From a virus (taxonomy: Duplodnaviria; Caudoviricetes), in IMG/VR virus record IMGVR_UViG_3300035562_000082, positions 53,595 through 117,594 of that record: a stretch of DNA of 64,000 nt; one strand, written 5' to 3'. Positions 1 to 64,000 of this stretch are shown piece after piece. Made by a program: the position numbers and the translations under genes. The notes beneath the pieces are model-generated. The model was not told where the DNA came from, made no database searches, and worked only from the letters and a program-made list of their open reading frames with translations. The first letter of the stretch is position 1, and each line of letters opens with the position of its first letter.

Positions 1-2409
1 CAGTACGTACCGTATACCAAGACCCCGTTCTTTGATCAACTGACGGCTCTTCAGGGTGTGCACCCGAAGGACGTTGAGGGCTATCCTCATGCAAAAGCCC
101 GTAAGGAATTGTTTGTCAAGCAGCCGGTGGAAGACCTGCCGTCCAAGGACTTGATTTTCACTCAGAACGTGGTGAACATCAAGGGCATAGCGCGGGCTGG
201 TGGAAATCCGGATCCATCACCCGCACAGGTAGTGCGGTATCAGGGTAAGAACTACCTGATGGACGGTCATCATCGGGTGGTCGATGGAATAGCCCATGGT
301 GAGTCCACGGTGCACGCGCATGTACTGACGATCGAGCCCGAGGCTAAAAAGTATGCGCAGATCCTGAAGTTCAATCCTTATCACGATGATAATGGACGGT
401 TTACCGTTCAAGAAGGCGGGGTGTTACCCGGGCACAAGAACATCCCGACCATCAACGCCATGCGCATGGCCATGGACAAGGTCGGGGAGGCGGAGTTCGA
501 ACGTCGGGTACGCGATCACGTAACGACCTTGGGCCGGCAGTTGACGGCCGATGAGTACTCACATGAGGTGGAGCGTATAGCCCGGCAACTGATTGCCCAG
601 AAGTTGGAGTTCGCGCGGATTCTGAAGTTCAACGAGAACCACGATGAACGGGGACGGTTTGCCAGTGGGCCGTCGAGTGGTGAGGATTTGCCGAAGAGCG
701 TGGCGCTGTCGGTCTCTGGTGAGCCGGTAGTTCGAGATCCAGGTTGGAAGAACCAAGCGATTTATGCTGAGAGGATGATTCGTGAAACCGCGAGTAAGTT
801 ACGGTTCAAGGGCGATGTACAAGTGATCTACGGCGAGGCCCCGTCGTTCAAGGTCGGAGACGCCACGTACAGAGAAGGTGGTCATTGGGATGCGCAGAAC
901 AATCGGATTGTGATCCGTGGTGATTGGACGTTGGATAAGACCACGCAGAATTTTGGTGGAGCGGCGATTGCCGGAGTGACTGCTCATGAGGTTCAGCATT
1001 CGCGCTGGACCTACGCTAAGGGTGAGTACGAATTGGCATCAGCGTTGATCAGCAAGGAACCACGAGGAGAAGCAGCGTACAAAGATCCGGTAATGCGTGC
1101 CAGTGGTGAGTTGAAACCTCCGTATGATGCTAAGTACCCGGCGTACGTGCAGTGGAATGCGGTGTTTAACGACGGCAAGATCCAGGATCAGCTAGAGAAA
1201 GAAGATGGAGTTACGGACTATAGTCGGGCGTATTGGAAGAACAAGGACGCACCGTTGTGGAGAGAGCGGGCGATTGACGAGACGCTGGCGGAGATCGCTA
1301 ATCTCAAGGCCCAAAACAAGTACTATAAGGCCGCCCCGTCTTGGGAGAAGGCGTATAAAGCGGTGAACCGCATTGCCCGTGATTTTGCCAGTGGTGCAAA
1401 TCGTCGGGCGTATCAAGCGGGTGATCCGAATCGTGTGGTGAAGGCCGAACAGAATCTGTGGGGGTTCGATGCGCGGTTCAAACTCTGTCCGGTAGATCAA
1501 GCGGTGGTGCTGAAGTACTTTGAACCCGATGGCTCACACACGTGGTTGACGCCTATTCCGGACAAACAGAAACCTGAGTATGCGGATATTTTGAAGTGGG
1601 ATGAGAATCAGCCACGAGATGATCGTGGGCGGTGGACCAGTGGTGGCGGAGATCTAGGACCAACCAGGGCAGAGCGCATTAAGGAACTTGCACAAGGACT
1701 GACGCCTGGAGATTACAGTAGCTTGCCGCCGAAGGCCGTGCAACCAACGGCCAACAAGGACGAGTTGTACAAGCGCGCGGCCGAGGGCCTGGAGCAGCTA
1801 CGGGACTGGTTGAACCGTGGAACGGGCGTGGCGTGCAAGATGGGCTACACGTTGGTGAAGAAGAGCCCGGATGACATGACAGCCGAGGACTGGCGGCAAT
1901 CGAGCAAGCTGCTGTTCATCGCGCCGTTGAAGGGCATGGGGCGGGCGGAGGAGAAGGTCAACGCCGACTACCATGGTGACTGGTCACAGCTTAAGGACGT
2001 GGTGCGCTGTACGTTGGCGACGGACAACGTGAATCAGTTGCAGGACACCATTCGAACGCTGGAGAAGCAGGGCATGGTGTTGGCCCAGCGGCCGAAAAAT
2101 AACATGGAAAACGCTTCTAAATACTGTTATCGAGATGTGAATTTGGTGGTAAAGCTACCTAATGGATTGTTGGCGGAGGTGCAGTTCAACGTCAAGGACA
2201 TGCTTCAGGCCAAGAACGAGGCCCACCGGTATTACGAGATCACGCGGTCGATCGAGGCCAAGCACACGGTGGACGGCGTGCAGTCGGACGCTCGTACGTG
2301 GCCGGAAAAGGATCAGGAGGATCATGCAGATGCAGCGGCAGTGCAGACCCACGTTTACCAGGATGCGTGGAGTGCTCATGTACGACAGTACTACAAGAAA
2401 AAACCGTGA
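1..2409 (+). CDS. 5'-partial polyvalent protein: ParB/Srx-like domain, zincin-like metallopeptidase, RelA/SpoT-like synthetase domain, separated by repeated tags
   Basis: Frame is open from base 1, so the true start lies upstream. ParB-like YLMDGHHR; HEVQH...ETLAE zincin motif; LKGMGRAEEKV...LKDVVRCT...YRDVNLVVKL...AEVQF RelA/SpoT motifs; three ILK-[FW]...D-x-x-GR[FW] repeats. Confidence 0.75.
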   Translation, partial: QYVPYTKTPFFDQLTALQGVHPKDVEGYPHAKARKELFVKQPVEDLPSKDLIFTQNVVNIKGIARAGGNPDPSPAQVVRYQGKNYLMDGHHRVVDGIAHGESTVHAHVLTIEPEAKKYAQILKFNPYHDDNGRFTVQEGGVLPGHKNIPTINAMRMAMDKVGEAEFERRVRDHVTTLGRQLTADEYSHEVERIARQLIAQKLEFARILKFNENHDERGRFASGPSSGEDLPKSVALSVSGEPVVRDPGWKNQAIYAERMIRETASKLRFKGDVQVIYGEAPSFKVGDATYREGGHWDAQNNRIVIRGDWTLDKTTQNFGGAAIAGVTAHEVQHSRWTYAKGEYELASALISKEPRGEAAYKDPVMRASGELKPPYDAKYPAYVQWNAVFNDGKIQDQLEKEDGVTDYSRAYWKNKDAPLWRERAIDETLAEIANLKAQNKYYKAAPSWEKAYKAVNRIARDFASGANRRAYQAGDPNRVVKAEQNLWGFDARFKLCPVDQAVVLKYFEPDGSHTWLTPIPDKQKPEYADILKWDENQPRDDRGRWTSGGGDLGPTRAERIKELAQGLTPGDYSSLPPKAVQPTANKDELYKRAAEGLEQLRDWLNRGTGVACKMGYTLVKKSPDDMTAEDWRQSSKLLFIAPLKGMGRAEEKVNADYHGDWSQLKDVVRCTLATDNVNQLQDTIRTLEKQGMVLAQRPKNNMENASKYCYRDVNLVVKLPNGLLAEVQFNVKDMLQAKNEAHRYYEITRSIEAKHTVDGVQSDARTWPEKDQEDHADAAAVQTHVYQDAWSAHVRQYYKKKP
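352..1635 (+). repeat. Three copies of a peptide tag: YAQILKFNPYHDDNGRF (352-402), FARILKFNENHDERGRF (610-660), YADILKWDENQPRDDRGRW (1579-1635)
   Basis: Read directly from the translation; each copy sits at a domain boundary. Confidence 0.9.
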
Positions 2410-2450
2410 TATACTGGGACTGATGGGCCTGTAGGCCCAGGGTTGTTACC

Positions 2451-2639
2451 ATGGTCGAGTACGCGGAATTGGAGGGCGTGGTTTACCGTACGCGAGCGGA
2501 CGGGTTCTTTGCCGAGCACGCGTATGGCGGAGCGTGGACGCCTGGGGGAAGCAATTCCAGGGTCTGTATGTACGGCCGACCAATGACCGAGAGCGAGGCC
2601 CGAAAGTTCTTGGGGTCGGAGTGGCCCGAAGGCCCTTGA
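2451..2639 (+). CDS. Small hypothetical protein, candidate antitoxin/immunity partner of the upstream RelA/SpoT domain
   Basis: 62 aa ORF directly after the toxin-like C-terminal domain; function inferred from position only. Confidence 0.5.
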   Translation: MVEYAELEGVVYRTRADGFFAEHAYGGAWTPGGSNSRVCMYGRPMTESEARKFLGSEWPEGP

Positions 2640-2664
2640 CAAACCTTTAGGGCTGTGCCATACT
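2636..2664 (+). promoter_or_regulatory. sigma70-type promoter TTGACA-N17-CATACT
   Basis: Perfect -35, 17 bp spacer; spacer nearly identical to that of the promoter at 8588. Confidence 0.75.
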
Positions 2665-2701
2665 ACGTCTGTAGTGTGATTTTCTTGTCAAGGAGTGACA
2701 A

Positions 2702-2785
2702 ATGACGATCGTCTGTGGTGTGGTGCTCGCGGTGTTCCTCGTGGTCTGCCTTGTGGGTTGTGCGGCTAGCGAGGGTTTCTACTGA
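2702..2785 (+). CDS. 27 aa hydrophobic peptide with possible lipobox (LVGC)
   Basis: AGGAG RBS; MTIVCGVVLAVFLVVCLVGCAASEGFY; stop overlaps the next start (TGATG). Confidence 0.5.
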   Translation: MTIVCGVVLAVFLVVCLVGCAASEGFY

Positions 2786-4755
2786 TGGCCATCGAGTTCT
2801 ATCCGATTACCGAGTCTCTGCTGCCGGAGAACGCGAACAAAGAGTTCCTGGGTAGCAAGGGCTATTTCCTGTGGTGGATGGCCCAGCAAGGACTTCCAGT
2901 TCCCCCGGCCGTAGTTTTGCCGACGACCGTTTGTCGTGAGTACTGGACGAAGCCCAAGTCGGTAATGCGTGAGGTTCGATCCACGGTCATTCAGATTGCC
3001 GCGTACTTTCAGAAGCAATGGGGGTACATGCCGTTGTTGGCCGTTCGTTCTGGCGCAGCGAATTCGATGCCGGGCATGATGGACACCATCCTGAACGTCG
3101 GACTCGATCCCGCGAACGAAGAGTTCTGGCGCAAGCGCCTGGGCGATAGCTGCTACGACAATTGTCGGCATCGGTTGATCACCATGTACGGCGATGTCGT
3201 CAAGGGCTTGGACCGACAGGAGTTGAAGGACCGCAGTGTGCAGGAGGCGCTGGCGTACTATCAGAAGGCCATGGGTGAATTCCCGGGGTTCAGAGACCAG
3301 CTAGTGGGCGCTGTTGAGGCGGTGTTGAAGTCCTGGAACACTGATCGGGCGAAGTTCTACCGCAGCAAGTACAAGATCTCCGATGATGGTGGAACGGCCG
3401 TTGTTATTCAGGCCATGGTCTTTGGCAACCTGAACAAGAACAGTGGTTCGGGTGTGATGTTCACCCGCAATCCGATTACAGGAGAGAACGAAGCCACGGG
3501 GAATTTTTTGGCCATGGCCCAGGGTGAGGACGTGGTGGGTAATGCGCTCGCGCCGAATTTGAAGGCCATGGGCAAAAGCCATCCGAAGGCCGCGAAGAGT
3601 GTGTTGGCGCTTGCGACCAAGCTTGAACACACGTTGAAGGACATGCAGGACGTGGAGTTCACGGTGCAGGATGGGGAGGTGTGGCTGTTGCAAACGCGCA
3701 CGGGCAAACGCGAAGTCCGGGCAGCGGTGAAGATCGCGTACGACATGGTGCACGAGCAGTTGATCACCGTGCAAGAGGCGGTCAAGCGCGCAAACCCTCG
3801 TCAGTTGGATCTTCTACAGCAACGGGCAGTGGCCCCGACGTTTACTAAAGCCCCGACGTTCATTGGCATGCCCGCGTGTTCGGGCGCGGTGGTGGGTAAA
3901 CCGGTGTTCACCGCACAAGCGGCAATCGATTGCCAGGAACCGTGTATCCTGGTGCGCAAGAACACCGATGTGGATGACATCGAGGGCATGGTCGCTGCGG
4001 CGGGGATCCTGGCCATGACCGGTAGCGAAACCTGTCATCCGGCGATAGTGGCCAGGGGCATGAACAAACCGTGCGTAGTGGCGCTCAAGCAATCGCTGGA
4101 GGTGTTCAATAACGTGGATCGTATTTCGATCGATGGTGCGACCGGTCGGGTGTGGTTGGAGGCCGTGCCCATGGTCGAGGCCGATAACACGGACTTGGTT
4201 CGGGCATTTCAGTCGATGATGATTCGGGCGTTGGATGTTGTTCCGGTGTCCGATACACCGATTGAGGGCGTGAACACCGTGTTTCTTGATCTAGGAGGAC
4301 GGTTGCACGATCAAGGACTGGTATTGAGCATGGTGATGGCCGCGCTGGATGCGGCGGATACCGTGTACGTGGACTGCCGGTGGGCCGATAGGCCGGAGGC
4401 CGAGCGATCGATGATGGACATGTTTTACCACAATTGCAAGTACGAACAGCAGTTTGTGCAGTTCCTGGACGAACATGTACCGGCGGAGAAACTTAGTAAG
4501 CTGGTGTTGCTGACCAATCAAAAGCCGACGAAAATACAGGTAATGAGTTGTGCCACGGGCTTGGCGGACTTGATCATGGCCAATGGCTGGATAGCAATTG
4601 AGCCCGGGCATGAACTTGGGTTCGCGGATCCGCAGGTGTCCAAGGTCTTGTCGTGGCAAAAGGCTGATGGACTACAGATTTTGTACTTGAATCATCATCG
4701 TGCAGATGGCCGATCGGTGTTGAGCCCCGAGCAGGTCATGCAGTTGCTAGGGTAG
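2785..4755 (+). CDS. Pyruvate phosphate dikinase-like protein (ATP-grasp + phospho-His swivel domain, no PEP/pyruvate TIM barrel)
   Basis: GLPVPP, VRSGA-x2-SMPGMMDTILNVG, QAMVFGN, FTRNP-x-TGE, QGEDVV, DVEFT...LLQTR; His domain TCHPAIVARGMNKPCV; unrelated ~190 aa C-terminus. Confidence 0.85.
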   Translation: MAIEFYPITESLLPENANKEFLGSKGYFLWWMAQQGLPVPPAVVLPTTVCREYWTKPKSVMREVRSTVIQIAAYFQKQWGYMPLLAVRSGAANSMPGMMDTILNVGLDPANEEFWRKRLGDSCYDNCRHRLITMYGDVVKGLDRQELKDRSVQEALAYYQKAMGEFPGFRDQLVGAVEAVLKSWNTDRAKFYRSKYKISDDGGTAVVIQAMVFGNLNKNSGSGVMFTRNPITGENEATGNFLAMAQGEDVVGNALAPNLKAMGKSHPKAAKSVLALATKLEHTLKDMQDVEFTVQDGEVWLLQTRTGKREVRAAVKIAYDMVHEQLITVQEAVKRANPRQLDLLQQRAVAPTFTKAPTFIGMPACSGAVVGKPVFTAQAAIDCQEPCILVRKNTDVDDIEGMVAAAGILAMTGSETCHPAIVARGMNKPCVVALKQSLEVFNNVDRISIDGATGRVWLEAVPMVEADNTDLVRAFQSMMIRALDVVPVSDTPIEGVNTVFLDLGGRLHDQGLVLSMVMAALDAADTVYVDCRWADRPEAERSMMDMFYHNCKYEQQFVQFLDEHVPAEKLSKLVLLTNQKPTKIQVMSCATGLADLIMANGWIAIEPGHELGFADPQVSKVLSWQKADGLQILYLNHHRADGRSVLSPEQVMQLLG

Positions 4756-4784
4756 TTGCCTGAATGACATTCGGAAGCTACAAT
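4756..4784 (+). promoter_or_regulatory. sigma70-type promoter TTGCCT-N17-TACAAT
   Basis: Intergenic, correct spacing, upstream of the wHTH gene. Confidence 0.5.
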
Positions 4785-4812
4785 CGGGAGGAGCCGATGC
4801 ACGCGTCGCCGG

Positions 4813-5262
4813 ATGCACACAGACTGTCCAAAGTGCGGGAGTTCCAGTGCCTGTTATCAACTAAATGGGCCGGATATTGTACTGCATTGTTTGTGCGGGT
4901 TCTTCCGCGTGGTGTTCTCTCAGTTGGAGACCGTGGAGATCCATCACAACGGGGTGGGCGCGGATGTTCGTCTGCCGAAGACCGGCACGCACTTACGTCG
5001 AACGTTGTTTGCGGTCGAGAACTTGGAAGAAGCGAATACAGCGGAGATCGCAGAACGGTTGTGGGACCTGGGGTTGCACTACACTATGAGTGATGTAGCG
5101 TCGTACCTCACGATCTTACGGTCCAAGGGTTTAGTGGAGTCACCGGTTATCCGTCGGGGGGTGGCCGGTGGAAGCACCTGGACGTTGACCGATGCGGCGA
5201 TGGATTTACTGGGGGCCTTACAGCCAAGCAATGGAGTGCAAATATGCTATCGATCGGGGTAA
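4813..5262 (+). CDS. Zn-ribbon + winged helix-turn-helix DNA-binding protein
   Basis: CPKC...CLC N-terminus; TAEIAERL...VASYLTILRSKGLVES...WTLT winged-helix pattern. Confidence 0.65.
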   Translation: MHTDCPKCGSSSACYQLNGPDIVLHCLCGFFRVVFSQLETVEIHHNGVGADVRLPKTGTHLRRTLFAVENLEEANTAEIAERLWDLGLHYTMSDVASYLTILRSKGLVESPVIRRGVAGGSTWTLTDAAMDLLGALQPSNGVQICYRSG

Positions 5263-5534
5263 TTACCGGGAGTCAGATCAACATTTGGACAATGCCGGGT
5301 TGTCCAGATCCATGGCGCGAGGTCGTGCAGATCCTGGAGGCGCGGCCGAAGATGGTGACGCTGAAGGTCAACGGCCGTAAGCCCGTGGTGGTCACCGACG
5401 AAGAGCAGATTGAGATCCTGCCGGCGGTGAAGGTCCAGGTAGGGGTGAAGGACGGTCTGAACATCAGCGGTAGTCGTTTGGCGTTTGATGCCCCGAGGTA
5501 CATTCAAATCCAACGGGTGCGAGAGCGTGCTTAA
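5244..5534 (+). CDS. CsrA/RsmA-like protein
   Basis: MLSIGVITGSQINI start and RLAFDAPRYIQIQR end resemble CsrA (ML-x-L-x-R...VRIG-x-x-AP-x-x-V-x-V-H-R), with an internal insertion. Confidence 0.5.
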   Translation: MLSIGVITGSQINIWTMPGCPDPWREVVQILEARPKMVTLKVNGRKPVVVTDEEQIEILPAVKVQVGVKDGLNISGSRLAFDAPRYIQIQRVRERA

Positions 5535-5802
5535 ACTCAGCGATCGGGTGAAGGCCATTGCTGTAGAGGAGGGGATTACGTTGTTGGAGTTGGAGACCAT
5601 GGTGGAACGCGCGGCGGTGATCACCAAGGGCGCGTTCAATCGCCGATATCACAACTGGGTGTTCTCGATGTCCGATGAAACGGCGGTTGAGGACATGCGG
5701 TCGTTCGTGATGCGTGGGGGTGGTTCTGCCCGAGTAGATCACCAAGAATGTGCGGGCAAAGGTTGTAAACTCTGTGGATGGTGGGGTAAGCTTTTGATAT
5801 GA
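5527..5802 (+). CDS. Hypothetical protein with C-terminal Cys cluster
   Basis: Co-oriented ORF overlapping the previous stop; HQECAGKGCKLC. Confidence 0.6.
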   Translation: MLKLSDRVKAIAVEEGITLLELETMVERAAVITKGAFNRRYHNWVFSMSDETAVEDMRSFVMRGGGSARVDHQECAGKGCKLCGWWGKLLI

Positions 5803-5842
5803 AAGGCTGTTAAACTGTAGGTAACCTAAAGGAGTAGGTGAC

Positions 5843-6337
5843 ATGTTGGGAAATCTGAAACTTCCGTTGTACTTTGGTAGCCATTACATGGTCTGGGGTG
5901 GGCCGTACTTGGAACGCCCGCAGGGCATGGTGTCGGTCAAGCTCGCGCGGGAGATCAATGCGCCGGCTGACCTGGAACTTCCGATCAAGGACTTCAGTAC
6001 ACCCGAACAAGCGGCCACCGACGCGGTGATGCGTGTGGCTGTGGCGTTCATTCTACGAGGTGAACCGCTGTACGCTGGGTGCATGGGCGGTCGAGGTCGT
6101 ACGGGGTTGTTTCTGTCGCTGTTGGCCAAAGCCTTTGGCGTACGTAGTCCCGTGCAGTACGTGCGGGCGAACTACTACGAGCATGCGGTGGAAACCGTGC
6201 AGCAAATGGAGTTCGTGCGCGACTACCAGATTCCGTTGGACGTGCAGAAGGCCGTGCGACGTGCCAAGTGGCGGTCGTTGTTTTCGTTCGGGCGGAACAT
6301 GACGGTGTACAACGGGGTGTTCGCCCAGGCCGCTTGA
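5843..6337 (+). CDS. Dual-specificity/protein-tyrosine phosphatase family protein
   Basis: CX5R loop GCMGGRGRTG, PIKDFSTP acid loop, AVET-x2-Q. Confidence 0.85.
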   Translation: MLGNLKLPLYFGSHYMVWGGPYLERPQGMVSVKLAREINAPADLELPIKDFSTPEQAATDAVMRVAVAFILRGEPLYAGCMGGRGRTGLFLSLLAKAFGVRSPVQYVRANYYEHAVETVQQMEFVRDYQIPLDVQKAVRRAKWRSLFSFGRNMTVYNGVFAQAA

Positions 6338-6362
6338 CAGACGACGGTGTTTGTACTATAGT
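6334..6362 (+). promoter_or_regulatory. sigma70-type promoter TTGACA-N17-TATAGT
   Basis: Near-consensus hexamers with 17 bp spacer. Confidence 0.75.
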
Positions 6363-6389
6363 TTGAAGTACTCCAAGGAGTGGGGTGTT

Positions 6390-6827
6390 GTGGGCGGAAT
6401 TGATAGACAACGGTATTTAGTAGACCCTGCATATAGGGCTCATGTTACTGCTAATAACAGAGCTTCTTATGCTCGCAGACAAGCAATTAAAGGAAAGCTG
6501 GTTAAATCTATTGGTCCATGTGCGCCGCGTAAAAACGTTATTCCGTTGTCGGGCGTACAACATCATCATAGGCAGAGGTACAGTTTAGAACCTTGTGAAT
6601 TTGATCGTCTGTATGAAGAACAGGAAGGGAAGTGCGCTTGTTGTTTTTCGCTTTTTGTGGAACCGGGTAAACTCCATGTAGACCATGATCATGAATTGAA
6701 TAAAGTGCGAGGATTGTTATGCCATAAGTGTAATCGTGGTATTGGTCTACTTGGTGATACGTTAGAATCAGTTCAAAGGGCCGTTAGTTATTTATTGAAA
6801 TCCCAAGGAGTGGGAGTAAAAGAGTGA
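6390..6827 (+). CDS. Endonuclease VII-family HNH (homing) endonuclease
   Basis: Q-x-GKCACC...LHVDHDH...VRGLLCHKCNRGIG; visibly AT-richer than its flanks; GTG start chosen downstream of the promoter and AAGGAG. Confidence 0.85.
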   Translation: MGGIDRQRYLVDPAYRAHVTANNRASYARRQAIKGKLVKSIGPCAPRKNVIPLSGVQHHHRQRYSLEPCEFDRLYEEQEGKCACCFSLFVEPGKLHVDHDHELNKVRGLLCHKCNRGIGLLGDTLESVQRAVSYLLKSQGVGVKE

Positions 6828-7861
6828 AGTACCTGCCGGCCAATACTCTTGCGTATTACCAAGCGGCGCCGCAGTTTAAACCGCAGGTGTTGACCCATGT
6901 GCCGGTAGCGCGATTGGCCAAGGCCACGCAGATTTACCGGCAGGGTCATACCACGGAGGTACCACCTACGGAGGAAGCCGCCCGGTTCTATGCGTTGAAT
7001 CACTGTGCGTCGATCGTACGTGCGCGGTTTACCGTCAATGAGGTTCTGCCGGCCTGGGCGCAGGCGGTGATGCAGGTGTATCTTGAGACCACGATCAAGC
7101 AGTCTGAACGCCTACTGCACTACATGATGTGCATCATCACGCGCGAGGCCCGTAATCAAGGGCACATGACCGACCTTGGGGGGAAGGTTATGGCGGAGAT
7201 CGAACACCAGAGTCCGCAAATGCGGGAGTTCCTGGAACAGATCAAATCCACTGCTGAAATGCAGGCGGTGGGCTGGTATATGGAACAACCGCCAGCGGTA
7301 ACGGCCGAGCAGTATGTGCAGGCCATAGCCCACTTGTTTGACCACGGTAAGTGGAGCAGTAGCTACGGCGGGAAGAACTGGGGGAACATCGCGCGGACGG
7401 TGTTGAAGGTCTTGACCGGTGTAACGTCGTTGGAGACCTTGACCGACACCGCGTACACGTTGGCGCACAACGGTGGGCCGATGTTCAACAAGGGCATGCT
7501 CTATTCTTCTTCAGATGAAATCAAAGAACGGTTGTTGATGGTGTTGGACGTACAGCGTGGAGGTCAAGTACCGGAGTTGTTTTTGGATCAGGAGAATTGG
7601 GCGGGCCTTGTACGACCCCCGGGTATCGTGCAGATCGTAGAGCAAGTTCGTCACGAAGTACCTAAGGCCATTGGGCAGTACGTGGATTGGCAGAAGGTGA
7701 TCAACGCCAGTCCCGTGGGCGAGTACGACCACCAGTTGAGCAAGCAGCAGCAGAAGCACCCGGCGCCGCAGGTTCAGATGTTCATGGGCAAGCCCGCGAA
7801 GAAGGTCGGGGAGTTCCAGGTGTTTCCTGGGCAATCGGTTGAAGTGTACGAACGAGGATGA
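6824..7861 (+). CDS. Hypothetical protein of the phosphotransfer module
   Basis: 345 aa ORF with motif-like YGGKNWGNIA and AHNGGPMFNK segments; family not recognised. Confidence 0.7.
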   Translation: MKYLPANTLAYYQAAPQFKPQVLTHVPVARLAKATQIYRQGHTTEVPPTEEAARFYALNHCASIVRARFTVNEVLPAWAQAVMQVYLETTIKQSERLLHYMMCIITREARNQGHMTDLGGKVMAEIEHQSPQMREFLEQIKSTAEMQAVGWYMEQPPAVTAEQYVQAIAHLFDHGKWSSSYGGKNWGNIARTVLKVLTGVTSLETLTDTAYTLAHNGGPMFNKGMLYSSSDEIKERLLMVLDVQRGGQVPELFLDQENWAGLVRPPGIVQIVEQVRHEVPKAIGQYVDWQKVINASPVGEYDHQLSKQQQKHPAPQVQMFMGKPAKKVGEFQVFPGQSVEVYERG

Positions 7862-8601
7862 TCATGGGCAAGAAGTTGAGTTCGAGTTCGTACGCGCTAC
7901 CGGCCTGGGCAGAGGCGGAGATCGCCAGTGCGCCGATGGTGCGGTGTTACGAAACGCATCCTAAGTTATCGGTGACCGATGCCTCGACTGGTCATACGTA
8001 CTGGGTGTACGGTGGTAGCTGTAGCTGGCCGGTGGTGGACGACGCGGATATCTACATCGGACTTGATCGCAGCATGACCTTTGCCCATCAGTTGTACCCA
8101 TGGGATGAACCAAAGGTCGATCCGGTGATCGAGGTGCAGTATGTGATCGTGGACATGAGTGTGCCGGCTGATCCGTCGTCGTTCAAGCGGATGGTTAAGT
8201 GGATCTGTCAACAGATTCTTGTGGGCAAGAAGGTGCACGTGGGATGCATCGGTGGTCATGGTCGGACGGGCATGGTGCTGGCGGCCATCGTGTTCGAGCT
8301 TTCGGGCAATCATCAGGCCATTCTGTACGTGCGTGAGCACTACTGCAAGAAGGCCGTGGAGGCCAGTGAACAGATCGAGTTTCTTCATGAGCAATATGGC
8401 ATGGACAAGGCCCAGGCGACCAAGAGCGCGGATGGGAAGGGGTGGAAAGGCGAGGGGGCGTGGGATGGTCAGACCAAGCTGCCGGCGATCTGGCAAGGTA
8501 AGGCCCAGCCACTGCAATCAGTTGCATTTTCTAACGCCACTAGGGTGATTGATCCGACACCCAGCAAGAAATCCTTGTGGAATCCGATTGACAAACCCTA
8601 G
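7858..8601 (+). CDS. Second dual-specificity/PTP-family phosphatase
   Basis: HVGCIGGHGRTG CX5R loop, IVDMSVP, AVE-x3-Q. Confidence 0.85.
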   Translation: MIMGKKLSSSSYALPAWAEAEIASAPMVRCYETHPKLSVTDASTGHTYWVYGGSCSWPVVDDADIYIGLDRSMTFAHQLYPWDEPKVDPVIEVQYVIVDMSVPADPSSFKRMVKWICQQILVGKKVHVGCIGGHGRTGMVLAAIVFELSGNHQAILYVREHYCKKAVEASEQIEFLHEQYGMDKAQATKSADGKGWKGEGAWDGQTKLPAIWQGKAQPLQSVAFSNATRVIDPTPSKKSLWNPIDKP

Positions 8602-8616
8602 GGGCTGTGTTATGCT
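8588..8616 (+). promoter_or_regulatory. sigma70-type promoter TTGACA-N17-TATGCT
   Basis: Perfect -35, 17 bp spacer, paralogous to the promoter at 2636. Confidence 0.75.
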
Positions 8617-8650
8617 ACGAGTATTGAACGCCGTCTGATCAAGGGAGTGA

Positions 8651-9616
8651 GTGGTGGCGTTGGCGGACAAACAACAGCAGTTCTTCAACCACGTATTGGC
8701 CAAGGATCACGCCACTACATTGGCTAGGATCCCGCTGTTGGTCAATGATCATCACGTGGAGTTCGACATTCAGTTGTACTCGATCAAGGCCATGATCAAC
8801 GGCGTGGGTTCGGCCGTGCATTTGAAATCCAGCACCAACAGCATGATGAAATGCCTGGGTCTACCGTCGGTGCCGACGGAGGTCCTGGTCTCGCAGAAGA
8901 TGGTCGCGGGGTTCATCGACAGTTACTACGAGAAGGTCACGGGGTTGGCGGTTAATGTGCCGGTGTCGGATATTCCGGTTGCGGGAAAATCCATGAAGTT
9001 CATGGACCCCACTAAGTTGATGCCCGATGCGAAGCTGAAGATCGTGCAACCGTGGACTATGGCGGATGTTGGGGAAAAGCCCACCAAGGGTATTGCCGCA
9101 GCGGTTGATGGTGAAAACGGTGGAACTGTTGCGACAGGAGGTCAGCAAGCGGGTAAATCCACGGCTGTTCACATAGGTAAAACCTTGGCTGGAGGTATGG
9201 ATCTTGAACAGGCAGCAGCGGTGGCCAAATCAGCGGAGAAGCATGAGTCGGTGTCCAAGCAACCGGCGTGCAAGCCCGGGGTGGTCAAGTTGGCGGACGC
9301 CGAGGCCCTAGGGCAGAGGGTTTACGGTACGAACGAAGGTTCGATCTACAGGTTGATCGCCGCCAATCAACGAGTGAAGGTCGCGGCCAGGGTCAAGGGC
9401 CATCAACTGTCGATCCGGGTGGAGGTCAAAGCCGCGTTGGTGCCGGAGATTATCAACATCAAGAACAGCGGTGTCACGTGGCATGAACAGGGTTACGGGT
9501 CGCTGCATCTGGGGTGCAATGGTATGCCGGTGTCGAAAGTCCTGGGGGCGTATCTCTATGGCCTGGGTATCCACTTTGATCGTGTGCTGGCCCCTGGTGA
9601 AGAGGTACCGGTGTGA
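8651..9616 (+). CDS. Hypothetical protein
   Basis: 321 aa ORF after a promoter and GGGAG RBS. Confidence 0.7.
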   Translation: MVALADKQQQFFNHVLAKDHATTLARIPLLVNDHHVEFDIQLYSIKAMINGVGSAVHLKSSTNSMMKCLGLPSVPTEVLVSQKMVAGFIDSYYEKVTGLAVNVPVSDIPVAGKSMKFMDPTKLMPDAKLKIVQPWTMADVGEKPTKGIAAAVDGENGGTVATGGQQAGKSTAVHIGKTLAGGMDLEQAAAVAKSAEKHESVSKQPACKPGVVKLADAEALGQRVYGTNEGSIYRLIAANQRVKVAARVKGHQLSIRVEVKAALVPEIINIKNSGVTWHEQGYGSLHLGCNGMPVSKVLGAYLYGLGIHFDRVLAPGEEVPV

Positions 9617-9846
9617 GTGTTCAAAAGCCATGGATTATTACACTTGAGGGTGATAGTGTGGTTATTCGTCGTCGGGGTAAGCCTGGGCGTATTCGTATTG
9701 ACGCTGAGGACAAACATTTTGTTGTCGGTGTTTATGAAGATCTTGACTTCGGTGAAAAAGAACCGGAATTGAATACGTCGATAACGATTGAGTACAGTGA
9801 ACTTGAGGTTTTGAGAGATGAAGACCACAAGTCCACAGGCGCGTAA
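9613..9846 (+). CDS. Hypothetical protein
   Basis: Start/stop overlap with the previous gene. Confidence 0.5.
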   Translation: MSVQKPWIITLEGDSVVIRRRGKPGRIRIDAEDKHFVVGVYEDLDFGEKEPELNTSITIEYSELEVLRDEDHKSTGA

Positions 9847-10039
9847 ACTACTGACGGCGTTGAACAGCACGTCCGTGGGCGCGGAGGTCAAGTTGGATCT
9901 ACCGAGTCTGATACCGGCGTTGCCGTCCAAGGTGCAGGCGATGTTGACCGAGGCCGAGCCCGGCAAGAACTACAGGCTGTCGCTTTGTTGGTGCGGGGTG
10001 TTGTTGACCGACGTGTGGGTGGAGGTCAAGGACGGCTAG
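9818..10039 (+). CDS. Hypothetical protein
   Basis: Co-oriented small ORF in a tightly packed run. Confidence 0.55.
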   Translation: MKTTSPQARKLLTALNSTSVGAEVKLDLPSLIPALPSKVQAMLTEAEPGKNYRLSLCWCGVLLTDVWVEVKDG

Positions 10040-10056
10040 TTGAAAGCGGAGGTCAT

Positions 10057-10443
10057 GTGAAAACCCCGGATACACTGCTATGGGCAGTGGCGGATACACT
10101 GCAATTGAAATTGCATCTGCTGGGCAAGGGCTTTCAGGCGACGGCGATGCGCGACGTACAGGTTGGGTTGTGGAAGCTCCAGCTTGACCTCGTGGCGCGA
10201 TCGGACGTACTGGAAGAGCAGTGTGCGGCGTTTCTGGTGCATGTGCTGGGCTGCCTGTGGATGTATGTGGTGGCGACCGAGGGTAAGATCGTGGTCACGG
10301 CCTTTGATGGCCCGGCAGTGGGTCTGCGGGTGAAAACCTTGGGGGGCTATGGTATGGGTTCAGTGCCCGGGACGTTGAAGAAGATCGGGCCGGGGATCAA
10401 GCAGAAGTTCGAGTTCAATGGCGAGACCTGGGATACGCTATGA
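10057..10443 (+). CDS. Hypothetical protein
   Basis: GGAGG RBS before GTG; coupled to the next gene. Confidence 0.6.
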   Translation: MKTPDTLLWAVADTLQLKLHLLGKGFQATAMRDVQVGLWKLQLDLVARSDVLEEQCAAFLVHVLGCLWMYVVATEGKIVVTAFDGPAVGLRVKTLGGYGMGSVPGTLKKIGPGIKQKFEFNGETWDTL

Positions 10444-10658
10444 CCGCGCTTAAAAGACTGGAGATCATTGAACATCGTAGCAAGGACTTGCAGCGACAGC
10501 TTGATGATATGTATACGCAGTTGAAGAATAAAAAACTTGATCCCGCGTTTTTAGCGTGTTTATTTCATGGCACGTCAGGTCATTTGTCTGCGATTAACGG
10601 GCACGCGAGCTTGTTGAAAGAGGAGTTGGAGAAGGTCCTTGGGAGGAGCGATGGCTGA
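10440..10658 (+). CDS. Hypothetical coiled-coil protein
   Basis: ATGA overlap with the previous stop. Confidence 0.55.
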   Translation: MTALKRLEIIEHRSKDLQRQLDDMYTQLKNKKLDPAFLACLFHGTSGHLSAINGHASLLKEELEKVLGRSDG

Positions 10659-10797
10659 AACTATGCCTTGTATGTGCGGGCATTCGATCGAAGAACATCA
10701 TGGGGGTGACCCACAATATCCAGGTTCAACCGCGTGCACCGAGTGTGAGTGCATTGCGTATGAGGCCGACGACCCCGATACGGTGGTGGAGACATGA
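10651..10797 (+). CDS. Small Cys/His (Zn-finger-like) protein
   Basis: MAETMPCMCGHSIEEH...CTECEC; GGAGG RBS; below the ORF-track cutoff. Confidence 0.55.
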   Translation: MAETMPCMCGHSIEEHHGGDPQYPGSTACTECECIAYEADDPDTVVET

Positions 10798-10994
10798 AGG
10801 TCTTTACCTGCAAGTCCACGGGGGTGATCCTTGGGTACTATGCAGTGGTGGCGGCTCACGATCATCAGCAGGCCCTGACGTTGGTGAACGAACGGATGGA
10901 AGCCCTGGGTTTACGTCCGGCAAAAGCGGATGAGCTTCAGGAATTTGAGACCAATGTTCCGAATGTGGAGACGCTGTTCGATGGAGACTACTGA
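10794..10994 (+). CDS. Hypothetical protein
   Basis: ATGA overlap, GGAG RBS. Confidence 0.6.
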   Translation: MKVFTCKSTGVILGYYAVVAAHDHQQALTLVNERMEALGLRPAKADELQEFETNVPNVETLFDGDY

Positions 10995-11262
10995 AGATTG
11001 GAAACTGGAGTACATGTTGCTTCGGGAAGTTCCTGGGATTGGTCTGTGCGGGATCAAGCCCATGATGTTCACCTACAGTTTGGTGGTGCGTCTGGATGAA
11101 ATGGGGTATCAGTGGCGGTATTGTTATGAGTATGCGGCTGATGCAGTGGCGGCGATTAAACAGTGGGATGGTAAGGATCATCCGCCCGGACCGTGGATCA
11201 AGCTCAAGGGCCTGGGTATGCCCGAGCTTCTTGGACCAGGAGCAGGTGATGGCCACGTTTAA
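10981..11262 (+). CDS. Hypothetical protein
   Basis: Packed ORF; RYCY...WDG-x-DHPPGPWIK. Confidence 0.6.
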   Translation: METTEDWKLEYMLLREVPGIGLCGIKPMMFTYSLVVRLDEMGYQWRYCYEYAADAVAAIKQWDGKDHPPGPWIKLKGLGMPELLGPGAGDGHV

Positions 11263-11503
11263 TGACCGGCGGACGATCGATCGACTGATGGCCAACGACG
11301 GGTGGCTGCCTGAGTGCGGGGATCGTACGGCGCCGGATAATCCACCGGTAATCAGGATCGTTGAGTACATGAACATGGAGGGCCGGCTTGCGTGGGGTGT
11401 GGTGTTCGACGGCGAGCGAGATCCCTACAGGTACGAGCGACCATCGGAGTACATTTACGAACCCAGGGTGATCTGGGTGCGATCTGGAAGGAGTAGATTA
11501 TGA
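11249..11503 (+). CDS. Hypothetical protein
   Basis: AGGAG RBS, packed ORF. Confidence 0.55.
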   Translation: MATFNDRRTIDRLMANDGWLPECGDRTAPDNPPVIRIVEYMNMEGRLAWGVVFDGERDPYRYERPSEYIYEPRVIWVRSGRSRL

Positions 11504-11721
11504 TCACCAGAGCCGAGCATCTAGCGTGGTGTAAGCAACGTGCACTTGCGTACGTGGAGGCCGGGCAACCTCAAGAGGGCTTGACCTCGATGTTCAGTGA
11601 CCTGGAGAAGCATCCGGAGACCCAGGGACATCCGGGTTCACGCATTGGCCTGGGGTTGATGATGATCGGAGATCTTGCGACGGCCGATAAGGCACGGCGG
11701 TTCATCGAGGGCTTCAACTGA
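11500..11721 (+). CDS. Hypothetical protein
   Basis: AAGGAG RBS; coupled overlaps on both sides. Confidence 0.65.
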   Translation: MITRAEHLAWCKQRALAYVEAGQPQEGLTSMFSDLEKHPETQGHPGSRIGLGLMMIGDLATADKARRFIEGFN

Positions 11722-12002
11722 TGCTTGAACTTGGCCAAACGCTGCGGATGGACCCTAGTGTGTGTCCGGTGTGCGGGCGAGGAATCACGGCCGCAACGTG
11801 TGCTACCGGTCAGCATGCGCCAAAGCCAGAGGACTTGACCGTGTGCTTTGGCTGTTTGATGGTCTTGAAGTACGATCAACAGCTACGGCCGGTCAAGTTG
11901 CCGGACGAGGAGCTATGGGCGCTGCCGTTGGATATGCTGGAGGACATTCAAGCACTCCAGCATAAACTGGAGCAGGTTAAGCGCCGGGAGAACAGAACAT
12001 GA
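11721..12002 (+). CDS. Hypothetical Zn-ribbon protein
   Basis: CPVC...CFGC. Confidence 0.6.
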   Translation: MLELGQTLRMDPSVCPVCGRGITAATCATGQHAPKPEDLTVCFGCLMVLKYDQQLRPVKLPDEELWALPLDMLEDIQALQHKLEQVKRRENRT

Positions 12003-12244
12003 AGACCCGGGACATGACGGTCGAAGAACTTCATCAGTGGTATCCGGGGTTGTCGAATCCGGATAGTCCGGTGTTGGCCAACGGTATAGAGCGTGATCGG
12101 GAGTTCATGCTTAGGCGTACGCGTAAGACCTGCCCACCGTGTATCAAGTCCGAGAACTGTGCGGTTGATCAAGTGTGTTTGCAACATGAGTTTCAGGCCA
12201 AGGGCGGGCTGCCGGGGATCAACAGCAGGGAATGCCAAGGGTAG
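11999..12244 (+). CDS. Hypothetical Cys-containing protein
   Basis: ATGA overlap. Confidence 0.5.
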   Translation: MKTRDMTVEELHQWYPGLSNPDSPVLANGIERDREFMLRRTRKTCPPCIKSENCAVDQVCLQHEFQAKGGLPGINSRECQG

Positions 12245-12247
12245 ATC

Positions 12248-14650
12248 GTGCTGTTGTTGTGGACGGTCCATCCATCTAGTCGAGCGCTCACGGCCGTCGG
12301 GCAGGTAATCCGTTATCACCAGGATCTGGAGGTCCAGGTACAGAACGACATGCAGGCCATCCCCAATCCTCCGGGGTTGCATGTGCTGTTGGCCATGGGC
12401 GGGGAGCCGCTGGAGGTCCTGCGTGGACAGAAGATCGTACAGAAGAACCGTACGATCACCAGCCTCAGGAATCAACCGATCGTCCTGCCCAATACTCAGG
12501 CCCGGGGGTTGATCACCTACAGTCCGGAGATCTCGGAATTCGACTACGGGCACTTCGTGGACCTTCAGTGCGATGTGGGGGCGGCCATCAGGTTGGCGAA
12601 GACCGGGACAATAGAACCTCAATTAGGAGACTATCAGTACGTACCGGATCTCCAGCAGGTTCGTCAAGACCTGGAGAACCATTATCAACACCTACAGCAC
12701 CCGGTGGACCTGGGGTTCGACACCGAGACCCGAGGGTTGGATCCGCTGGCCAAGGCCAAGCCCGATTGTCCACCGGGGTACATCATCAGTCTTCAGGTAG
12801 CGCATTTACCTGGACGTGCACAGGTTGTGTACTTTGAGAGCCTACAGCAGTTTACTCAGTGGCTGACCACGGGCACGAACCGACAGGACCTACAGTGGTT
12901 GTTGACCACGAACAAGATCAAGCTCAAGGGCGCGAACGGCAAGTACGATCTCAACTGGATCTACCAGCACACGGGTATCGAGTGCACGAACTACGTGTTC
13001 GACACCACGTTGGTGGGCAGCCTGTTGGACGAGAACCGATCGAACGGCCTGGACGTACACACCAAGATCTACGCACCGGCCCTTGGGGGCTACAGCGATG
13101 AGTTCGACCGCACGACCGACAAGAACCGCATGGACCTCGTACCACCGACCAAGCTTCTACCGTATGCAGCGGCGGACGCTGATGCTGTGCTCCAGGTGGC
13201 GGCGGTCATGCGCGAGCAACTACTACAGGATCCGGCGCTCACACGGTTCTACGTTCATCTACTGCATCCAGCGGCTAGGGCGTTTGAAGTGGTCGAGCGC
13301 ACGGGCATCCTGGTCGATCAACAGGCCATGGCCGAGCTTAGATCGGACTTGAACACCGAGATTCTGCAATTGATTGCCAAGGCCAAAGGGATTTTAGGTG
13401 GTCGAGTGATCGCCAAACACGGTGATCCGGAGAAGCTTGGTGGGCTTAACCTCACAAAGCCCAGTATGTTGTGCGACTTCATGTTCAGCCCTATGGGGTT
13501 GAACCTCACGCCCAGGCTGATGACCGCTGGTGGACCGGAGGGCAAGGGCGAGAAGAAACCCGCCACGTCCATGGAACACCTGATGATGTTCGAGGACGTA
13601 CCGGAGGCCCAGGAGTTTGTGCGGTTGATGAAGGACTATGGGAGCGCCACCAAGACCCTGAGTACGTACGTGATGAACACCGAGGGCACAAAGGGGTTCA
13701 TGACGTTCCTGCGATCGGACGGACGATTTCACCCGAGCTATTGGTTCTTCGTCGGCAACAAGGACGAGGATGAGGGCGGGGCGGTAACCGGTCGGTTGTC
13801 GTGCAGGGATCCGGCGTTTCAAACAGTGCCGAAGCTCACGAAGTGGGCGAAGAGAATCCGCAGGTGTTATCCAGCACCACCCGGGTATGTGGTGGTGGAG
13901 ATGGATTTCGTACAGGGCGAGTTGATGGTCATTGCCTGCTTGGCGAATGAACCGAAGATGATCCAGGCGTTCCTGGAGAACAAGGATATGCATGTGCTGA
14001 CCGGTAGCTCGATCGCCGGCATGACCTACGAACAGGTGCTGGCGCTCAAGCACACAGAGCCCGTGAAGTACGAACACATACGGTATCAGGCAAAGCCCGC
14101 GAACTTTGGATTGATCTACGGGCAGTTTGAGGAAGGGTTTAAGCGGTTTGCAGAGTTAAATTATGAACTAAAGATGTCGCTTGAGCGTGCAAAGGAGATT
14201 CGGAATGGTTTTTTTGAGTTGTATGAGGGATTGGTAAAGTACCATAAAGAAATCAAGGCGTTTGCGCACAGACATGGTCACGTGCGTAGTCCCCTTGGTA
14301 GAATCCGGCACCTGCCGTTGATCAACAGCAAGAACAACGTGATCAGACAGCATGCAGAGCGTCAGGCGGTCAACAGCCCGACGCAGGCCACGTTGTCGGA
14401 CATGCTGTTGCTGACCATTGCGTTGGAGCACCAGCAGGGGTTGTTCAAGCACGCACCGTGCTTTGCGGCTGTTCATGATGCCAAGTACTCGTACGTGCTG
14501 GAAGATCAGGTGACGACGGTCGTACCGCAGATGGTGGAGATCATGGAGCACCTGCCGTTTGAGAAATTCAACTGGAAGCCGCAGTTGGCGTTCAAGGCCG
14601 ACGTGAAGGTCGGGCTGAACATGGCGGATCTCAAGGAGTGGGTACAATGA
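12248..14650 (+). CDS. DNA polymerase, family A, with 3'-5' exonuclease domain
   Basis: ExoI FDTET, ExoII NGKYD, ExoIII YAAADA; TGRLS; motif A DFVQGEL, motif B RYQAKPANFGLIYG, NSPTQ, motif C VHD. Confidence 0.92.
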   Translation: MLLLWTVHPSSRALTAVGQVIRYHQDLEVQVQNDMQAIPNPPGLHVLLAMGGEPLEVLRGQKIVQKNRTITSLRNQPIVLPNTQARGLITYSPEISEFDYGHFVDLQCDVGAAIRLAKTGTIEPQLGDYQYVPDLQQVRQDLENHYQHLQHPVDLGFDTETRGLDPLAKAKPDCPPGYIISLQVAHLPGRAQVVYFESLQQFTQWLTTGTNRQDLQWLLTTNKIKLKGANGKYDLNWIYQHTGIECTNYVFDTTLVGSLLDENRSNGLDVHTKIYAPALGGYSDEFDRTTDKNRMDLVPPTKLLPYAAADADAVLQVAAVMREQLLQDPALTRFYVHLLHPAARAFEVVERTGILVDQQAMAELRSDLNTEILQLIAKAKGILGGRVIAKHGDPEKLGGLNLTKPSMLCDFMFSPMGLNLTPRLMTAGGPEGKGEKKPATSMEHLMMFEDVPEAQEFVRLMKDYGSATKTLSTYVMNTEGTKGFMTFLRSDGRFHPSYWFFVGNKDEDEGGAVTGRLSCRDPAFQTVPKLTKWAKRIRRCYPAPPGYVVVEMDFVQGELMVIACLANEPKMIQAFLENKDMHVLTGSSIAGMTYEQVLALKHTEPVKYEHIRYQAKPANFGLIYGQFEEGFKRFAELNYELKMSLERAKEIRNGFFELYEGLVKYHKEIKAFAHRHGHVRSPLGRIRHLPLINSKNNVIRQHAERQAVNSPTQATLSDMLLLTIALEHQQGLFKHAPCFAAVHDAKYSYVLEDQVTTVVPQMVEIMEHLPFEKFNWKPQLAFKADVKVGLNMADLKEWVQ

Positions 14651-15207
14651 CCGTCAAGAAGATCTTTCTGGGGCCTGTGGTGGGGATTGATGAACCAATG
14701 ACGGCAGAAAAGATAGTTAAAGCCGAGTTGTCTAAGGCATTGGCAAAGTTAGCGGATACTGCGATGATGTCCCTTGGACAAGGGTTTCAGACGTTCGACA
14801 ACACGCCCGAGGGTGAAGTTGCGTATCTCAAGACCAAGGTCACGCATTTGGAGATCATCATTGCGGAGTTCGTGGATAAACAGAGAGCGCAGTATCAACA
14901 TTTGATTGACTACACGCAGACGCAGGTGATGGAGCGTCTACAGGAGTTGGAGAACAATAGTGCGCCTCAAGTACTGTTTGCTCGACTTGAGGAGCTAGCG
15001 CTAGGACAAAAACAAGAAATAGATGTTGTTAGCAAGTACTGCGAACGACTGGAGATGCTGGAGGAACAAACTGCGGGCACGAACGCCAAGGTATTGGAGT
15101 TGGCAACCGAACTTTTTGCAAAGTGGGTTGCCTGCACCACACGGATTGAGCTTTTGGAACAACGGGTCCATGAGATTCAGCAGTTTTTGGTGCTCAAGAC
15201 GGCTTGA
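14647..15207 (+). CDS. Hypothetical coiled-coil protein
   Basis: ATGA overlap with the polymerase stop; heptad-rich. Confidence 0.65.
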   Translation: MTVKKIFLGPVVGIDEPMTAEKIVKAELSKALAKLADTAMMSLGQGFQTFDNTPEGEVAYLKTKVTHLEIIIAEFVDKQRAQYQHLIDYTQTQVMERLQELENNSAPQVLFARLEELALGQKQEIDVVSKYCERLEMLEEQTAGTNAKVLELATELFAKWVACTTRIELLEQRVHEIQQFLVLKTA

Positions 15208-15379
15208 CTTTGCGATTGAACTGCGCGGCCGATTCGTACGTGAGTTGTGGGAACGTCGAAGAGTGATTGGTTTTGCGTGCGGGCAGAAACGCCAGCAGCC
15301 AGATCAGTCCGCAGGCAAGGAACGGCGTGAGACAGAAGCCGATGATCAGCGCCCAGGTAGGTCCGTCGGATAAGAACAT
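15194..15379 (-). CDS. Small membrane protein downstream of the pilin
   Basis: Long hydrophobic N-terminal segment; co-oriented with the pilin. Confidence 0.5.
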   Translation of the reverse strand: MFLSDGPTWALIIGFCLTPFLACGLIWLLAFLPARKTNHSSTFPQLTYESAAQFNRKVKPS

Positions 15380-15397
15380 GGTGGTCTTTCGTTTAGG

Positions 15398-15487
15398 TTG
15401 ATGGGGGCCGGTTATTCGATACCGGCAAACGTCGGCTCTCGTTTTTCGCCGATGTCATCGCAGCTTAGGGTGTGCGTGCCCGCCCAA
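15398..15487 (-). ncRNA. Putative structured RNA (three hairpins with a closing stem)
   Basis: Minus-strand stems CGCA/TGCG, TCGGC/GCCGA, GCCGG/CCGGC, enclosed by TTGGGCGGG...CCCCATCAA. Confidence 0.3.
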
Positions 15488-15488
15488 A

Positions 15489-15962
15489 TTAATGCTGGCA
15501 GGTCGCGGGTAGGAACGGATAGGCCGCAACGATAGCACCAGCGGCCGTACCATTGGCAGCCGTGGACGTACCGCAGGTCCAGGTCACCGTACCATCGGCA
15601 TTGCCAACGCCGAAGATCCCCAGGAACTTGCCGTCAAGGGTCGAGCCCGTAGCGCCGACGGTCGTTACTACGCCAGCCACCGTGGCACTGGCTTGGTTGT
15701 AGGAAATGGCGGTCATGTACTTGACGTTGGACGGCAGGGTGGTGCTGACCGGGCTGGCGGTAGTCGCCGGGAACGCCCCTTGCGATTGATAGGCTTCCGT
15801 CAGCGCGATCTTCGCGGCATCCAGGAACGTGATTTCCTCGGTGACCTTTGAGCGCGTCAGGTAGTTTTGATACTGCGGCAGGGCGATGGCCGCCAGGATG
15901 CCGATGATGGCAACCACGATCATCAACTCGATGAGCGTGAAGCCCGTTTGTTTACGTTGCAT
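15489..15962 (-). CDS. pilA: Type IVa major pilin
   Basis: [34 protein letters not shown] class III signal with E5; C-terminal Cys pair (WTCG...ATCQH); GAGGGA RBS before ATG 15962. Confidence 0.93.
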
Positions 15963-16008
15963 AGTCTGTCCCTCAGGTTTCCGGCTTATTGCCGGCAGGA
16001 AGATAGTA

Positions 16009-16024
16009 AGCAATGACCGTGCCA
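16009..16024 (-). promoter_or_regulatory. sigma54 (RpoN) -24/-12 promoter of the pilin gene
   Basis: Minus strand reads TGGCACGGTCATTGCT, matching TGGCAC-N5-TTGC. Confidence 0.85.
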
Positions 16025-16077
16025 GGAGCTAAGTACTTGAGTTGCAAAGGCTTTTGATTTCCTAGCCAAGTGGATGA

Positions 16078-16135
16078 TGACAAATTGCGTCACCTTGAGT
16101 GACGTAGCTTGTCACGTGGGTGACGTACATTGGCA
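16078..16135. promoter_or_regulatory. Tandem TGAC-N7-GTCA palindromes, putative enhancer-binding protein (PilR-type) sites
   Basis: TGACAAATTGCGTCA (16078), TGACGTAGCTTGTCA (16100), TGACGTACATTGGCA (16121), phased at 21-22 bp upstream of the sigma54 promoter. Confidence 0.6.
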
Positions 16136-16195
16136 ATTGATTGCCCGGAGGGGTTGGGTGGCGTAGACTGCCGGCGTTCACACAATGGGGTGCGT

Positions 16196-18268
16196 ATGGC
16201 AATCAAGATCGAGGTCAAAGAACAGGTCAAGCTGCCGGAAAAAACTCAGAAGGCCGAGCCCAAGACGACGTTTATGCCCATGGTAATCGGGGGTGACACG
16301 TATTTGGTGCTCAGTCAGTCAAAGGTCGAGCTTGAGGACGAGTTCGCCAGCCTGTATTACACAACGCAAAATCAGTCAAACATTTTCTTGATGCCGCCGT
16401 TTGATCCCCAGGTGTTGTTGAACTTCGTGCAGACGAACAACGTGCTCAATCAGTGCATCGAGGCCATGGAGGTCAACGTCGATGCCACGGGACATGAGTT
16501 TGTGCCGTCGGAGGAAGCAGCGGCGAAGATCGAAAAAAAGCAGGAGGAGTGGAAAGCCCAGCAGATCAAGAAGCAGACCGATCGAGCTACGAAGGTCGCG
16601 GATTACCATTCAAAGCTGGATCAAGCGAATCATCAGTTTCAGACGGGTGCGACCATGGGCGACGACGCTACGCCTGTGCCCGTGGATTGGCCACCGCCGT
16701 TGGCGTACGAACCGAAATTACCGGACCCAGAGTTTGGAACCGGCATTGACCCCGAGGAGTTGATCAAGGCCAAGGCGTTCTTCAACGAGCCGTATCCCAA
16801 TCTGTCGTTCAGTAAGATCCGGCGGAAGTTGCGGCGAGAGCTTGAGAGCGTGGGCTACGCGTACTTGGAGATCCTACGAAACCTGGAGGGGGAGATCGTG
16901 GGTCTACGGAACATCGAGACCCATCAAACACGGATGGTCAAGCTCGATGCACCGATCATGGTGGAGAAGACCATCAGTCGAAACGGCAAGGACGTGAAGC
17001 TCCAGATGTGGGAACGTCAACGTCGATTTGCCCAACGGGTGGCGCTCAAGCAGCTTGTGTACTACCGGGAGTTTGGGACTGCCCGGCACGTCGATCGAAA
17101 CAACGGTAAGTGGGACATTCCGGCTACTGGGAGTGATTCCGGTTATCAAGTGGCGATCGAGAACCGGGGAACGGAGTTGATTGTCTTCGGCATTCATCCG
17201 GATGTTACGACCCCGTACTTTCTTCCACGGTGGATCAACGAGTTGCCGAGCGTCATTGGCAATCGTAAGGCCGAGGAATTGAATCTTGAGTTCCTGGACA
17301 GCGGGGGCATGCCGCCGGCAATCATCTTCGTGCAGGGCGGAACACTGGCAAAGGACGCGAGCGATCAACTGAAGATGTACCTGTCGGGCAAGAACAAGAA
17401 CAAGCATCGAGCGGTGGTGGTTGAGGCGCAGTCCAGTAGCGGGTCGTTGGAGAGCGCCGGCACCGTGCAGGTGAAGGTCGAGCGCTTTGGCGCCGAGCGT
17501 GCGATGGACGCGATGTTCACGAAGTACGACGCGCAGACCGAAGAGCACATTCGTGTGGGCTTCAGGATCCCGCCGTTGTTCTTGGGCAAGGCCGCTGACT
17601 ACAATTTTGCAACGGCTCAAACGGCGTACATGGTGGCCGAAGAACAGGTGTTTCAGCCTGAGCGCAATGCGTTTGACGAACAGATCAACAGCATGATCAT
17701 CCGCACCATGGGGTTCAAGACCCTGAGGTTCAAGAGCAATCCCGTGACGTTGGCCAGTGCCGCTGATCAGATCAACGCCATGACCCAGGCCAAGGGCACG
17801 GTCACCAACGAGTCGTTCGTGGAGGCCATTGAGGAGATCACGGGGTTTGAGCTTGAGCCCCAGCAGCAACAACAGCCACCGGGAGACCCGCAGGATCAAC
17901 CGCCGCCCAAGCCCGGGATGATGCCCAAGGGACCGAGCGTACAGGGTGGGGCAGTGGGGACCGCCGGGAACATCAGCGGGGCGTCTGATAGTGCAGGGGC
18001 TTTGCAGTCGAACACCGGGACCGCTAAGTACGCGCGGGAAGGTCGATCGGCCACGGAGTTGATTGACCTCGCACAGGACTATATGGCGATGAAGGGCCTG
18101 ACGAAGAAGCGTGACCTGGGGGCCGTCAGACAGGCGCAGGTGACGGTCGAGGTTTCGCGGTTGACCAAGGCCGAGCGCCGGGCGTTTGATTCGCTGGTGG
18201 CCATCAGCACCTACGGACAGGATGATCCGGATCTGGTTCGAGTGGTGGCCCATGCACACAGACGCTGA
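16196..18268 (+). CDS. Portal protein (PBSX-like) with Pro/Gln-rich insertions
   Basis: LESVGYAYLEILRN, YFLPRWI, F-x2-GGMPPAIIFVQGG, FRIPPLFLG...YNFATA...EQVFQPER; first gene of the head module. Confidence 0.85.
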   Translation: MAIKIEVKEQVKLPEKTQKAEPKTTFMPMVIGGDTYLVLSQSKVELEDEFASLYYTTQNQSNIFLMPPFDPQVLLNFVQTNNVLNQCIEAMEVNVDATGHEFVPSEEAAAKIEKKQEEWKAQQIKKQTDRATKVADYHSKLDQANHQFQTGATMGDDATPVPVDWPPPLAYEPKLPDPEFGTGIDPEELIKAKAFFNEPYPNLSFSKIRRKLRRELESVGYAYLEILRNLEGEIVGLRNIETHQTRMVKLDAPIMVEKTISRNGKDVKLQMWERQRRFAQRVALKQLVYYREFGTARHVDRNNGKWDIPATGSDSGYQVAIENRGTELIVFGIHPDVTTPYFLPRWINELPSVIGNRKAEELNLEFLDSGGMPPAIIFVQGGTLAKDASDQLKMYLSGKNKNKHRAVVVEAQSSSGSLESAGTVQVKVERFGAERAMDAMFTKYDAQTEEHIRVGFRIPPLFLGKAADYNFATAQTAYMVAEEQVFQPERNAFDEQINSMIIRTMGFKTLRFKSNPVTLASAADQINAMTQAKGTVTNESFVEAIEEITGFELEPQQQQQPPGDPQDQPPPKPGMMPKGPSVQGGAVGTAGNISGASDSAGALQSNTGTAKYAREGRSATELIDLAQDYMAMKGLTKKRDLGAVRQAQVTVEVSRLTKAERRAFDSLVAISTYGQDDPDLVRVVAHAHRR

Positions 18269-18428
18269 GATCCCGTGTAAGCACTGTGCGCAAGAGTTCT
18301 ACGCGGTTCTTCGGATGTTGGAACGACGGGCTACGTGGCTGGATAAGCTACGGGCTCGTCGGATACCCGGGTATTGGTTGAACTGTGTACGACGTGATCT
18401 GCTTGTGCACGAAACTACGAAGCGTTAG
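18252..18428 (+). CDS. Small hypothetical protein
   Basis: Fills the gap between portal and MuF; CKHC. Confidence 0.4.
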   Translation: MHTDAEIPCKHCAQEFYAVLRMLERRATWLDKLRARRIPGYWLNCVRRDLLVHETTKR

Positions 18429-21400
18429 GTGGATCCCCGAGTACTGCTAAAGCTTGAAGCCGCGTTGGTTCGGCGGTTACGCGCAAGCTGGAAGCGCGAG
18501 AGCACTCCTGTTTACCTGAAGATCCAACAGGCGATCACCGATTGTGATTGGCCCACGGCCGTCCAGCAGGTGTACAAACTGGACATGACGCACGTGGGGG
18601 ATGAGAACCGCGAGTGGATCCGGCATATGCTGCTGTCATTCGCGGTTTTTGGTGCGAAGATGGCGAACAAGCGCGGACCGTTGTTCTTGAACGCCGGTAC
18701 GTATGATCAACGACTCGATCATATTACGGACATCATTTGTCAGTACTTTGAACATCGAGCAACGGCCTTGGTACAAGCCCGGGCATTGCAATCAATTGCC
18801 GAGGCCGAACGCGAGGCCAAGACCCAGGTGGCGTACAAGTTCGAGGAGGACGAAGCCCGGGATGTCCATGGACGCTGGACAGCCGGGGGTCCGTCGTTGT
18901 GGCACAGTGGGCAGTTTGAAGCCCAGATATCTAAGGTCGGTAAGACCTACGACAACAAGGCCGATATGGCGTTGTTGAGTAAACGTGGAGCGACGCTTGA
19001 GAAGAGGTCGTCTAAAATTCAACAGGATTTTGCTTATCAAGACGATAACCCAGAGGGGTTTGATCAAGAACTAGAGAAACTGAATGACCAGTGGACGGCG
19101 GTAGTGCTTGCTCAAGAAGGGCTCAAGCGTTTCCACGATAAACCAACGGAAACGATGTTCATTGCCCGGGACGGGGACCGACTGTCTGGGTTGGCCTATG
19201 GGTTTGTGCGGGGCGATCAAATGGAACTTGATCGTCTGGCGTCGTTTCAACGGGGGGCTGGGAGTAAGCTGTTGGTGGAGTTCGAACAGAATGCGCGCGA
19301 TCGTGGACTACAGTCGGTCGTATTGCACTCAACGCATTATGCTGAGGGGTTTTACACCGCACACGGTTACACGTCCAAGGGCAAGAACAATGAATATGGG
19401 ATTGTGGAGTTCGAGAAAGATCTGACGAAGACCAAGACCGTGAAGAAGATTGATCCAGAAGAAATTGCGTGCTTGGCAGTGCCGGCAGACTGGAAGCCCA
19501 GGGCTATCAAGGGCGATCTGCCAGGGCATGAGTTCCATGGTAATCAATGGACTCAAGCAGCCGGGCAGTTCAAGTACGATCCAGCGGCCAAAGCTTGGAC
19601 AGGGGGAACGGATGTTCAGCATCAGAGATTACGAGATCTACGAGTCCCCCCTGCATGGGCCAACGTCCGCCTTAACCCAGACGCTGACGCTGCTCTTCAA
19701 GCACTCGGAGTTGATGTTAAAGGCCGTACGCAGTACCTGTATAGTGCGGCCCACAGTGAACAAGCGGCGGCCGAAAAGTTTCAGCGGCTGAAGGACTTCA
19801 ATGCCGTAGCACCGAAGGCCATCAAGCAGGCGTTGGCCGATATGCAGAACAAACAACTGGCGTCGGAGAAGCGAGATGCGGCGGCCGTGGTGTACCTGAT
19901 TGGCAAGACCGGACTGCGTGTGGGATCGGACGCGGAGACCGGGGGTGCGGTCAAGGCCCATGGGGCAACGACGTTGTTGGGCCAGCACGTGACGTTGCTG
20001 GGCGATAAACTGTCGTTGGATTTCGTGGGTAAGAAGGGCGTGCAGATTCACAAGGAGTTGACGGACCCAAAGCTCGCACAGTATTTGAAGGGCAAGGTCA
20101 AGTCCATGGGCGATCGGTTGTTCAACACCACCGACAGTGCTGTACGAACGTATCTCAAGGACATCACGGGCGATCAGTTCAAGGTCAAGGACTTCCGGAC
20201 ATGGCACGGCACGTCCACGGCACTCCAGGAGTTGAAGGACCGACCGGTGCCGAAGACCGCCACGGAGTTCAAACGTGTTGTGTCGGAGGTTGCCAAGGTC
20301 GTGGCCAAGCACTTGGGTAACACTCCCGCTGTGGCGAAGAGCGCGTACATCGATCCGGCGGTTTGGGGTGGTTGGGGCGGGAAGTTCGCGGTGACCAAGC
20401 AGGAGGTTGATCAACCGTTGATAGACGAGTTCCTGGACACCCATCAGTACGATCAAACTGGAAACTGGCGGCTTTTGCCTGATGTTGAGGAAGAGGATCT
20501 GGAAAGCGCAATTAAAGACGACATGGGCAGTGCTGATCTTCAAACGGCGGGCGCACTCAATCCCATGCAGGCCCAAGCTCCGGTACAGAGCCGACGATCG
20601 TTGAGAAGACGCAGGCGACGCAAGGGCGAGACCAGGACGCTGTACGTCCATCGACCGGTGATCAACGGTCAGACGATTGTTGATTGGGCGAAGACCCAGG
20701 GATTTGAAACGTGTTTACCACTGGAGAAAATGCATGTCACAATCGCCTACAGCAAGCAGCCGGTGGACTGGAACGCCATGGGTGATGCTGACACCCGTAA
20801 TCTGCACGTGGATGATCAGGACGACCGCGAGGTCAAACCCTTGGGTAGCGATGGAGCGGTGGTGCTCAAGTTCGTGTCCAAGAAACTCCACGATCGGTGG
20901 AAACACCTGTGTGGCGCGGGAGCATCTTGGGATTACGAGGGTTACCAGCCACACGTTACCATCACTTGGGAAGCCCCGAAAGGACTTGAGTTATCAACGG
21001 TTGAGCCGTACACAGGACCGATTGACCTCGGCCCAGAACAGTTTGAAGAACTTGATGAAGATTGGGGGGACAAGGTAGTTGAGAAGGCCGATGAGACCGG
21101 TCGGTATGTGACGCCGTTTACGTCGTTCGCCGATGAAGGTGAAGGACTGGTGCAGATGGTCAGCAGTTTGAACAGCAGTCGCATGGCCACCTGGGGGTTC
21201 ACGGCCGAGGCCGATCAACTGGGGGTTGGACGTTATCGGTTGACGGCCGTCCTCGATGGGCGTACTAGTGAGTTCTGTCGGATAATCGACGGCCGGGTGT
21301 TTGACGTTGACGACGCACGACGCAAGGTCAATGAGGTACTGGCGGTTCAGGACCCGTCGGATCTTGAGCAGGTGCAGCCATGGCCTGATCAATCGAAGGC

Positions 21401-22955
21401 CGCGATTGCTGAGTACGAAGGTATGTCCGACGATGATCTTGTAGCCCTGGGATTGAACATTCCGCCATTTCACCCAAACGCAGTTTTTGCTGGGACTACG
21501 TTTGTTAGTTATGGGGCGTTAGATGAAATGATCGGGGCTGACTATCATGGTCCCGCGATTTTGATTAAAACCTCTGAGGGTGCAGAGTTTACCATCGGCC
21601 CTAATCACCCGATACTTACACAGTGTGGAATGCGGTTGGCTAATTGCTTGTGTGAAGGCGATTACTTGGTCTACGACACTAGGGTGGAAATGTTTGATTT
21701 TATTTCCAGTGGCCGATCCAATTCTAATTTCAAGAACGTTCCATTCGTTGAGGATGCTTTTGAGTCGTTGTTGCCGATGGGCAAATTGACGCGGGTTGCC
21801 GCTACCACTGACGATTTCCATGGCGACGGGGTATTCTGTGAGGGTGAAATCCAGATTGTAATTCCTGCAAACCGTTTGTTGTTTAAATTTGATTCCTTGG
21901 GCGTTGAGCATTTCCGAGAGTATGGTTTCATTAAACCCAATGCCTCTTTGGCTAATGTATCTACTGATGGCTCTGGCTACCCTGACATCGAGCCCATCTA
22001 TTTGTCCGCGCCGGGCAGCGTGGGCAGCAGATTGGCGGGTGTGTTTAGACTCCATCGAGTAGTGAGTGTAACGCGAACACAATATAAAGGTAAAGCATTT
22101 GATGCTACAACTGCCTCTGGTGTTTACAACTGTGACGGATTTGTAGTAAGTAACTGTCGTACGATGTGCGAAATGGTGGACGCCGATGAGGGTGAGCCCG
22201 AGGAGTTGGCGGTGACCGGCCCGTTGGACAAACAGCAGTCAACGGCCGAGGATTTTGCGGCCGTGGGGGTAGAGGTCACGGACGATCAGCTTGCGTATTG
22301 GAATGACGCTGTGGGGTTAGATCCTCAAAAGGCGTTGGAAACGATGTTCGCGGGTGATGTAGAGGCGTTGACCGCCAAGCTTGATGAAGGACAGGATCCA
22401 ATTGATGTAGACGAGGGTGGGAGTATCAGCTTTGTGGCCGCAGGCGATCTCGGAGACGGTACGTACGATCTTCAGAGTGTGTTCGATCCGTTTACCGGCA
22501 CGTTGTATTTGACCGACGCGGATTTCACGACCACCGATCCTCAGGTGGTGGCGGAGTTCATCAGCCGGGTGTTCGACGGCATGATCGACACCGGGATGTC
22601 CGCTGGGGCAACGGCCTTGGCCATTGACGTGGGGGATTCCGCGTATGAGTACGCGAAGATGGGTTTCAGACCCGATCCTGGTGATTGGGAGGACATACGG
22701 GGTAACGCCATGGACGCCCTGCAAAGCGGGGATCTCCAAGAGGTGTTCGACAGCCTGGACGATGATCAAAAGAATCAGGTGTTGAATACCTTGAACAACC
22801 CGGACGAACATGCGGTGCAGGATCTGGCGAACTTGCCGATTGAATTTCAAGGGCAGTCCGTGGGAGAATTGATATTGCAATCGGTGTCCGGGCAGTTCAC
22901 GTTGGATCTGACGGACGATGATGCGGTTGAGCAGGCAAAGAGCTATTTTGAGTGA
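18429..22955 (+). CDS. MuF (SPP1 gp7-like) head morphogenesis polyprotein: GNAT, topoisomerase IB, Acb1-like 2H phosphodiesterase, intein-split MuF, acidic C-terminal domain
   Basis: GNAT QRGAGSKLL...AEGFYTAHGY; TopIB GRTQYLY, GLRVG, KDFRTW, HLGNTPAVAKSAYIDP; 2H HVTIAYS and HVTITW; MuF LDGRTSEFC...PPFHPN/CRT. Confidence 0.88.
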   Translation: MDPRVLLKLEAALVRRLRASWKRESTPVYLKIQQAITDCDWPTAVQQVYKLDMTHVGDENREWIRHMLLSFAVFGAKMANKRGPLFLNAGTYDQRLDHITDIICQYFEHRATALVQARALQSIAEAEREAKTQVAYKFEEDEARDVHGRWTAGGPSLWHSGQFEAQISKVGKTYDNKADMALLSKRGATLEKRSSKIQQDFAYQDDNPEGFDQELEKLNDQWTAVVLAQEGLKRFHDKPTETMFIARDGDRLSGLAYGFVRGDQMELDRLASFQRGAGSKLLVEFEQNARDRGLQSVVLHSTHYAEGFYTAHGYTSKGKNNEYGIVEFEKDLTKTKTVKKIDPEEIACLAVPADWKPRAIKGDLPGHEFHGNQWTQAAGQFKYDPAAKAWTGGTDVQHQRLRDLRVPPAWANVRLNPDADAALQALGVDVKGRTQYLYSAAHSEQAAAEKFQRLKDFNAVAPKAIKQALADMQNKQLASEKRDAAAVVYLIGKTGLRVGSDAETGGAVKAHGATTLLGQHVTLLGDKLSLDFVGKKGVQIHKELTDPKLAQYLKGKVKSMGDRLFNTTDSAVRTYLKDITGDQFKVKDFRTWHGTSTALQELKDRPVPKTATEFKRVVSEVAKVVAKHLGNTPAVAKSAYIDPAVWGGWGGKFAVTKQEVDQPLIDEFLDTHQYDQTGNWRLLPDVEEEDLESAIKDDMGSADLQTAGALNPMQAQAPVQSRRSLRRRRRRKGETRTLYVHRPVINGQTIVDWAKTQGFETCLPLEKMHVTIAYSKQPVDWNAMGDADTRNLHVDDQDDREVKPLGSDGAVVLKFVSKKLHDRWKHLCGAGASWDYEGYQPHVTITWEAPKGLELSTVEPYTGPIDLGPEQFEELDEDWGDKVVEKADETGRYVTPFTSFADEGEGLVQMVSSLNSSRMATWGFTAEADQLGVGRYRLTAVLDGRTSEFCRIIDGRVFDVDDARRKVNEVLAVQDPSDLEQVQPWPDQSKAAIAEYEGMSDDDLVALGLNIPPFHPNAVFAGTTFVSYGALDEMIGADYHGPAILIKTSEGAEFTIGPNHPILTQCGMRLANCLCEGDYLVYDTRVEMFDFISSGRSNSNFKNVPFVEDAFESLLPMGKLTRVAATTDDFHGDGVFCEGEIQIVIPANRLLFKFDSLGVEHFREYGFIKPNASLANVSTDGSGYPDIEPIYLSAPGSVGSRLAGVFRLHRVVSVTRTQYKGKAFDATTASGVYNCDGFVVSNCRTMCEMVDADEGEPEELAVTGPLDKQQSTAEDFAAVGVEVTDDQLAYWNDAVGLDPQKALETMFAGDVEALTAKLDEGQDPIDVDEGGSISFVAAGDLGDGTYDLQSVFDPFTGTLYLTDADFTTTDPQVVAEFISRVFDGMIDTGMSAGATALAIDVGDSAYEYAKMGFRPDPGDWEDIRGNAMDALQSGDLQEVFDSLDDDQKNQVLNTLNNPDEHAVQDLANLPIEFQGQSVGELILQSVSGQFTLDLTDDDAVEQAKSYFE
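21480..22154 (+). mobile_element. Intein (225 aa, Ala1, ends Ser-Asn, Cys+1) inserted in the MuF HPN|CR motif
   Basis: Removing AVFAGT...FVVSN restores PPFHPNCRT; block B TIGPNHPILT; block F/G YKGKAFDATT...VVSN/C; AT-richer than flanks. Confidence 0.88.
21519..22082 (-). CDS. DUF559/Vsr-like PD-(D/E)XK endonuclease nested antisense within the intein
   Basis: ETILSEMLNAQGIKFKQQ...YNLDF...VAMEIVSG...RLKSILNEWNVLEI follows the E...Q...Y-x-x-DF...A-x-E...W-x-V pattern; ORF lies wholly inside the intein; alternative ATG at 22055. Confidence 0.65.
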   Translation of the reverse strand: MCSRYTHYSMESKHTRQSAAHAARRGQIDGLDVRVARAISRYISQRGIGFNETILSEMLNAQGIKFKQQTVCRNYNLDFTLTEYPVAMEIVSGSGNPRQFAHRQQRLKSILNEWNVLEIRIGSATGNKIKHFHPSVVDQVIAFTQAISQPHSTLCKYRVIRADGKLCTLRGFNQNRGTMIVSPDHFI

Positions 22956-22958
22956 TGG

Positions 22959-23261
22959 ATGGATCAGTTGAGGCCCGTGGACATTGACGTTGGAAAGCGC
23001 CGTACGTGGTCGATCGAGGGCGTGACGGTTCCACTGACGTTGGTGGGCGGGTTGTTGCTGCAAACGGCGTTTTTTGCTTTCTGGCTTAGTGGATTGTCCT
23101 CGGATGTCAAGACCTTGACCAAGAACCAAGATAAGGCGGATGTGCTGGTGTATAAACAATCGGATGCCACAAAGGACCTTGCGGTCAGGGATCAACGCCT
23201 TACAGACCTGGAGCGTCGGGTTCGGGACCTGGAGCAGATTGCGGATGGGAGAAAGCACTGA
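22959..23261 (+). CDS. Single-TM membrane protein with coiled coil (holin/antiholin-like)
   Basis: Hydrophobic LTLVGGLLLQTAFFAFWLSGL followed by a coiled coil; precedes a spanin pair. Confidence 0.55.
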   Translation: MDQLRPVDIDVGKRRTWSIEGVTVPLTLVGGLLLQTAFFAFWLSGLSSDVKTLTKNQDKADVLVYKQSDATKDLAVRDQRLTDLERRVRDLEQIADGRKH

Positions 23262-23833
23262 TGGAACAACAGGAGTTGAAGCGCAGCCGGTGGCTGGAGA
23301 TGCTGGGTCCTGTGGTGTTGGCCTTGGGCGTTGGGGCCTTTGGTAGCTTTTTTGTGGCGAATAGCATCAACGAAAGTAAGCTATCGTCTTCGGACAGAAC
23401 ATGGAAAGACAAACTTGAGGTGGAGCGCGGGGCTTATCAATCCAAGATCGATAAACTAGAGGCCACGATCAAGGCCCAGGAGGAACGGCATGAGCAGGAT
23501 AAGACGGAGCAGCATCGGCATTTGGATGCTTTTAATACTAAGTTTGTTCGGATGCGCGACGGCTTCGAAAAAGAACTTGCCGCCAGCCGAGCCGGAGGAA
23601 CAGCCTGTACCAGCCGACTTGATGGAATCGCCGAAAACGTTAGAACCCTCTTCGGACTTGTTGAAGAAGGAGATGGATTACGAGCAGAAGCAGAGGGACT
23701 ACGAAAAACGGCGATTGCAAGAGTTGGAGATCTTGAGAAAGAAAATCGAGTCCTTGCCGACAAAATCGCCAGATTCCAACAGTGGGAGCGCGAGCGAACC
23801 ACCAAAATAGTGGTGACCGGGAAGAAGAAATGA
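23261..23833 (+). CDS. Inner-membrane spanin-like protein (Rz-like), copy 1
   Basis: N-terminal TM, long coiled coil, nested lipoprotein ORF. Confidence 0.65.
   Translation: MEQQELKRSRWLEMLGPVVLALGVGAFGSFFVANSINESKLSSSDRTWKDKLEVERGAYQSKIDKLEATIKAQEERHEQDKTEQHRHLDAFNTKFVRMRDGFEKELAASRAGGTACTSRLDGIAENVRTLFGLVEEGDGLRAEAEGLRKTAIARVGDLEKENRVLADKIARFQQWERERTTKIVVTGKKK
23490..23810 (+). CDS. Embedded outer-membrane lipoprotein spanin (Rz1-like), copy 1
   Basis: AGGAGG RBS; MSRIRRSSIGIWMLLILSLFG/C lipobox; Pro-rich; +1 frame inside the Rz-like gene. Confidence 0.65.
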   Translation: MSRIRRSSIGIWMLLILSLFGCATASKKNLPPAEPEEQPVPADLMESPKTLEPSSDLLKKEMDYEQKQRDYEKRRLQELEILRKKIESLPTKSPDSNSGSASEPPK

Positions 23834-24138
23834 TGGGTCGTAGGGTTCAACCGAATGCCGATGGGTGGTTGCCGAATTTGGAGCCCGGTGATTACGGACG
23901 CATTGCAGAGGCCCATCGTGCGGCGTACGTTGGTCGTTCTGATTGGCACGGTTGTACTCCCAATGGGCACTTGTGCAATCTTGGAGGCCACGAGGTCGTG
24001 GAACATGAGGACGGAACGATCACCGCCAGTCCGTCGATCCTGGTCAGCAGCAGTCGATGGGACGAACAACAGCAGACCATGGTGAGGTTCCAGGCGTGGC
24101 ATGGGTATCTTGAGAAGGGAATTTGGAGGGAAGTATGA
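23830..24138 (+). CDS. DUF6527-like protein
   Basis: HEDGTITASPSIL...WHGYLEKGIW. Confidence 0.5.
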   Translation: MMGRRVQPNADGWLPNLEPGDYGRIAEAHRAAYVGRSDWHGCTPNGHLCNLGGHEVVEHEDGTITASPSILVSSSRWDEQQQTMVRFQAWHGYLEKGIWREV

Positions 24139-24416
24139 GTGTTTATGTGGACGATATGAAAGCCAAGTTTGGGCGGATGATCATGTGCCACATGATCGCC
24201 GATGACGATCAAGAACTGCGGGCTATGGCCGATAAGATAGGGGTGGCCCAGCGCTGGCACCAGGGCGATCACTTTGACATCTGCTTGGCCAAGCGTGCGT
24301 TGGCCGTGCAGTTTGGGGCAAAGGAGATCACATGGCGCGAGGCCGGGAAAATCATCATGGCCAGGAGGCGCGCAAATGCAGTTGCTGGAGTTGGAACCCC
24401 AGTTTCTACGGTATGA
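24135..24416 (+). CDS. DUF4031 family protein
   Basis: VYVDD...MCHMIAD...EL-x-AMA-x-KIG...WHQGDHFDI...R-x-LAV-x-x-GA. Confidence 0.8.
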   Translation: MSVYVDDMKAKFGRMIMCHMIADDDQELRAMADKIGVAQRWHQGDHFDICLAKRALAVQFGAKEITWREAGKIIMARRRANAVAGVGTPVSTV

Positions 24417-24717
24417 CAAACGTGAAAACGGTGTGCACTTGGTGCACGTCGAGTCATTGACCGAGGCCGATGGTATCTTTTTTGTCTGTCCGAAGTGCTT
24501 TGCGGCCAATGGCGGCAGTCGAATTGGTGTACACGGAGTGATCTGTTGGTTTGAAGACCGGGTACCGGATGACGCACGGCCTGGGCCGGGAAGATGGAAG
24601 CCCCAGGGAACGGGTTATGTTGATTTGTCGTTTGTTCCGGGCAAGCACAGCAACAGCGTGCGGTTGACCGCTGGTTGTGCATGGCACGGGTTTGTACAGA
24701 ACGGACAAGCCACATGA
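24376..24717 (+). CDS. DUF6527-like Cys/His protein
   Basis: FVCPKC...H...SV-x4-GCAWHGFVQNG; AGGAGG RBS. Confidence 0.5.
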   Translation: MQLLELEPQFLRYDKRENGVHLVHVESLTEADGIFFVCPKCFAANGGSRIGVHGVICWFEDRVPDDARPGPGRWKPQGTGYVDLSFVPGKHSNSVRLTAGCAWHGFVQNGQAT

Positions 24718-24875
24718 AGATCAGGCCGATCACGATCTTGAACAGCCGTAAAAAGACCAAGCAGGTCCTTCAATACCTGTTGAAAAAGCGGCCGGTTAAG
24801 CACTGAGGTTGTTCGGCAGTTGAGCAGGCCGTAAACTCCCGGCAATTGATTGCCAGACTATTAGGGGGGAATTAT

Positions 24876-25187
24876 ATGGCCCTTACCGTTAGCGTGAAGG
24901 AAACCACGACTGTAGTTGGTACAGGGTCTCTTACGTTGTTGGGTGCGGTTTTGAATTCCAGGGCATTTGCTAAGGTTTTGGCAAGTGGAGCCCGTGTGTT
25001 GTACCGTATTGATGATGGGGTTGGGGCCTGGGAACGAGGAGTTGGGACGTTTTTGGCCCCGATGACGCTTACCCGAGAGCAGGTTATAAGCTCAAGCAAT
25101 AACAATCAACAAGTTAGCTTTAGAGCTGGGGTTAAGACCGTCTCAGCGGCGGTTGATGTAACGGCTCTTGATCAAAAGCAGAGGTAA
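24876..25187 (+). CDS. Tail-accessory protein paralog (VKETTT-x-x-GTG family) displaced into the head module
   Basis: Aligns by eye with 51226-51669 and 52876-53232 (ETTT..GTG..TLLGA, WE-x-G-x-GT, SSN-x3-V-x-F-x-AG). Confidence 0.7.
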   Translation: MALTVSVKETTTVVGTGSLTLLGAVLNSRAFAKVLASGARVLYRIDDGVGAWERGVGTFLAPMTLTREQVISSSNNNQQVSFRAGVKTVSAAVDVTALDQKQR

Positions 25188-25195
25188 CTTCGTAT

Positions 25196-25561
25196 TTGAC
25201 CAAAGCCAAAGCTGGAAATGTTCCGTTTGTACTGGTAATTGGAACGTGGTGGGGAGTTTATCAGTCTGGCCATCAAGCAGCAGCGGCACAAGCAGAATCC
25301 GATATGCTCACAGCGGTGGCGAATTTTGGTGATCCAACGGTCATTGGCTACAGTATTATGACCGATGGAGGTGCAGGGGCTGCTGGGTCAAACACATACT
25401 CGTGGATTACAGGTAATTCATCAACAGCATCACCAAATGGTAGCGGGAATTCCGATACACATGTTTCTTCCGTTAATTCGCATATGACTTATCGAGGCCA
25501 GTTGTATTTCGCCCGACGAATAGCACATGCAGTTCATTCAATCTTTAGTCGATTGAATTGA
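25196..25561 (+). pseudogene. Possible C-terminal fragment of an SGNH-hydrolase-like domain
   Basis: Weak TTG start; WITG...GNSD...SHMTYRGQLYFARRIA resembles the SGNH C-terminal block; no GDS motif; AT-rich. Confidence 0.3.
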
Positions 25562-25590
25562 TGGCCGTGCAATCAATTGCCAGGAGCCGA

Positions 25591-26178
25591 ATGATGTCCA
25601 AGTTGGTGTTCAAGGCCGACCAGCCTGAGCAGCATCTGGCGTACGGCGAGGTCTACGCGCCCGATCGCCCGGATGCCCAGGGTGAGTTCATGCGCGCCGA
25701 TCACATTCAGAAAATGGCGCATGAGTTTGTGCGCAAGGGCCGCATGCAGCAGATTGACGTGATGCACAACAATCAGCTTGTAGATGGCTTGTGCATCGTT
25801 GAGTCGTTCATCGCGCGTAAAGGCGACCCAGATTTTATTGAGGGCTCATGGGTCATCGGCATGCACGTGCCGGATGAAGATCTATGGTCGCAGATCAAGA
25901 AGGGTGAGATCAACGGTTTTAGCATGGAGGCGTTGGTCACGCGTCACCCGCAGGATGTACAGATTGACCTTCCGCCCGTGGTCACGGGTATGACCAGCAA
26001 GAGCGAGGACCACGAGCACAAGTTCTTTGTCAGCTACAAGGACGACGGGTCATTTCGAGGTGGAATAACGGATTTTGTGAACGGTCATCAGCATAAGATC
26101 TTGGCCGGCACACACACTGAGGAAGTGGCGGGGCACAGTCATCGGTTCTCGTCCGTGGACGTGCTCAAAATCGTGTGA
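25591..26178 (+). CDS. XkdF-like prohead serine protease with His-rich C-terminal repeats
   Basis: YGEVYAPD-x-PDAQGE, IDVMHN, VESFIA, GSWV, IKKGEINGFSME; HEH/HQH/HSH repeats. Confidence 0.85.
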   Translation: MMSKLVFKADQPEQHLAYGEVYAPDRPDAQGEFMRADHIQKMAHEFVRKGRMQQIDVMHNNQLVDGLCIVESFIARKGDPDFIEGSWVIGMHVPDEDLWSQIKKGEINGFSMEALVTRHPQDVQIDLPPVVTGMTSKSEDHEHKFFVSYKDDGSFRGGITDFVNGHQHKILAGTHTEEVAGHSHRFSSVDVLKIV

Positions 26179-26219
26179 CGTTGTTCGGTGCTCGGTGGAG
26201 CGCTAGACTCGACGGGCTC

Positions 26220-27749
26220 ATGGGACGGATCACCGCCAAGCTCAAGGAACTACGCAACGTCGATGTGGCGATTGTGTCGTTGGTTGATCGTGCGGCTTCG
26301 CGCATGCCCATTCGGATTTTGAAGCGCGATAAGGACCCACAAATGATTGACCTGTCGGGCATTGGTCGAACGCTTAAACGCGCGGTGCAGAAACACGAAC
26401 CTCCGGCGATTGCGGGGTTCATCGTGTTGGACAATCCAGACCCGGTGTTCATGGAGAACGTGCAGAAGGCCGTTAAGGATCACGGGTTTTCGATTGAACA
26501 CGTGACCAAGCACGATGATGGCACGGTGGTGTTCGCGCAGGACGATCAACCGGTTGAAGGCACGCTCCTGCGGTTGAGCGATCAACTGCTGGTGGTGATG
26601 AAGGGTTTTGATCAATATAGCGAGGATCTGCGGGAGAACGCGGACTTCAATGAACTGGTGGCGGCCAATGGGTTTTTCGCCGGATTGGCCGGCGCTATTC
26701 AAGCGCTGTACAGCACGATCTGCGCGGCGTTGGAAGACGCGGATTCACCGATGGACGCTGGCCCGGATGTAAAGGACGCGCTGGGCAAGTTCAGTGGGTA
26801 CGTGCAGACCTTGGTTTCGAGCTTGCCGTCCAACGCCTTCAAGTTGGACCACGTGCTTCAAGACCTTGCTCGGAAGGCCGCCGAGGCGAAGAATTCGCCT
26901 ATCGATCTGAAGAAGATCCCGACTACCTGCCCGAAGGGCATCAGTCAGAACGACTGGGATGCACTGGATGACACGGCTAAGCTCAAATGGGTGGCCGACA
27001 GCACAAATTCTCCTGCCCCTGGAACCACACAGAAGGCTGATATGAAGAAAATCGACAGCAATACGATGTTGGAAATCGAGGAGTTGATGAAGCAACCTCC
27101 TCTGGGCAGCGACGGCACCAAGTGGGTGAGTATGTCCCTGGGTGACAAGGTCGAGGCTTGGAAAGCCAGCTTTGTGAACGCCAACAACCAGGGTGCTCAA
27201 GACGGCAAAAACGGCACTCAAGGTGGAGTGCAGATCGACGTAAGCAATCCAACGGCCAAAGCGCCGTCGGTCAAGGCCGGGGATAAGGGCGCGGTAACCG
27301 ACCCAACCCAAGGAGGTACGACGGCCGTCAAAGCCGACAACGGTGATGACGATGATGATGGTCCTGAAAAACCGGAGGACATGTCCCCGGAAGACTGGGA
27401 TGCGCTGTCCGATGAGGACAAGATGAAGGCCAGCAAACGCGATCACCGGAGGAAGCGCGATGCGGCGTTGACCGCCGTGGTCTCCAGTGTCGCGGCGCTG
27501 GCTCAACAGGTCACGGGCTTGACCACGAAGTTCGATGAACAGGTCAAGGCCATGACCACCAAGATTGACGACGCGGCTCGGAAGTCCGATGATGCACTGG
27601 CAAAAATCAAGAGCGTGGTTCCCGCTGCACCACCGGCTGATGATCGTCCGGCCAATGGCGGGGGTAAGACCCCGGCTCGGAAAGCCGATGACGATCCGCG
27701 TTCAGGGGCTTTTGATACGGCGTTTTTGCCGAATCGTGGACGCAGGTAG
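26220..27749 (+). CDS. Capsid scaffolding/assembly protein
   Basis: Lies between protease and capsid; VSLVDRAA N-terminal motif; acidic low-complexity and coiled-coil regions. Confidence 0.7.
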   Translation: MGRITAKLKELRNVDVAIVSLVDRAASRMPIRILKRDKDPQMIDLSGIGRTLKRAVQKHEPPAIAGFIVLDNPDPVFMENVQKAVKDHGFSIEHVTKHDDGTVVFAQDDQPVEGTLLRLSDQLLVVMKGFDQYSEDLRENADFNELVAANGFFAGLAGAIQALYSTICAALEDADSPMDAGPDVKDALGKFSGYVQTLVSSLPSNAFKLDHVLQDLARKAAEAKNSPIDLKKIPTTCPKGISQNDWDALDDTAKLKWVADSTNSPAPGTTQKADMKKIDSNTMLEIEELMKQPPLGSDGTKWVSMSLGDKVEAWKASFVNANNQGAQDGKNGTQGGVQIDVSNPTAKAPSVKAGDKGAVTDPTQGGTTAVKADNGDDDDDGPEKPEDMSPEDWDALSDEDKMKASKRDHRRKRDAALTAVVSSVAALAQQVTGLTTKFDEQVKAMTTKIDDAARKSDDALAKIKSVVPAAPPADDRPANGGGKTPARKADDDPRSGAFDTAFLPNRGRR

Positions 27750-27779
27750 AGACCGGGACCTCACTTTAAACAAGGACGC

Positions 27780-28736
27780 ATGATGAACAACCAGGAATTG
27801 ATTCAAAAAGCCGACATGGCGCTATCGGACCTTGCAACGGCCGGCCGGTTGAACCCCGAACAGACCGATCAATTCATTCGCACGTTGATCGATCAACCAA
27901 CGATGCTGGCGGTGTGCCGGACTGTGGCCATGACCAGTTTCGAGATGAAGATCAACAAACTGGGATTCGGCAGTCGAATCATGCGTCCCCCGGTGTTTAA
28001 CTCCGACGGCAGTAACGCCGCGTTGGCATCGGCCGATCGCGTTAAGCCCGACCTGGGGCAGGTGAAGCTCGATACCCAAGAGGTGATGGCCGAGATCCAG
28101 CTTCCGTACCAAGTGATCGAGGACAACATCGAGCGCGGGAACATCAACGTACCGTTGCAAACTGGGGCCGGAGGTCTGCATCAGACGATCGTGGATCTGA
28201 TTGCCGAACGAGCGGCGCTGGACCTGGAAGAACTGGGCATTCGTGGCGACACCACGTCGGCCGATACGTATCTGGCGTTGCTCAATGGCTTCATGAAGCT
28301 GGCGACGGCGAATGTCGTGAACGTCGGTGGGGCGTTCGACAAGAACGCGGTCAAGGCCGCGCTGAAGACCATGCCCACGCGGTATCTACGGAACCGCGCG
28401 GCGCTCCAGCATTTCGTGTCCGTGGACAACGAGACGGAGATCCGTGATCAGTACGGCAGTCGGCAGACGGCCCTGGGTGATCAGCAGGTGCAGGGGGTGT
28501 TGCCGGTGTACATCTTCGGCAGCCGCTGCACGCCCGTGGCGCTGATGCCGGGTGATCAAGGGCTGTTTTCGGACCCAATGAACTTCATCTTCGGTATCCA
28601 GCGGAACATCATGATCGAGTACACGAAGGACATTCGTGCCCGGGTGTTCATCGTGGTGCTGACCTGTCGGGTGGCGTTCAATATCGAAGAAGTCAACGCC
28701 GTCACCAAGTACACTGGCCTTCAAGGCAGCCGCTAG
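27780..28736 (+). CDS. Major capsid protein (HK97 fold)
   Basis: 318 aa; GRLNPEQ-x2-FI, IEDNIE, DLEELGI-x-GD, NFIFGIQRNI; followed by a terminator. Confidence 0.88.
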   Translation: MMNNQELIQKADMALSDLATAGRLNPEQTDQFIRTLIDQPTMLAVCRTVAMTSFEMKINKLGFGSRIMRPPVFNSDGSNAALASADRVKPDLGQVKLDTQEVMAEIQLPYQVIEDNIERGNINVPLQTGAGGLHQTIVDLIAERAALDLEELGIRGDTTSADTYLALLNGFMKLATANVVNVGGAFDKNAVKAALKTMPTRYLRNRAALQHFVSVDNETEIRDQYGSRQTALGDQQVQGVLPVYIFGSRCTPVALMPGDQGLFSDPMNFIFGIQRNIMIEYTKDIRARVFIVVLTCRVAFNIEEVNAVTKYTGLQGSR

Positions 28737-28777
28737 TCCTCCACTCCTCCCCTCGTTTTTGCTAGTGGTTGCCCTTT

Positions 28778-28808
28778 GGCCCACCCGTTCAAGGTGGGCC
28801 TTGTTTTT
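28778..28808 (+). terminator. Rho-independent terminator after the capsid gene
   Basis: GGCCCACC-N7-GGTGGGCC followed by TTGTTTTT. Confidence 0.8.
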
Positions 28809-28877
28809 GACGGGGACTTGCAATTGATTGCCAGCGGCATATACTCCGACGTTTAACCCGGTTGAGGAGTGCTGCTG

Positions 28878-29297
28878 ATGGGCGTACAAACTGAGGTAAA
28901 ACCAGACTCAAAACCAGCGGTCAAAGGTGAATCACCAGCGAAAACCATTGATCTTGAGTTGGTGACGTACAAGCGCTATCATCGTGGCGGCAGGTTGTAC
29001 GTGGCTGAGCAGGCGTATCGATTTACCGAGGTTCAAGCAGCGATTTTGTTGGAGGAGGTTGACAATTCAAGTGGTCGTCCGGTGTGGCGGCGGTATAAAC
29101 CCAAGTCCGCAGCATCGGTGCCGGAGTTGGGGATCAAGAAGGTCACGGACAGCACGACGGCCAAGGTCGAGCGCATTGCCGACGATGAGATGCTATCAGA
29201 GGCGCCAAAGCGGATAGACATTGGATCCGATGCGGAGATCGCGGACATCCTTCAACAGGTGAACACCGATGAACCGGGTGAGGGTGTGACCGTCTGA
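28878..29297 (+). CDS. Hypothetical head-module protein
   Basis: GAGGAG RBS; position after the capsid gene. Confidence 0.65.
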   Translation: MGVQTEVKPDSKPAVKGESPAKTIDLELVTYKRYHRGGRLYVAEQAYRFTEVQAAILLEEVDNSSGRPVWRRYKPKSAASVPELGIKKVTDSTTAKVERIADDEMLSEAPKRIDIGSDAEIADILQQVNTDEPGEGVTV

Positions 29298-29304
29298 GAC
29301 GCTG

Positions 29305-30021
29305 ATGGCCTATCAGAAGATCTACGTTCATCCCAAGCGGGTGTTGGTTCGACTCCAGGTCAATCCTGAGTTGAAGGGCGTGGACGACGTACTGTTATCG
29401 GCCATCAGCGGTGCGCAGTTGCACATTGCGTCGATCCTTGACAGTCGGTTTGATCTTCAAACCTGGGATTGCGTGTACTACTTGGACAGTGAGGCGTTTT
29501 CTGGCCTACGACCGAACGGTCAATATCGGCTGGAAATTCCTTCGGGGTTTGTACGCCGGGACCAGCCGTTGACCGTGGGGTGGGACACCGATTGGCGCAT
29601 GCCCAATGAACAACCGGTGCCCTCCTCGGATTACCGATTGGATTACGTGCGGGGGCTGTTGTACATCGACGCTGGGCAGGTTAGCAGTGTGCCGAAGGTC
29701 ATTGGTTTCGACTGGGCCAACAGTCAGTCTTCACAATACGGGGGGTACGGCGAGCGTCATATCCATGTACAGTGCACCACGGGCTTTAAAGAAACGGATA
29801 TTGATGATCTTGAGGACAAGCCAAAGGACCCGCTCCCGGATTGGACGGAGGAGGCAATCATTTCCTACGTGGGGGTTGTCCTGGATGTTTCGCAGACGAC
29901 CAATCGTCAACAGACGGCATCGGCGTTGTACAAACGTGCGGGTGATCATGCGATGTCGATCATCGCGCCGTACAACCGTCGTAAGGGCCTGACTTTTCGG
30001 CCGTTGTACACCAACACATGA
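29305..30021 (+). CDS. Head-tail adaptor
   Basis: Synteny; YRLDYVRGLL and TTGF...LPDW patterns typical of gp6-like adaptors. Confidence 0.6.
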   Translation: MAYQKIYVHPKRVLVRLQVNPELKGVDDVLLSAISGAQLHIASILDSRFDLQTWDCVYYLDSEAFSGLRPNGQYRLEIPSGFVRRDQPLTVGWDTDWRMPNEQPVPSSDYRLDYVRGLLYIDAGQVSSVPKVIGFDWANSQSSQYGGYGERHIHVQCTTGFKETDIDDLEDKPKDPLPDWTEEAIISYVGVVLDVSQTTNRQQTASALYKRAGDHAMSIIAPYNRRKGLTFRPLYTNT

Positions 30022-30467
30022 CGTTGCTGGCGACCCGGGTTGAGGGCCAGCAACAGCTTCAGCATAAGCTGCTGGCGTTGACCACGGCGTTGGATGTTCA
30101 AACGCTGTTGGATCAAAGTGCGTCGCTGTTGTTGCACAACATCATGTTCAGGTTTCTCCGGGCGGTTGATACTCAAGGTCAGGCGTTTGCACCGATCACT
30201 CCTGCCCGAGAACAGGTCAAGGAGAAACTGTATGGCGATAAGTCAACGCCGTTGTTTGCCAGTGGTAAGCTCTTTCACTCGCTTCAGGTGTTCCAAGTAG
30301 GGGCGGATAGTCGAGGTATTGGAACGGACGTACCGTATGGAAAGTTCCATCAGTTTGGGACCATTAAGTTGCCGGTTCGGGAGTTCCTGGGCTTTAGTAA
30401 ACCCGATATCCAGGTTGTGCAGGATCTGTTGATCCATCGGGTGGTGGAGGCGCTGAGAGTTCAATGA
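30018..30467 (+). CDS. Virion morphogenesis / tail completion protein (Mu gpG-like)
   Basis: L-x2-SG-x-L-x2-S, IGTDVPYGKFHQFGT, LPVREFLG. Confidence 0.85.
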   Translation: MTLLATRVEGQQQLQHKLLALTTALDVQTLLDQSASLLLHNIMFRFLRAVDTQGQAFAPITPAREQVKEKLYGDKSTPLFASGKLFHSLQVFQVGADSRGIGTDVPYGKFHQFGTIKLPVREFLGFSKPDIQVVQDLLIHRVVEALRVQ

Positions 30468-30934
30468 AACCCGAGACGTTGGTAACCGAGTGTGTGGAGG
30501 CCCTGAAGGTCATTTTGCAGACCGTGCCGTTGTTGAAGGACAAGGTGCTGTTTGTGACCGATGAAGATGATTTGATGACCCAGATGAAGGGCATCATCGC
30601 CCTTCCGGCGGCGGGTATTATTTACGACGGCATGAAGTCCCGAGAGTCCCAGGGTGAGACCGCGAAATTCGGGTTGTCGGCGGACATGGTGTTCACCGTG
30701 GTGGTGATCAACCGTGGGATTGCCATTGTGGCGAATGAACAAACGAAGATCACGTCCATTGCGTTGTTGGATCAAGTTCGGAATTCGATCATGACCATCC
30801 GTAGTCCTACGGGGCACTTCTGGCGGTTTGTGGTTGAGGCCGCAGCCGCCCAACATGATGGCGTGGTGTTCTGGGTGCAGCGTTGGAGTACGCCCGTACA
30901 ACTTGCGCCAAATCCTCCAAGGCCCTCCAACTAG
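30464..30934 (+). CDS. Tail terminator-like protein
   Basis: Synteny and size; PAAGIIY-x-G. Confidence 0.55.
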   Translation: MKPETLVTECVEALKVILQTVPLLKDKVLFVTDEDDLMTQMKGIIALPAAGIIYDGMKSRESQGETAKFGLSADMVFTVVVINRGIAIVANEQTKITSIALLDQVRNSIMTIRSPTGHFWRFVVEAAAAQHDGVVFWVQRWSTPVQLAPNPPRPSN

Positions 30935-31012
30935 GTTGTTAGGTGCCGGTGGCGGTACTACACTGGCTGGGCCTAAAGACGGGCTTCCGTCTTGGTCATT
31001 GGAGATCAGACC

Positions 31013-32239
31013 ATGCTTGAAATTGTCGGCTCACTGGGATACGGCGGAGAACGGCTGAACACGCGCCTTCCGAAGATCCTTGCAGAACTGCAAGGATTGA
31101 CGGTGAGCGGGCCGCTAACTGGCGCAGGTGCAAATACAACGATTTCTGTGCCGGAAGGCATTGATATTCAAGACACGATCCTCAAGTGCCTGGAGTTCAC
31201 GTCCGGTGTGCCGTCGGACATCACGAGCACGATTTCCATCGTCAGTGATCAGGCGCAGGGGACGATCACGTTGACCACCGGATTGGTGGCCGGCGATGTA
31301 GTGAAGGTCAACGGCAAGTCCTATACGGCGGTGGCGGGTGTACCGAGTAACACCAACCCGTTGGTCGGCGTTGGGACGTTCATCGACGGTGTGGCGATTG
31401 CCGCGCTGTCGCGCACGGCCGATCAGATTGTGGCCATGCAGGCACTGGGATTTGGTTATGCCCAGGCAGCGGCGTTGGTGGCCGCTGGTCAACTACCGAT
31501 GGCCGCAGCCAGTTTGGCGTTGGCCATCAGCGGCAATGATTCCAGTACGTTGTACGCCACAACCGCCGCTGGTGCGGTGGTGACGGTTGTTGCTCGGGCA
31601 GAGGGTACGGCCGGTAACAGCATTACGCTGGACGTTAGTTTGTCGAACAGCCATGCCACGCGTTCGGGCGCGACGTTGACCGGTGGTGCGGCGGGCAATG
31701 CCTACGGCACGATCACGTTGGCCAGTGCGGCGGTCAACGACACAGTGACGGTCGATGGTCAGACGTTCACGGCCGTTGCCAGTGGCAGTCCGTTGACTAA
31801 GAACCAGTTTGTGGGCGGCACGGTGACCGCGCAGGATCTGATGAACCTCGGGTATTTGCAAGGTGCGGCCAACGCTATTCTGGCGGTCAGTAACGACGCC
31901 GCTGCGGCGACGGTTCTTGCACATCAGATCGAGGCGAATGACGAAGCACGGGTGTCGGCCAACAACGGATTGCCGGTTGGCCCGAACGGTGAAATCCTGT
32001 TTAACATCACGAACACTCAAGCGGGCAACGCTACGGCGGTTGTGACGGTCACCGCGACGTTCACGGGTGCAGCGGCCAATGCCATTGTGTTGACCAGCGG
32101 CAATGGCACGCGCGAGGCCGTGAGCGGCAGTGGGACGTTGACCGCTGCGTCGCACGGTATTCAGAGTACCAGCAGTACCACCGGCAACACCTTGTTGTTA
32201 TGGTGGTACAAGAAGTCCCGCGTGGTCGGTCAAGCCTGA
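31013..32239 (+). CDS. Ala/Gly/Thr-rich virion structural protein with an internal duplication
   Basis: Two copies of GTITL...GD-x-V-x-V-x-G-x-x-[YF]TAV...VVTV-x-A-x3-G-x-A-x-N-x-I-x-L. Confidence 0.65.
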   Translation: MLEIVGSLGYGGERLNTRLPKILAELQGLTVSGPLTGAGANTTISVPEGIDIQDTILKCLEFTSGVPSDITSTISIVSDQAQGTITLTTGLVAGDVVKVNGKSYTAVAGVPSNTNPLVGVGTFIDGVAIAALSRTADQIVAMQALGFGYAQAAALVAAGQLPMAAASLALAISGNDSSTLYATTAAGAVVTVVARAEGTAGNSITLDVSLSNSHATRSGATLTGGAAGNAYGTITLASAAVNDTVTVDGQTFTAVASGSPLTKNQFVGGTVTAQDLMNLGYLQGAANAILAVSNDAAAATVLAHQIEANDEARVSANNGLPVGPNGEILFNITNTQAGNATAVVTVTATFTGAAANAIVLTSGNGTREAVSGSGTLTAASHGIQSTSSTTGNTLLLWWYKKSRVVGQA

Positions 32240-32258
32240 TAACCTGAGGAGCTAAAAC

Positions 32259-33308
32259 ATGACCACGAGTTTTCACTGGAACCCTGTCAACCACTATTTC
32301 AGTGGTCAAGGACAGGTGTTGTTTGCTCTGCGGGACGCCAATGGCAATGCCCTGGGGTTCACGCCCGTGGGTAATTGTTCGTCGCTGAAGATCAGCCCGG
32401 CGGTGACCGTGCTTGATCACAAGGAGTCGTACAGCGGTCAGCGGGCGATCGACAAACGGCTGAACACCGAGACCAAGCCCACGGTTACGGCCAACATTCA
32501 GAACTGGATTGCCAACAACCTATCACGGGCTCTGCGTGGTGACTATGTGCCGATCGCCGCAGGGTCGGTGACGGCCGAGCAAGTTCCGGCGTGGCCTGGG
32601 TTGGTCAGCAGTTTGGCGCACATTCAGCCATCGTCGATCGTGGTTACCACGGGTGTACCGGCGACGTTGACCGAGTACTCAACACCCACTGCGGCGTACG
32701 ATTATCAAGTCAACTACGACGCGGGGTCGGTGACGTTCAATAACCCTGGGGCAACGGGTGTTGCGGCGGTGAATCTGCCGGGCAATGTGTCGGCCGTGAC
32801 CATCGGCGCAACCACGGTGTTCACATGCGCAGCCGGTGCTCAACCGCCGATTGGCACACAGGTGCTGTTTGGTGGGTTTACCGGCACGAACGCCAGTGCG
32901 TTGAACGGCATATCGGCGATAGTGACCGCTAGTAGCAGTGGTAGTTTCACCGTGGCGATCGTGACGACCGGCGATACCATCACCGTGCCGTCGGCCGGGG
33001 CGTTTGCTACGTGGGCAGGTATGCCGGCGGTGGCAACGCTCAATGCCGCGTACAGCTACACCGCGCAGTACCTGACCAACAGCCTGACGCAGCCGATTAC
33101 CGAGGTGTGGTTGCGGTTTGAGGGCCTGAACACCGCCGAGTCCAATCAGCCGGTGGTGGTCGATGTATTCCGGTTCTCAACCGATCCACTCAAGGAACTG
33201 GACTTGATCAGCGACACCTTCAGTGAGTTTGCGCTGGAGGGTATTGCGCTGGCCGACGCTACGAAGCCCGTGGGCAGCCAGTTCTTTACCATCAAGGCCC
33301 TGCATTGA
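32259..33308 (+). CDS. Major tail tube protein
   Basis: YFSGQG-x-V, VGNCSSL, HKESYSGQR-x2-D, LRFEGLNTA; followed by a terminator and the chaperone. Confidence 0.85.
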   Translation: MTTSFHWNPVNHYFSGQGQVLFALRDANGNALGFTPVGNCSSLKISPAVTVLDHKESYSGQRAIDKRLNTETKPTVTANIQNWIANNLSRALRGDYVPIAAGSVTAEQVPAWPGLVSSLAHIQPSSIVVTTGVPATLTEYSTPTAAYDYQVNYDAGSVTFNNPGATGVAAVNLPGNVSAVTIGATTVFTCAAGAQPPIGTQVLFGGFTGTNASALNGISAIVTASSSGSFTVAIVTTGDTITVPSAGAFATWAGMPAVATLNAAYSYTAQYLTNSLTQPITEVWLRFEGLNTAESNQPVVVDVFRFSTDPLKELDLISDTFSEFALEGIALADATKPVGSQFFTIKALH

Positions 33309-33337
33309 TGTTGTAGAGATGGCAGGTGGTACAATCA

Positions 33338-33364
33338 AGGGGCTGTAAAGGCCCCTCTTTTTTT
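33338..33364 (+). terminator. Rho-independent terminator after the tail tube gene
   Basis: AGGGGC-N7-GCCCCT followed by CTTTTTTT. Confidence 0.75.
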
Positions 33365-33378
33365 CAACGGAGTGAACG

Positions 33379-33882
33379 ATGGTCATCAAGTACAAGCTGG
33401 CGAACTTGATCGACTTGACGGCGCAGGTTGCGTTGTCCGACGATCCGACGAGACCCAAGATGGAAGTCCGGGGACTACAACTACAGGAGGTGATTCCTCT
33501 GTTGTTGGAAAACCGAGATCTGTTTGTCACCGCGTGGTCGGCTATTCAAGCGGGTAAAACCCCGGTTCAACAATTTGGGGGGATCTTGGCCACGGCCCCG
33601 GAATTTGTGGCCGCGATATTGCAGAAGGCGTGTACGAACATCGAGCTTGAGGACGGTCAGAGCTTTGGGACCCTGCCGATGGGCGTGCAATTGATTGCCA
33701 TGGCCGAGGTGTTCAAGCTGACGTGCCCGGACCCAAAAAGGGTCGGCGAGTTGTTGTCCGAGGTGATGGGGCTGCTGCGCAAGAACGTGGACGAATCAAC
33801 AATCACGCCAGCACCCCTGAGCAACGGTACGAACGTGCAGGCCAACAACTCGCCACAAAACTTGCCGCAGACTACGAGCTAG
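33379..33882 (+). CDS. Tail assembly chaperone (gpG-like)
   Basis: Lies between tube and tape measure; contains a slippery site. Confidence 0.75.
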   Translation: MVIKYKLANLIDLTAQVALSDDPTRPKMEVRGLQLQEVIPLLLENRDLFVTAWSAIQAGKTPVQQFGGILATAPEFVAAILQKACTNIELEDGQSFGTLPMGVQLIAMAEVFKLTCPDPKRVGELLSEVMGLLRKNVDESTITPAPLSNGTNVQANNSPQNLPQTTS

Positions 33883-34073
33883 TAATCTCGTCTGGACATC
33901 GTGAAACGGAGGTCCTATCCTGGACGCCCAGGAAACTTGATACCGTGGTGTCGTTGGTGAACGATCGAAAGACCGTGGACGTACAAAACACGGCGGTGGC
34001 AATGCGCGTGGCCTTTGGCGCGGATAAGGATCAGTGGCTCAAGTTCTTGCACGGGGAAGAGGATGGCGACTGA
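33732..34073 (+). other. Programmed -1 frameshift site C CCA AAA (33732-33738) and gpT-like extension
   Basis: X XXY YYZ heptamer in the zero frame; the -1 frame is open to 34073 and overlaps the tape measure start. Confidence 0.7.
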
Positions 34074-37000
34074 ACAAGCGGAATTGCAGATCATCCTGAA
34101 GGTCGTGTCCAACGCCAAAGAGGCGTTGGATGAACTGGCTGCACGGTTTACAGAATTGAGTGGTCAGCTTGGGAAGGTCGGTAAATCCGCCGAGGGTTTG
34201 GGTGAGGTCGGGGAGCACGCTCATGCGGTAGGCCAGCATCTGGAGGAAACGGGCGAGCATGCGGACACGCTGTTGAGTAAGTTCAACGAGTTACGAGAAG
34301 GCGCGTTGTTATTGGTCAAGAGCTTTCTGGCGTTGGAGGCCGTACGGCTCTTTCGTGAGTTTGCAGAAGAACAAGCGGCGATCGAAGTCATGGTCGTGGG
34401 CATGAAGAACATTGGAGAAGCCGCTGGTTATACCTCGGAGCAGATGACCAAGCTGGTGAAGGACCTCCAGGAGTTCGACATCACCAAGGGCGTGGCGGCC
34501 AAGAACGTTGGGACGCTGATCGCCAATCAACTGTCGCCGGAGAAAATTTCAGAAATTGGTGCGGCGGCACGTAAACTGGCGCTGGAATCCGGTCGCTCAG
34601 TGGACGAGGTGTTTACGGTCTTGGCCCGGGCTGTGGCCACGGGTCAGACGCGGTTGTTGACCCGACAATTCCAGATCCTTGGGAAGTTCGATGCCACACA
34701 GGCGTTGCACGTGGAGGCCCAGCGTCGGTTGGCGGCGTCGGGCTCAAGTTTCATTTCCGCGAGTGAACGACCGGAGATCACAGCGGGAGCGATTGTTCGA
34801 CGGATCAACGAGCGTGTGCCGGAAACCGCGATCAAGGAAGGTGCGGATACCGCAGAGGGGCGGTTGAAGCACCTGGGCGTGGTGTGGAAGGAGTTCAAGG
34901 AAAGTCTGGGTGAAGGCACGGAGACGGTATTTGGGGGTGTGATCGCGGGTTTGACGGCCATTGTTGAGGCCATGAAGGAATTTGTTGAGTCCCTGGGTAA
35001 AGGTACCTCGGTGTCCAAGACCCTGGGTGAGGCCATGAGGAGCCTGGGCGAGGCCATTGCCGGGGCCATTAAGTTCGTGACCGCGCACAAGGATGCGATT
35101 AAGGTACTGGCCGAGTTCGTAGGCATTTTGATAGCCTTTGATTTAGCCGGGTGGTTCTTGAAGGTCGCAACCGCTGGTGCTGGTGCAGCCGGCATAGCGA
35201 CCTTTGGTACGGCCTTGAAGTACGTGGTTCAAATGGGGTTGTTGGCCGGTGGGCCGGTTAGGGCCGCGTTGGCGGGCTTGACGTTCACGGTCAGAACGTT
35301 GTTCGTGGCCCTGGGTGGTTGGGTGACCGTTGCGGCGTTGGTGATCACTGGGCTGATCGAACTGTATAACCGAAGTTCCGTTGTTCAAGCGGCGATCAAA
35401 GCCCTGGGTACGGCGTTTGTTGAGTTCGGTGATTGGCTGTGGGATACGGTGGTTACACGGCTTAAACTGGTGGTCGATGGATTTCGGTCATTATGGGAGG
35501 CCGTGGCCACCCGTAGTACGGCCCCGCTCAAGGCGTTTGTAAAGGAAGTGGGGGATGAGCTTGATCGACTACAGAAGAAAAAAGAAGAGGCAGAACGAAA
35601 AACCGGTGCTCGGTATCGTGGGGCTAAATTAACGGCCGAAACCCCAGCAGGACCGGTTGAGCCCTATGGGGGCGAAGCTCATGGGCGGTTTGTTCCCACT
35701 GTACAACAGCCTAAACGAGAGAAAACCGATGAAGAACTAGCAGAAGAAGCGGCTAGAGACGCGGCAAATGCCAAGGCCATAGCCGATAATCGATTGAAAA
35801 TCGCTGAAGCAGCATTGGCGGAAGAAAAGCGGATGGCCGCTCGTGCTCAGGCGGATGATGAGTTTCTGATGGCCCGTGGGTTGATCGCCGTTGAGAATTT
35901 TTATCAGCATCGACTGGCGGCGGTAAAGGCCGGGTTAGATGCAGAGTTGGCGGTTAACCGTGCTCAACGGAATAAGATCGATGCTGAAGAGGCGGCATAT
36001 CGTGCGTCTCCGGCGTTCAAGGGCGGCGCAACAGCCGATGCACGGATTACGGAGTTTCAGACTCAACGGCAGGCGTTGCTGGCCAAGGACAAACTGGCGC
36101 GGGCAAAGGCCAATGATGATGAGGTTAAGCTCGTGGAGACCGGACAAACGAAGATCCGTGATCTTGAGCGTAAAGCCAGTGAGGAGCGGAATAAACTGGC
36201 GCTCAAGGACACGACGGATCTTGGAGCACGGCTCGAACAAATCCGTGCCAAGTACGAGAAGCTGAATGAAGAGGCGGGGGATAACGAGCGTTTGAAGGCC
36301 GCAAATGCTCTCAATGAGGCGTACGATCGTCAACAGGCGGGGATCGAGACGCTGACTGCCCGGTGGGAGCAGTACAAGAACGTGCAAACGGCGGTGCTGG
36401 ATCTTCAGACTGCGGAAGTGGCGTTGGCGCAGAAGACCTTCCAGTTGACCAGCTTGGGTGCTCAAGAGGCGAACAACGCGATTCTAGAACGACGGATAGT
36501 CCTTGAGCAACAACATCTTCAGGAATTGGAGAATCTGCGACAGCACTATGTGGCAGAGGGCGCGGCCGGGGTCAAGGCCGCCAAGGACACGGAGGTGGAG
36601 ATGCTGAAAACCCGGGCGGCGATTCTTGGGCTGCAACAGCAGATCAAGACCGCAGGGGAAGAGATTGCCAAGAGCTTTAGTGATAATTTGACGGGCACGT
36701 TGGACAAGATCATCGAGCGCACGGAGCACGCAACGCAAGCGTGGAAGGACTTCGGACGGGCGCTGGTAGCTACCATCACGCACAAAGCCACTACGGGGTT
36801 TGCTGAGAGCATTACCAATGCCTTAGCCGGTGGGGGGACTAAAGGCGGAGAACCAGCAGGTGGAGGGATCTTTGGGTTCGTTGGAGGTCTGTTGGGCGGT
36901 GGGGGTAAGAAGCCCACGGGTGCACCGGGAGATCCGCTGGAGGTGGTTATGGGCGTGCCCAAAGTCGCGGGTGCGGCGGATGCGACTACGAAGCTGGCGG

Positions 37001-37695
37001 ACAAGCTGGAGTCCACGAGCGAGAAACAAACGTCGTCGTTGTCCGAGGCACTTTCTGGTTTGGGCGACAAGCTATCGACGTTGTTCAACGATTTGGTAAC
37101 GGCCATTACTTCGATGATCGGCAGTACCAGTGGTGGGGCTGCCGGTGGTGGTAGTGGGTTGTTGGGGTTGTTCAGTGGGTTGTTTGGCGGAGGTGCAGGC
37201 GCTGGTGCAGCGGGTGCTGGCGCAGCAGGGGCTGGATCAGCCGGTGCAGGGGATCTGGTAGCTGGTGCTACAGTGTTGGCAGCCCGTGGGGGGAAGATCA
37301 CGCCGTTTGGGTTGCTTCGGCATCTGGCTGAAGGCGGGCCGATTGTTGGCCCGGGTACTGGTACGTCTGATAGCGTGCCGATCATGGCCAGCCACGGTGA
37401 GTTCATCATGAACGCCGACGCCACTAAGAGGTATGAACCGCTGTTGCACGCGATGAACGACGGGCGGTTGAACATTGGGTTTGGTGGGGCGCGGAAAATG
37501 GCCGCAGGTGGTGCGGTTGCCGGGGGGCATGCGGCAATGCCTGCTCCGCAGGTTCACGTTACTCATCGGATTGTGAACGTCATTGATCCAAAAATGGCCA
37601 AGGACTACATGCAGTCGAGCGATGGTGAACAGGTGATGTTGAATTTCATTCGGCGTAATGCCGGGTCGGTCCAGCAATTGCTGGCAACGGGGTAA
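34063..37695 (+). CDS. Tape measure protein
   Basis: ~1210 aa helical Ala-rich protein; C-terminal GPGTGTSDSVP-x-MASHGEFIMNA motif. Confidence 0.9.
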   Translation: MATEQAELQIILKVVSNAKEALDELAARFTELSGQLGKVGKSAEGLGEVGEHAHAVGQHLEETGEHADTLLSKFNELREGALLLVKSFLALEAVRLFREFAEEQAAIEVMVVGMKNIGEAAGYTSEQMTKLVKDLQEFDITKGVAAKNVGTLIANQLSPEKISEIGAAARKLALESGRSVDEVFTVLARAVATGQTRLLTRQFQILGKFDATQALHVEAQRRLAASGSSFISASERPEITAGAIVRRINERVPETAIKEGADTAEGRLKHLGVVWKEFKESLGEGTETVFGGVIAGLTAIVEAMKEFVESLGKGTSVSKTLGEAMRSLGEAIAGAIKFVTAHKDAIKVLAEFVGILIAFDLAGWFLKVATAGAGAAGIATFGTALKYVVQMGLLAGGPVRAALAGLTFTVRTLFVALGGWVTVAALVITGLIELYNRSSVVQAAIKALGTAFVEFGDWLWDTVVTRLKLVVDGFRSLWEAVATRSTAPLKAFVKEVGDELDRLQKKKEEAERKTGARYRGAKLTAETPAGPVEPYGGEAHGRFVPTVQQPKREKTDEELAEEAARDAANAKAIADNRLKIAEAALAEEKRMAARAQADDEFLMARGLIAVENFYQHRLAAVKAGLDAELAVNRAQRNKIDAEEAAYRASPAFKGGATADARITEFQTQRQALLAKDKLARAKANDDEVKLVETGQTKIRDLERKASEERNKLALKDTTDLGARLEQIRAKYEKLNEEAGDNERLKAANALNEAYDRQQAGIETLTARWEQYKNVQTAVLDLQTAEVALAQKTFQLTSLGAQEANNAILERRIVLEQQHLQELENLRQHYVAEGAAGVKAAKDTEVEMLKTRAAILGLQQQIKTAGEEIAKSFSDNLTGTLDKIIERTEHATQAWKDFGRALVATITHKATTGFAESITNALAGGGTKGGEPAGGGIFGFVGGLLGGGGKKPTGAPGDPLEVVMGVPKVAGAADATTKLADKLESTSEKQTSSLSEALSGLGDKLSTLFNDLVTAITSMIGSTSGGAAGGGSGLLGLFSGLFGGGAGAGAAGAGAAGAGSAGAGDLVAGATVLAARGGKITPFGLLRHLAEGGPIVGPGTGTSDSVPIMASHGEFIMNADATKRYEPLLHAMNDGRLNIGFGGARKMAAGGAVAGGHAAMPAPQVHVTHRIVNVIDPKMAKDYMQSSDGEQVMLNFIRRNAGSVQQLLATG

Positions 37696-37707
37696 AGGAG
37701 GTACATC

Positions 37708-37842
37708 ATGTGGGCCAAGATCGCGTTGAGAGTGGCATTGGGTGTGGCTGCTCTTGCGGCAGCGTACTTTGGTAAGAAGCAGTACGACAAGACGCATCCG
37801 AAAAAACCGCCGACACCGGAAGCACCACCGCCAGCAAGCTAG
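37708..37842 (+). CDS. 44 aa membrane peptide
   Basis: AAGGAGGT RBS; MWAKIALRVALGVAALAAAYFGKKQ... with a Pro-rich tail; not in the ORF track. Confidence 0.6.
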   Translation: MWAKIALRVALGVAALAAAYFGKKQYDKTHPKKPPTPEAPPPAS

Positions 37843-38026
37843 CGGCAATTGATTGCCGTGAGCCCGTGGCACATGCGCAGTGGTCGATGTGCCAGGGCGT
37901 TTGTTAGGCCGTCTATAAACCCAATTGAGATCGTGTGCTTGCTGTTGCGAGGCTGGCGGTATACGTCTTGGGGTTGGTGGACGAAGCCCAATAGGTATCA
38001 ACGTGGATTAGAGCGAGGAGACGAGA

Positions 38027-38983
38027 ATTTCGTATCAAGCGGGGACCGCCACTAATTACCTGGACCTGTTGTCGAAGATCGTGACGTTCGTGTCGGGTGA
38101 CACGGCGTTGGTGGCCGCTGGGCAAGCATGGACGGTCAATCGCTATGATTCAACGGGGGCGGTCAGTCCGTACGGGCCGGATGGTAATGGCTTTAGTCGT
38201 ACCGCTGAGGCGTGGTTCAAGGCTCCTGGATTGGCCGGCACTGACACGTTTTACCTTGGCATCTCTGGTTTCGGCAGCATCTCGGAAGACTCTTACAATC
38301 TGGCGTTGGCAGGTGCCACGGGCTGGAATTCGGCCATGCCTTGGGGTAATCAACCGGGGAAATCGGCTGAGCCCGCGATGTTGGCGTGGAACGGCACGAT
38401 TCCGTATTGGATGGTTGCCAATGGTCGTCGTCTTGCGCTGGTGGCCAAGATCGGGACCAACTATGAATCGATGTACCTTGGTGCGTATTTGCCGTACGGG
38501 ACGCCCGGTCAAGCGCCGTATCCGATCATGATCGCTGGGACGTACCCGAATTTTGCGACGCGGTATTCGAACAGCGGGCAGCTTCATCGAGCGATGTTCA
38601 ACCCCGGTTGGGATGGCGGTGGCCTTAGTAATTCCTACGTGTATTGGCCGGATGGTACGTGGTTGACCGTTGGAAATGTGCTTACCCAGAATCAATCGGA
38701 CATTGGGTACAACGATAGCGGTAGATCCGTATACCCGTGGATCAGTAAGTGGGCACAGTCGATCAGGGAGAACATCGACGGCACGTACACGCTAACACCC
38801 GCGCAGTTGATCAGCGTTAGTCCCAGTGGGAATGTCATGGGCGTGTTCGATGGCATTTATCACGTGACGAACTTCAACAACAGCGCGGAGAACACGATAA
38901 CCGTTGGTGGAAGCACGTATTTGGTGTTCCCTAACATTTTTCGTTCGAACGTCTACGATTACGCGGCGATGCTGCTGGCTTGA
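38027..38983 (+). CDS. Virion structural (tail tip) protein, probable ATT start
   Basis: GAGGAG 6 nt before ATT-TCG-TAT-CAA-GCG-GGG-ACC (SYQAGTATNYLDLL); in-frame TAG just upstream; YWMVANGRR...YLG motifs. Confidence 0.75.
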   Translation: MSYQAGTATNYLDLLSKIVTFVSGDTALVAAGQAWTVNRYDSTGAVSPYGPDGNGFSRTAEAWFKAPGLAGTDTFYLGISGFGSISEDSYNLALAGATGWNSAMPWGNQPGKSAEPAMLAWNGTIPYWMVANGRRLALVAKIGTNYESMYLGAYLPYGTPGQAPYPIMIAGTYPNFATRYSNSGQLHRAMFNPGWDGGGLSNSYVYWPDGTWLTVGNVLTQNQSDIGYNDSGRSVYPWISKWAQSIRENIDGTYTLTPAQLISVSPSGNVMGVFDGIYHVTNFNNSAENTITVGGSTYLVFPNIFRSNVYDYAAMLLA

Positions 38984-38986
38984 GTC

Positions 38987-39901
38987 ATGCCCTATACGAC
39001 CAATAGTGCGGCAAACATTTCCGGGTTGGTTGACGCCATCAACACGTTTTTGTCGGCCAATGGTTGGACGGTGCTAAACACGTACGCCGATGGTCCTGGG
39101 GGTGTTGGCAAGCACGGTATAGCGGTCACCGATGGTGCGGCCGGGTACTTTGAAATCTGGTGTGATGCGATGTTGTTGTACGTTGCAGGCAGTGTGTCGT
39201 ACACCAATACCGTGGCGCTAAACGCTCAACCTAATCAATCGGACATAGGCGTTGGTACGCAGGCGACGTTCAGTGCCAATGGTCCGGTATTGGCCTATTG
39301 GTTGTTTGCACCGAATGCCACGGACTTGTACATCGTGATTCGTGTGGCGACCGGCGTGTACACGCATTTGCATTTTGGGACGCTGGCAAAGTACGGGACG
39401 TACACCGGAGGGCAATGGGGAACCAGGAGTTATTGGGACAACGGTATCAACACGTACGACTATGGGCAACGAGACAGCGGTAACTACATTGCGCCGTATG
39501 ATTACGGCGGCAGTAACTGGGGCACGTACTCTGGGTTTGTGGGTGCTCAGGTGGATGGCCATACATGGTGGAGCTTGGGTCCACCCCTTCATGGGGGGTC
39601 GATTTATCTGCCTGCGTATTCGATTGTGCGGGGAGACGGGCGGAAGATCACCGATAGAAGTCCGAATGCGTTCAATCAGGAAGCGGTGTTTGCTAATCTC
39701 CCGATGTTCGTACTGCGACCGACTGGGTTATGGACGCCCGTGGGCGAGGTCAAGGACTGTCGGTCGGTGAATATTCACAATTACAACTCAGAGGACATCA
39801 TTACCATTGGAACGGACAACTGGCAGGTGTTTCCGTTGATCAGCAAGTTGTTGACCACTCGGTCGAGTCAGGATGAAGGTCTGGCAATCCGTAGAGCATG
39901 A
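38987..39901 (+). CDS. Virion structural (tail tip) protein
   Basis: Paralog-like to the previous gene; YTHLHFG-x-L-x-K, IG-x-D-x-W-x-VFP. Confidence 0.75.
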   Translation: MPYTTNSAANISGLVDAINTFLSANGWTVLNTYADGPGGVGKHGIAVTDGAAGYFEIWCDAMLLYVAGSVSYTNTVALNAQPNQSDIGVGTQATFSANGPVLAYWLFAPNATDLYIVIRVATGVYTHLHFGTLAKYGTYTGGQWGTRSYWDNGINTYDYGQRDSGNYIAPYDYGGSNWGTYSGFVGAQVDGHTWWSLGPPLHGGSIYLPAYSIVRGDGRKITDRSPNAFNQEAVFANLPMFVLRPTGLWTPVGEVKDCRSVNIHNYNSEDIITIGTDNWQVFPLISKLLTTRSSQDEGLAIRRA

Positions 39902-41571
39902 GCACCGGGAATGTAGCTGGCAGTGTACTTGCCACGCCCCTGTCAAGCCTCACGTCGGCGATCATGCCGAACCCGCCGTGGGTTCCGGCCAGCCTGTATA
40001 CCCCAACGTACTACGTCGGTGGCCGTAGCTATCGCTCGCAGACGGAGGTCACGAGATCAGCCAGCGGAAATGTTGCTGGTGCGTATTTCTATGACTATTA
40101 CTTCCATATCCATGTAACGCCGCAGATTCTGGCGTTAGGGGCGATTCTCAATCAGCTAACGCGTACGATCGAGGTTTGGAACGCGTTTTTCGTCAGTAAC
40201 ACCTTAAACTCGATTGTCAGTAGTGGAAACACCGCTGGCATCAACCTCACAGGTCCTGCTGCTCCGCAGGTTGTTGGGCCGTTGGGGACCTTGGTGTACA
40301 GCGTAGGCGTGCAGCCGGTTGGCCCGGTGTCGGTCAACGCCACGTACACATTCAGCTTTAGTAATCTGGCGGTTGGTAGTGCGTTGATCACCGGCACACG
40401 TAGTGTGCTGTTTGGTTTACGGCCGAATTGGGATCAGGGGTTCAAAGAGCGGCTGGAGTGGAAGACCGATGTGCTGTTCAGTCGGGCCGGGGTTGAGCAG
40501 CGGATGGCCCTACGGCAGATTCCGCGACGATGGTTTGAGTTCACGATCAACGCCTATGAGAATGAGTATGGAATATTTGATTCATTGGTCGCCGGTTGGC
40601 AATCAAGAATTTACAGTGTACCCGTATGGTCTGATCGACAGTTTCTTACGGCCGTGCTGGCTGCTGGATCAACGGTCGTTCCATGCAAGACTCAGTACTA
40701 TGATTTTATAGTCGGAAACACGGTGATCATCGGTACTGACGCACGGCATTTAGAGGCCGCGCAAGTGCAGTCGATTGCATCCGATGGTGTGACGTTGACC
40801 CAAGGTACGCAAAACACCTGGAGCCCGGGGGCGTTTGTCGTGCCGGCTCATCAAGCGCGATTGCAGTTATCGACCCAGGGGACGAAGCCCACTGCGCAGT
40901 TGGCGATGTACCCGTTGCAGTTTCAGCTTCAAGATCAATCGAACGTCGTGGCCGTGGACGATAGCACGATGTTCCAAGGTATCCCCGTGTGCTTGTTCGT
41001 GCCCGATCGGTCGCCGGACCTGCCGGTGACGTACGAACGAAAAGCGGTGATGCTTGATTACGACATTGGCATACAGGAGGTGGATGATGCACCGGCTAGG
41101 CCGTTCATTACGCGCACGCACGAGTTTTTGTGGGGTAGTCGTGCAGAGATCTGGGCGTTTAGGGCGTGGTTGCATGCCAAGCAAGGACAGTTGAACAGCT
41201 TTTGGATGCCGGTGTACGAGCGGTCGTTTGAAGTCCAGCAGGATATCACGAGCGCCAGTGCAAACATCAGCGTCCTGTCTCAGGAGTTTTCGGTTCTGGA
41301 GTCTGGACTGGCCGGTCGAGGAGCGATTGCCATTCTCACGGTTGATGGTGTCTGGCATTTTCAAACGGTCACCAGTATTCAGGCCACGACCAATCCCGAG
41401 GTCGAGGCCATGAACTTGGGTGGGAGCTTTGGCACGTTGATTTCTGTGGCGAGCATTCGTATTGCCTGTTGGCTGGAGAAACTGCGGTTGGGCGCGGATT
41501 CTGCTGAGCTTTACTGGGAGACCGACAACATTGTCAGGTCATCGTTGCCGTTTACGGGGACGAACGGATGA
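39898..41571 (+). CDS. Minor tail / distal-tail-like protein
   Basis: PNW-x4-ERLEWKTDV...EQR-x-ALR-x-x-PRR; G-x3-FWMP. Confidence 0.75.
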   Translation: MSTGNVAGSVLATPLSSLTSAIMPNPPWVPASLYTPTYYVGGRSYRSQTEVTRSASGNVAGAYFYDYYFHIHVTPQILALGAILNQLTRTIEVWNAFFVSNTLNSIVSSGNTAGINLTGPAAPQVVGPLGTLVYSVGVQPVGPVSVNATYTFSFSNLAVGSALITGTRSVLFGLRPNWDQGFKERLEWKTDVLFSRAGVEQRMALRQIPRRWFEFTINAYENEYGIFDSLVAGWQSRIYSVPVWSDRQFLTAVLAAGSTVVPCKTQYYDFIVGNTVIIGTDARHLEAAQVQSIASDGVTLTQGTQNTWSPGAFVVPAHQARLQLSTQGTKPTAQLAMYPLQFQLQDQSNVVAVDDSTMFQGIPVCLFVPDRSPDLPVTYERKAVMLDYDIGIQEVDDAPARPFITRTHEFLWGSRAEIWAFRAWLHAKQGQLNSFWMPVYERSFEVQQDITSASANISVLSQEFSVLESGLAGRGAIAILTVDGVWHFQTVTSIQATTNPEVEAMNLGGSFGTLISVASIRIACWLEKLRLGADSAELYWETDNIVRSSLPFTGTNG

Positions 41572-42398
41572 CCTACGGTGTACGCGAGCTTGGGCAGGAG
41601 ACCGGTGCGCCGATTGAACTGTACGAGTTTCAGGCTGGTTCACAGTATTGGAGATTTACCTCTGGTTTTTCGCCCATTACGTACTTGGGGAACGTGTTTT
41701 CGCCTTATCCGTTGAAGCGCGGGAACATCGTGCAGTCACCGGACGCCGGGAAGCTCAGGCTGTCGATTGAGTGTGCGCGCGATCTGCCGGTGGTCACACG
41801 GTACCTTCAGTATTCGTTGGACGGGATATTGGCGATCAGGATTTTTCGCTACCACAACCTGGATACGGAGTTCATTACGTACTGGCAGGGTCGGGTTATT
41901 CAGGTGATGATGACCGACAGCAGCAACAGCAGGATCGACTGTGAACTGGCGTTCAGTCAACTTCAGTTTCCGGGTGCCCGCCGACGGTATCAACCTGGAT
42001 GCCCGCACGTACTGTACAAGGTCGGGTGTAATGCCTCTGAACCGGCGTTTCAGCTTGCGGGTGTGTTGTTGAGCGCCAGTGGCACGTTGTTGACCAGCGC
42101 GACCTTTGGATCCAAGCCCGACAATTTCAACGGCACGGGCGTTGGTTGGTGGGTGGGCGGGAAGTTCATCACGCAGATCGGAGGGCAGAGCGCTTATCGT
42201 GTGGTTTTGGGGCATTTAGGAAGCACGATTGTTATTGAGTCGGCTATCCAAGGACTGGCGCAGAACGCGGCGTTCACCATCAGCCCAGGGTGTGATCGCA
42301 CCATGTCGGCGTGCAATACCAAGTTCGGGAACATCGATAACTACGGTGGATTTCCGTATAAACCGACGCAGAATCCGTTTACCAGCAGTCCGTATTAA
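41568..42398 (+). CDS. Tail hub protein, DUF2163/BR0599 family
   Basis: PIELYEF, C-x-H-x-LY-x3-C, PGCDRT-x3-C-x2-KF-x-N-x2-NYGGFP. Confidence 0.88.
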   Translation: MTYGVRELGQETGAPIELYEFQAGSQYWRFTSGFSPITYLGNVFSPYPLKRGNIVQSPDAGKLRLSIECARDLPVVTRYLQYSLDGILAIRIFRYHNLDTEFITYWQGRVIQVMMTDSSNSRIDCELAFSQLQFPGARRRYQPGCPHVLYKVGCNASEPAFQLAGVLLSASGTLLTSATFGSKPDNFNGTGVGWWVGGKFITQIGGQSAYRVVLGHLGSTIVIESAIQGLAQNAAFTISPGCDRTMSACNTKFGNIDNYGGFPYKPTQNPFTSSPY

Positions 42399-42407
42399 GG
42401 AGGTTGT

Positions 42408-42632
42408 ATGTACTATTACATCGCGGTGATGATCATCATGTACTTTTTCGCCAAGATGCTTGCGCCAAAGGTTCGTAATGCCGTACCGCAGACTCCCACG
42501 GGAGTGATAACCATAGACAACACCGCGTGTATTCCGGTGTTGTTTGGTACGCGCGAGCTACTGCAACCGAATTGCGTGTGGTATGGAGATCTGGGGACCA
42601 CCCCGATCTACGCCAGCAGCGGCGGCAAGTGA
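42408..42632 (+). CDS. Small tail assembly protein
   Basis: AAGGAGG RBS; IPVLFGT...PN-x-VWYGD. Confidence 0.8.
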   Translation: MYYYIAVMIIMYFFAKMLAPKVRNAVPQTPTGVITIDNTACIPVLFGTRELLQPNCVWYGDLGTTPIYASSGGK

Positions 42633-42823
42633 AGATCACGATCAACCACATGGCGGAGTTTGGGTACTGTGTGCCCGGGGTTCGGCAGTGGTTTGCTCAA
42701 CGGAATCTTGATTTCCGTGATTTTTGTCGTAATGGGTTGGACGAACAGGTGTTCGTGCAGTCTGACGATGCGATGGCCCTGCAATTGATTGCCAAAGTAA
42801 AACAGCGGCATGGGCAAGAGTAG
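42629..42823 (+). CDS. Small tail assembly protein
   Basis: YC-x-x-GVRQWF...LDF-x-DF-x-x-NG...DAMA, typical between BR0599 and the central tail protein. Confidence 0.7.
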   Translation: MKITINHMAEFGYCVPGVRQWFAQRNLDFRDFCRNGLDEQVFVQSDDAMALQLIAKVKQRHGQE

Positions 42824-45800
42824 CACGCCGATCATCGGCTATCGCTACTACCTGGGCACGCACTTGGTGTTGTGCCACGGTCCTGTTGACTCTGTGAACC
42901 ACTTTCGTCAGCCGGACAACAATACGATCATCTGGCCGAATTATTTGCCCGATAGTCCAGAAACTCCGGTTTTGAACCCCGCCCATGGAGTACTGAGTTT
43001 CAACAACAACGGGTACTACACACCCGGTCCGATTCGCGCAAGCAGCGTTGACAACTTCATCAACGCCCCTGGTGCCTATGGGGGAGTCCAGCGCGAGGGT
43101 GGGGTGATGGGGTTCTTTGACGTAATGATGGGCGAGCCCGCACAAGGTCCGAACGCCTATCTCACGTCAAAGATCATCGGTTTGGTCGGTAGTCCGGCTG
43201 GTACGTACCTGGGTTCAGGCGCGCTTCAATCGCCGCCTTGGGATGGTAATTGGAATACCAACGCGACGCCCACTAGTGCGGTCAATGGCGCGGTGTATTT
43301 GATTTTGCCCCCGGCTTCTGGGGGTTGGTTGGGCAGGGACAATCAGATAGCCACTTGGAATTCCGCTGGCGGGCCGACCGGTGGGCCTGGAGTACCTACG
43401 GGCCAGACTAATGGTATTTGGGAGTACTCGGGTCTTCCGGCGGTGGTGGGCGTGACGTTTGAGGTCGTGCCCACCAGTACGTTCTACACCTGGAATGGTG
43501 GGGCGTGGGTGATCCAAAAGGCTCTGCAACCGGCGTATCGTGGGGTTAGCGGTGTGGTGATGAAGCGCTGTTTCTTTGCGGCGTTCAATCCGTACATCAA
43601 GACCTTGGCCATTGAGTGCACGCGCATTCACAAGGCGCAAGACGGTACTGCCCAGTGGAATGACGCACAGGCGGAGGTGCCTCCGGGTTCAGGTGATATG
43701 AACCCCGCGCATATCATCTACGAGTGTTTGACCAACGGTGCATGGGGTAAGGGCTATAGCCAGACGCAGTTGGATATGGCGAGCTTCACCGCCGCTGCAC
43801 AGACGTTGTTCAACGAAGGACTTGGGCTGTCGTTGTTGTGGGACCAATCGAATTCCATTGATGATTTCATCAATCAGGTGATGGAGCACGCGGATGGTAG
43901 TGTGTTTGTCCATCAACAGACGAGCCTGTGGACGATCAAACTGGTTCGCAATGACTATGTGATCAGCACGCTGCCGGTGTTGGATCCGACGAACATCATC
44001 AGCATGACCAACGCCACTCGGCCGTTGACGGTTGAGCTTACGAATCAGGTGACGGTCACGTACTTGGATCGCGGCACGCATCAGCCAACGCCGATCACGA
44101 TTCAGAATATTGCGGCGTTGGAGGCCGCTAATGGACTGGTGAATGAAAAAGCACTGGATCGGCAGGGCATCAGCAATCAAACACTGGCATTGCGCGTGGC
44201 TCAACGGGATCTGCATGAACTGGGCAGCGCGTTGTTCAAGTGCAAGCTGGAGTGTAACCGCACGGCCTGGGTGTTGACCGTCAGTCAGCCGTTTGTACTG
44301 AATTGGCCGGACCTTGGACTATTGAATCTGGTGATGCGGCCGGTGAACATCGACTTTGGACTGCTGGAAGACGGCAAGATCGTACTAGATTGCATTGAGG
44401 ACGTGTTTGCACTACCGGCCGTGTCGTATCAGGCACCACAGACCACCCAATGGACGAGCCCGTATAGCCCGCCGATCAATCTGCCGGCGCAGTACGTGCA
44501 GGCTATGCCGTTTTACACGGTGGTCCGTAGTATTTTCGGCGGTAGCATGACCGCGTACAACACGCTGGCGGCAGCGGACGATCTGTTGGTAACCGCAGGA
44601 TCGGTCAGTGCTGGTGATGTACTGAGCGTCCGGGCGTTGGTCAGCGTCGATGGTGGGAGGACGTACGCTCAGCATGGATCGACTCCGGTTTGTCCGTCGG
44701 CGTTGATAAGTGCGTCTATGGGCTATCTGGATACCGTTGCGACGTTGACCAACGGTATTGACCTGACGAACGTGGTGATCGGCACGTACGCGGCGATCGA
44801 CGACGAGGTGGTGGTCGTCAATTCATTGGATCCGGTATCCGGAACGTTGGGCCTTGGTCGTGGATGTCTGGACACCATTCCGCAGCAGCATCTGGCCAAT
44901 GCCTTGATCATGTTCGTTGATGGCTGGCAGACGCTGGACACTACTGAATATGCGCTTGGCCAGAATCTGCATGTCAAGCTGTTGGAGGTCACGTCCAGGG
45001 GTACGCTCGATCTGTCGGCCGCGACTGAGCACTCGATCACGTTCAATGAACGGCAGATCCGGCCGTATCCGCCGGGGAATTTCAGGATCGACGGTGTGGG
45101 GTTTCCGGCGACCGAAACGCCTACGGGTCTGAACATGACCGTCAGTTGGGCGCACCGTGATCGCACGCAACAACTGGCTGCGCCGATTGACACCACGCAG
45201 GGGAATATTGGGCCGGAGGCGGGGGTTACGTACAACCTACGGGTGTACCTGTCGGCCAGCAACACGCAGATAGCGAATTACCCGGGGTTGACCACCACCA
45301 GTCAGCTTGTGCCGTTACCCAATGGTAATTATCCAGTGCGGGTCGAGCTTGAGTCCGTGCGCGGTGGGATCCTGTGCTGGCAGCCATACGCGTACACGTT
45401 TAACGTCGTACAGACATTGGCACCGAATTACGCGTTGTTGTTGAGCGCGAATTTGGTGTTGACCGGTTGGCCGCCGCTGTCGATCACCCCTTTGTACTAT
45501 GTACCGGGAACCGGATCGATACAGTTTACTGGTTATGCCCCGATTCCGTTTGTTCCGACGGTTCCACAGCCGGGAACTGGGTCAATGGTGCTGGCGGGTT
45601 ATGCACCGACGGTGGTGAACACGTTGTTGACGACTCCGGGTGTTGGGTCTCTGGGGTTGACTGGGCACGCGCCGTTGACGTTGTTTAGTCACGTTATTCC
45701 GTCAGGGAATTTGGCGGTTACAACCTACGCTCCAATTGTACCGGCTGGGCCGGGTGTGGATGCACTGTTCATCACCGGTTATGCACCGACGGTGATGATT

Positions 45801-47204
45801 GCCTCTAGTGGGGTTGTTGTGCAACCAGGGGCTGGATCGTTGTCGATCGTTGGCCAACCGTTGGTGCAACCGCAAGTACTACTGCATTTTGACGGCGCAA
45901 ACGGTAGTACATCGATCGTTGATCAAGGCGGAAGTTCGTGGACCGTGCATAACAGCGCGGCGCTCTCTACGACCCAAGCTAAGTTTGGTCCTTCTTCGCT
46001 TGGGTTGTCTGCCGGCGGTTTTATAACTTCCCCCTCAAGTTCACTTTTGACTCCGGGTGCAAATGACTTTACGTACGAGTGCTGGGTGTATTTGAACTCG
46101 TATACCTCTGGTCAAGCAGGGTTGTTTGATAAACAGGCAAGTAATGTGTCCTTTAGTGGGGCTAACTGTGTCGTTTTTACAAACGGCAACCCGTTCTTTA
46201 TTGTGGCCAGTAGTTCTGGATCCTGGGGGGTTACGTTAACCGGTAGTAGTGTGGTTTCGCTTAATACGTGGACGCATTTGGCGTTTGTTCGGTACGGTAA
46301 TACCTGGACTATTTACCAGGATGGTGTGAATGTTGGGCAAACAACAGCTTCGTTTACGGTCCACGACGATGGAAGCGATCAAATCATTGGTGCTGCTTGG
46401 AACAGTGGACCCGGTTCGTACCTTGATGGGTACATTGATGAAGTCCGGATACTGAACGGCACAGCCGCGTACACCGCAAACTTCACGCCACCAGGGCAAC
46501 CATTTGCACCGGGGGGTGATACGGATGCGAGTATCCCGGCAGGTTCGTTGTCAATGAGTGAGCAAACGCCTGCTTTTAATAATTTGTTGTTAATGCATTT
46601 TGAGGGAACTAATGGTTCTACAACTTTTACTGATGAGTACGGAAGTAGTTGGGTAGTTGCTAGTGGTTCTCCTTCATTATCAACTGCACAAGCCAAGTTT
46701 GGTTCATCTTCGCTGTTTCCTAATGATGGGTGGATCCAAACATCAAGTACACCGTTTGCGTTTGGCACAAGCGACTTCACGGTTGAGTGTTGGATTTATC
46801 CAACGAGTCTGAGTGGCGCACAGGCGGTTTGCGGCACCGTAGTGGGTCCGGATCCAATCCACGGATTCGTGATTTTAACAAATGGTTCTAATCTTGAAAT
46901 TTTGGCTGAACATAGTGGGGGATGGAACATTGATATTCAAGCTGGCACAGTAGCTACTAATAGTTGGCAACATGTAGCGTTAGTACGAAAGGGGGGTTCA
47001 TGGGGATTGTTTTTGGACGGTGTTAGTGTTGGTACTCAAACTTTTTCTGGTTCGGTTGGGGCTAGCAGTAGTTACTTGCAAATCGGTAGAGGGGGTGATA
47101 GTACTAGTCAATGGCCGGGGTATATTGATGAGTTTAGGATCAGTACAATAGCTCGGTATACACCGGGGGTTAACTTTACGCCATCTGGACCATTTTTGCC
47201 GTAG
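42810..47204 (+). CDS. Central tail/host-specificity protein with a DUF2793-like insert, GYAPT repeats and two C-terminal LamG-like domains
   Basis: LCHGPVD, PAYRG, DMNPAHIIYECLTN, RG-x-LDT, RPYPPG; two LLHF-x-G-x-NGST...FT-x-ECW...GYIDE-x-RI units. Confidence 0.85.
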   Translation: MGKSSTPIIGYRYYLGTHLVLCHGPVDSVNHFRQPDNNTIIWPNYLPDSPETPVLNPAHGVLSFNNNGYYTPGPIRASSVDNFINAPGAYGGVQREGGVMGFFDVMMGEPAQGPNAYLTSKIIGLVGSPAGTYLGSGALQSPPWDGNWNTNATPTSAVNGAVYLILPPASGGWLGRDNQIATWNSAGGPTGGPGVPTGQTNGIWEYSGLPAVVGVTFEVVPTSTFYTWNGGAWVIQKALQPAYRGVSGVVMKRCFFAAFNPYIKTLAIECTRIHKAQDGTAQWNDAQAEVPPGSGDMNPAHIIYECLTNGAWGKGYSQTQLDMASFTAAAQTLFNEGLGLSLLWDQSNSIDDFINQVMEHADGSVFVHQQTSLWTIKLVRNDYVISTLPVLDPTNIISMTNATRPLTVELTNQVTVTYLDRGTHQPTPITIQNIAALEAANGLVNEKALDRQGISNQTLALRVAQRDLHELGSALFKCKLECNRTAWVLTVSQPFVLNWPDLGLLNLVMRPVNIDFGLLEDGKIVLDCIEDVFALPAVSYQAPQTTQWTSPYSPPINLPAQYVQAMPFYTVVRSIFGGSMTAYNTLAAADDLLVTAGSVSAGDVLSVRALVSVDGGRTYAQHGSTPVCPSALISASMGYLDTVATLTNGIDLTNVVIGTYAAIDDEVVVVNSLDPVSGTLGLGRGCLDTIPQQHLANALIMFVDGWQTLDTTEYALGQNLHVKLLEVTSRGTLDLSAATEHSITFNERQIRPYPPGNFRIDGVGFPATETPTGLNMTVSWAHRDRTQQLAAPIDTTQGNIGPEAGVTYNLRVYLSASNTQIANYPGLTTTSQLVPLPNGNYPVRVELESVRGGILCWQPYAYTFNVVQTLAPNYALLLSANLVLTGWPPLSITPLYYVPGTGSIQFTGYAPIPFVPTVPQPGTGSMVLAGYAPTVVNTLLTTPGVGSLGLTGHAPLTLFSHVIPSGNLAVTTYAPIVPAGPGVDALFITGYAPTVMIASSGVVVQPGAGSLSIVGQPLVQPQVLLHFDGANGSTSIVDQGGSSWTVHNSAALSTTQAKFGPSSLGLSAGGFITSPSSSLLTPGANDFTYECWVYLNSYTSGQAGLFDKQASNVSFSGANCVVFTNGNPFFIVASSSGSWGVTLTGSSVVSLNTWTHLAFVRYGNTWTIYQDGVNVGQTTASFTVHDDGSDQIIGAAWNSGPGSYLDGYIDEVRILNGTAAYTANFTPPGQPFAPGGDTDASIPAGSLSMSEQTPAFNNLLLMHFEGTNGSTTFTDEYGSSWVVASGSPSLSTAQAKFGSSSLFPNDGWIQTSSTPFAFGTSDFTVECWIYPTSLSGAQAVCGTVVGPDPIHGFVILTNGSNLEILAEHSGGWNIDIQAGTVATNSWQHVALVRKGGSWGLFLDGVSVGTQTFSGSVGASSSYLQIGRGGDSTSQWPGYIDEFRISTIARYTPGVNFTPSGPFLP

Positions 47205-47268
47205 ATCGGAAGACCACCAGGACGTACAATCGGTTGAGCGGTGCAATTGATTGCCAAAGGGAGTGCCC

Positions 47269-47907
47269 ATGCGGATCTTCGATAGCGCGAATCCACTGCT
47301 TGTAGCGGTGTTGGGCGTTAGTACGAACGTGATCAACATTCAGAACAATGCGCAGGGTACGCCAGTCCCGTTTGCCACGTTGGTAGGCAATGCCCATATT
47401 ACGGCAGTGAATTCCACGCGGGCGAATCTGGATGTGATCAACACCTACTGGCCGAACTTTACGTTCAGTGGTGTGGTGGCCACGGATACGCTGTCGGTCA
47501 ACGGCGTGGTGTACACGGCGGTGGCCAGCGGCGCAACAGGCGCGCAGTTCAATGTTGGGGTGAGCGATGCGGCAACGGCCGCGAATTTCATCACGGTGTT
47601 CAACGCCGCGCAGGCCGTAGGTACGAGCGCCATGTGGACGGACCAAGGGCATGCAAAAGTTGAGTATCAAGCGACGGTCGATGGCACGGGTACTGTTGCT
47701 GCGAACGTACAGATTCAGGTGTCATTGGATGGTCAGAACATGTTCAATCACCCAACGCTCAGTGCATTTGCATTATCAGGCACGGCTCATGCACAGAGTA
47801 TTTCCCAGGAGGTGGATGCCTACCCGTTCTTTCAAGCGGTGGTGTCGGGTGTGACCCCCGCTGGCGCACGGGTGATCGTGACCTATCGGCCGACGAGGTT
47901 CATCTAG
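47269..47907 (+). CDS. Virion structural protein
   Basis: DTLSVNGVVYTAVASG resembles the repeat unit of 31013-32239. Confidence 0.6.
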   Translation: MRIFDSANPLLVAVLGVSTNVINIQNNAQGTPVPFATLVGNAHITAVNSTRANLDVINTYWPNFTFSGVVATDTLSVNGVVYTAVASGATGAQFNVGVSDAATAANFITVFNAAQAVGTSAMWTDQGHAKVEYQATVDGTGTVAANVQIQVSLDGQNMFNHPTLSAFALSGTAHAQSISQEVDAYPFFQAVVSGVTPAGARVIVTYRPTRFI

Positions 47908-47908
47908 T

Positions 47909-48511
47909 ATGCCCGGTCAGCGGGACTTGATGATCTACCGAGGGGCGACGTTCAACATGGTCCTTCGGTGGGAGAACATGCCGTACGTGTATGCGGCGAT
48001 TACCGGCGTTGCTCAAGCGGCCCCAGCACGTATCACCGCCGTTGGGCATGGGTTGGTGAACGGCTGGCGGGCGGCTGTGGTGTCGGTGCTGGGTATGGTG
48101 GAGATCAACGCCGAGAACGTTCCGCCGAAGAACAAGGACTATCATCAGGTTACGGTTGTTGATGCTAATACTGTGACGTTGAACGACGTGAATGCCGCTG
48201 GATTTACGCCCTATCAATCGGGCGGGTATTTGCAGTACCTGACGCCCGTGCCGTTGACTGGGTATACGGCGAAGATGTCGATCAAAGATCAGATTGATGG
48301 TCTGGAATTACTGCGGTTGGACACGACCAATGGCCGAATTGTAATTGATCCGACGGCGTTGACCATCACGTTGACGATCTTACCCGCTGATACAGCCGCG
48401 CTTATGTGGATGAACGGTGTGTACGATCTTGACATGGTAAGCCCAACTGGGGTCCTGACACCGTTGTTGGCGGGGTCTGTGCAGGTGATCAAGGACGTGA
48501 CCACCACATGA
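47909..48511 (+). CDS. Tail accessory (BppU-like) protein
   Basis: DL-x-IYRGATF...LTGYTAKM-x-I...GVYDL...LL-x-G-x-V. Confidence 0.65.
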   Translation: MPGQRDLMIYRGATFNMVLRWENMPYVYAAITGVAQAAPARITAVGHGLVNGWRAAVVSVLGMVEINAENVPPKNKDYHQVTVVDANTVTLNDVNAAGFTPYQSGGYLQYLTPVPLTGYTAKMSIKDQIDGLELLRLDTTNGRIVIDPTALTITLTILPADTAALMWMNGVYDLDMVSPTGVLTPLLAGSVQVIKDVTTT

Positions 48512-49020
48512 GCGACGAATTTACGGTGGTGGTGTTGGACAATGAACAGGTGGTTGCGCCGGGTAGGCAAGACCTCCAGGTGGTGATCACCACAAAGCCC
48601 GATGAGCAGGTGGTGTTGGAGGGTGGTTTAGGACCTGTAGGTCCACAAGGGCCTGTGGGTCCTTTTGGGGGCACGGTTGAGATCACGGTCACCATCGACG
48701 GTGGCGGGCAGGTCATTCCTCCAGGACCCCTTCAGGCGTACAAACCGGTGTCCGTCAGTGGCACGCTCATTGGTTGGTACATGGTGGCCGATGAAGTGGG
48801 TAGTATTTCCCTCGATGTGTGGAAAGCCCATGCGCAGGTACCCACCGCCGCGAATTTAATCAGTGGTTTATCGGGACCCGCGTTGTTGGATGGGCAGATT
48901 GCTAGTGCCAACATCTTGAGTGGTTGGCAAACTGTAATTGCGGCGGGTGATGTGTTTGGGTTCAACGTTGCGGCGTGTGTGGTGATCAAGCGCCTGACGT
49001 TGGTTTTGGTGTTTCACTAA
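48508..49020 (+). CDS. Tail accessory protein with a short collagen-like stretch
   Basis: GPVGPQGPVGP; IDGGG-x-VI; GSI-x-LDVWK. Confidence 0.65.
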   Translation: MSDEFTVVVLDNEQVVAPGRQDLQVVITTKPDEQVVLEGGLGPVGPQGPVGPFGGTVEITVTIDGGGQVIPPGPLQAYKPVSVSGTLIGWYMVADEVGSISLDVWKAHAQVPTAANLISGLSGPALLDGQIASANILSGWQTVIAAGDVFGFNVAACVVIKRLTLVLVFH

Positions 49021-49029
49021 GGAGTAGCG

Positions 49030-49275
49030 ATGACCGTTCAAGGGACGATGCAAGGACATGCACCGACGGTGGCCATTGGTACGGCCGAGCCGTTGGATTA
49101 TCCAGGCCCAACGCCGGAAATGCTGGCGGGCGATCCGTTGTTTGACGCCATCTGGGCGGCGATCAAGGGCTGGGACATCAGTCGGTTCAACAACGGGCTG
49201 TATGCGGCGGCTAATGGCAACGACGTTCGGCACATTTATGACGTAGTTCGTCCATTTTGTGCTGGTCAGAAATGA
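49030..49275 (+). CDS. Hypothetical protein
   Basis: AAGGAG RBS; F-x-AIW-x-AIKGWDI. Confidence 0.65.
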   Translation: MTVQGTMQGHAPTVAIGTAEPLDYPGPTPEMLAGDPLFDAIWAAIKGWDISRFNNGLYAAANGNDVRHIYDVVRPFCAGQK

Positions 49276-50714
49276 CTGTTCAGCGCCTTTGGCCGTTTGA
49301 CATGGAGGTCCATGATGTGCCGGTGTTGACCGAAAAACTGACTGAGCGTGAGAAGTACGAGAAGATCTGGGAGCACCCGCAGTACCGGGAGAACAGTCCG
49401 GGCGAACAGGCGGTGATGTACTTTCTGTCGCAAGCTCGCCCGATGTCCGATGCTACGTTGATCGACTACGGGGCCGGCACAGGTCGAGCGGCGTTCACAC
49501 TGGCGTTGATGGCCAAGCTCCGTGTGACCATGGTGGACTTTGCAAGCAATTGCTTGGACCCCGAGGTGTTTGCGTACACCGAGACCCAGCCTACGCGTAT
49601 TGGGTTCAAGCAGCATGATCTGACGCAGCCGTTGGATATCACGTCCGTCTACGGTTTCTGCACGGATGTACTGGAGCACATTCCACCGGAACAAGTGGAT
49701 TTAGTGCTGCATAACATCTTGACCAGCAGTCAGCACGTGTGGTTTCAGATTTCAACTGAGCCGGATCGTCTTGGGGCGTTGATTGGCGAGACCTTGCATT
49801 TGACGGTCCAGCCTTTTGCATGGTGGTTGGCGAAGCTCCAACAGCACGGTATGCACGTGCATTACAGTCAGAATTTTGAAGGCCATTGTGTGGTCTACGG
49901 CACGGCCTGGGCAACGACCAAGCAGGTGGTGATGGCCGGTGAGCCCAATGCCGGTGAACAGCAGTTGAATGCCAATGTGATTGAGAACCTGAAGGCCGGT
50001 TGGCCGCAGATTCAACCACATGAAGCTCAAGAACTGGAGATCGTGCTGTTAGCCGGTGGACCGAGTTTGAACGACTTTGTGGACGACATTCGAGCGCATA
50101 GGAAGCGCGCACCGTGTGTGATCACGGTCAACGGCACGTACAACTGGGCGATTGAACATCAGATTACGCCCAGTGCGTTGATCATGGTCGATGGCCGGGA
50201 GTTCATGGACAGGTTTGTGCGGGTCATGCTTCCAGACTGCAAGTACTTGATGGCCAGTCAGGTGTCGCCTAAGGTCATGGCCTGTTTGCCACGGGATCGT
50301 ACGTGGTTGTGGCATTCGGGGATTAACAAGGACGGTGAGAAGCTGGCACGGGAGTTGAACAACGGGCTGTTCTTTCCAATTCCCGGTGGTTGCACGGTAG
50401 TCACCCGGGCGATACCATTGTTGCGGATGTTGGGCTTCAGCAAGATCCATGTGTATGGATTTGATTCGTGCATGAACGCCGGAGTTCATCATGCGTATGC
50501 CCAGACTGAGAACGACGGTGAACTGGTGTTACCGGTTTCCTGTGGAGGTCGGACGTTTGAGTGCACGCCCTGGCAGGTGACGCAGGCTCAGGAGTTCATG
50601 GGCTTGGTGTCGTTGTTGGGGAGTGAAATGGAATTGGCGGTCTACGGCGATGGGCTCATCGCGCAGATCATCAACACCGGAGCATCGATGGAGCACTCGT
50701 TTCAACTTACTTGA
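49272..50714 (+). CDS. Class I SAM methyltransferase fused to a DUF115 (Maf/MptE-like) domain
   Basis: LIDYGAGTGR, CTDVLEHIP; LAGGPSL, ITVNG, MVDGR, GGCTV, LGFSKIHVYGFDS. Confidence 0.8.
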   Translation: MTVQRLWPFDMEVHDVPVLTEKLTEREKYEKIWEHPQYRENSPGEQAVMYFLSQARPMSDATLIDYGAGTGRAAFTLALMAKLRVTMVDFASNCLDPEVFAYTETQPTRIGFKQHDLTQPLDITSVYGFCTDVLEHIPPEQVDLVLHNILTSSQHVWFQISTEPDRLGALIGETLHLTVQPFAWWLAKLQQHGMHVHYSQNFEGHCVVYGTAWATTKQVVMAGEPNAGEQQLNANVIENLKAGWPQIQPHEAQELEIVLLAGGPSLNDFVDDIRAHRKRAPCVITVNGTYNWAIEHQITPSALIMVDGREFMDRFVRVMLPDCKYLMASQVSPKVMACLPRDRTWLWHSGINKDGEKLARELNNGLFFPIPGGCTVVTRAIPLLRMLGFSKIHVYGFDSCMNAGVHHAYAQTENDGELVLPVSCGGRTFECTPWQVTQAQEFMGLVSLLGSEMELAVYGDGLIAQIINTGASMEHSFQLT

Positions 50715-50723
50715 GGACCCGAC

Positions 50724-51158
50724 ATGGCCGCATCAGCATTCAGTATCTACAACAAGGCGAAGAAGTACATCGGTAATGGCACGGTGGTGTTGGGCACGAC
50801 CGCGTGCAAGATGAAGCTCACAACCAGCGCGTCGAACGCCAGTACGTTCACGCTCTCGACTTTTGCGTCGGTCACGGGTGAGATCAGTGCCCGGGGTGGG
50901 TATGTTGCCGGTGGTCGAGCACTGGCGTCCCAGATCTGGACCACCGGGGCGTCGGCCAAGCAGATGAAGTGGTCGTTCGCCAATCTGATCTTCACCGCCA
51001 ACGGCAGCCCGTTGAACAACGTGAAGTTCGCGGTGATCGGAGTGTCGGCCGGCAAGTGCATTTGTTGGTCAAAGCTGTCAACCGCGCAGTTCACGATCGC
51101 CACGGGCAATACGTTGACCGTGCAGTTCAACGCCTCTGGTGTGTTCACGCTGGCGTGA
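50724..51158 (+). CDS. Tail accessory structural protein
   Basis: E-x4-GYVAGG-x-AL...G-x-TLTVQFNASGVFTL. Confidence 0.65.
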   Translation: MAASAFSIYNKAKKYIGNGTVVLGTTACKMKLTTSASNASTFTLSTFASVTGEISARGGYVAGGRALASQIWTTGASAKQMKWSFANLIFTANGSPLNNVKFAVIGVSAGKCICWSKLSTAQFTIATGNTLTVQFNASGVFTLA

Positions 51159-51225
51159 TCTTTGGCTGTGTCGGGCACGGGAGGATCGCCAGTCCTCCCG
51201 ATTTTGCAATTGATTGCCAACGGCC

Positions 51226-51669
51226 ATGTTGCTCAATGATCGGATTCAGGAAACAACGACGGTTGCCGGTACGGGTCCGGCGACGCTTCTAGGTGCGGTA
51301 GCTAATTTTCTTCCGTTTTCGACCGTGTACACGGCGGCTAGTACGCCGAACGTGCCGTACACGATCGTTGATTCCACGAACAACGCTTGGGAAGTCGGGC
51401 TGGGCACGTACACGTTGTCCGGGGCCACGTTATCACGTGATCTTGTGCTGGATAGTAGTAATTCCAATGCGCTGGTGAACTTTGCGGGCGCGACTTCCGT
51501 GGTGTTTGTCACGGTTTCGGCGATGGCTCTTACTTGGCCGCTTGAAAAAGAGAGTCTGGATACCGGGGAGATCATGGTGATCCCTGCGAATTACCAGCAG
51601 GTGATTTGGGGGCAGTTCACTATGAATGGTGGTCTGCTCTATCTTTTTGGTGATTGGGTACACACATGA
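51226..51669 (+). CDS. Tail accessory protein (DR-x-x-ETTT-x-x-GTG family)
   Basis: Paralog of 24876 and 52876. Confidence 0.7.
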   Translation: MLLNDRIQETTTVAGTGPATLLGAVANFLPFSTVYTAASTPNVPYTIVDSTNNAWEVGLGTYTLSGATLSRDLVLDSSNSNALVNFAGATSVVFVTVSAMALTWPLEKESLDTGEIMVIPANYQQVIWGQFTMNGGLLYLFGDWVHT

Positions 51670-52865
51670 CCATCTTTAATAAGGTCGCGGGCGATCAAGT
51701 GGTCGTCAGCCAAGATATATCGCTCTTGCGCGAGGGTTCGCATGGGGCGTTGAGCAGCGGCAATCTTTATACGCTGGTTGGCGATTATGTAATGAAGTAC
51801 TGGTCGCACAATACGGCGATCAACGCTTTGACCGGTAACTTTTCAAACACCGATGACAGTGGTACCTGCACGTTGATCGTGTTTACCGAGGGTCTGCCGA
51901 CGGTCAATGGTAATTCGTTGTGGAGCATTTATTCGGCGCCGGCTGTAGGAGCTAATGCAGCGCCGAATTTTTCTACCACACCGTTGTACTCGATGAACTT
52001 GCAGACTGGTGCGGCCACTCTTGGTAGTTTGACGGTCAACGGCAGTGTGTTGAGCAGCAAGTTGGCGATTTCAAGCACAGGTACACCTGTGGGCACGCCC
52101 AATGCGGCGGGCGGGGGAACGGTTGCGGCGGGTAACAACTATTGTAAGATCGTGGCCGTTGATTCTGTGGGGGGTTTGACGGTCGCTAGTGCTGAATCGG
52201 CCCAGGTTGTGACCACTGGTTCAACTTCTACCATTGCATGGCAGTGGAATCCGGTGTTGGGGGCTGCCAGTTATCAAGTGTGGTTGGGGACATCGAGTGG
52301 GGGCGAGACGCACTTTGCGACCTCAACTATTCCGTACTACGTGCAGACGCTGCCAGCGGCGTCGCTCACATCGGGCACGATTAATCTGGCGGATGGCACG
52401 GGTCAGGGTAAGTTCTACGGTACAACCGCAGGTGACAGTGTAGCGGCGGGGCAGGTTGGTGAAGTCATTACCGCTACGGTGGCCAGTGGCTCTGCGGTGG
52501 CGTTGACAACGGCTACGGGCAAGACCGTAACTTCGATTGCACTTACAGCCGGTGATTGGTGGGTGAATTGGGTGGGGGATTTTATACCCGCAGCCACTAC
52601 CAGTATTACGACCTTGGCCTGTGGTTTGGGTACGACCACTAATACTCTATTGGGGCAAGCCGGGGGTGGTGGGATTGGTACAGATCCAGCGGTTAGTGTT
52701 GCGGAGGCGGCTAATGTACCAGGGGCCAATGTGATCGCCATGGCCGGAGGTCCAGTGAGGGTTAACATTACAACGGCCACGACCATCTATTTAGTGGCGT
52801 TGGCTAATTTCACAGTTAGCACGCTATCGGCCTACGGTACGATCACTGCTGAGCGTCGGCGTTAG
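51666..52865 (+). CDS. Tail fibre-like protein
   Basis: Thr/Gly/Ala-rich; AAGQVGE...TSIALTAGDW. Confidence 0.65.
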   Translation: MTIFNKVAGDQVVVSQDISLLREGSHGALSSGNLYTLVGDYVMKYWSHNTAINALTGNFSNTDDSGTCTLIVFTEGLPTVNGNSLWSIYSAPAVGANAAPNFSTTPLYSMNLQTGAATLGSLTVNGSVLSSKLAISSTGTPVGTPNAAGGGTVAAGNNYCKIVAVDSVGGLTVASAESAQVVTTGSTSTIAWQWNPVLGAASYQVWLGTSSGGETHFATSTIPYYVQTLPAASLTSGTINLADGTGQGKFYGTTAGDSVAAGQVGEVITATVASGSAVALTTATGKTVTSIALTAGDWWVNWVGDFIPAATTSITTLACGLGTTTNTLLGQAGGGGIGTDPAVSVAEAANVPGANVIAMAGGPVRVNITTATTIYLVALANFTVSTLSAYGTITAERRR

Positions 52866-52875
52866 GACTTGACCG

Positions 52876-53232
52876 ATGCCGTACATGGATGATCGGATCA
52901 AGGAAACAACGACCACGACTGGTACCGGCACTATCACGTTATTGGGGGCAGTAGCTGATTTTCAATCTTTTGCCACGGCTTTTGGTGCATCGTCGTTGCG
53001 TGTGAGCTACTGTATAGACGACGGTGTGAGTAATTGGGAGGTTGGTTTTGGGACGTTCAATGGCACAACGTCGTTGACGCGGGACAAGGTGTATTCCAGT
53101 AGTAATGCCGGGGCGTTGGTCAACTTTTCTGCGGGCACGAAGATCGTTTTTTGTTCGGCCGTTGCGGACACACTTACCAATTCGCTTGTGGGCTTCCAGT
53201 ATCTAGCAGCCCGCAGCTTTTTTTTACCATAG
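52876..53232 (+). CDS. Tail accessory protein (DR-x-KETTT-x-x-GTG family)
   Basis: Paralog of 24876 and 51226. Confidence 0.7.
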   Translation: MPYMDDRIKETTTTTGTGTITLLGAVADFQSFATAFGASSLRVSYCIDDGVSNWEVGFGTFNGTTSLTRDKVYSSSNAGALVNFSAGTKIVFCSAVADTLTNSLVGFQYLAARSFFLP

Positions 53233-53241
53233 GGGGCGTAT

Positions 53242-53679
53242 ATGCCGGGTAACACCGACCCGATCTTTTCACGCGTAGCGGATGTTTCTAACAACGCCGG
53301 CACCGGCATGAATCAGCCAATTACGTCCGCTGCTAATGATTTTACTGGCGCTGGGGCAAATAATTCGTTGGTGTTCACCGCCGACGCCACCAATGGGGGG
53401 TTCATTCAACGATTGAGGTTCAAGGCCGCCGGTACTAACGTGGCGTCCGTTGCGCGTATTTTTATCAACAACGGATCGACTCACACTACAGCCGCGAATA
53501 ACACGTTTTATGGTGAGATCGGTCTGCCGGCTACGACCTCAAGTGCTACGGGGGTAACAGGCTCGGATATTGATTACCCGTTGAACATAGCGTTGAACGC
53601 GGGATTCACGATCTACGTTGGACTTGGAACAACGGTTGCCGCTGGTTGGGTGATTACTCCAGTGGCCGGAAAGTATTGA
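53242..53679 (+). CDS. Tail accessory structural protein
   Basis: Beta-rich 145 aa protein in the fibre cluster. Confidence 0.6.
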   Translation: MPGNTDPIFSRVADVSNNAGTGMNQPITSAANDFTGAGANNSLVFTADATNGGFIQRLRFKAAGTNVASVARIFINNGSTHTTAANNTFYGEIGLPATTSSATGVTGSDIDYPLNIALNAGFTIYVGLGTTVAAGWVITPVAGKY

Positions 53680-53682
53680 GTT

Positions 53683-54621
53683 ATGCTAGATTTTTTGCAC
53701 TTGCCGGAGTCCACGCATGCCGACGTGCAGGTTTTCACGGCCAATTCGACGGCCGCCGCGATCGGATTTTCCACGTGGAAGCGGCGCCGTGGCACAGTGA
53801 TGTGCCATGTAATCTGCCTGGGTCCGGGTGGTGGTGGCGGTGGTGGTTTCGTGGGCGCCGCGTCTGCGGCTGGTGGTGGTGGCGGTGGTGGATCTGGTGG
53901 TCAAAGTCAAGTGTTGATCCCGTGCTTGCTGTTGCCCAGTGTGCTCTATGTGAGCGTGGGCTATGGTGCCTTGGGTGGTGCAAGCGGTGCAGGTGGTGCA
54001 ACCGCGATCACAACGTTCGTGTCGGTAGTGCCTACCAATTTGGCCAGCGGTTTTATGGTGGCCTTGGCCAATGGTGGCGGAGGTGGCGCGGTGGGCGCGG
54101 CAAGCGGCGCGGCGGCTGCTGGTACAGCCGGCGCATCAGGTTTCGGTGGCTTCTACAGTTTTTCGGCGACTACGTTTCTTGCGGGTCAGGCAGGCGGCGC
54201 GGGCGGTACGGCAACCAGCGCGAGTTCTGGCACGCCTGTGGCGCTGACTAATACTGGCATCGTAGTGACCGGCGGTGGTGGAGGTGGGGCGATTGCCACT
54301 GCCGGCACAGGTGGGTCGGGTGGATCGGTTACACAGGTTGCGAATACGGACATCGTAGGTATACCGGGTGGTCCCGGCGCAAGCGGCAGCGCTGCTGGAT
54401 CGGCTGGATCTGATGGCGGTCAGGTGTTGCGCGAATTGTTCATGTTCTTCGGCGGTTCAGGTGCGGGTGGTTCAGGCCCAACTGGTGCTGGTACTGGGGG
54501 TCGTGGGGGTAAAGGTGGTTATGGATGTGGCGGCGGAGGTGGGGGCGCGATGTTCACGGGTGGTACCGCTGGCCGTGGCGGTGACGGCGGTGATGGTCTT
54601 GTAATCATCATTTCTTGGTAA
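53683..54621 (+). CDS. Glycine-rich tail fibre-associated protein
   Basis: Poly-Gly runs; ends GG-x-GGDGLVIIISW. Confidence 0.75.
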   Translation: MLDFLHLPESTHADVQVFTANSTAAAIGFSTWKRRRGTVMCHVICLGPGGGGGGGFVGAASAAGGGGGGGSGGQSQVLIPCLLLPSVLYVSVGYGALGGASGAGGATAITTFVSVVPTNLASGFMVALANGGGGGAVGAASGAAAAGTAGASGFGGFYSFSATTFLAGQAGGAGGTATSASSGTPVALTNTGIVVTGGGGGGAIATAGTGGSGGSVTQVANTDIVGIPGGPGASGSAAGSAGSDGGQVLRELFMFFGGSGAGGSGPTGAGTGGRGGKGGYGCGGGGGGAMFTGGTAGRGGDGGDGLVIIISW

Positions 54622-54762
54622 ACTTGATGAAGCCGCTATTTCGCCCTCCGCCGATTCCACGGCCCTGCCCGTCGCCCGTGCTCCCGGCACCACCACCGCC
54701 CCCCGCGCCTTTGCATAAAGCAATGTCTTTGCTTGGTTTGATCATAGTTTGGTAGCTTTAAA

Positions 54763-57700
54763 ATGCTCGGGTTTGAGTCTTTTTCCGAGCAGCCTATATC
54801 AACGCTGCCATCAATAGCGCAGCTATTCCCGGTTGGTTCAGGTTCGGTTGTTAGCGTCGGCTATGCGCCGACGGTGAATGTTCCGGCCGTTGGTAGCCCT
54901 GGTGTTGACGCACTGACGTTCACCGGCTATGCACCTACGGCCGCCGTTACTTGGTACGGCATTAAGAGCCGGCTACAAGGCCCAGTCAGCGCTCAATCGA
55001 TTTCCACAATACCTGTATCGAGCGGAACAGGTCAGGTTTTTGTTACCGCTGGTGTCGATGCCCTGGTGTTCACCGGCTATGCGCCAACGGTTTCCATTGG
55101 CGTAGGTCTTGGAACAACTGCATTGGCGTTCGTTGGTTATGCACCAACGGAAAGTACTGGGTATGTCAGTAGTCCAGGTGCCAATGTCTTGGCGTTGACT
55201 GGCTATGTTCCTACAGCGGTTTTAGGTACGGTTGTACAGCCGGGTATTGGGGCTTTTCCTCACGTTGTACAAACAACGTTGTTGTATTCCAACACCAGTT
55301 CGACAGTAGATAGCCTCGGTTTATCCTTTACTGTTTCTAATGCTGGTGATGAAATTGTTGTTTTTCTTTCTTATTACGACCTTAATACACCGGCTGATCA
55401 AGGGAATATAGCGTCGGTTTCGGACTCGGTTTCTGCTTCGTCGTTTACCGCTGGCCCCTCGGCTCACGATGCAACCATTGGATGGGTTCAATCTTTTTAC
55501 TTGTTGAATGCAGCGGCAGGGGCGCACACGCTGACGTTAACGTTCTCGCAGACTGGTCATAGTCAAGGGGCGGTTGTTTGGGGCTTGGAAGTTGTACCCG
55601 CTGTTTTTGACAACGGTTCAGCACAGATCCAAATAAGCACGGCTACTACGACCGATGCACTCAGCAGTGGTGCATGGACCACTGTTTTTAACGGCGATGT
55701 AGTTCTTGGGTTTGTTACAGGGTGGAATGCCGCTCCGCCACTTGCTGGAACTGGATTCGTTCGTCTTGGTTCAGATATACCGTCCGTTAGTGCGGTTGAG
55801 TCCAAGAATCAACCTACGGCTGGTACCGTTAGTGCCACGTGGACTGATCCCACTTCACAATTTGAGTCCGGGCAGATAGGGGTTGCCTTTGGTTTTCCTT
55901 CCGCAGCGTTGGTGCTCACGACCTACGCACCAAAATTTGATCAAGCGTTTGCTCCGGCCACGGATAGTGCGGTCTTAGCTGGCTATGTCCCGACGGTAGT
56001 CCAGGGTACGGCCGCATATCCGTTGGTCGGGGCACTGGCGTTCATCGGTTATATACCGACGGCCAGTATTGGGTACATTACGCGCCTTGGTGTTGGGGTA
56101 CTGAACTTCACGGGCTACGCACCGAATGAGGTGTTGGGTTACGTGGAGATCGAGGCCGCTGGGGCGCTGGTGTTCACCGGGTACAGCCCCTCATTATCGG
56201 TCAGCCAGACGGCTCAGACCGGCCCAGGATCAACGATCGTTACCGGGTGGGCACCCACCATAGGGGTGACCTACGCGATGCAGCCTGGGTCGATCCTGAT
56301 GGCCGGGTGGGCACCCACGGCGAGCACTGGGTTCCCGATCACGGCCAGTACGGGTGCATTGGCGATCACGACCTATGCACCGACGATCAGTATTGGCACG
56401 GTGGTAAATCCTGGTGTTGGTGCGTTGTCGGTCGTTGGCTACGCACCGAATGAGGTGACGGGATACGTTGAGGTTGAAGGCGCTGGTACGTTGGCTTTCA
56501 GCACCTACACACCCACGGTTGTCTTGGGCACGGTTGTTAATCCAGGTGTAGGAACTTTGAGTTTCACCGGTTACAGTCCGAATGAAGTACTGGGGTACAT
56601 TGAGTTCGAGGGTGCAGGGGTTTTGACACTGACTGGCTACGTTCCCAGTTTGACGATTGGGGATGTGGTTATATCTGGTGTTGGGGGGTTGGCGCTTGTT
56701 GGATATGCTCCGACGTTGGTGCTCGGGATTGTTGTACGTCCATTGGCGGGGGTGATCACTAGCACTGGGCAAGTTCCGACGTTTGGACTGGCGATTTCCA
56801 CTAATACGGGTGTACTAGGTTTTGCAGGTTATGCACCGTTTGCTAGTTTAGGTGTAAATGCGTATCCAGGTGCAGGAGCACTGAATTTTAGTGGGTATGC
56901 GCCGAATGAAGTTGTTGGTTACATTGAATTTGAAGGTGCGGGTGCCCTGGCGCTTGTTGGGTACGCACCAAGCACGTCTATTGGATATGTCATTGCGCCT
57001 GCTGTTGGAGCACTGTCGGTCATTGGACAGGCGCCAACGGTTGTTCTTGGGACTGTGGTGTTCCCATCGACGGGCACGATCGTTGGCGTTGGTTACGGTC
57101 CGACGTTTGGTCAGACGATCCCCACCAGCACTGGTACGTTGAATTTAGTTGGTTATGCATCGTTTGCCAGTCTTGGTGTAGTTGTTAGCCCACAAGTTGG
57201 TGGGCTGTCGCTGGCTGGGCAAGGGCTGTCGATCAGCATCGGCTATGTGCTCAATCCAGGTGCAGGGGCGTTGAATTTTAGTGAATACGCTGCTTTTGCA
57301 TCGTATGGATTGAATTTCACACCGGCAGCCGGAAGTCTGGCGATCATCGGCTGGCAATCAATTGCCGTTCAAGGACTGGACTTTTATCCTGGTCAAGCGA
57401 GTTTGTTGATCACCGGGCTTGGCCCGACGTTTGATCTACGGGTGCCGGAAGGCGTTGGTGTAGCGGCTTTTGCAGGCTATGGACCGTCGGCATCAATAGG
57501 TTATGTAGTTGGACCGTCCACCAAGGCGCTGGGTTTCAGCACGTACGCGCCTAGTTCGTCCATGGGTTTTGTGTACGGCCCAACGACGGACGCGATTGCC
57601 ATCGTAGGTCTCTCCCCAGCGATGTCGATTGGGTACGTGCTGACGCCGGCTGCTGGCGCTATGGCATTAACGGGCTATGGCCCGAGTATGGCCTTTGGGC

Positions 57701-59481
57701 AGTCGGTGTTGCCGGCGGTTGGATCATTGGGATTGACTGGTTACGCACCGTCGTTGTTGACGAACTACATAGTCAATCCGGCGACCGCCAGTTTGTTTAT
57801 CGTTGGTCAGTTTGTGGGTGGAAGTTTTGGTGAGACCCCAGGAACGGCCGCACTGAATTTCAGTGGTTATGCTCTGAGTGCGTTGTACGCACAGTACGTA
57901 CAACCAGCGCAAGCGCAGTTGCAGTTGGTGGGCCGTACTCCGACGATCGTGTACGGCATGGTGGCTGTACCTGGGGTTGGCACAGCGACGTTCAGCACGT
58001 ACGTTCCAGTGGTGGTCGTTGGGTCTGTGCGTGCTACGGCTCAAGCGACATTAGGGCTGACGGGCTACGCACCGACGACAAGCATTGGCACCGTACGAAC
58101 ACCGGCTACAAGGGCAATCAGCACGAGCGGTTATGGACCGGCGTTTGATCTGGGTGCCTACCCGTCTACAGTGCCGTTGGCGCTTGCAGGATGGTCCCCA
58201 GGAACGTCGATCGGGTATGACCTAGCGCCTGCCGTAGGGGGCGTGTCGATCGTTGGTCGTAGCCCGACCCTGCGCCTTGGGACGGTCGTGGTTCCGACGG
58301 TCGGTAGTGTGCTGTTGACGGGCCAAACACCGTCTACGTCATTGGGTGCGGTGGAAGTTCCGGCAGCGGATGCACTGTCGTTTGCTGGCCAAATACCGAC
58401 GTTGTTGACCGTCTATGCATCTGGTACGGGTAGCGTGGTGTTCACGAACTACGCGCCGTTCCCGGCAATCGATTTCCAGCAGCAACCGCTGTCAGCGGTT
58501 GTGCAGTTTACGGGCTATGCACCGGAAGTTGGGTTGTCCGAACAGCCGCCGACGGACGTGCTGTCGATCTCTGGGTGGGCACCGACGATAGATCTGGGTG
58601 TAGCAGTAGCTGCTGTTGACCTGAGTTTGATCGGCTATGCCCCCTTGACATCGGCTGAGGCGGTGTTAACGCCGGATTCAGCGGTGTTGAGCGCCGTTGG
58701 CTATGCACCGGTAGTGGCCGTGACCGAACAGCCGGGGGTTGATGTACTGACGATCACCGGCTATCCGTTGACGTTGGATCTTGGATTACCAACGACGGTT
58801 TATCAACTCAAGGTCGTTGGTTATGGTCCGTTATTGTCCACGCAGTATTTGATTCAACCTGTGGCTTTGCAATTGCAGGGGTGGGCGCCGCGTGTTGACC
58901 TTGGTGAGCAACTACCAACGGACGTGCTGTCGGTTGTTGGGCAAGCACCGATGCTGGATCTCGGGCTGTCAGTGGCTTCAGCGGTATTGGCATTTGCAGG
59001 CCATGCACCGACGTTTGTGATTGAGGCCCCAACACGTCCAGGAGCACTTGATTTTACTGGTTATGCACCAACGGCTAGTGTGGGGTTTGAGCTTACGCCG
59101 GTTGTTGGTGGTATTACGTTAACCGGGCAATCACCCACGGTAGTGCGGGGTGTGCTTGAGCCCGTGGCAGTGGATGTGCTGTCGGTCGTTGGTTGGGCGC
59201 CGACCGTTGGCTTTGGGACGGTGATTCCAGTTCTTGAAGAACGGATCATCTGTGTAGGTGCGTCGCCCGTACTTGATCTGTTGATCCCGAGCTTAGTTGG
59301 GGGTATTCAAGTATTTGGAGAAAGCCCAACAATTGTGTTGGGGTTTATAGAAGGACCTCAGTTCAAGGATCTGACGCTCACAGGGTATAGCCCGACACTT
59401 GTTTTTGGGTACCCAACGGTTAGCTTCGGTACGGTATTCAGCGCATACTCAGACGGAGTTTTACGGGTATTTATTTCCTGA
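54763..59481 (+). CDS. Large repetitive fibre/surface protein (~24-25 aa G-x-L-x-x-x-GYAPT repeats)
   Basis: 1572 aa; tandem repeats throughout except one unique domain at about 55260-55900. Confidence 0.8.
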   Translation: MLGFESFSEQPISTLPSIAQLFPVGSGSVVSVGYAPTVNVPAVGSPGVDALTFTGYAPTAAVTWYGIKSRLQGPVSAQSISTIPVSSGTGQVFVTAGVDALVFTGYAPTVSIGVGLGTTALAFVGYAPTESTGYVSSPGANVLALTGYVPTAVLGTVVQPGIGAFPHVVQTTLLYSNTSSTVDSLGLSFTVSNAGDEIVVFLSYYDLNTPADQGNIASVSDSVSASSFTAGPSAHDATIGWVQSFYLLNAAAGAHTLTLTFSQTGHSQGAVVWGLEVVPAVFDNGSAQIQISTATTTDALSSGAWTTVFNGDVVLGFVTGWNAAPPLAGTGFVRLGSDIPSVSAVESKNQPTAGTVSATWTDPTSQFESGQIGVAFGFPSAALVLTTYAPKFDQAFAPATDSAVLAGYVPTVVQGTAAYPLVGALAFIGYIPTASIGYITRLGVGVLNFTGYAPNEVLGYVEIEAAGALVFTGYSPSLSVSQTAQTGPGSTIVTGWAPTIGVTYAMQPGSILMAGWAPTASTGFPITASTGALAITTYAPTISIGTVVNPGVGALSVVGYAPNEVTGYVEVEGAGTLAFSTYTPTVVLGTVVNPGVGTLSFTGYSPNEVLGYIEFEGAGVLTLTGYVPSLTIGDVVISGVGGLALVGYAPTLVLGIVVRPLAGVITSTGQVPTFGLAISTNTGVLGFAGYAPFASLGVNAYPGAGALNFSGYAPNEVVGYIEFEGAGALALVGYAPSTSIGYVIAPAVGALSVIGQAPTVVLGTVVFPSTGTIVGVGYGPTFGQTIPTSTGTLNLVGYASFASLGVVVSPQVGGLSLAGQGLSISIGYVLNPGAGALNFSEYAAFASYGLNFTPAAGSLAIIGWQSIAVQGLDFYPGQASLLITGLGPTFDLRVPEGVGVAAFAGYGPSASIGYVVGPSTKALGFSTYAPSSSMGFVYGPTTDAIAIVGLSPAMSIGYVLTPAAGAMALTGYGPSMAFGQSVLPAVGSLGLTGYAPSLLTNYIVNPATASLFIVGQFVGGSFGETPGTAALNFSGYALSALYAQYVQPAQAQLQLVGRTPTIVYGMVAVPGVGTATFSTYVPVVVVGSVRATAQATLGLTGYAPTTSIGTVRTPATRAISTSGYGPAFDLGAYPSTVPLALAGWSPGTSIGYDLAPAVGGVSIVGRSPTLRLGTVVVPTVGSVLLTGQTPSTSLGAVEVPAADALSFAGQIPTLLTVYASGTGSVVFTNYAPFPAIDFQQQPLSAVVQFTGYAPEVGLSEQPPTDVLSISGWAPTIDLGVAVAAVDLSLIGYAPLTSAEAVLTPDSAVLSAVGYAPVVAVTEQPGVDVLTITGYPLTLDLGLPTTVYQLKVVGYGPLLSTQYLIQPVALQLQGWAPRVDLGEQLPTDVLSVVGQAPMLDLGLSVASAVLAFAGHAPTFVIEAPTRPGALDFTGYAPTASVGFELTPVVGGITLTGQSPTVVRGVLEPVAVDVLSVVGWAPTVGFGTVIPVLEERIICVGASPVLDLLIPSLVGGIQVFGESPTIVLGFIEGPQFKDLTLTGYSPTLVFGYPTVSFGTVFSAYSDGVLRVFIS

Positions 59482-59576
59482 GTTCGGACGATCAAACACC
59501 GTGTGTTTGCGGTAGTGTGCCGGGTTAAGTTGTGCGCGGTAGTTCAACCGGTAGTAGATTCCTATGGGTGACGATC

Positions 59577-59909
59577 ATGCACGGAAATTTTTGGAAAATG
59601 ATCTTGAGAGACTTTTGGTTGGTCTTGGCGTTGATGATGATCGGCGGACTGCTGGTGGTGATAAGCACGCCGTTGGCAAAGATCGTAGGCGAACCGGCGT
59701 TCGCACCCTGGGGCCTGTTTACCGGCGGCGTGTTCTTCATTGCGGCGTTGAGTCACATCATTCGCCGGCTGTTCTTTCACCCGCTGTCGATGCATGTGTT
59801 TGCCCAGGAGGCGATGAAGAGCCCCGCTGGCGCGGGATTGGTGGTGCTCGGTATGTGCGTTGTGCTCTCGGCGTTCGTTATGGTCATGGGCAATATGTTG
59901 AGGATCTAA
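59577..59909 (+). CDS. Holin (three TM segments)
   Basis: Three hydrophobic segments; directly upstream of the endolysin. Confidence 0.7.
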   Translation: MHGNFWKMILRDFWLVLALMMIGGLLVVISTPLAKIVGEPAFAPWGLFTGGVFFIAALSHIIRRLFFHPLSMHVFAQEAMKSPAGAGLVVLGMCVVLSAFVMVMGNMLRI

Positions 59910-59920
59910 CGTTGAGGGAA

Positions 59921-60607
59921 TTGATTTGGTTCATTGTTTGGTGTTTTGTGGTGCTGGGGCTGCTATTGGCCACGGCCTACCATAAGGCCCATGGGCAGGT
60001 GCCGGTTAACGCCAAAGAGTACCTGCCGTTGTTGGTGGACGAACAGCATCAGCGGTGGCCAGATCATCCAACGCCTACGCTTGCGGCTCAAGTTGAGCAA
60101 GAAACCTGTATTTCGCTGACCTCCAAGGGCTGTTGGAATCCCCACACAGAGTTGAAGACCAGTAGGGAGTACGGGTTTGGTCTTGGGCAGGTTACAGTTA
60201 CTGACAGATTTAATACGTTTAATGAAGAGCAAAAACTTGATCAATCGCTCAAGAACTGGCAATGGGATGATCGGTACGATCCGCGCATGCAACTGCGGGG
60301 GCTGGTGTTGAAGGACCGACAGTTGTACAATCTGATTCAAGGGGCAGCTACTGATGTTGACCATTTGGCCTTTGTGTTCGCTGCGTATAATGGCGGCTTG
60401 GGCGGAGTATTATCGGACAGGAGGGTCTGTGCGGCCACACCTGACTGTGATCCAGGGCGGTGGTTCGGGCAGGTCGAGCGTACGAGCCTTAAAGCCCATA
60501 CTGTGGTTAGTGGGTACGGACAAAGTTTTTTCGACATCAACCGCCGGTACGTGCATAATATCCTCCTTGTCAGACCCACGAAATACCAACCGTTTTTCAA
60601 GGAGTAA
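59921..60607 (+). CDS. Endolysin, lytic transglycosylase (SLT) type with an N-terminal signal/TM
   Basis: AAQVEQE catalytic Glu, GLGQ, AAYNGG; TTG start after GAGGGA chosen over the longer ORF from 59564. Confidence 0.8.
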   Translation: MIWFIVWCFVVLGLLLATAYHKAHGQVPVNAKEYLPLLVDEQHQRWPDHPTPTLAAQVEQETCISLTSKGCWNPHTELKTSREYGFGLGQVTVTDRFNTFNEEQKLDQSLKNWQWDDRYDPRMQLRGLVLKDRQLYNLIQGAATDVDHLAFVFAAYNGGLGGVLSDRRVCAATPDCDPGRWFGQVERTSLKAHTVVSGYGQSFFDINRRYVHNILLVRPTKYQPFFKE

Positions 60608-60612
60608 AGACG

Positions 60613-60981
60613 ATGCAGACCCAATTACATTGGGCCGGGTGCACAAACCACTTTGATGTAAAAACCGGAGTTCGTAGTGCGCGGGTTGAGTTCGTCTCCG
60701 GTGAACAGGTGATGACCGGCGAAGGACTACAACCGCATACGCGGTTGACGGTGACCGTCGATGGGGATACGGCGAACACCATGCAGCGGTTGAAGTATTT
60801 TGTGGTGATGTTGGTGCCTGAGACCCCGGTGGTAGAGCCCATGGTTTCAGCCGCTGGCAACGGTGGCTCGCCGGATCTTACGGCGGCTGAAGTACAGGGT
60901 AAAGAACAGGTGATAACCATTGGTCCCAGTGCGCGCAAAGCCGCTGCGGCTAAGGCAGCGGAGAAACCGGCTGGCAATTGA
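60613..60981 (+). CDS. Hypothetical protein
   Basis: AAGGAG RBS. Confidence 0.6.
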   Translation: MQTQLHWAGCTNHFDVKTGVRSARVEFVSGEQVMTGEGLQPHTRLTVTVDGDTANTMQRLKYFVVMLVPETPVVEPMVSAAGNGGSPDLTAAEVQGKEQVITIGPSARKAAAAKAAEKPAGN

Positions 60982-61265
60982 TTGCAGTTTCTGAACTGCC
61001 GATTGAACTGGTGGCTGTTCTTCAGGTTCGGCTGTCGCCGAGTCAAGAGCAGGCGGTAATCAGTTGGGCGGAGGACGTGCTGCACCATCGTGTGCAAGGC
61101 CCGGAGACCGGGCTTGTGGATAGCCGGTTGGTTTATCATTTAAATCATCGGAACTTTCAAATCGCGGCAGCGGAATTCAGTAAGTGGTGTTTGGTTTGTG
61201 GTAGACCAAGTTCTACGATGTTGAAGAAACGTCGGGAGGAACAGGCGTTGTTTCGGAGGGGCTGA
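60978..61265 (+). pseudogene. C-terminal lobe of a GH24 lysozyme lacking the catalytic N-terminus
   Basis: L-x3-Q-x-x-AVISW...LN-x5-AAAEFSKW...G......KKRREEQALF; no E-x8-D-x5-T motif. Confidence 0.6.
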
Positions 61266-61894
61266 TGTTGCTGGCGTTGCTGTTGAAGCTTGGGCTGGGT
61301 AGTCCATTGGCAACGGCCATCGAGAAGATCCTGAGTGTGATCTGGCTGTATGTACTGGCGATCGGGTGTTTGTTCGGCTGCTATTGGTACGGCGGGCATC
61401 AAGAGCACAAGATCTGGCAGATTAAGATCAAGGACTACGAACAGCGGCTCGCGGCGGCCGAACAGGATAGAGATCAGAAGATCTCGCAAATGCAGGCGGA
61501 TCATAAACTGGCGCTGGCAGAACTACAAACGGCATTGGAGACAGAAAAAGCACGTAAACAACAGGTGCAGACGATCATCAAGGAGGTACCGAAATATGTT
61601 ACGGCCAAGGCTGATGCTCAGTGCGTTCTTACTGCTGGATTTGTCAGCCTGCTCAACCTGCCCCTCCAAAGTCCCGGGGTCTCTGCCGGAGTTCCCGCCG
61701 GCCCTGCCCGAGATGTTGACGCCCCGGCCGGAGTTGCAGCGTCTGCCGTTGCCCAAATTGTCGCCACCAACTACACCGAGTGTACCGAGCGTGGGACAGT
61801 CATAGACCTGTGGCAGAAGTGGTACGTGAAAAGCAAGGCCGAATGGGATGCGCTGAAGGCCAATATGCCCAATGCACCGGCTGTCCCACACTAA
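61265..61894 (+). CDS. Rz: Inner-membrane spanin (Rz-like), copy 2
   Basis: N-terminal TM, coiled coil, TIIKEVPKYV...C-x-L-x-x-GFV. Confidence 0.8.
   Translation: MLLALLLKLGLGSPLATAIEKILSVIWLYVLAIGCLFGCYWYGGHQEHKIWQIKIKDYEQRLAAAEQDRDQKISQMQADHKLALAELQTALETEKARKQQVQTIIKEVPKYVTAKADAQCVLTAGFVSLLNLPLQSPGVSAGVPAGPARDVDAPAGVAASAVAQIVATNYTECTERGTVIDLWQKWYVKSKAEWDALKANMPNAPAVPH
61596..61805 (+). CDS. Rz1: Embedded outer-membrane lipoprotein spanin (Rz1-like), copy 2
   Basis: AGGAGG RBS; MLRPRLMLSAFLLLDLSA/C lipobox; Pro-rich; +1 frame inside Rz. Confidence 0.75.
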   Translation: MLRPRLMLSAFLLLDLSACSTCPSKVPGSLPEFPPALPEMLTPRPELQRLPLPKLSPPTTPSVPSVGQS

Positions 61895-61898
61895 GGGC

Positions 61899-61927
61899 TT
61901 GACAATCCGCTTGGATTGGGTTATGGT
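61899..61927 (+). promoter_or_regulatory. sigma70-type promoter TTGACA-N17-TATGGT
   Basis: Perfect -35 at the boundary between lysis and non-structural genes. Confidence 0.6.
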
Positions 61928-62104
61928 GGCGGTTTCGACAAAGGAGTTGTCGGATGAACGAGCAGGATTTGGTACTCTGGGTGTTGCGTTGGTGGGCTCT
62001 TCATAAGGACGATCTGAAGCAGACCGGTACAGATAGTTTCCAAAAAATCTATCTGCGTAAACCCGCGTTTGTACGACTGGCTGAGAAGCTGGCGGGGCAA
62101 GCAG

Positions 62105-62452
62105 ATGGATGATCTACCGTCGTTGTACCAGCGGCTGTACGAGATCACGGGTCCGAAGTGCAGGACCGAGTGCCGGCTTCCACAGTCCTGTTGCTCGCCT
62201 GAGTACTGTGAAATAGCCATCGAGTTTGCCCAGGAAGAGGGCATCGAATTGGCGCGTACGGATCATCCGAAGCTGCCGTTGATGGGTCCGGCAGGCTGTA
62301 CGGCGCCGCCGCACCTACGGCCGATGTGCACGCGGCACCTGTGCTCGATCAACGGCCTGGGTATGGACCGGGATCCGGTGTTCAACCGCAAGTACTTTCG
62401 GCTGATTGAACAGATCGACCGACTGGAGTTGGAGAAGTACGAACCGAAGTGA
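62105..62452 (+). CDS. Cys-rich hypothetical protein (YkgJ-like metal cluster pattern)
   Basis: C-x3-C...CC...C...GC...RPMC-x3-C. Confidence 0.6.
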   Translation: MDDLPSLYQRLYEITGPKCRTECRLPQSCCSPEYCEIAIEFAQEEGIELARTDHPKLPLMGPAGCTAPPHLRPMCTRHLCSINGLGMDRDPVFNRKYFRLIEQIDRLELEKYEPK

Positions 62453-62476
62453 GGATGAAATGGGACTGGACAATCT

Positions 62477-62686
62477 GTGAAAGTCGCGGCAGTGCTTTGG
62501 TGCCTTTTGCCCTGGGTGTGCGTGTTCATGGGCTGGGGCATGATTGGTAATGCGCGAGAGGTTATTAAATTAGCCGCGATCATATTCTTGGTCCTGTGGA
62601 CGCCCTTGCACGCCCTGTATTTGATAATGTTCTGGCCGGATTTGAAAAAGAGCCTAGAAGATGTTCAACGAAGCTCTCCTAGCTAA
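62477..62686 (+). CDS. Small two-TM membrane protein
   Basis: Two hydrophobic segments. Confidence 0.45.
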   Translation: MKVAAVLWCLLPWVCVFMGWGMIGNAREVIKLAAIIFLVLWTPLHALYLIMFWPDLKKSLEDVQRSSPS

Positions 62687-63905
62687 GATCCCGATCGTGG
62701 GGGTGTTCACCGATGATCCAGTGAATTTCCCGGATTGTCTGGCGGTGTTGACCGGCAGGAGCGTTAGACCATGGCCGGACACCGGGAAGCTCAAGCCGGT
62801 GTTGGGCACCGCGCTTTATTGGACGGACAAATCCGAATCGGCGACGGTTGAGAACTACAAGCTGTTGGTTGTTAATCAACAGCAGTTGGTGGTGTTGAAC
62901 CCCGAGAAGCGATCGAGCCTGATCTTCGACGCCGGGGTGTTCCCCACGCCCGAACTGTCGGTGCGCGAGTACCTGAAGCCGTTTGTCAAAGAACAGGATC
63001 TGCCGCCGTTGTTGCTGGCGCTGAAGGGCCTGTCGCTGAAAACCGCGCAGGAGGTCGTGCAGTTGACGATGGTGCGTACAAACTCCGTGTTGCCGGCGGA
63101 GGTCCGACGTACACGCACGTTGGTCAGCGGTGCGATTCAGGGACTTCAGCCGCTGGACACTGACTTGGACTTCTACATTCCGCCCCCGCAGTTAACCCAG
63201 TGGTTTGGACTGAATGACGCGTATTTCTTGAACCCCAAGACGCCGTTGAAGCTCGTGCCCCGAGGGCTGTTGTTCTCCGGTAGTCCGGGCGTGGGCAAGA
63301 GCTTGGCCGCCCGTGCGATCGCCCAGCACTACAAGATCCCGCTTTTTCGACTGGACGTGGGTGCGGCGTTGAACAAGTACATCGGGGAGAGCGAAAGCCG
63401 GATCAGCCGTAGTCTGTCGATGATCGAACGCGAGAGCCCGTGTGTGATGTTGGTGGACGAGGTGGAGAAGATCTTCACCCAACATCATGAGGATGATTCG
63501 GGGGTGACGCTGCGGATTCTCGGGCAGTTGCTATGGTGGTTGTCCGATCATCGATCGCGGGTGCTGACGGTCATGACCACCAACAACATGGAGCAGATTC
63601 CATCGGAGTTGTATCGGCCAGGGCGTGTGGATCGTGTGGTGGACATTCAGAAGCTGAGTATGGCCGAGGCCAAGGTCTTTGCGTTCGAGGTTTATCGAAA
63701 CATCATGCCCACGGCGTTGACGGCCCAGCGTAAGCAAAAGCTGGAGGCCGGGTTGGTGACGAAAATGAAGTCCCCGATTTACGTCGTGGCGGGTAAGCCG
63801 TTGGAGAACCAGTATTTCTCGCACTCGGAAGTCGCGGACATGGTGTACGAGCAGATCAAGATCAACCACTGGTATCCGCTTAATGCTTTGGAGACCCTAG
63901 CATGA
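62661..63905 (+). CDS. AAA+ ATPase (Ycf46-like)
   Basis: Walker A GSPGVGKS, KYIGESE, Walker B MLVDEVEK, SRH TTN...ELYRPGRVD. Confidence 0.88.
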   Translation: MFNEALLAKIPIVGVFTDDPVNFPDCLAVLTGRSVRPWPDTGKLKPVLGTALYWTDKSESATVENYKLLVVNQQQLVVLNPEKRSSLIFDAGVFPTPELSVREYLKPFVKEQDLPPLLLALKGLSLKTAQEVVQLTMVRTNSVLPAEVRRTRTLVSGAIQGLQPLDTDLDFYIPPPQLTQWFGLNDAYFLNPKTPLKLVPRGLLFSGSPGVGKSLAARAIAQHYKIPLFRLDVGAALNKYIGESESRISRSLSMIERESPCVMLVDEVEKIFTQHHEDDSGVTLRILGQLLWWLSDHRSRVLTVMTTNNMEQIPSELYRPGRVDRVVDIQKLSMAEAKVFAFEVYRNIMPTALTAQRKQKLEAGLVTKMKSPIYVVAGKPLENQYFSHSEVADMVYEQIKINHWYPLNALETLA

Positions 63906-64000
63906 GCAATATCACGGTGAAGATGAAGGACGGAACTACCAGAGTGTTCAAACACGAAGGTCGATCGGGTGGGAGCTACACAAAGACCGTGACATACGAG
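63902..64000 (+). CDS. 3'-partial hypothetical protein
   Basis: ATGA overlap with the ATPase stop; open to the window end. Confidence 0.5.
   Translation, partial: MSNITVKMKDGTTRVFKHEGRSGGSYTKTVTYE

Follow-up and report, generated by a model that had tools for sequence, protein, structure and literature searches.

A short near-palindrome, GCAATTGATTGC, is dispersed at even intervals over the whole genome of this phage and recurs as a family of sites in its relatives; on balance, we lean toward the view that its copies serve, across the genome, as a lattice of docking sites for a homodimeric DNA-binding protein encoded by the phage, with a 265-amino-acid (aa) protein as the candidate reader. 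The window analyzed here is a 64-kb stretch comprising bases 53,595 to 117,594 of the 117,594-bp genome. The dispersed palindrome was confirmed. All 13 exact copies listed in the preliminary description were recovered (10 on the plus strand and 3 on the minus strand), and its extended consensus held as a 14-bp near-palindromic site, (T/G)GCAATTGATTGC(A/C); where two single-mismatch copies had been reported, four were counted (585, 3922, 8514, and 49542). GCAATTGATTGC is the most frequent 12-mer of the whole phage genome, with 23 exact copies (16 plus, 7 minus) and no copy of the reversed control. Dinucleotide-shuffled windows contained a mean of 0.44 matches and never more than 3, versus 13 observed, which bore out the earlier claim of enrichment above chance, and in the codon-preserving (synonymous-codon) shuffle that had been proposed as a check, the nine copies in or straddling coding sequence fell to about one. 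Information content was restricted to 14 bp, and the site was classed as a 14- to 16-bp dyad in which a pyrimidine-purine center is flanked by two TGCAAT arms. The isolated half-site TGCAAT was depleted (5 observed versus 11.5 expected). A search of the literature found no published description of the lattice. The individual sites in the window are as follows.

585 to 596, plus strand: one-mismatch site GCAACTGATTGC, a family variant dominant in relative G004
3922 to 3933, no strand assigned: perfect palindrome GCAATCGATTGC, a one-mismatch variant, within a PPDK-like gene
8514 to 8525, minus strand: one-mismatch site GCAACTGATTGC, at the 3' end of a thymidylate-synthase-like gene
13366 to 13377, plus strand: exact site within the DNA polymerase A gene, translated L-Q-L-I-A-K
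16133 to 16144, plus strand: exact site directly 5' of the portal gene; position shared by relative G003
18788 to 18799, minus strand: exact site in the N-terminal region of a giant MuF-type head protein gene
24842 to 24853, plus strand: exact site, intergenic
25569 to 25580, minus strand: exact site immediately before the capsid protease gene (ATG at 25591)
28820 to 28831, plus strand: exact site, intergenic, directly 3' of a terminator-like hairpin behind the major capsid gene
33687 to 33698, plus strand: exact site within a 167-aa tail-region gene; position and orientation shared by G000 to G004
37845 to 37856, plus strand: exact site, intergenic, 3' of the tape-measure gene
42781 to 42792, plus strand: exact site in a small ORF directly preceding the gene for a 1,464-aa tail protein
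47243 to 47254, plus strand: exact site flanked by a stop codon and the ribosome-binding site of the following gene
49542 to 49553, minus strand: one-mismatch copy GCAATTGCTTGC, of uncertain family membership
51206 to 51217, plus strand: exact site, intergenic, adjoining a gene start
57354 to 57365, minus strand: exact site in a 1,572-aa gene, breaking up an otherwise ~10-kb gap
60974 to 60985, plus strand: exact site containing, as an internal TGA, the stop codon of the ORF at 60613 to 60981

Several intragenic sites are conserved in position among relatives. The stretch homologous to the MuF-type head gene, as judged from hit and site coordinates, holds a site in six of six close genomes, with the orientation flipped in G002, and in the thymidylate-synthase-like gene five relatives carry a site about 320 bp upstream of the position at 8514. 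An AAA+ protein, the one ATPase noted, is encoded at window positions 62661 to 63905.

The regular spacing described earlier holds genome-wide: sites recur about every 3 to 4 kb, the CV of the gaps is 0.46 versus 0.95 in simulations (P = 1e-4), and the longest site-free stretch is kept to about 8 to 9 kb. Five genomes (G000 to G003 and DLP3) gave gap CVs of 0.44 to 0.54 (P <= 1e-4), and G007 was likewise evenly spaced (P = 0.0016); the exceptions were G006, in which spacing was not even (CV of 1.07), and G004, in which it was weakly so (0.66). All genes of this phage lie on one strand. Of the reported orientation preference, the count of 10 to 3 stands but its meaning does not, as pooling over six related unidirectional genomes gave 86 plus versus 89 minus sites and no bias. 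Since the preference is noise, a stoperator-like roadblock, one of the functions suggested at the outset, is unlikely in an orientation-dependent form. The placement of copies both intergenically before genes and within coding sequences was substantiated: about 35% of the sites touch non-ORF sequence versus 6 to 10% expected, with sites following terminator T-tracts or preceding promoters or ribosome-binding sites, and roughly half are truly intragenic. Except in DLP3, which has none, each genome has two to five sites placed 2 to 14 nt upstream of TTGACA -35 elements, the remaining ones being distant from such promoters or intragenic. This variable distance is a poor design for simple repression, and control of single promoters by the sites is unlikely.

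The site family is present in relatives at 45 to 55% protein identity, and its carriers are ~100-kb phages of Alpha-, Beta-, and Gammaproteobacteria. Cultured carriers include Stenotrophomonas phage DLP3 and Rhodobacter phage RcZahn; DLP3 and the relatives G001 to G004 have 24 to 34 copies each. The center or the arms of the site differ by lineage, with a TA center in G005 and G006 and the variant GCACC-YG-GGTGC in a Roseococcus prophage. More distant, SIO-2-like relatives have no sites. In three bacterial genomes (4.5 to 4.8 Mb) with related phage DNA, all exact copies were in the phage part, and the lattice is retained in a prophage region of a Roseococcus isolate, within a chromosomal contig of 668 kb. 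Genes for RecA, RuvC, a Cas4-like exonuclease, and an SF2 helicase are found throughout the clade. The present phage has a gene for an O-like/DnaD-like protein at genome positions 3,309 to 4,313. DLP3 and DLP5 are temperate, and DLP5 was reported to lysogenize in phagemid form (PMC7326821); the RcZahn genome is circularly permuted (PMC8601537).

The commonest site variants disrupt hairpin pairing, and the half-sites vary independently and without compensation, which argues for a dimeric protein on double-stranded DNA. Together with the dyad symmetry, the change of the site by lineage, and the lack of host-chromosome copies, this independence lends indirect support to the earlier proposal of sites for a dimeric phage protein. 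We infer protein binding, a reader, and a function for the sites along the following lines. Dimers of the candidate reader would occupy each site, and the bound protein would act on the adjacent few kilobases, across the whole chromosome, possibly by organizing or bridging DNA, by blocking read-through or silencing, or by marking phage DNA as self. That the protein probably acts on its neighborhood is suggested by the absence of any stretch longer than about 8 to 9 kb without a site.

The most likely binder is the 265-aa protein, encoded outside the window at genome positions 15,491 to 16,288 (DLP3_062 in phage DLP3), which is predicted to have a ParB/KorB-like fold. In structure comparison, its predicted model matched ParB (6s6h; Z of 7.6) and KorB (1r71, Z of 6.9; 8qa8, Z of 6.3), and further Spo0J, SopB, VirB, and P1 ParB, in each case in the DNA-binding domain, with Z of 4.2 to 7.6 overall; for an all-helical domain these are modest values, Raf1, a RuBisCO chaperone, scores equally high or higher, and Foldseek E values were all above 0.5. 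In the model, a disordered N terminus of 28 residues leads directly into the DNA-binding fold. A homologue was present in each of the 12 tested genomes with sites (in RcZahn, at 58,370 to 59,587) and in neither of 2 complete relatives without them, and the putative recognition helix differs among three site classes, both patterns being confounded by phylogeny. Moreover, a site lies 70 to 90 bp upstream of the start codon of the candidate in G000, DLP3, RcZahn, G005, and G006. None of eight homologues matched Pfam. A six-frame whole-genome search for the ParB_N CTPase domain (PF02195) gave no match at E <= 0.1 while control genomes matched; therefore, KorB-like sliding cannot be assumed. Neither binder named in the preliminary description was supported, as neither is conserved among site carriers: the Zn-ribbon wHTH protein (4813) has no homologue in motif-keeping relatives and no family match, and G002 lacks the ParB-like domain of the polyvalent protein, for which a search covering the first 50 kb of DLP3 gave no match either. 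As for the suggested parS-like loading sites, a ParB/KorB-type reader is plausible, but a role in plasmid partition only is weakened by the lattice inside the chromosomal Roseococcus prophage.

Several other explanations were weighed against a docking lattice. Silencing of the stoperator type, in which another phage repressor would block elongation in the carrier or lysogenic state, is unlikely, even though it suits the unidirectional gene order, the temperate relatives DLP3 and DLP5, and the enrichment of sites at gene boundaries, past terminator T-tracts and ahead of promoters or ribosome-binding sites. Both repressor candidates, a MerR-type regulator (genome positions 10,768 to 11,193; DLP3_055) and a small DLP3_138-homologous protein, are kept in six close genomes, but neither was found in farther site-bearing relatives, where the syntenic position of the MerR-type gene has no room. 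Moreover, about half of the sites are intragenic, and their 86:89 orientation is at odds with the asymmetric, transcription-oriented stoperators (PMC4351075, PMC9283540). We consider it improbable, too, that the sites are signals for DNA transactions, namely, replication-initiator sites, Chi-like signals, or dispersed terminase sites for headful packaging. The 3- to 4-kb spacing with its capped maximum gap is akin to Chi density, RecA and RuvC, along with the Cas4-like exonuclease and SF2 helicase, are encoded clade-wide, host DNA is without sites as expected for a self-marker, RcZahn is circularly permuted, and a site lies in or adjoins the O-like gene in five of six close genomes. Yet Chi-type signals are asymmetric, read on a single strand, and biased in orientation, whereas the present site is an unbiased dyad, and recognition by a dimer on duplex DNA is suggested by its symmetry, its independently varying half-sites, and the scarcity of half-sites standing alone. 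AT-rich unwinding flanks and iteron clusters are absent, and we know of no precedent for some 30 pac sites or origins in one phage. Binding by a conserved host protein is very unlikely: the 14-mer resembles the LacI/GalR operator pattern TGnAAnCGnTTnCA and contains an IHF-like ATCAA core, but no exact copies occur outside phage regions in the three host genomes, the site shifts between phage lineages, a LacI-type HTH was not found in the phage, and the IHF spacing does not fit. Since the clade infects Alpha-, Beta-, and Gammaproteobacteria, a universal host factor would be needed. Finally, the palindrome can form a 4- to 6-bp stem with a 4-nt loop, and T5-like phages of similar size are nicked at conserved motifs. 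Nonetheless, RNA or single-strand hairpins (terminators or processing sites) and T5-type strand-specific nick sites are extremely improbable; such a stem is very weak, its pairing is lost without compensation in the variants that dominate in G003 and G001, and both orientations are used equally in a unidirectionally transcribed genome.

It is likewise highly doubtful that the phage's own TIGR-TasA system has the motif as its natural target, with RNA-guided binding as the primary function of the motif. TasA is encoded at genome positions 40,209 to 41,264 (match to PDB 9mty, TasR, at E = 3.6e-5), lacks a nuclease domain, and is accompanied by a TIGR array of about 47 units. In the unit at genome position 41,981, spacer A is AGTTGCAAT and spacer B is GTGCAATTG, and A plus the reverse complement of B, a target geometry deduced from the 8-nt 3' overhang rule (PMC12045711), rebuilds 12 of 12 core bases. 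The chance that one of ~47 guides would do so is about 5e-5 for the array. The guide and the site are complementary, which opens the site to an RNA-guided binder as well. However, own-genome sites match the guide at only 12 to 15 of 18 bases (position 13 is C in 20 of 27 own sites, where the guide needs A), and no full 18/18 target was found, the best being 17/18 in G006. TasA is absent from G001, G002, DLP3, G005, G006, and G007, all with full lattices, which largely refutes a primary-target role, and no such guide was found in the arrays of G003, G004, or 80 other TasA loci. Sites with three or fewer guide mismatches number 14 to 19 in each of G001, G002, DLP3, and G006 and 34 in a 180-kb G005 stretch, compared with 1 to 4 in the TasA carriers G000, G003, and G004; the carriers do not form one clade, and a G..C outer base pair of the site is far commoner in them. 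Aimed at the lattice of the clade, a TasA-tigRNA complex might jam that of TasA-less relatives during co-infection or tune that of the phage itself, with the sites of carriers shifted to escape; this is a tentative idea that we rate as rather unlikely. If this holds, a natural target and a biological role would for the first time be known for a nuclease-free TIGR-TasA system, with a tie to the ParB association that Faure et al. described.

Dispersed palindromes have been described in one mycobacteriophage group, where their role has gone unexplained for a decade. The same kind of feature is seen here as a deeply conserved, lineage-varying, statistically even lattice in a broad phage clade. With at least two cultured members, DLP3, a phage-therapy candidate, and RcZahn, the function of the lattice is directly testable, and a concrete candidate reader is available that has a predicted ParB/KorB-like DNA-binding domain without a CTPase module. 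The site-matching guide is, moreover, a rare handle on natural targets of TIGR-TasA systems.

Among known systems, N15, a linear plasmid prophage, has four dispersed SopB/ParB centromere sites and a full SopAB system. The likeness lies in palindromic partition-type sites distributed across the genome of a phage maintained in plasmid form (DLP5 phagemid, PMC7326821), whereas the present lattice has about 25 to 35 sites, no canonical ParB, and a counterpart in a chromosomally embedded prophage. Unlike in ParABS, there is no ParB_N, and sites are even genome-wide rather than clustered near the origin or parB. Faure et al. (2025) found TasA loci sometimes operonized with ParB homologues, with natural targets unknown (PMC12045711). 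In the guide described above, two 9-nt spacers pair with opposite strands of adjacent half-targets, as in the published geometry, but most relatives carry the site family without TasA. Cluster A mycobacteriophages carry stoperators, asymmetric 13-mers to which a monomer binds and whose orientation follows transcription (PMC9283540, PMC6550527); these similarly comprise tens of sites through a phage genome, many in short intergenic gaps, whereas the sites here are dyad-symmetric, unoriented, and half intragenic. Cluster O mycobacteriophages (Corndog and relatives) carry more than 30 dispersed 17-bp dyad repeats per genome (Cresawn et al. 2015, PMC4351075; Ryadel, PMC6439249), TGTTCGG-N3-CCGAACA, for which the authors predicted a dimeric reader and a role other than regulation of transcription initiation (PMC4351075). 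Both cases have at least ~25 dispersed copies of a short dyad at intergenic, gene-start, and intragenic positions, with orientation meaningless, but sequence, phage lineage, and hosts are unrelated, so that the class is matched by description and not by homology. Even spacing, lineage-specific change of the site, absence from the host, and a candidate reader have not been reported for Cluster O. The IncP-1 plasmid RK2 has 12 OB sites. Their reader, KorB, is a CTP-dependent sliding clamp with KorA as its partner (McLean et al. 2025, PMC11790492). This phage differs in lacking a ParB N-terminal CTPase domain and any sequence-level similarity to KorB. In both, however, a mobile genome is dotted with copies of a short palindrome (roughly every 5 kb in RK2), some immediately 5' of -35 elements and others promoter distal, and the model of the candidate reader has a KorB/ParB-like fold whose match to 1r71 is to the KorB domain with its operator.

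The lattice, a set of 14-bp near-palindromes repeated across the phage genome, is real, ancient, phage-owned and evenly spaced. A recount recovered all 13 exact window copies of the 12-bp core GCAATTGATTGC (10 on the + strand and 3 on the - strand) at the coordinates listed in the preliminary description; one-mismatch copies in the window numbered four instead of the two reported there. Dinucleotide shuffles of the window gave a mean of 0.44 copies. The whole 117,594-bp record, which is rated complete and of which the window covers bases 53,595-117,594, carried 23 exact copies compared to 0 for the reversed control, and GCAATTGATTGC was the commonest 12-mer of the genome. The proposed enrichment also withstood a codon-preserving shuffle, in which the 9 copies that lie within or straddle coding sequence fell to approximately 1 when synonymous codons were exchanged within genes, indicating that neither codon use nor protein sequence accounts for the enrichment. 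The full site was (T/G)GCAATTGATTGC(A/C), with information content limited to 14 bp and no composition signal in the flanks of the 14-bp site. The genome has a G+C content of 55.6% and a GC skew that is positive throughout, and its real genes are all on the + strand.

A 20-kb query from the window found no nucleotide match in a phage collection. Searching with the portal protein led to the Stenotrophomonas phages DLP3, DLP5 and Summit (Delepquintavirus) and further to Rhizobium phage TM16, Rhodobacter phage RcZahn and many IMG/VR contigs. Four complete uncultured relatives (G001 to G004; 112-120 kb, 57-58% identity over seven core proteins) were compared with the phage under study (G000). Each of the four had the lattice site as its top repeated word, with 16-41 copies within one mismatch and 0-1 for the control. 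The preferred variant differed by genome, being GCAATTGAGTGC in G003 and GCAACTGATTGC in G004, and the DLP3 copies were all 14-mers with outer bases T and A. Site numbers were compared by use of a family pattern, GCA[AC][TC]TG[AG]NTGC.

Table. Family-pattern sites and evenness of the gaps between successive sites (gap CV)
G000, phage under study: 27 sites; CV in the range 0.44-0.46, P <= 1e-4
G001, uncultured relative: 34 sites; CV in the same range, P <= 1e-4
G002, uncultured relative: 31 sites; CV in the same range, P <= 1e-4
G003, uncultured relative: 27 sites; CV in the same range, P <= 1e-4
G004, uncultured relative: 24 sites; CV 0.66, P 0.02
DLP3, cultured relative: 32 sites; CV 0.51, P < 5e-5
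Roseococcus prophage: CV 0.54, P 0.0016
G006, Burkholderiaceae MAG contig: CV 1.07, not significant

Farther relatives (approximately 50% capsid identity) bore derived versions of the site. When genome contigs were queried with the capsid, a single protein found nothing; an alignment query gave matches. The derived site was GTGCAATTAATTGCAC in a Hyphomicrobium MAG and the Burkholderiaceae MAG contig, GTGCACC(C/T)GGGTGCAC in the prophage region of a Roseococcus pinisoli isolate, and TGCAATCAAYTGCA in RcZahn. The outer TGCA...TGCA and a pyrimidine-purine centre were kept across lineages, and the inner bases varied. In SIO-2-like relatives, which are still more distant, the site was absent, and there was no obvious equivalent repeated word. 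The lattice is a clade-wide feature and no quirk of the G000 genome.

The roughly regular spacing noted in the preliminary description was borne out, since gaps between successive sites were far more even than under random placement (simulated CV, 0.95), and the largest gaps in the five clearly even genomes (G000 to G003 and DLP3) were 6.4-9.3 kb. The 10:3 orientation bias reported from the window was sampling noise; over six genomes, 86 sites were on the + strand versus 89 on the - strand. Several site positions were homologous between genomes, intragenic ones included, as follows.

167-aa tail-region gene: site in 5/5 of G000 to G004
N-terminal region of the MuF-type gene: site in 6/6 close genomes, orientation flipped in G002
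RuvC gene: site in five relatives, not in G000

Internal copies were found in long genes (polymerase, MuF-type protein and tail proteins), in most cases with a single frame in use (Q-L-I-A or Q-S-I-A), as if they filled stretches without intergenic space. Moreover, approximately 35% of sites touched non-ORF sequence, compared to an expected 6-10%. The -35 hexamer TTGACA occurred within 70 nt downstream of a site 19 times versus 3.3 expected, ribosome-binding sites were enriched downstream and T-tracts upstream, and in each of G000 to G004, a strong TTGACAAAC promoter followed 2 to 5 of the sites at a variable distance of 2-14 nt. These enrichments were loose only, and neither a promoter at a fixed distance nor a second motif was found beside the site. 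The strong sigma70-type promoters of the early region have an extended -35 element, CTTGACAAAC, present in 10 copies in the genome, at positions that include genome 15,429, 25,454, 31,139 and 34,114. In DLP3 such promoters are nearly absent, with 3 TTGACA in 97 kb; promoter usage thus varies within the clade, although the lattice is common to it.

The possibility that a host protein reads the lattice was considered in the two MAGs and the Roseococcus isolate genome, where exact copies (28, 14 and 9) were all on the phage contig or region and none occurred elsewhere in the genomes (4.5-4.8 Mb each). Because the copies are confined to phage DNA, a host Chi-type signal is unlikely and a host regulon site was rejected. 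The lineage-specific change in site sequence points instead to a phage-encoded reader. The related phage DNA is situated within large chromosomal contigs, at approximately 58-153 kb of contig C6 in the Roseococcus genome and at 113-263 kb of contig C4 in the Hyphomicrobium MAG; the Hyphomicrobium sites form two blocks approximately 60 kb apart, suggesting two prophages or a rearrangement. A function as a hairpin or cruciform was likewise rejected, since the commonest variants are noncompensatory and break hairpin pairing. These variants carry a change in one arm, at position 4 or 9 (GCACTTGATTGC and GCAATTGAGTGC), and double changes are rarer, which indicates that the two arms act as independent half-sites. 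The isolated half-site TGCAAT occurred 5 times versus 11.5 expected in a 20-kb stretch of the left part of the genome (19,001-39,000), as if stray half-sites were avoided. The dyad symmetry, independent arms, half-site depletion, absence of orientation bias and flexible pyrimidine-purine centre fit a homodimer that binds duplex DNA and do not fit an RNA or single-strand signal. The sites are quite probably docking sites for a dimeric phage protein. Possible roles of such a lattice are DNA organisation or bridging, silencing or a block to read-through, and the marking of phage DNA as self.

The following genes were considered in connection with the putative reader.

Window 1-2409, starting at genome 53,409 to the left of the window: polyvalent protein, approximately 860 aa, with VapB/ParBc_2-like and weak RelA/SpoT-like segments; partly conserved in relatives
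Window 4813-5262: Zn-ribbon wHTH ORF
Window 5485-5799: small conserved protein, homologue of DLP3_138 (annotated 'transcriptional repressor'), with a Cys-rich C-x5-C-x2-C segment at its end and no family match
Genome 10,768-11,193: MerR-type regulator (DLP3_055), conserved in six close genomes
Genome 15,491-16,288: 265-aa protein, homologue of DLP3_062, common to near and far relatives

Neither binder suggested in the preliminary description was retained: the Zn-ribbon wHTH ORF had no family match and no homologue in relatives, and the ParB-like domain of the polyvalent protein was not universal among relatives. The MerR-type regulator was rejected as a universal reader, as a search of phage regions in the farther site-bearing relatives yielded no such gene and there is no room for one at the syntenic position. 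The stand-alone ParB_N protein of DLP3 (DLP3_104) was also rejected, having no homologue in G000 to G004. Searches of the G000 genome itself for a ParB N-terminal domain, an integrase and a LacI-type HTH were negative (the sole LacI match scored 11 bits).

The 265-aa protein was the single candidate in keeping with the lattice. It had a homologue in 12/12 site-bearing genomes tested and none in the two complete and three partial site-less relatives. A site precedes its start codon by 70-90 bp in five genomes (G000, DLP3, RcZahn, and the relatives from Hyphomicrobium and Burkholderiaceae); in G003 and G004, a site lies downstream of the gene, at most approximately 160 bp away. A site beside this gene has the pattern that an autoregulated reader, or parS beside parB, would show. 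The AlphaFold model had a confident helical core (residues 30-160), and a structural search against representatives placed 7 ParB-family DNA-binding domains within the top 18 matches, as listed below.

Caulobacter ParB with parS: Z 7.6, 112 residues aligned
KorB with operator: Z 6.9, 106/114 residues aligned
Spo0J: Z 6.8
KorB with CTP: Z 6.3
SopB, VirB and P1 ParB: Z 4.2-4.9

Z values of this size are common among helical folds, and the Rubisco chaperone Raf1 scored as high against the model. In Foldseek, ParB entries had the highest probabilities (0.89 and 0.82), with poor E-values. Pfam gave no match for eight homologues, and a profile search of PDB sequences found nothing relevant. The modeled ParB/KorB-like fold is therefore suggestive only. 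In the putative recognition helix, assigned by alignment with the HTH recognition helix, the five phages with a TG centre had RKARYL, the two with a TA centre had RKAMYW or RRAAYW, and the GC-rich class had RKAYYL; these differences are confounded by phylogeny. Together, these results make the ParB/KorB-fold candidate at genome 15,491-16,288 a possible reader of the lattice, with the chances slightly against it.

An RNA-guided TIGR-TasA locus lies 10-13 kb to the left of the window. Its TasA-like protein (351 aa, genome 40,209-41,264) matched PDB 9mty (E = 3.6e-5), presumably the TasR structure of Faure et al., and had a weak match to TasH; the N-terminus is not long enough to accommodate a nuclease domain. 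Downstream of tasA, to approximately genome 43,000, is an array of approximately 47 units with alternating 9-nt repeats (edge GAAYGAGTC, loop GAGAGYACC) and 9-nt spacers, a layout that agrees with the published description of TIGR (PMC12045711). Lattice sites at 40,165 and 43,028 flank the locus. The published 8-nt 3' overhangs imply a target in which spacer A precedes the reverse complement of spacer B. Thus, the unit at 41,981 (A, AGTTGCAAT; B, GTGCAATTG) specifies AGTTGCAATCAATTGCAC, which holds 12/12 core bases of the lattice site; the spacers of its 36-nt tigRNA are AGUUGCAAU and GUGCAAUUG. The unit is the last well-formed one before a degenerate stretch near genome 42,040-42,090 that seems to split the array in two. 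No motif-like guide exceeding 9/12 in phase was found in the other units of three arrays and 80 further TasA loci, and the other guides of the G000 and G003 arrays matched five clade genomes at background only, equal to a mis-phased control. The guide-site match is genuine and statistically solid.

TasA was absent from G001, G002, DLP3 and the Hyphomicrobium, Burkholderiaceae and Roseococcus relatives (G005 to G007); the lattice does not depend on TasA. Sites in relatives suit the guide better than those of the phage itself, the best match (17/18) being in G006. Sites with at most 3 guide mismatches numbered 14-19 in G001, G002, DLP3 and G006 and 34 in a 180-kb stretch of G005, compared to 3, 1 and 4 in the TasA carriers G000, G003 and G004. 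One of the three best self matches (15/18) is 44 bp upstream of tasA. The carriers, which are not one clade, had the outer pair G..C instead of T..A far more commonly than non-carriers, with C at position 13 in 74%, 44% and 38% of sites versus 12%, 6% and 0%. Sites in the carriers have drifted (the G..C outer pair, or core variants such as GCAATTGAGTGC and GCAACTGATTGC), and TasA-less genomes retain TGCAATTGATTGCA. The association between TasA carriage and site drift is a lead, comprising three contrasts only and not significant.

Further genes noted in the genome were as follows.

Genome 8,525-9,334: conserved 269-aa replication-module protein, nearest to T4 gp32-like clusters in a protein atlas (score 0.89); probably the phage single-strand DNA-binding protein
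Window 2785-9616: cluster conserved across the clade, encoding a PPDK-like enzyme (PPDK_N plus PEP-utilizers mobile domain), a thymidylate-synthase-like protein and unknown proteins
Window 18429-22955: 1508-aa head protein with GNAT acetyltransferase, topoisomerase IB, Acb1-type anti-CBASS phosphodiesterase and MuF domains; its DLP3 homologue has 445 aa only (MuF plus a ParBc_2-like end)

The PPDK-like enzyme and neighbouring genes recur in the Burkholderiaceae and Roseococcus relatives, and tyrosine phosphatases are annotated in the cluster in the DLP3 and RcZahn records; the cluster may be a nucleotide or DNA-modification module.

In the literature, no paper was found with the motif in the sense of a lattice site, and the papers on DLP3 and RcZahn are silent on it. 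Stoperators differ from the lattice sites in asymmetry and orientation. The closest mechanistic model is KorB with its OB operators (PMC11790492), although the CTPase clamp is missing in the phage candidate reader, so that sliding as in KorB should not be presumed. The closest match in a published account is the 17-bp dyad repeat of Cluster O mycobacteriophages, a repeat of unknown function whose copies are dispersed, number more than 30 and lie both between and within genes; their orientation has no meaning, and a dimeric reader has been predicted (PMC4351075).

Follow-up and report, generated by a model that had tools for sequence, protein, structure and literature searches.

The stretch of DNA analysed here (64,000 nucleotides, hereafter the window) corresponds to positions 53595-117594 of a 117,594-bp IMG/VR virus record that is rated complete by CheckV. 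At 69 kb of this record, an open reading frame on the minus strand runs from an ATG at 15962 of the window to a stop codon at 15489-15491 (15489-15962, stop codon included), and its translation is a protein of 157 residues (P0001). The ATG, which has a ribosome-binding site read from the sequence as GAGGGA (15969-15974, minus strand) six bases upstream, was preferred to the TTG at 16013 that the list of open reading frames gives as the start, and the latter was rejected.

The protein has all the hallmarks of a pilin precursor. Its class III signal peptide consists of a short basic leader of seven residues ending in glycine (MQRKQTG, G-1), followed by F+1 and E5 (MQRKQTG/FTLIE). Pfam recognises the Pilin (1.7e-12) and N_methyl (2.3e-10) families, the latter with 40 bits against a cut-off of 21.2 bits, and PHROGs assigns the protein to phrog_27437 and phrog_3433, the second of which is annotated as 'pilin' in the moron category. 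The only two cysteines, Cys130 and Cys155, bracket a C-terminal loop (the D-region), and the corresponding alignment columns are conserved in most pilin relatives; the mature N-terminus, E5 included, is almost invariant among 26 relatives. An AlphaFold (AF2) model built from these 26 sequences (pLDDT 88) predicts a long N-terminal helix (residues 10-61) and a head domain of four strands. A Foldseek search with this model returned 1ay2 and 2hi2 at the top (probability 1.00, TM 0.65-0.68), and the best matches in a sequence search of the PDB were Neisseria PilE chains (4e-21 to 7e-20). The Neisseria PilE and type IVa major pilins (1ay2, 2hi2 and 8p3b) have the same predicted fold and 32-35% identity with the phage pilin and share with it the short leader, E5 and the C-terminal disulfide loop, whereas the surface loops are divergent. 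Judging from sequence and model, the gene is a complete type IVa major prepilin gene, closest to Neisseria PilE, and its product looks assembly-competent. The initial annotation had described a complete pilA-like gene with a prepilin cleavage site, E5 and a disulfide D-region, preceded by a ribosome-binding site; the leader, F+1/E5, Cys130/Cys155, Pfam and the AF2 model agree with that description, and GAGGGA is the ribosome-binding site in question.

The pilin gene lies among typical phage genes. Long open reading frames of the window are nearly all on the plus strand, and the pilin gene runs against this flow. On its left are PolA, a family-A DNA polymerase (12248-14650), and a coiled-coil open reading frame (14638-15207); on its right are the portal gene (16196-18268) and then a MuF-type head protein of 1,508 residues, as identified with Pfam and PHROGs. 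The location between polymerase and portal, against the direction of phage transcription, had been reported at the outset and is borne out by these coordinates. Further virion genes are those for J-like tail proteins, for a tape measure of 1,226 residues and for a major tail protein that carries an Ig-like domain, whereas a tail sheath was not seen among the ten large virion open reading frames scanned; by its gene content, the phage has a layout of the siphovirus type.

A few further genes of the window deserve mention in their own right. According to Pfam, the 1,508-residue protein next to the portal (18429-22955) contains a Mu F-like head domain along with GNAT acetyltransferase, type IB topoisomerase and Acb1-like (anti-CBASS) domains. 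A PPDK-like kinase (2785-4755) has only the ATP-grasp and phospho-His domains in Pfam and matches phrog_18609 ('kinase', 4e-140). A J-like tail protein (42810-47204) is 34-38% identical over its N-terminal 864 residues to tail proteins of siphophages, namely the Pseudomonas siphophages PaMx11 and ZC01, a Stenotrophomonas phage and Sphingomonas phages, a range too broad to name a host, and a tail-fibre candidate of 403 residues had no match in the phage collection.

Downstream of the pilin gene and on the same strand, a short open reading frame (orf61, 15194-15379) encodes a candidate single-pass membrane protein of 61 residues, with one hydrophobic helix in its translation. It has no family match in Pfam or PHROGs and no relative in 45 related phages, and neither it nor orf189 matches any family above the curated cut-off. 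No convincing intrinsic terminator was detected after the pilin gene or between it and orf61, which is a candidate for being possibly co-transcribed with the pilin.

Upstream of the pilin gene lies an exact sigma-54 promoter of the -24/-12 type, TGGCAC-N5-TTGC (TGGCACGGTCATTGC, 16010-16024, minus strand), whose 3' end is 47 nt upstream of the ATG. This is the single match to that motif in the 64-kb window as well as in the whole 117.6-kb genome, and it is the only sigma-54-like box of the genome with dyads upstream; the promoter proposed in the initial annotation is therefore exact and correctly placed before the pilin gene. The predicted 5' leader contains a short palindrome, CCGGC-loop-GCCGG (15985-16002, minus strand, inverted repeat I2).

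Further upstream, a candidate enhancer (upstream activator sequence, 16078-16135) is formed by three dyads of the TGAC-N7-GTCA type, or five half-sites, that may be PilR-type sites. The dyads at 16078-16092 and 16100-16114 are exact, and the third (16121-16135) is degenerate, reading TGAC-N7-GGCA. Their starts are spaced by 22 and 21 bp, and the TGAC/GTCA half-sites at 16078, 16089, 16100, 16111 and 16121 follow a period of 11-11-11-10 bp, that is about one helical turn. The dyads start 54-111 bp upstream of the sigma-54 box, against an expected distance of roughly 60-150 bp upstream of the -24 element. Of the three TGAC-N7-GTCA-type sites phased at 21-22 bp that had been listed initially, the phasing was recovered and two sites are exact, the third being degenerate.

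The right half of the third dyad runs into a palindrome of the phage, GCAATTGATTGC, at 16133-16144, just before the portal gene. This element is dispersed over the window in 13 exact copies, where 0.44 matches would be expected even with one mismatch tolerated, and the copy between enhancer and portal marks the right edge of the captured DNA. The idea that the third dyad is a chance overlap with the palindrome was rejected in part, as this dyad is a 79% direct repeat of the second with an offset of 21 bp. No flanking direct repeats that would hint at the mechanism of insertion were found around the pilin insert.

Between enhancer and promoter are two partial IHF-like boxes (16030-16059, minus strand), which had also been pointed out beforehand. 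They are indeed present, at 16030-16042 and 16047-16059, and are weak, with one and two mismatches to WATCAANNNNTTR, respectively; this is close to chance, the numbers expected per 60 bp being about 0.06 with one mismatch and 0.45 with two. Their position matches that of the IHF site of the RpoN-dependent pilE gene (PMC6528607).

Dyads of this kind were then counted, as exact TGAC-N7-GTCA matches, in 148 bacterial and metagenomic pilin loci, where the zone 40-350 bp before the pilin start was compared with the remainder of these loci. Upstream of pilin genes the motif is 23-fold more frequent (0.876 per kb versus 0.039 per kb elsewhere), and it occurs there in 36 of the 148 loci, usually with an A/T-rich centre and 120-340 bp before the start codon. 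Moreover, the control region of the window aligns with the upstream regions of four soil-metagenome pilin genes (L129, L133, L135 and L138), three of which belong to the clade that is sister to that of the phage pilin. The columns that are invariant in this alignment with bacterial pilA promoters are GAC-N7-GTCA-N6-GTGAC and TGGCACGG. Three of these contigs (L133, L135 and L138) carry tandem pilin genes, and the downstream copies each come with a GTGAC/GTCAC dyad array, a TGGCACGG box and a conserved structured leader of their own.

Control of pilA or pilE by RpoN, PilR (or Npa) and IHF is established (PMC6058289; PMC6528607). As in the PilS-PilR/RpoN system of Pseudomonas aeruginosa pilA and the Nps-Npa/RpoN/IHF system of pilE in commensal Neisseria, the start codon of the phage gene is preceded at about 50 nt by a GG-N10-GC promoter and, further upstream, by an activator array, the two being separated by a possible IHF site. 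The half-sites differ: that of the phage is (C/T)GTCA, arranged as TGAC-N7-GTCA, whereas the consensus quoted for P. aeruginosa PilR is TGT-N11-ACA (PMC8035640), which is absent as such from the dyad region. A second difference is that the phage element, unlike the pilA and pilE control systems, is not beside pilB, pilC, pilD or pilS/pilR. Position and enrichment suggest that a PilR-type activator binds the dyad array. On this comparison the layout of enhancer and promoter is that of chromosomal pilA genes, and as it is shared with the chromosomal pilA promoters of the sister clade, the control region probably came in together with the gene. Since the dyads are of the kind found before bacterial pilA genes, regulation by the RpoN and a PilR-type activator of the host is the natural reading, and the dyad enrichment and the promoter alignment lend good support to the proposal that the phage pilin is wired into the RpoN/PilR circuit of the host.

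The origin of the gene can be narrowed down less far. The nearest pilins, 57-71% identical, are all metagenomic, and a quick maximum-likelihood tree built from 120 proteins placed the phage pilin within a supported clade of 22 members that contains metagenome proteins only, the pilins of Methylococcales and Ralstonia falling in other clades. At least one relative from the clade (L134) is clearly chromosomal and adjoins ileS, lspA and ribF. Another relative (WNFI01658334.1, positions 5998-6465 of locus L127), 66% identical to the phage pilin, is without both cysteines; its neighbours are a resolvase/invertase, a holin with three transmembrane segments and ORFans, and it may sit on a mobile element. 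Among 400 sampled genomes of Burkholderiales, the order around a Rubrivivax genome, the best match reached 50% identity, and a scan of contigs with generic N-terminal pilin peptides yielded pilins at most 40% identical. When 50,697 GenBank phage records were searched with the pilin by tblastn, nothing matched at 1e-5, to which the low-complexity filter may contribute, and no close relative of the pilin turned up in a single-protein scan of IMG/VR. The initial annotation had expected the pilin to identify the likely host group, and this expectation did not hold, as the 22-member clade includes no named organism and the best match in the 400 genomes is at 50%. The promoter does not point to a host either, the TGAC-N7-GTCA dyad being generic among beta- and gammaproteobacterial pilA promoters. 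As far as the sequence goes, the host is probably one of the bacteria that use RpoN and PilR for pilA.

The history of the slot was analysed in 45 related phages, whose portals are 27-54% identical to that of the present phage (45-54% in 28 of them). PolA and portal are neighbours in these genomes, separated by a gap of 0.3 to 6 kb that often contains reverse-strand open reading frames lacking family matches; many of the relatives (L003-L037) have one to several of them, encoding 70-300 residues and without a Pfam match, in the 1-2 kb before the portal, and Pfam likewise recognised nothing in ten reverse-strand open reading frames taken from the slot of the relatives. On this comparison, the space between polymerase and portal is an accessory-gene slot that behaves as a site for reverse-strand cargo. 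None of the 45 phages has a pilin gene within 8 kb of the portal, and neither an exact sigma-54 box nor a box with dyads was found in 558 kb of their sequence. The pilin gene, missing from the relatives and inserted between conserved genes, thus has the distribution of a moron, and it has a promoter of its own, its downstream side being where an intrinsic terminator was not detected. The nearest cultured relatives according to the DNA polymerase (65% nucleotide identity) are the Delepquintavirus phages DLP3 and DLP5 of Stenotrophomonas, a distant kinship. [quoted passage not shown] They are temperate phagemids of about 96 kb with ParB, whereas the present phage has a genome of 117.6 kb in which neither ParB nor an integrase was found, and unlike this phage they have no pilin gene that was matched by tblastn.

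Phage-encoded pilins as such are already known. Sztanko et al. (Cell Rep 2026; PMC12952977) reported that a prophage FimU (P-FimU) is incorporated into the pilus of P. aeruginosa and blocks phages that bind the pilus tip, and that full-length PilA homologues (P-PilA) occur in four groups of non-temperate phages as well as in Xylella prophages, besides truncated phage PilA proteins of 60 residues. The present phage, too, has a PilA homologue within its genome, as is the case for P-PilA, and shares with these systems a structural subunit of the pilus encoded by a phage; the role proposed there is the replacement of a host pilus component, by which pilus-binding phages are blocked. In that study the minor pilin P-FimU alone was tested and P-PilA was noted from sequence only, so far protection against pilus-dependent phages has been reported for no P-PilA (PMC12952977), and RpoN, PilR and PilS are not mentioned. 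Whereas p-fimU has its own conserved promoter region, recognised with a general promoter-prediction tool, here a major pilin gene keeps the sigma-54 promoter and enhancer of a host pilA gene. No paper on phage pilins wired to sigma-54 came up in our literature searches, and this wiring may be the new part. It may not be confined to one phage: 249 viral contigs of IMG/VR encode relatives of the pilin, and of the 77 that were examined, a sigma-54-like box lies within 350 bp ahead of the pilin start in 29 (mostly 50-95 bp before it), accompanied by a dyad in 14; two of these adjoin an integrase or an HTH regulator.

Taken with the arguments above, we regard it as rather probable that the locus is a moron, in which a bacterial pilA gene was captured with its native control region, on the reverse strand, in the polymerase-portal slot of a soil phage of the siphovirus type, and is switched by the host. 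The siphovirus-type layout counts as indirect support. Host sigma-54 RNA polymerase, activated by phosphorylated PilR on the TGAC/GTCA array, would transcribe the phage gene, and under this control the phage pilin would be made only in cells that are actively making pili. Host PilD would then cleave and methylate the prepilin, and the host machinery would polymerise it into pili. The change in pilus surface would make pilus-binding phages, whether rivals or the phage's own progeny, adsorb less well. In addition, the conserved N-terminal helix may signal to PilS that the pilin pool is full and so lower the transcription of host pilA; such a feedback would shift the mix towards phage pilin, with gene copies rising as the phage replicates. 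We infer from the combined analysis that the phage pilin may act by re-coating the pilus or through PilS feedback. The initial annotation had proposed that the pilin swaps or poisons the pilus, with superinfection exclusion as a result, or represses host pilA; such effects on pili and phage sensitivity may occur, and P-FimU is a good precedent for them.

When this action would take place depends on the life cycle. Searches of the phage genome for a tyrosine integrase, a serine recombinase, ParB or an S24 repressor were negative, which makes long-term expression of the pilin in the manner of a prophage unlikely; the pilin would have to act during the lytic cycle, when host transcription may be impaired. 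A fuller scenario is put forward as tentative, namely that PilS-PilR-sigma-54 serves a probably lytic phage as a conditional switch, by which its pilin would be made only in actively piliated cells, those exposed to pilus-binding phages. Through PilS this pilin would silence the host pilin, and with the multiplication of the phage genome it would come to dominate the fibre; neither the infected cell nor its debris would then go on trapping rival phages or the phage's own progeny.

An explanation that shares part of this mechanism is that the pilin, rather than serving mainly for polymerisation, sits in the inner membrane, engages PilS and shuts down host pilA, the infected cell losing its pili as a consequence. 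PilS senses membrane pilin directly, as summarised in PMC6058289 with reference to Kilmury and Burrows (2016), and the near-invariance of the mature N-terminus with E5 is in line with such a decoy; the truncated 60-residue phage PilA could act only in this way or by poisoning assembly (PMC12952977). Nevertheless, the helix alone would be sufficient for this purpose, yet the present gene keeps the full globular domain and the disulfide loop, which are predicted to fold with confidence, and a decoy would repress its own PilR-dependent promoter, which would limit the effect. We consider that a pure decoy is unlikely.

Similarly unlikely, in our judgement, is that the pilin is a neutral passenger, host DNA captured recently and illegitimately at a hot spot of recombination, without benefit to the phage. 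It is true that the slot is highly variable, that the third dyad is cut into by the right junction, and that only one of the 46 phages of the family carries the pilin, so that conservation gives no support for selection. Against this, the insert is trimmed to the gene and its control region, with the frame, the ribosome-binding site, the promoter and two dyads intact; the GC3 of the gene (0.75) lies within the range of the phage (0.66 +/- 0.09, z = 1.1); the closest known pilin is only 68-71% identical, with sparse sampling; and pilins with sigma-54 boxes recur on other viral contigs.

Morons often confer conversion properties, and the pilin could instead endow the cell that carries it with a new property in adhesion, motility or DNA uptake. 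The relatives DLP3 and DLP5 are temperate and have conversion genes, but no gene for lysogeny or plasmid maintenance was found in the present genome, and we hold a benefit of this kind to the host to be quite improbable.

Finally, a chimeric assembly, with reads of a bacterial pilA gene wrongly joined into the phage contig, is hardly credible: short contigs of other organisms do match the conserved 5' coding stretch of the pilin at 15898-15945 with one mismatch, but a chimera would need two independent false joins between genes that are syntenic in relatives, and a second assembler (Logan) produced one contig of 16,850 nt that crosses 14400-16800 with zero differences and an even depth of 12.6, from a soil metagenome run that may be the source sample and is thus not fully independent. 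The junctions, which had been named among the points to check, thus very probably place the pilin inside the phage. The stretch was found in this one sequencing run only, and no RNA run is listed as containing it.

Type IV pili rank with the commonest phage receptors, and the swapping of a pilus component is a newly shown form of defence of one phage against another. The pilin described here, probably captured and switched by the host, offers a clean object for tests, as it consists of one gene and one promoter in about 650 bp; a limit is that it occurs a single time in its phage family. If phage major pilins are routinely placed on the PilR/sigma-54 switch, phages would tap a sensory circuit of the host and use it to time a change of its surface. 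Sigma-54 promoters, which are usually ignored in phage annotation, would then mark accessory genes under host control.

Follow-up and report, generated by a model that had tools for sequence, protein, structure and literature searches.

Polyvalent proteins, in which disparate enzyme domains share one MuF-fused polypeptide whose gene lies among virion genes, were described by Iyer, Burroughs, Anand, de Souza and Aravind in 2017 (PMC5512222), with phage Mu gpF and SPP1 gp7 named in the introduction as structural head components. Among the polyvalent cargo that the paper describes explicitly are 2H and RimI-like GNAT domains, and those fused to MuF or portal proteins are predicted to be injected, the 2H domain being predicted to degrade defence nucleotides; type IB topoisomerase (TopIB) is not mentioned in the main text of that paper. 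In the MuF polymorphic toxins, a MuF carrier encoded in the DNA-packaging module bears a variable effector for which delivery by the phage has been proposed (Jamet et al. 2017, PMC5576092). TopIBs of the tyrosine-recombinase superfamily are known as stand-alone proteins of the jumbo phages Lu11, PaBG and NCTB (Iyer et al. 2021, PMC7824862), and antisense VSR-like and LAGLIDADG endonucleases have been described in the inteins of actinophage minor-capsid (MuF) proteins (Gosselin, Arsenault and Gogarten, bioRxiv 10.1101/2025.01.02.630785).

The protein considered here, P0001, is encoded in the head module of an uncultured 118-kb soil phage (record 117.6 kb), of which a stretch of 64,000 nucleotides, the window, was analysed. 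The gene and its neighbours are:

16130 to 18268, plus strand: portal gene, directly upstream of the P0001 gene (phrog_12 portal, E 6e-24)
18429 to 22955, plus strand: gene of the polyvalent MuF-type head protein P0001, 1,508 aa in a single open frame
25558 to 28736, plus strand: XkdF-type head protease, putative scaffold and major capsid protein (PF14550, E 9e-28; phrog_1623, E 6e-91)

The order portal, P0001, XkdF-type protease, scaffold and capsid is identical in phage Summit, and the head genes of the source phage resemble those of Stenotrophomonas phages. The frame of P0001 is uninterrupted and opens with GTG, a start supported by the orthologues P0003, P0004 and P0007, which align from residue 1. 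A sequence-only reading had placed a MuF head protein with three enzyme domains at 18429-22955, and the open reading frame, Pfam matches, motifs and head-module position all bear it out. A GNAT, a TopIB, an Acb1, a divergent MuF core and a C-terminus of GNAT-like predicted fold lie in one polypeptide in a head-module context, as in a polyvalent protein. The reading that we favour, with moderate confidence, is that P0001 is a polyvalent MuF-type minor head protein, associated with the portal and internal to the capsid, carrying enzymes that would go to work as the next infection begins.

That so composite a frame might instead be an assembly chimera, or a decaying fusion without function, strikes us as very unlikely. 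The sequencing-run search found the phage DNA in one soil sample, its probable source, and listed no RNA run. Four tiling Logan contigs have an even depth of ~13x and zero mismatches; as they derive from the sample that is the probable source, they do not support the assembly independently, and a chimera would be compatible with the ends of these contigs, which fall within TopIB (~19.9-20.0 kb) and within the intein (~21.6 kb), neither break being bridged. However, depth is equal on either side of the breaks, without mismatches, the N-terminal and C-terminal parts belong to one orthologue family, and a very similar protein from another data set (P0034) contains TopIB, an ADP-ribosyl toxin, MuF, Acb1 and Hint. 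No catalytic residue has been lost. TopIB and Acb1 each have a single match in the whole 117.6-kb record, both in P0001.

The carrier consists of the following parts:

18429 to 18833, plus strand: conserved N-terminal region of the MuF lineage, residues 1-135
21087 to 21479, plus strand: N-extein part of the MuF/SPP1-gp7 core, residues 887-1017, ending PPFHPN, assigned from homology and profile matches
21480 to 22154, plus strand: Ala1 intein, residues 1018-1242 (225 aa), ending Ser-Asn before Cys+1 and splitting HPN/CR
21519 to 22082, minus strand: antisense open reading frame inside the intein, 187 codons, a candidate Vsr-like homing endonuclease (weak DUF559 match, E 0.02)
22155 to 22376, plus strand: start of the C-extein, where CRTMC completes the MuF motif and aligns to CRTVC of Summit, and acidic linker, residues 1243-1316
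22377 to 22952, plus strand: conserved C-terminal domain, residues 1317-1508, of GNAT-like predicted fold

The N-terminal region is 37-47% identical to the N-termini of P0002-P0005, P0007, P0008 and a 400-aa homologue in Summit, while the N-extein part of the core is 42% identical to the Summit homologue and 41% to P0026, which carries PF04233. Profile scores for the core fall short of the curated Pfam and NCBIfam cut-offs, a point against the favoured reading (20.7-22.6 bits against PF04233, cut-off 29.6; 24.9-28.2 against TIGR01641, cut-off 39.65), with E-values of 1.9e-7 to 1e-4 for PHROG minor-head families, and we regard the core as divergent and these scores as consistent with MuF/SPP1-gp7. 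The profile match ends at the start of the intein. The PPxHPNCR(C) motif is present, with PPFHPN preceding the 225-aa insert and CRTMC following it, and is unbroken in Summit and P0002. The C-terminal domain has an AF2 pLDDT of 77-95 and is 32-46% identical in ten orthologues. Foldseek with a 625-aa AF2 model (residues 884-1508) returned no match at E <= 0.001, and an ESM Atlas search of the C-terminal domain no score >= 0.8; in a VIA re-alignment the best 50 rows were all acetyltransferases (Z 6.8-9.0), and the predicted GNAT-like fold is drawn from this re-alignment only. The orthologues P0002-P0012 retain the N-terminus, the core, the start of the C-extein with its acidic linker, and the C-terminus, and their middle cargo differs (ART-PolyVal, ADP-ribosyl toxin, 2H, InPase), as one would expect if the slot were exchangeable.

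The insertion in the core has the general hallmarks of an intein, namely an exact insertion point at HPN/CRT, a terminal Asn1242 and a nucleophile at Cys1243. Summit, which reads straight through as HPG-CRTVC, and P0002 have nothing inserted at precisely this position, and a homologous element occupies the same site in Rhodococcus phage REQ3 (39% identical), P0017 and P0018. Both ends were mapped in 106 relatives, of which 100 follow HPN, 104 begin with Ala and all end in Asn followed by Cys. A class 1 intein would begin with Cys, Ser or Thr, and here the first residue is Ala. Assignment to class 3 was rejected, the Cys of the WCT triad, at position 4 of block F, being missing; all four aligned members have Asp within A-F-D-[AS]-T, a block assigned by eye. 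The Hint-profile match is weak (PF14890, E 0.021), and the insert is unfolded in the AF2 model of residues 884-1508 (pLDDT 26-50). C-terminal cleavage without splicing is judged unlikely, since P0017 has just 12 residues after the element and splicing would rebuild HPN-CRC. A MuF-type host protein and a candidate antisense reading frame are shared with the actinophage inteins (10.1101/2025.01.02.630785); the P0001 intein differs in lying within a polyvalent protein, of a phage with Stenotrophomonas-phage-like head genes.

Between the N-terminal region and the core lie the cargo domains and a small acidic element:

19086 to 19391, plus strand: cargo 1, GNAT acetyltransferase, residues 220-321 (PF13673)
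19617 to 20363, plus strand: cargo 2, bacterial-type TopIB, residues 397-645 (Pfam E 6e-26; PDB 2f4q E 5e-33)
20397 to 20516, plus strand: acidic 'partner' peptide, residues ~657-696, fused in frame after TopIB and ending at an AIK/DD junction
20634 to 21071, plus strand: cargo 3, Acb1-type 2H phosphodiesterase, residues 736-881, preceded by an Arg-rich linker (PF23474)

The sequence-only reading was right to set three complete, apparently intact enzyme domains downstream of the N-terminal region and ahead of the MuF core (residues 220-321, 397-638 and 736-881, with the core from 887), but left out the intein, the acidic peptide that follows TopIB and the C-terminal domain of GNAT-like predicted fold. 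P0001 differs from the polyvalent proteins of Iyer et al. in this internal position of its cargo and in the intein within its core. The published MuF toxins bear one C-terminal toxin with an immunity gene, mainly in Firmicutes prophages, whereas P0001 has three internal enzymes that are not of toxin type.

The GNAT that had been proposed at about 19140-19420 passes its Pfam threshold marginally (26.9 bits, cut-off 23.6) and has a G-x-G-S CoA loop that aligns weakly to the GNATs 1y9w and 8heh (E 0.02-0.09), so that the proposal stands; the domain is 38% identical to the GNAT of P0037, a protein that also has ART-PolyVal and TopIB. The 2H domain (about 20640-21060) is likewise confirmed, matching PF23474 over profile positions 1-143 of 144 (131.9 bits, cut-off 27, E 1.9e-38), with both HxT motifs, H769/T771 and H842/T844, kept in 14 of 14 fused relatives. 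As judged from these residues the active site looks intact, and cleavage of cyclic oligonucleotides is predicted. The full-length profile match and paired motifs are those of the anti-CBASS nuclease Acb1 (PF23474; 7t26/7t27); T4 Acb1 is a free protein, whereas the P0001 copy, known here from sequence, is a fused module. The domain also matches the C-terminus of the portal of cyanophage Pam3 (8hds, E 3e-24) and Acb1 itself (7t26, E 2e-8), and in the Pam3 portal sequence the domain is joined to a virion protein; the Pam3 paper does not describe this portal C-terminus as Acb1-like. [quoted passage not shown]

The TopIB domain, read from the sequence at about 19620-20370 with its catalytic Tyr in SAYIDP, is likewise upheld. 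It comprises Top1B_N_bact (PF21338, residues 397-429, 36.8 bits against a cut-off of 27) and Topoisom_I (PF01028, residues 444-638, 91.7 bits against 23.7), and its pentad R497/K535/R590/N631/Y640 aligns to that of Deinococcus radiodurans and is invariant in 52 of 52 fused relatives. Y640, the Tyr of SAYIDP, aligns with Tyr289, the catalytic Tyr of D. radiodurans TopIB in the residue numbering of 2f4q. An AF2 model of residues 376-700 has pLDDT > 90 over most of the domain, and Foldseek matched it best to 2f4q/3m4a (E ~5e-15; 4e-15 for 2f4q), with variola TopIB at TM 0.69-0.72. The active site looks intact, and relaxation via a 3'-phosphotyrosyl intermediate is predicted. The two-domain fold and R-K-R-N-Y pentad are held in common with the D. 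radiodurans (2f4q/3m4a) and variola (2h7f) enzymes; unlike these, the P0001 copy is a module of a tailed-phage head protein, with a tag before it and an acidic peptide after it. The TopIBs of Lu11, PaBG and NCTB are also phage-encoded members of the tyrosine-recombinase superfamily, 24-28% identical to that of P0001, but they are separate genes among replication and recombination functions, without fusion to a virion protein. Counting against the favoured reading, a freshly injected linear genome offers TopIB no obvious substrate.

In metagenomes the clade of this TopIB comprises 47 further large fused proteins and > 1,000 shorter relatives. Of the large proteins, 21 are fused to a portal (PF04860, PF06381, PF06074) or to MuF (PF04233), mostly with TopIB at the extreme C-terminus; the enzyme also occurs as a stand-alone gene and beside host-directed effectors (ART, Zeta toxin). 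A related-locus search with a single TopIB query returned three loci. Among cultured phages (50,697 records) no TopIB fused to a head protein was found, with seven weak stand-alone matches, and literature searches for TopIB together with phage, portal, MuF or virion found no TopIB as head cargo. The view that a virion-borne TopIB is especially unusual holds insofar as no report was found in the searchable literature, and fails in that the arrangement is not rare in nature.

Where TopIB sits in most relatives, at the extreme C-terminus of portal proteins, also speaks for a different role. The C-terminal end of the portal lies beside the DNA channel, and a TopIB tethered to portal or MuF might act at the capsid, relieving torsion during packaging or ejection or processing genome ends, with the acidic peptide as its regulator and with Acb1 and GNAT perhaps still delivered. 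Stand-alone TopIB genes and their ART and Zeta-toxin neighbours fit a cargo role better, and we know of no packaging system that needs a topoisomerase; we consider a capsid-acting enzyme unlikely.

The acidic peptide has counterparts outside P0001. It aligns with a separate small open reading frame after a stand-alone TopIB (L006, 6764-6895), with the N-terminus of the gene next after TopIB in each of two further loci (L007, L008), and with the start of a later gene in a fourth (L005, 4532-5434), past an intervening Zeta-toxin gene. An L, a T and a Y are invariant in the alignment, followed by a W and an acidic run; in the AF2 model of residues 376-700 the peptide has a low-confidence placement (pLDDT 35-55). 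An acidic element directly after TopIB, as a separate frame in L006 and as the opening part of the following gene in L007 and L008, recalls the immunity genes found downstream of MuF toxins (PMC5576092), and with a Zeta toxin and ARTs encoded nearby it could be argued that TopIB, and perhaps GNAT, is a MuF-borne toxin against host DNA transactions from which the peptide protects the producing cell. In P0001, however, the in-frame fusion means that peptide and enzyme would travel together; TopIB, which reseals the DNA that it cuts, has no intrinsic toxicity; and the published MuF toxins belong to temperate Firmicutes phages and are C-terminal, all of which makes such a toxin-immunity pair improbable.

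Four Lys motifs had been noted at the junctions between modules, and all are present, at residues 135-140, 359-374, 694-698 and 884-888. Besides the AIK/DD junction that ends the acidic peptide, these fall in:

18831 to 18881, plus strand: junction and tag 1, residues 135-151, Lys followed by an acidic stretch and RDxxGRW
19503 to 19550, plus strand: junction and tag 2, residues 359-374, Lys followed by a GHEFHGNQW-type tag, just before TopIB
21078 to 21092, plus strand: VEK/AD junction (K886/A887), where the MuF core begins, a candidate site for the head protease

Both tags recur in relatives. The first, as K-[FY]-[DE]...RDxxG[RK]W, is found one to three times in P0008, P0009, P0010, P0012 and P0019, and the second in P0002, P0003 and P0043; of 50 relatives, 24 have a tag of the GHEFHGNQW class no more than 45 aa ahead of TopIB, whereas 8.5% of control windows do. 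The VEK/AD junction fares best, K-A-D being kept in 10 of 11 orthologues and K/AD occurring also at the N-termini of capsid and protease, in the source phage and in Summit; KAD is counted 7 times in head proteins (1.8 expected) and 4 times elsewhere (2.9 expected). This recurrence makes cutting by the head protease plausible, after Lys at the junctions and most credibly at K886/AD; at the three other Lys junctions the evidence is recurrence of the tags, without a capsid-type K/AD match. Literature searches on the tag motifs and on XkdF protease specificity found nothing relevant.

With every module flanked by candidate cleavage sites, P0001 could also be a late polyprotein whose enzymes are cut off and left unpackaged to serve the cell that makes them, where they might suppress abortive-infection signalling at a late stage of infection, so that the MuF part alone enters the head. 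Head proteases are generally active only inside the procapsid, and cleavage would thus imply prior packaging; moreover, anti-CBASS activity is most useful early, and fusion to portal C-termini in relatives forces incorporation. We find a polyprotein of this kind hard to credit.

Returning to the reading of P0001 as a carrier of packaged enzymes, we infer packaging and delivery from family precedent, and suggest the following course. The 1,508-aa precursor would be made late, the Ala1 intein would splice out and restore the HPN-CR motif, and the MuF core, together with the conserved regions at both termini, would bring the protein into the procapsid near the portal. There the XkdF-type protease would probably cut after Lys, freeing GNAT, TopIB with its acidic peptide, and Acb1 inside the head, and the freed modules would leave with the DNA to act in the newly infected cell ahead of all phage gene expression. 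Acb1 may then hydrolyse cyclic oligonucleotide alarm signals and so blunt CBASS-type defence, GNAT may acetylate some host protein, and TopIB may relax supercoils without ATP, in the incoming genome or the host chromosome; the acidic peptide may hold TopIB off DNA until release. Poxvirus TopIB is carried in the virion core and would be an analogue. The virion-delivered enzyme kit envisaged from the sequence has family precedent on its side; the idea is not new, 2H and GNAT cargo having been published in 2017 (PMC5512222); the multi-enzyme design is likewise known, and TopIB cargo is in no paper found by our search.

More broadly, we propose, tentatively and with slightly more doubt than belief, that tailed phages widely package an active TopIB cassette (N-terminal tag, enzyme and acidic safety peptide) on portal or MuF proteins and inject it with the genome, manipulating DNA topology in the first seconds of infection as a counterpart, among bacterial viruses, of the poxvirus core enzyme, here within one polypeptide that also holds a pre-made anti-CBASS nuclease and an acetyltransferase. 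The clade is large (> 1,000 proteins, many on portals or MuF), and as the searched literature does not cover it, one biochemical and virion-proteomic study would open the whole class; cargo loading and release can be approached through three concrete, testable handles, namely the conserved tag, the acidic peptide and the K/AD motif. Injected pre-made enzymes let a phage act before its first gene is read, and the activities listed so far are ADP-ribosylation (T4 Alt), anti-restriction (P1 Dar) and transcription (N4 vRNAP). If our proposal is true, a packaged Acb1 would disarm CBASS signalling from the first moment of infection, and a packaged TopIB would extend this short repertoire of tailed-phage activities to the control of DNA topology.

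The gene for P0001, the MuF-type head protein, is a single open frame of 1,508 codons (window positions 18429-22955, + strand) whose neighbours are all on the + strand. The window makes up the right-hand 64 kb of an IMG/VR record of 117,594 bp, complete according to CheckV, and a soil metagenome is the only public run containing the sequence. The frame lies in a head module, next after the portal gene and followed by a few small open reading frames:

16130-18268, + strand, portal
18429-22955, + strand, P0001
25558-26178, + strand, XkdF-type serine protease
between the protease and capsid genes, + strand, putative scaffold of 524 aa
27780-28736, + strand, major capsid protein
34015-37695, + strand, tape measure protein, downstream of the capsid gene

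The order of portal, MuF-like gene, protease, scaffold and capsid is identical in Stenotrophomonas phage Summit, whose 400-aa homologue matches the N-terminal region and MuF core of P0001. It is unlikely that P0001 is an assembly artefact. In the probable source run, Logan contigs break at 19884-20018 (within the type IB topoisomerase domain, TopIB) and at 21608-21623 (within an intein), and these segments may have words in common with other copies of TopIB and the intein present in that soil sample.

Several other genes in the window deserve mention. A complete type IV pilin gene (15489-16013, - strand; Pfam Pilin E 2e-12, N-terminal methylation motif E 9e-11) lies between the phage DNA polymerase and portal genes, and a DUF4031 protein (24123-24416, + strand, E 3e-25) is encoded within the head module. 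A protein of 656 aa (2785-4755, + strand), unusual in a phage, combines a pyruvate-phosphate-dikinase ATP-binding domain with a PEP-utilising mobile domain, and 7858-8601 (+ strand) gives a weak, below cut-off match (E 5e-5) to dual-specificity phosphatases ('Swiss Army Knife' or polymorphic-toxin PTPase). In the tail region, 49257-50714 (+ strand) encodes an MptE-like domain and a methyltransferase domain; akin genes adjoin the head module in two relative loci, L008 and L009.

Three enzyme domains had been proposed within P0001 from sequence alone, and Pfam matches agree with the coordinates of all three:

residues 220-321, + strand, GNAT, just over the cut-off
residues 397-638, + strand, TopIB (Top1B_N_bact and Topoisom_I), E 6e-26
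residues 736-881, + strand, Acb1, E 1.9e-38 over the full profile length

The genome has only one TopIB and one Acb1. The TopIB matches that of D. radiodurans at E 5e-33, and R497, K535, R590, N631 and Y640 align onto its catalytic pentad, bearing out the claim that the catalytic residues, including the tyrosine, are intact; none of these five residues varies when 52 fused TopIB domains are aligned with MAFFT. An AF2 model of residues 376-700 reaches pLDDT >90 over the enzyme, and its closest structures are bacterial, variola and human TopIB. Acb1 retains two HxT motifs, and both also occur in each of the 14 fused relatives examined. The G-x-G-S CoA loop of the GNAT is kept, by weak alignments, and among the proteins collected here this domain has its sole close relative in P0037, a TopIB/ART protein.

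These domains occupy a swap-prone cargo slot. Residues 1-135, the core (886-1017) and the C-terminus are common to the eleven orthologues P0002-P0012; what stands between N-terminus and core differs among them: ART-PolyVal, ADP-ribosyl exotoxin, InPase, other 2H domains, or nothing recognisable. P0002 and P0004 likewise have Acb1 immediately before the core, aligned without a break, and within this group the GNAT-TopIB block occurs in this phage alone. The C-terminal 190 or so residues (22377-22952, + strand) are conserved in ten orthologues and have a confident predicted GNAT-like fold, with acetyltransferases in all 50 of the best VIA rows; at Z 6.8-9.0 this is a fold assignment and no proof of activity, and a CoA loop of the usual kind is not evident. 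P0001 may therefore hold two acetyltransferase-type domains.

A 225-aa insert (residues 1018-1242) separates HPN from CRT in the MuF signature. Summit and P0002 have no insertion at this exact position; Rhodococcus phage REQ3 and two other collected proteins, P0017 and P0018, carry a homologous insert at the identical site. Searching 1.84 billion cluster representatives gave 2,823 relatives of the insert; among the 106 of the best 150 with both ends mappable, HPN precedes the insert in 100, Ala is first in 104 and Asn stands before Cys at the end in all 106. Because of these conserved ends, the insert reads as an Ala1 intein aimed at the MuF motif. Class 1 was rejected on the first residue, Ala, and class 3 since its characteristic Cys is lacking. 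Inteins have been described in actinophage minor capsid proteins (preprint, 10.1101/2025.01.02.630785), with an in-frame middle that cannot be folded and with endonucleases of LAGLIDADG or Vsr-like type encoded antisense. AF2 pLDDT over our insert is low, and an antisense open reading frame within it (21519-22082, - strand) weakly matches DUF559; both would fit that description.

All four lysine junction motifs named in the sequence-only reading are present, and VEK/AD is the best supported. K-A-D stands before the MuF core in 10 of 11 orthologues, and K/AD recurs at capsid protein residue 10, at protease residue 19 and three times in the scaffold of this phage, and, in Summit, at the matching places in capsid and protease. 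KAD, noticed post hoc, occurs 7 times in head proteins against 1.8 expected, and 4 times against 2.9 in the other 48 open reading frames; a second KADMAL string, at P0001 residue 177, is identical to the N-terminal one of the capsid protein. A recurrent class of tags (Lys, aromatic or Gly, acidic residue, then RDxxGRW or GHEFHGNQW) includes the first two junctions; 24 of 50 relatives have such a tag <=45 aa upstream of TopIB, vs 8.5% of control windows. We regard the Lys junctions, K/AD included, as candidate cleavage sites. Cleavage could also serve a rival reading, in which P0001 is a polyprotein active in the producing cell.

At about residues 657-696, joined in frame after TopIB, lies a conserved acidic peptide, in which L, T and Y never vary and are followed by W and an acidic run. 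Next to the stand-alone TopIB of locus L006 it is a separate 44-codon open reading frame overlapping the TopIB stop; in L007 and L008 the gene next after TopIB begins with it, and in L005 a later gene does so, with a Zeta-toxin gene intervening. Alternatively to a delivered enzyme, TopIB and this peptide could form a toxin-immunity pair.

TopIB of this type occurs in 47 further clusters of large proteins (829-2,639 aa, 33-55% identity), and a portal or MuF domain can be recognised in 21 of them; ART, Zeta toxin, Acb1/2H, InPase, NUDIX and Hint are among the other partners. Another 1,022 relatives, at E <= 1e-20, are shorter proteins, and many of these are encoded on contigs of 50-170 kb. In the fetched loci TopIB is located in head modules: L008 and L009 run terminase, portal-TopIB, S78 protease and capsid protein, and L004 and L005 have a terminase gene, an 816-aa TopIB protein whose N-terminus has no assignment, and then a Zeta-toxin gene. 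In L007, a 94-kb relative, cargo is spread across consecutive overlapping genes past the portal (1912-10544): an 847-aa MuF-position protein ending in TopIB, then ADP-ribosyl-toxin-like, ART-PolyVal and Zeta-toxin/InPase proteins. One kit occurs in both fused and split forms, and the same cargo is recurrently fused to portal and to MuF. Such fusions would also suit a TopIB that does its work at the portal while DNA is packaged or ejected.

We nevertheless consider a virion-delivered kit the most likely reading of P0001, and hold it with moderate confidence. We infer that the intein would splice out, the protein would be packaged into the head, the head protease would release the cargo, and ejection would carry it into a new host. 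There Acb1 would act as a pre-made anti-CBASS enzyme, the best-grounded part of this reading; TopIB would relax incoming or host DNA without need of ATP, and GNAT would be delivered as part of the kit.

Cultured phages yielded only seven TopIB matches, all weak and stand-alone, five of them from jumbo-phage records (Lu11, PaBG and NCTB), and the TopIB of these phages has been noted (PMC7824862). A phage MuF- or portal-borne TopIB was not found in the literature searched, subscription journals being mostly outside its reach. Iyer et al. 2017 (PMC5512222) defined polyvalent proteins, described GNATs among them, and reported MuF- or portal-fused 2H domains, which they predicted to degrade defence nucleotides; their main text makes no mention of a type IB topoisomerase. 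P0001 resembles those proteins in its MuF-fused 2H domain and GNAT but differs in its TopIB. As a polyvalent MuF protein it is ordinary; its notable points are the TopIB cassette and an architecture that is unusually rich.
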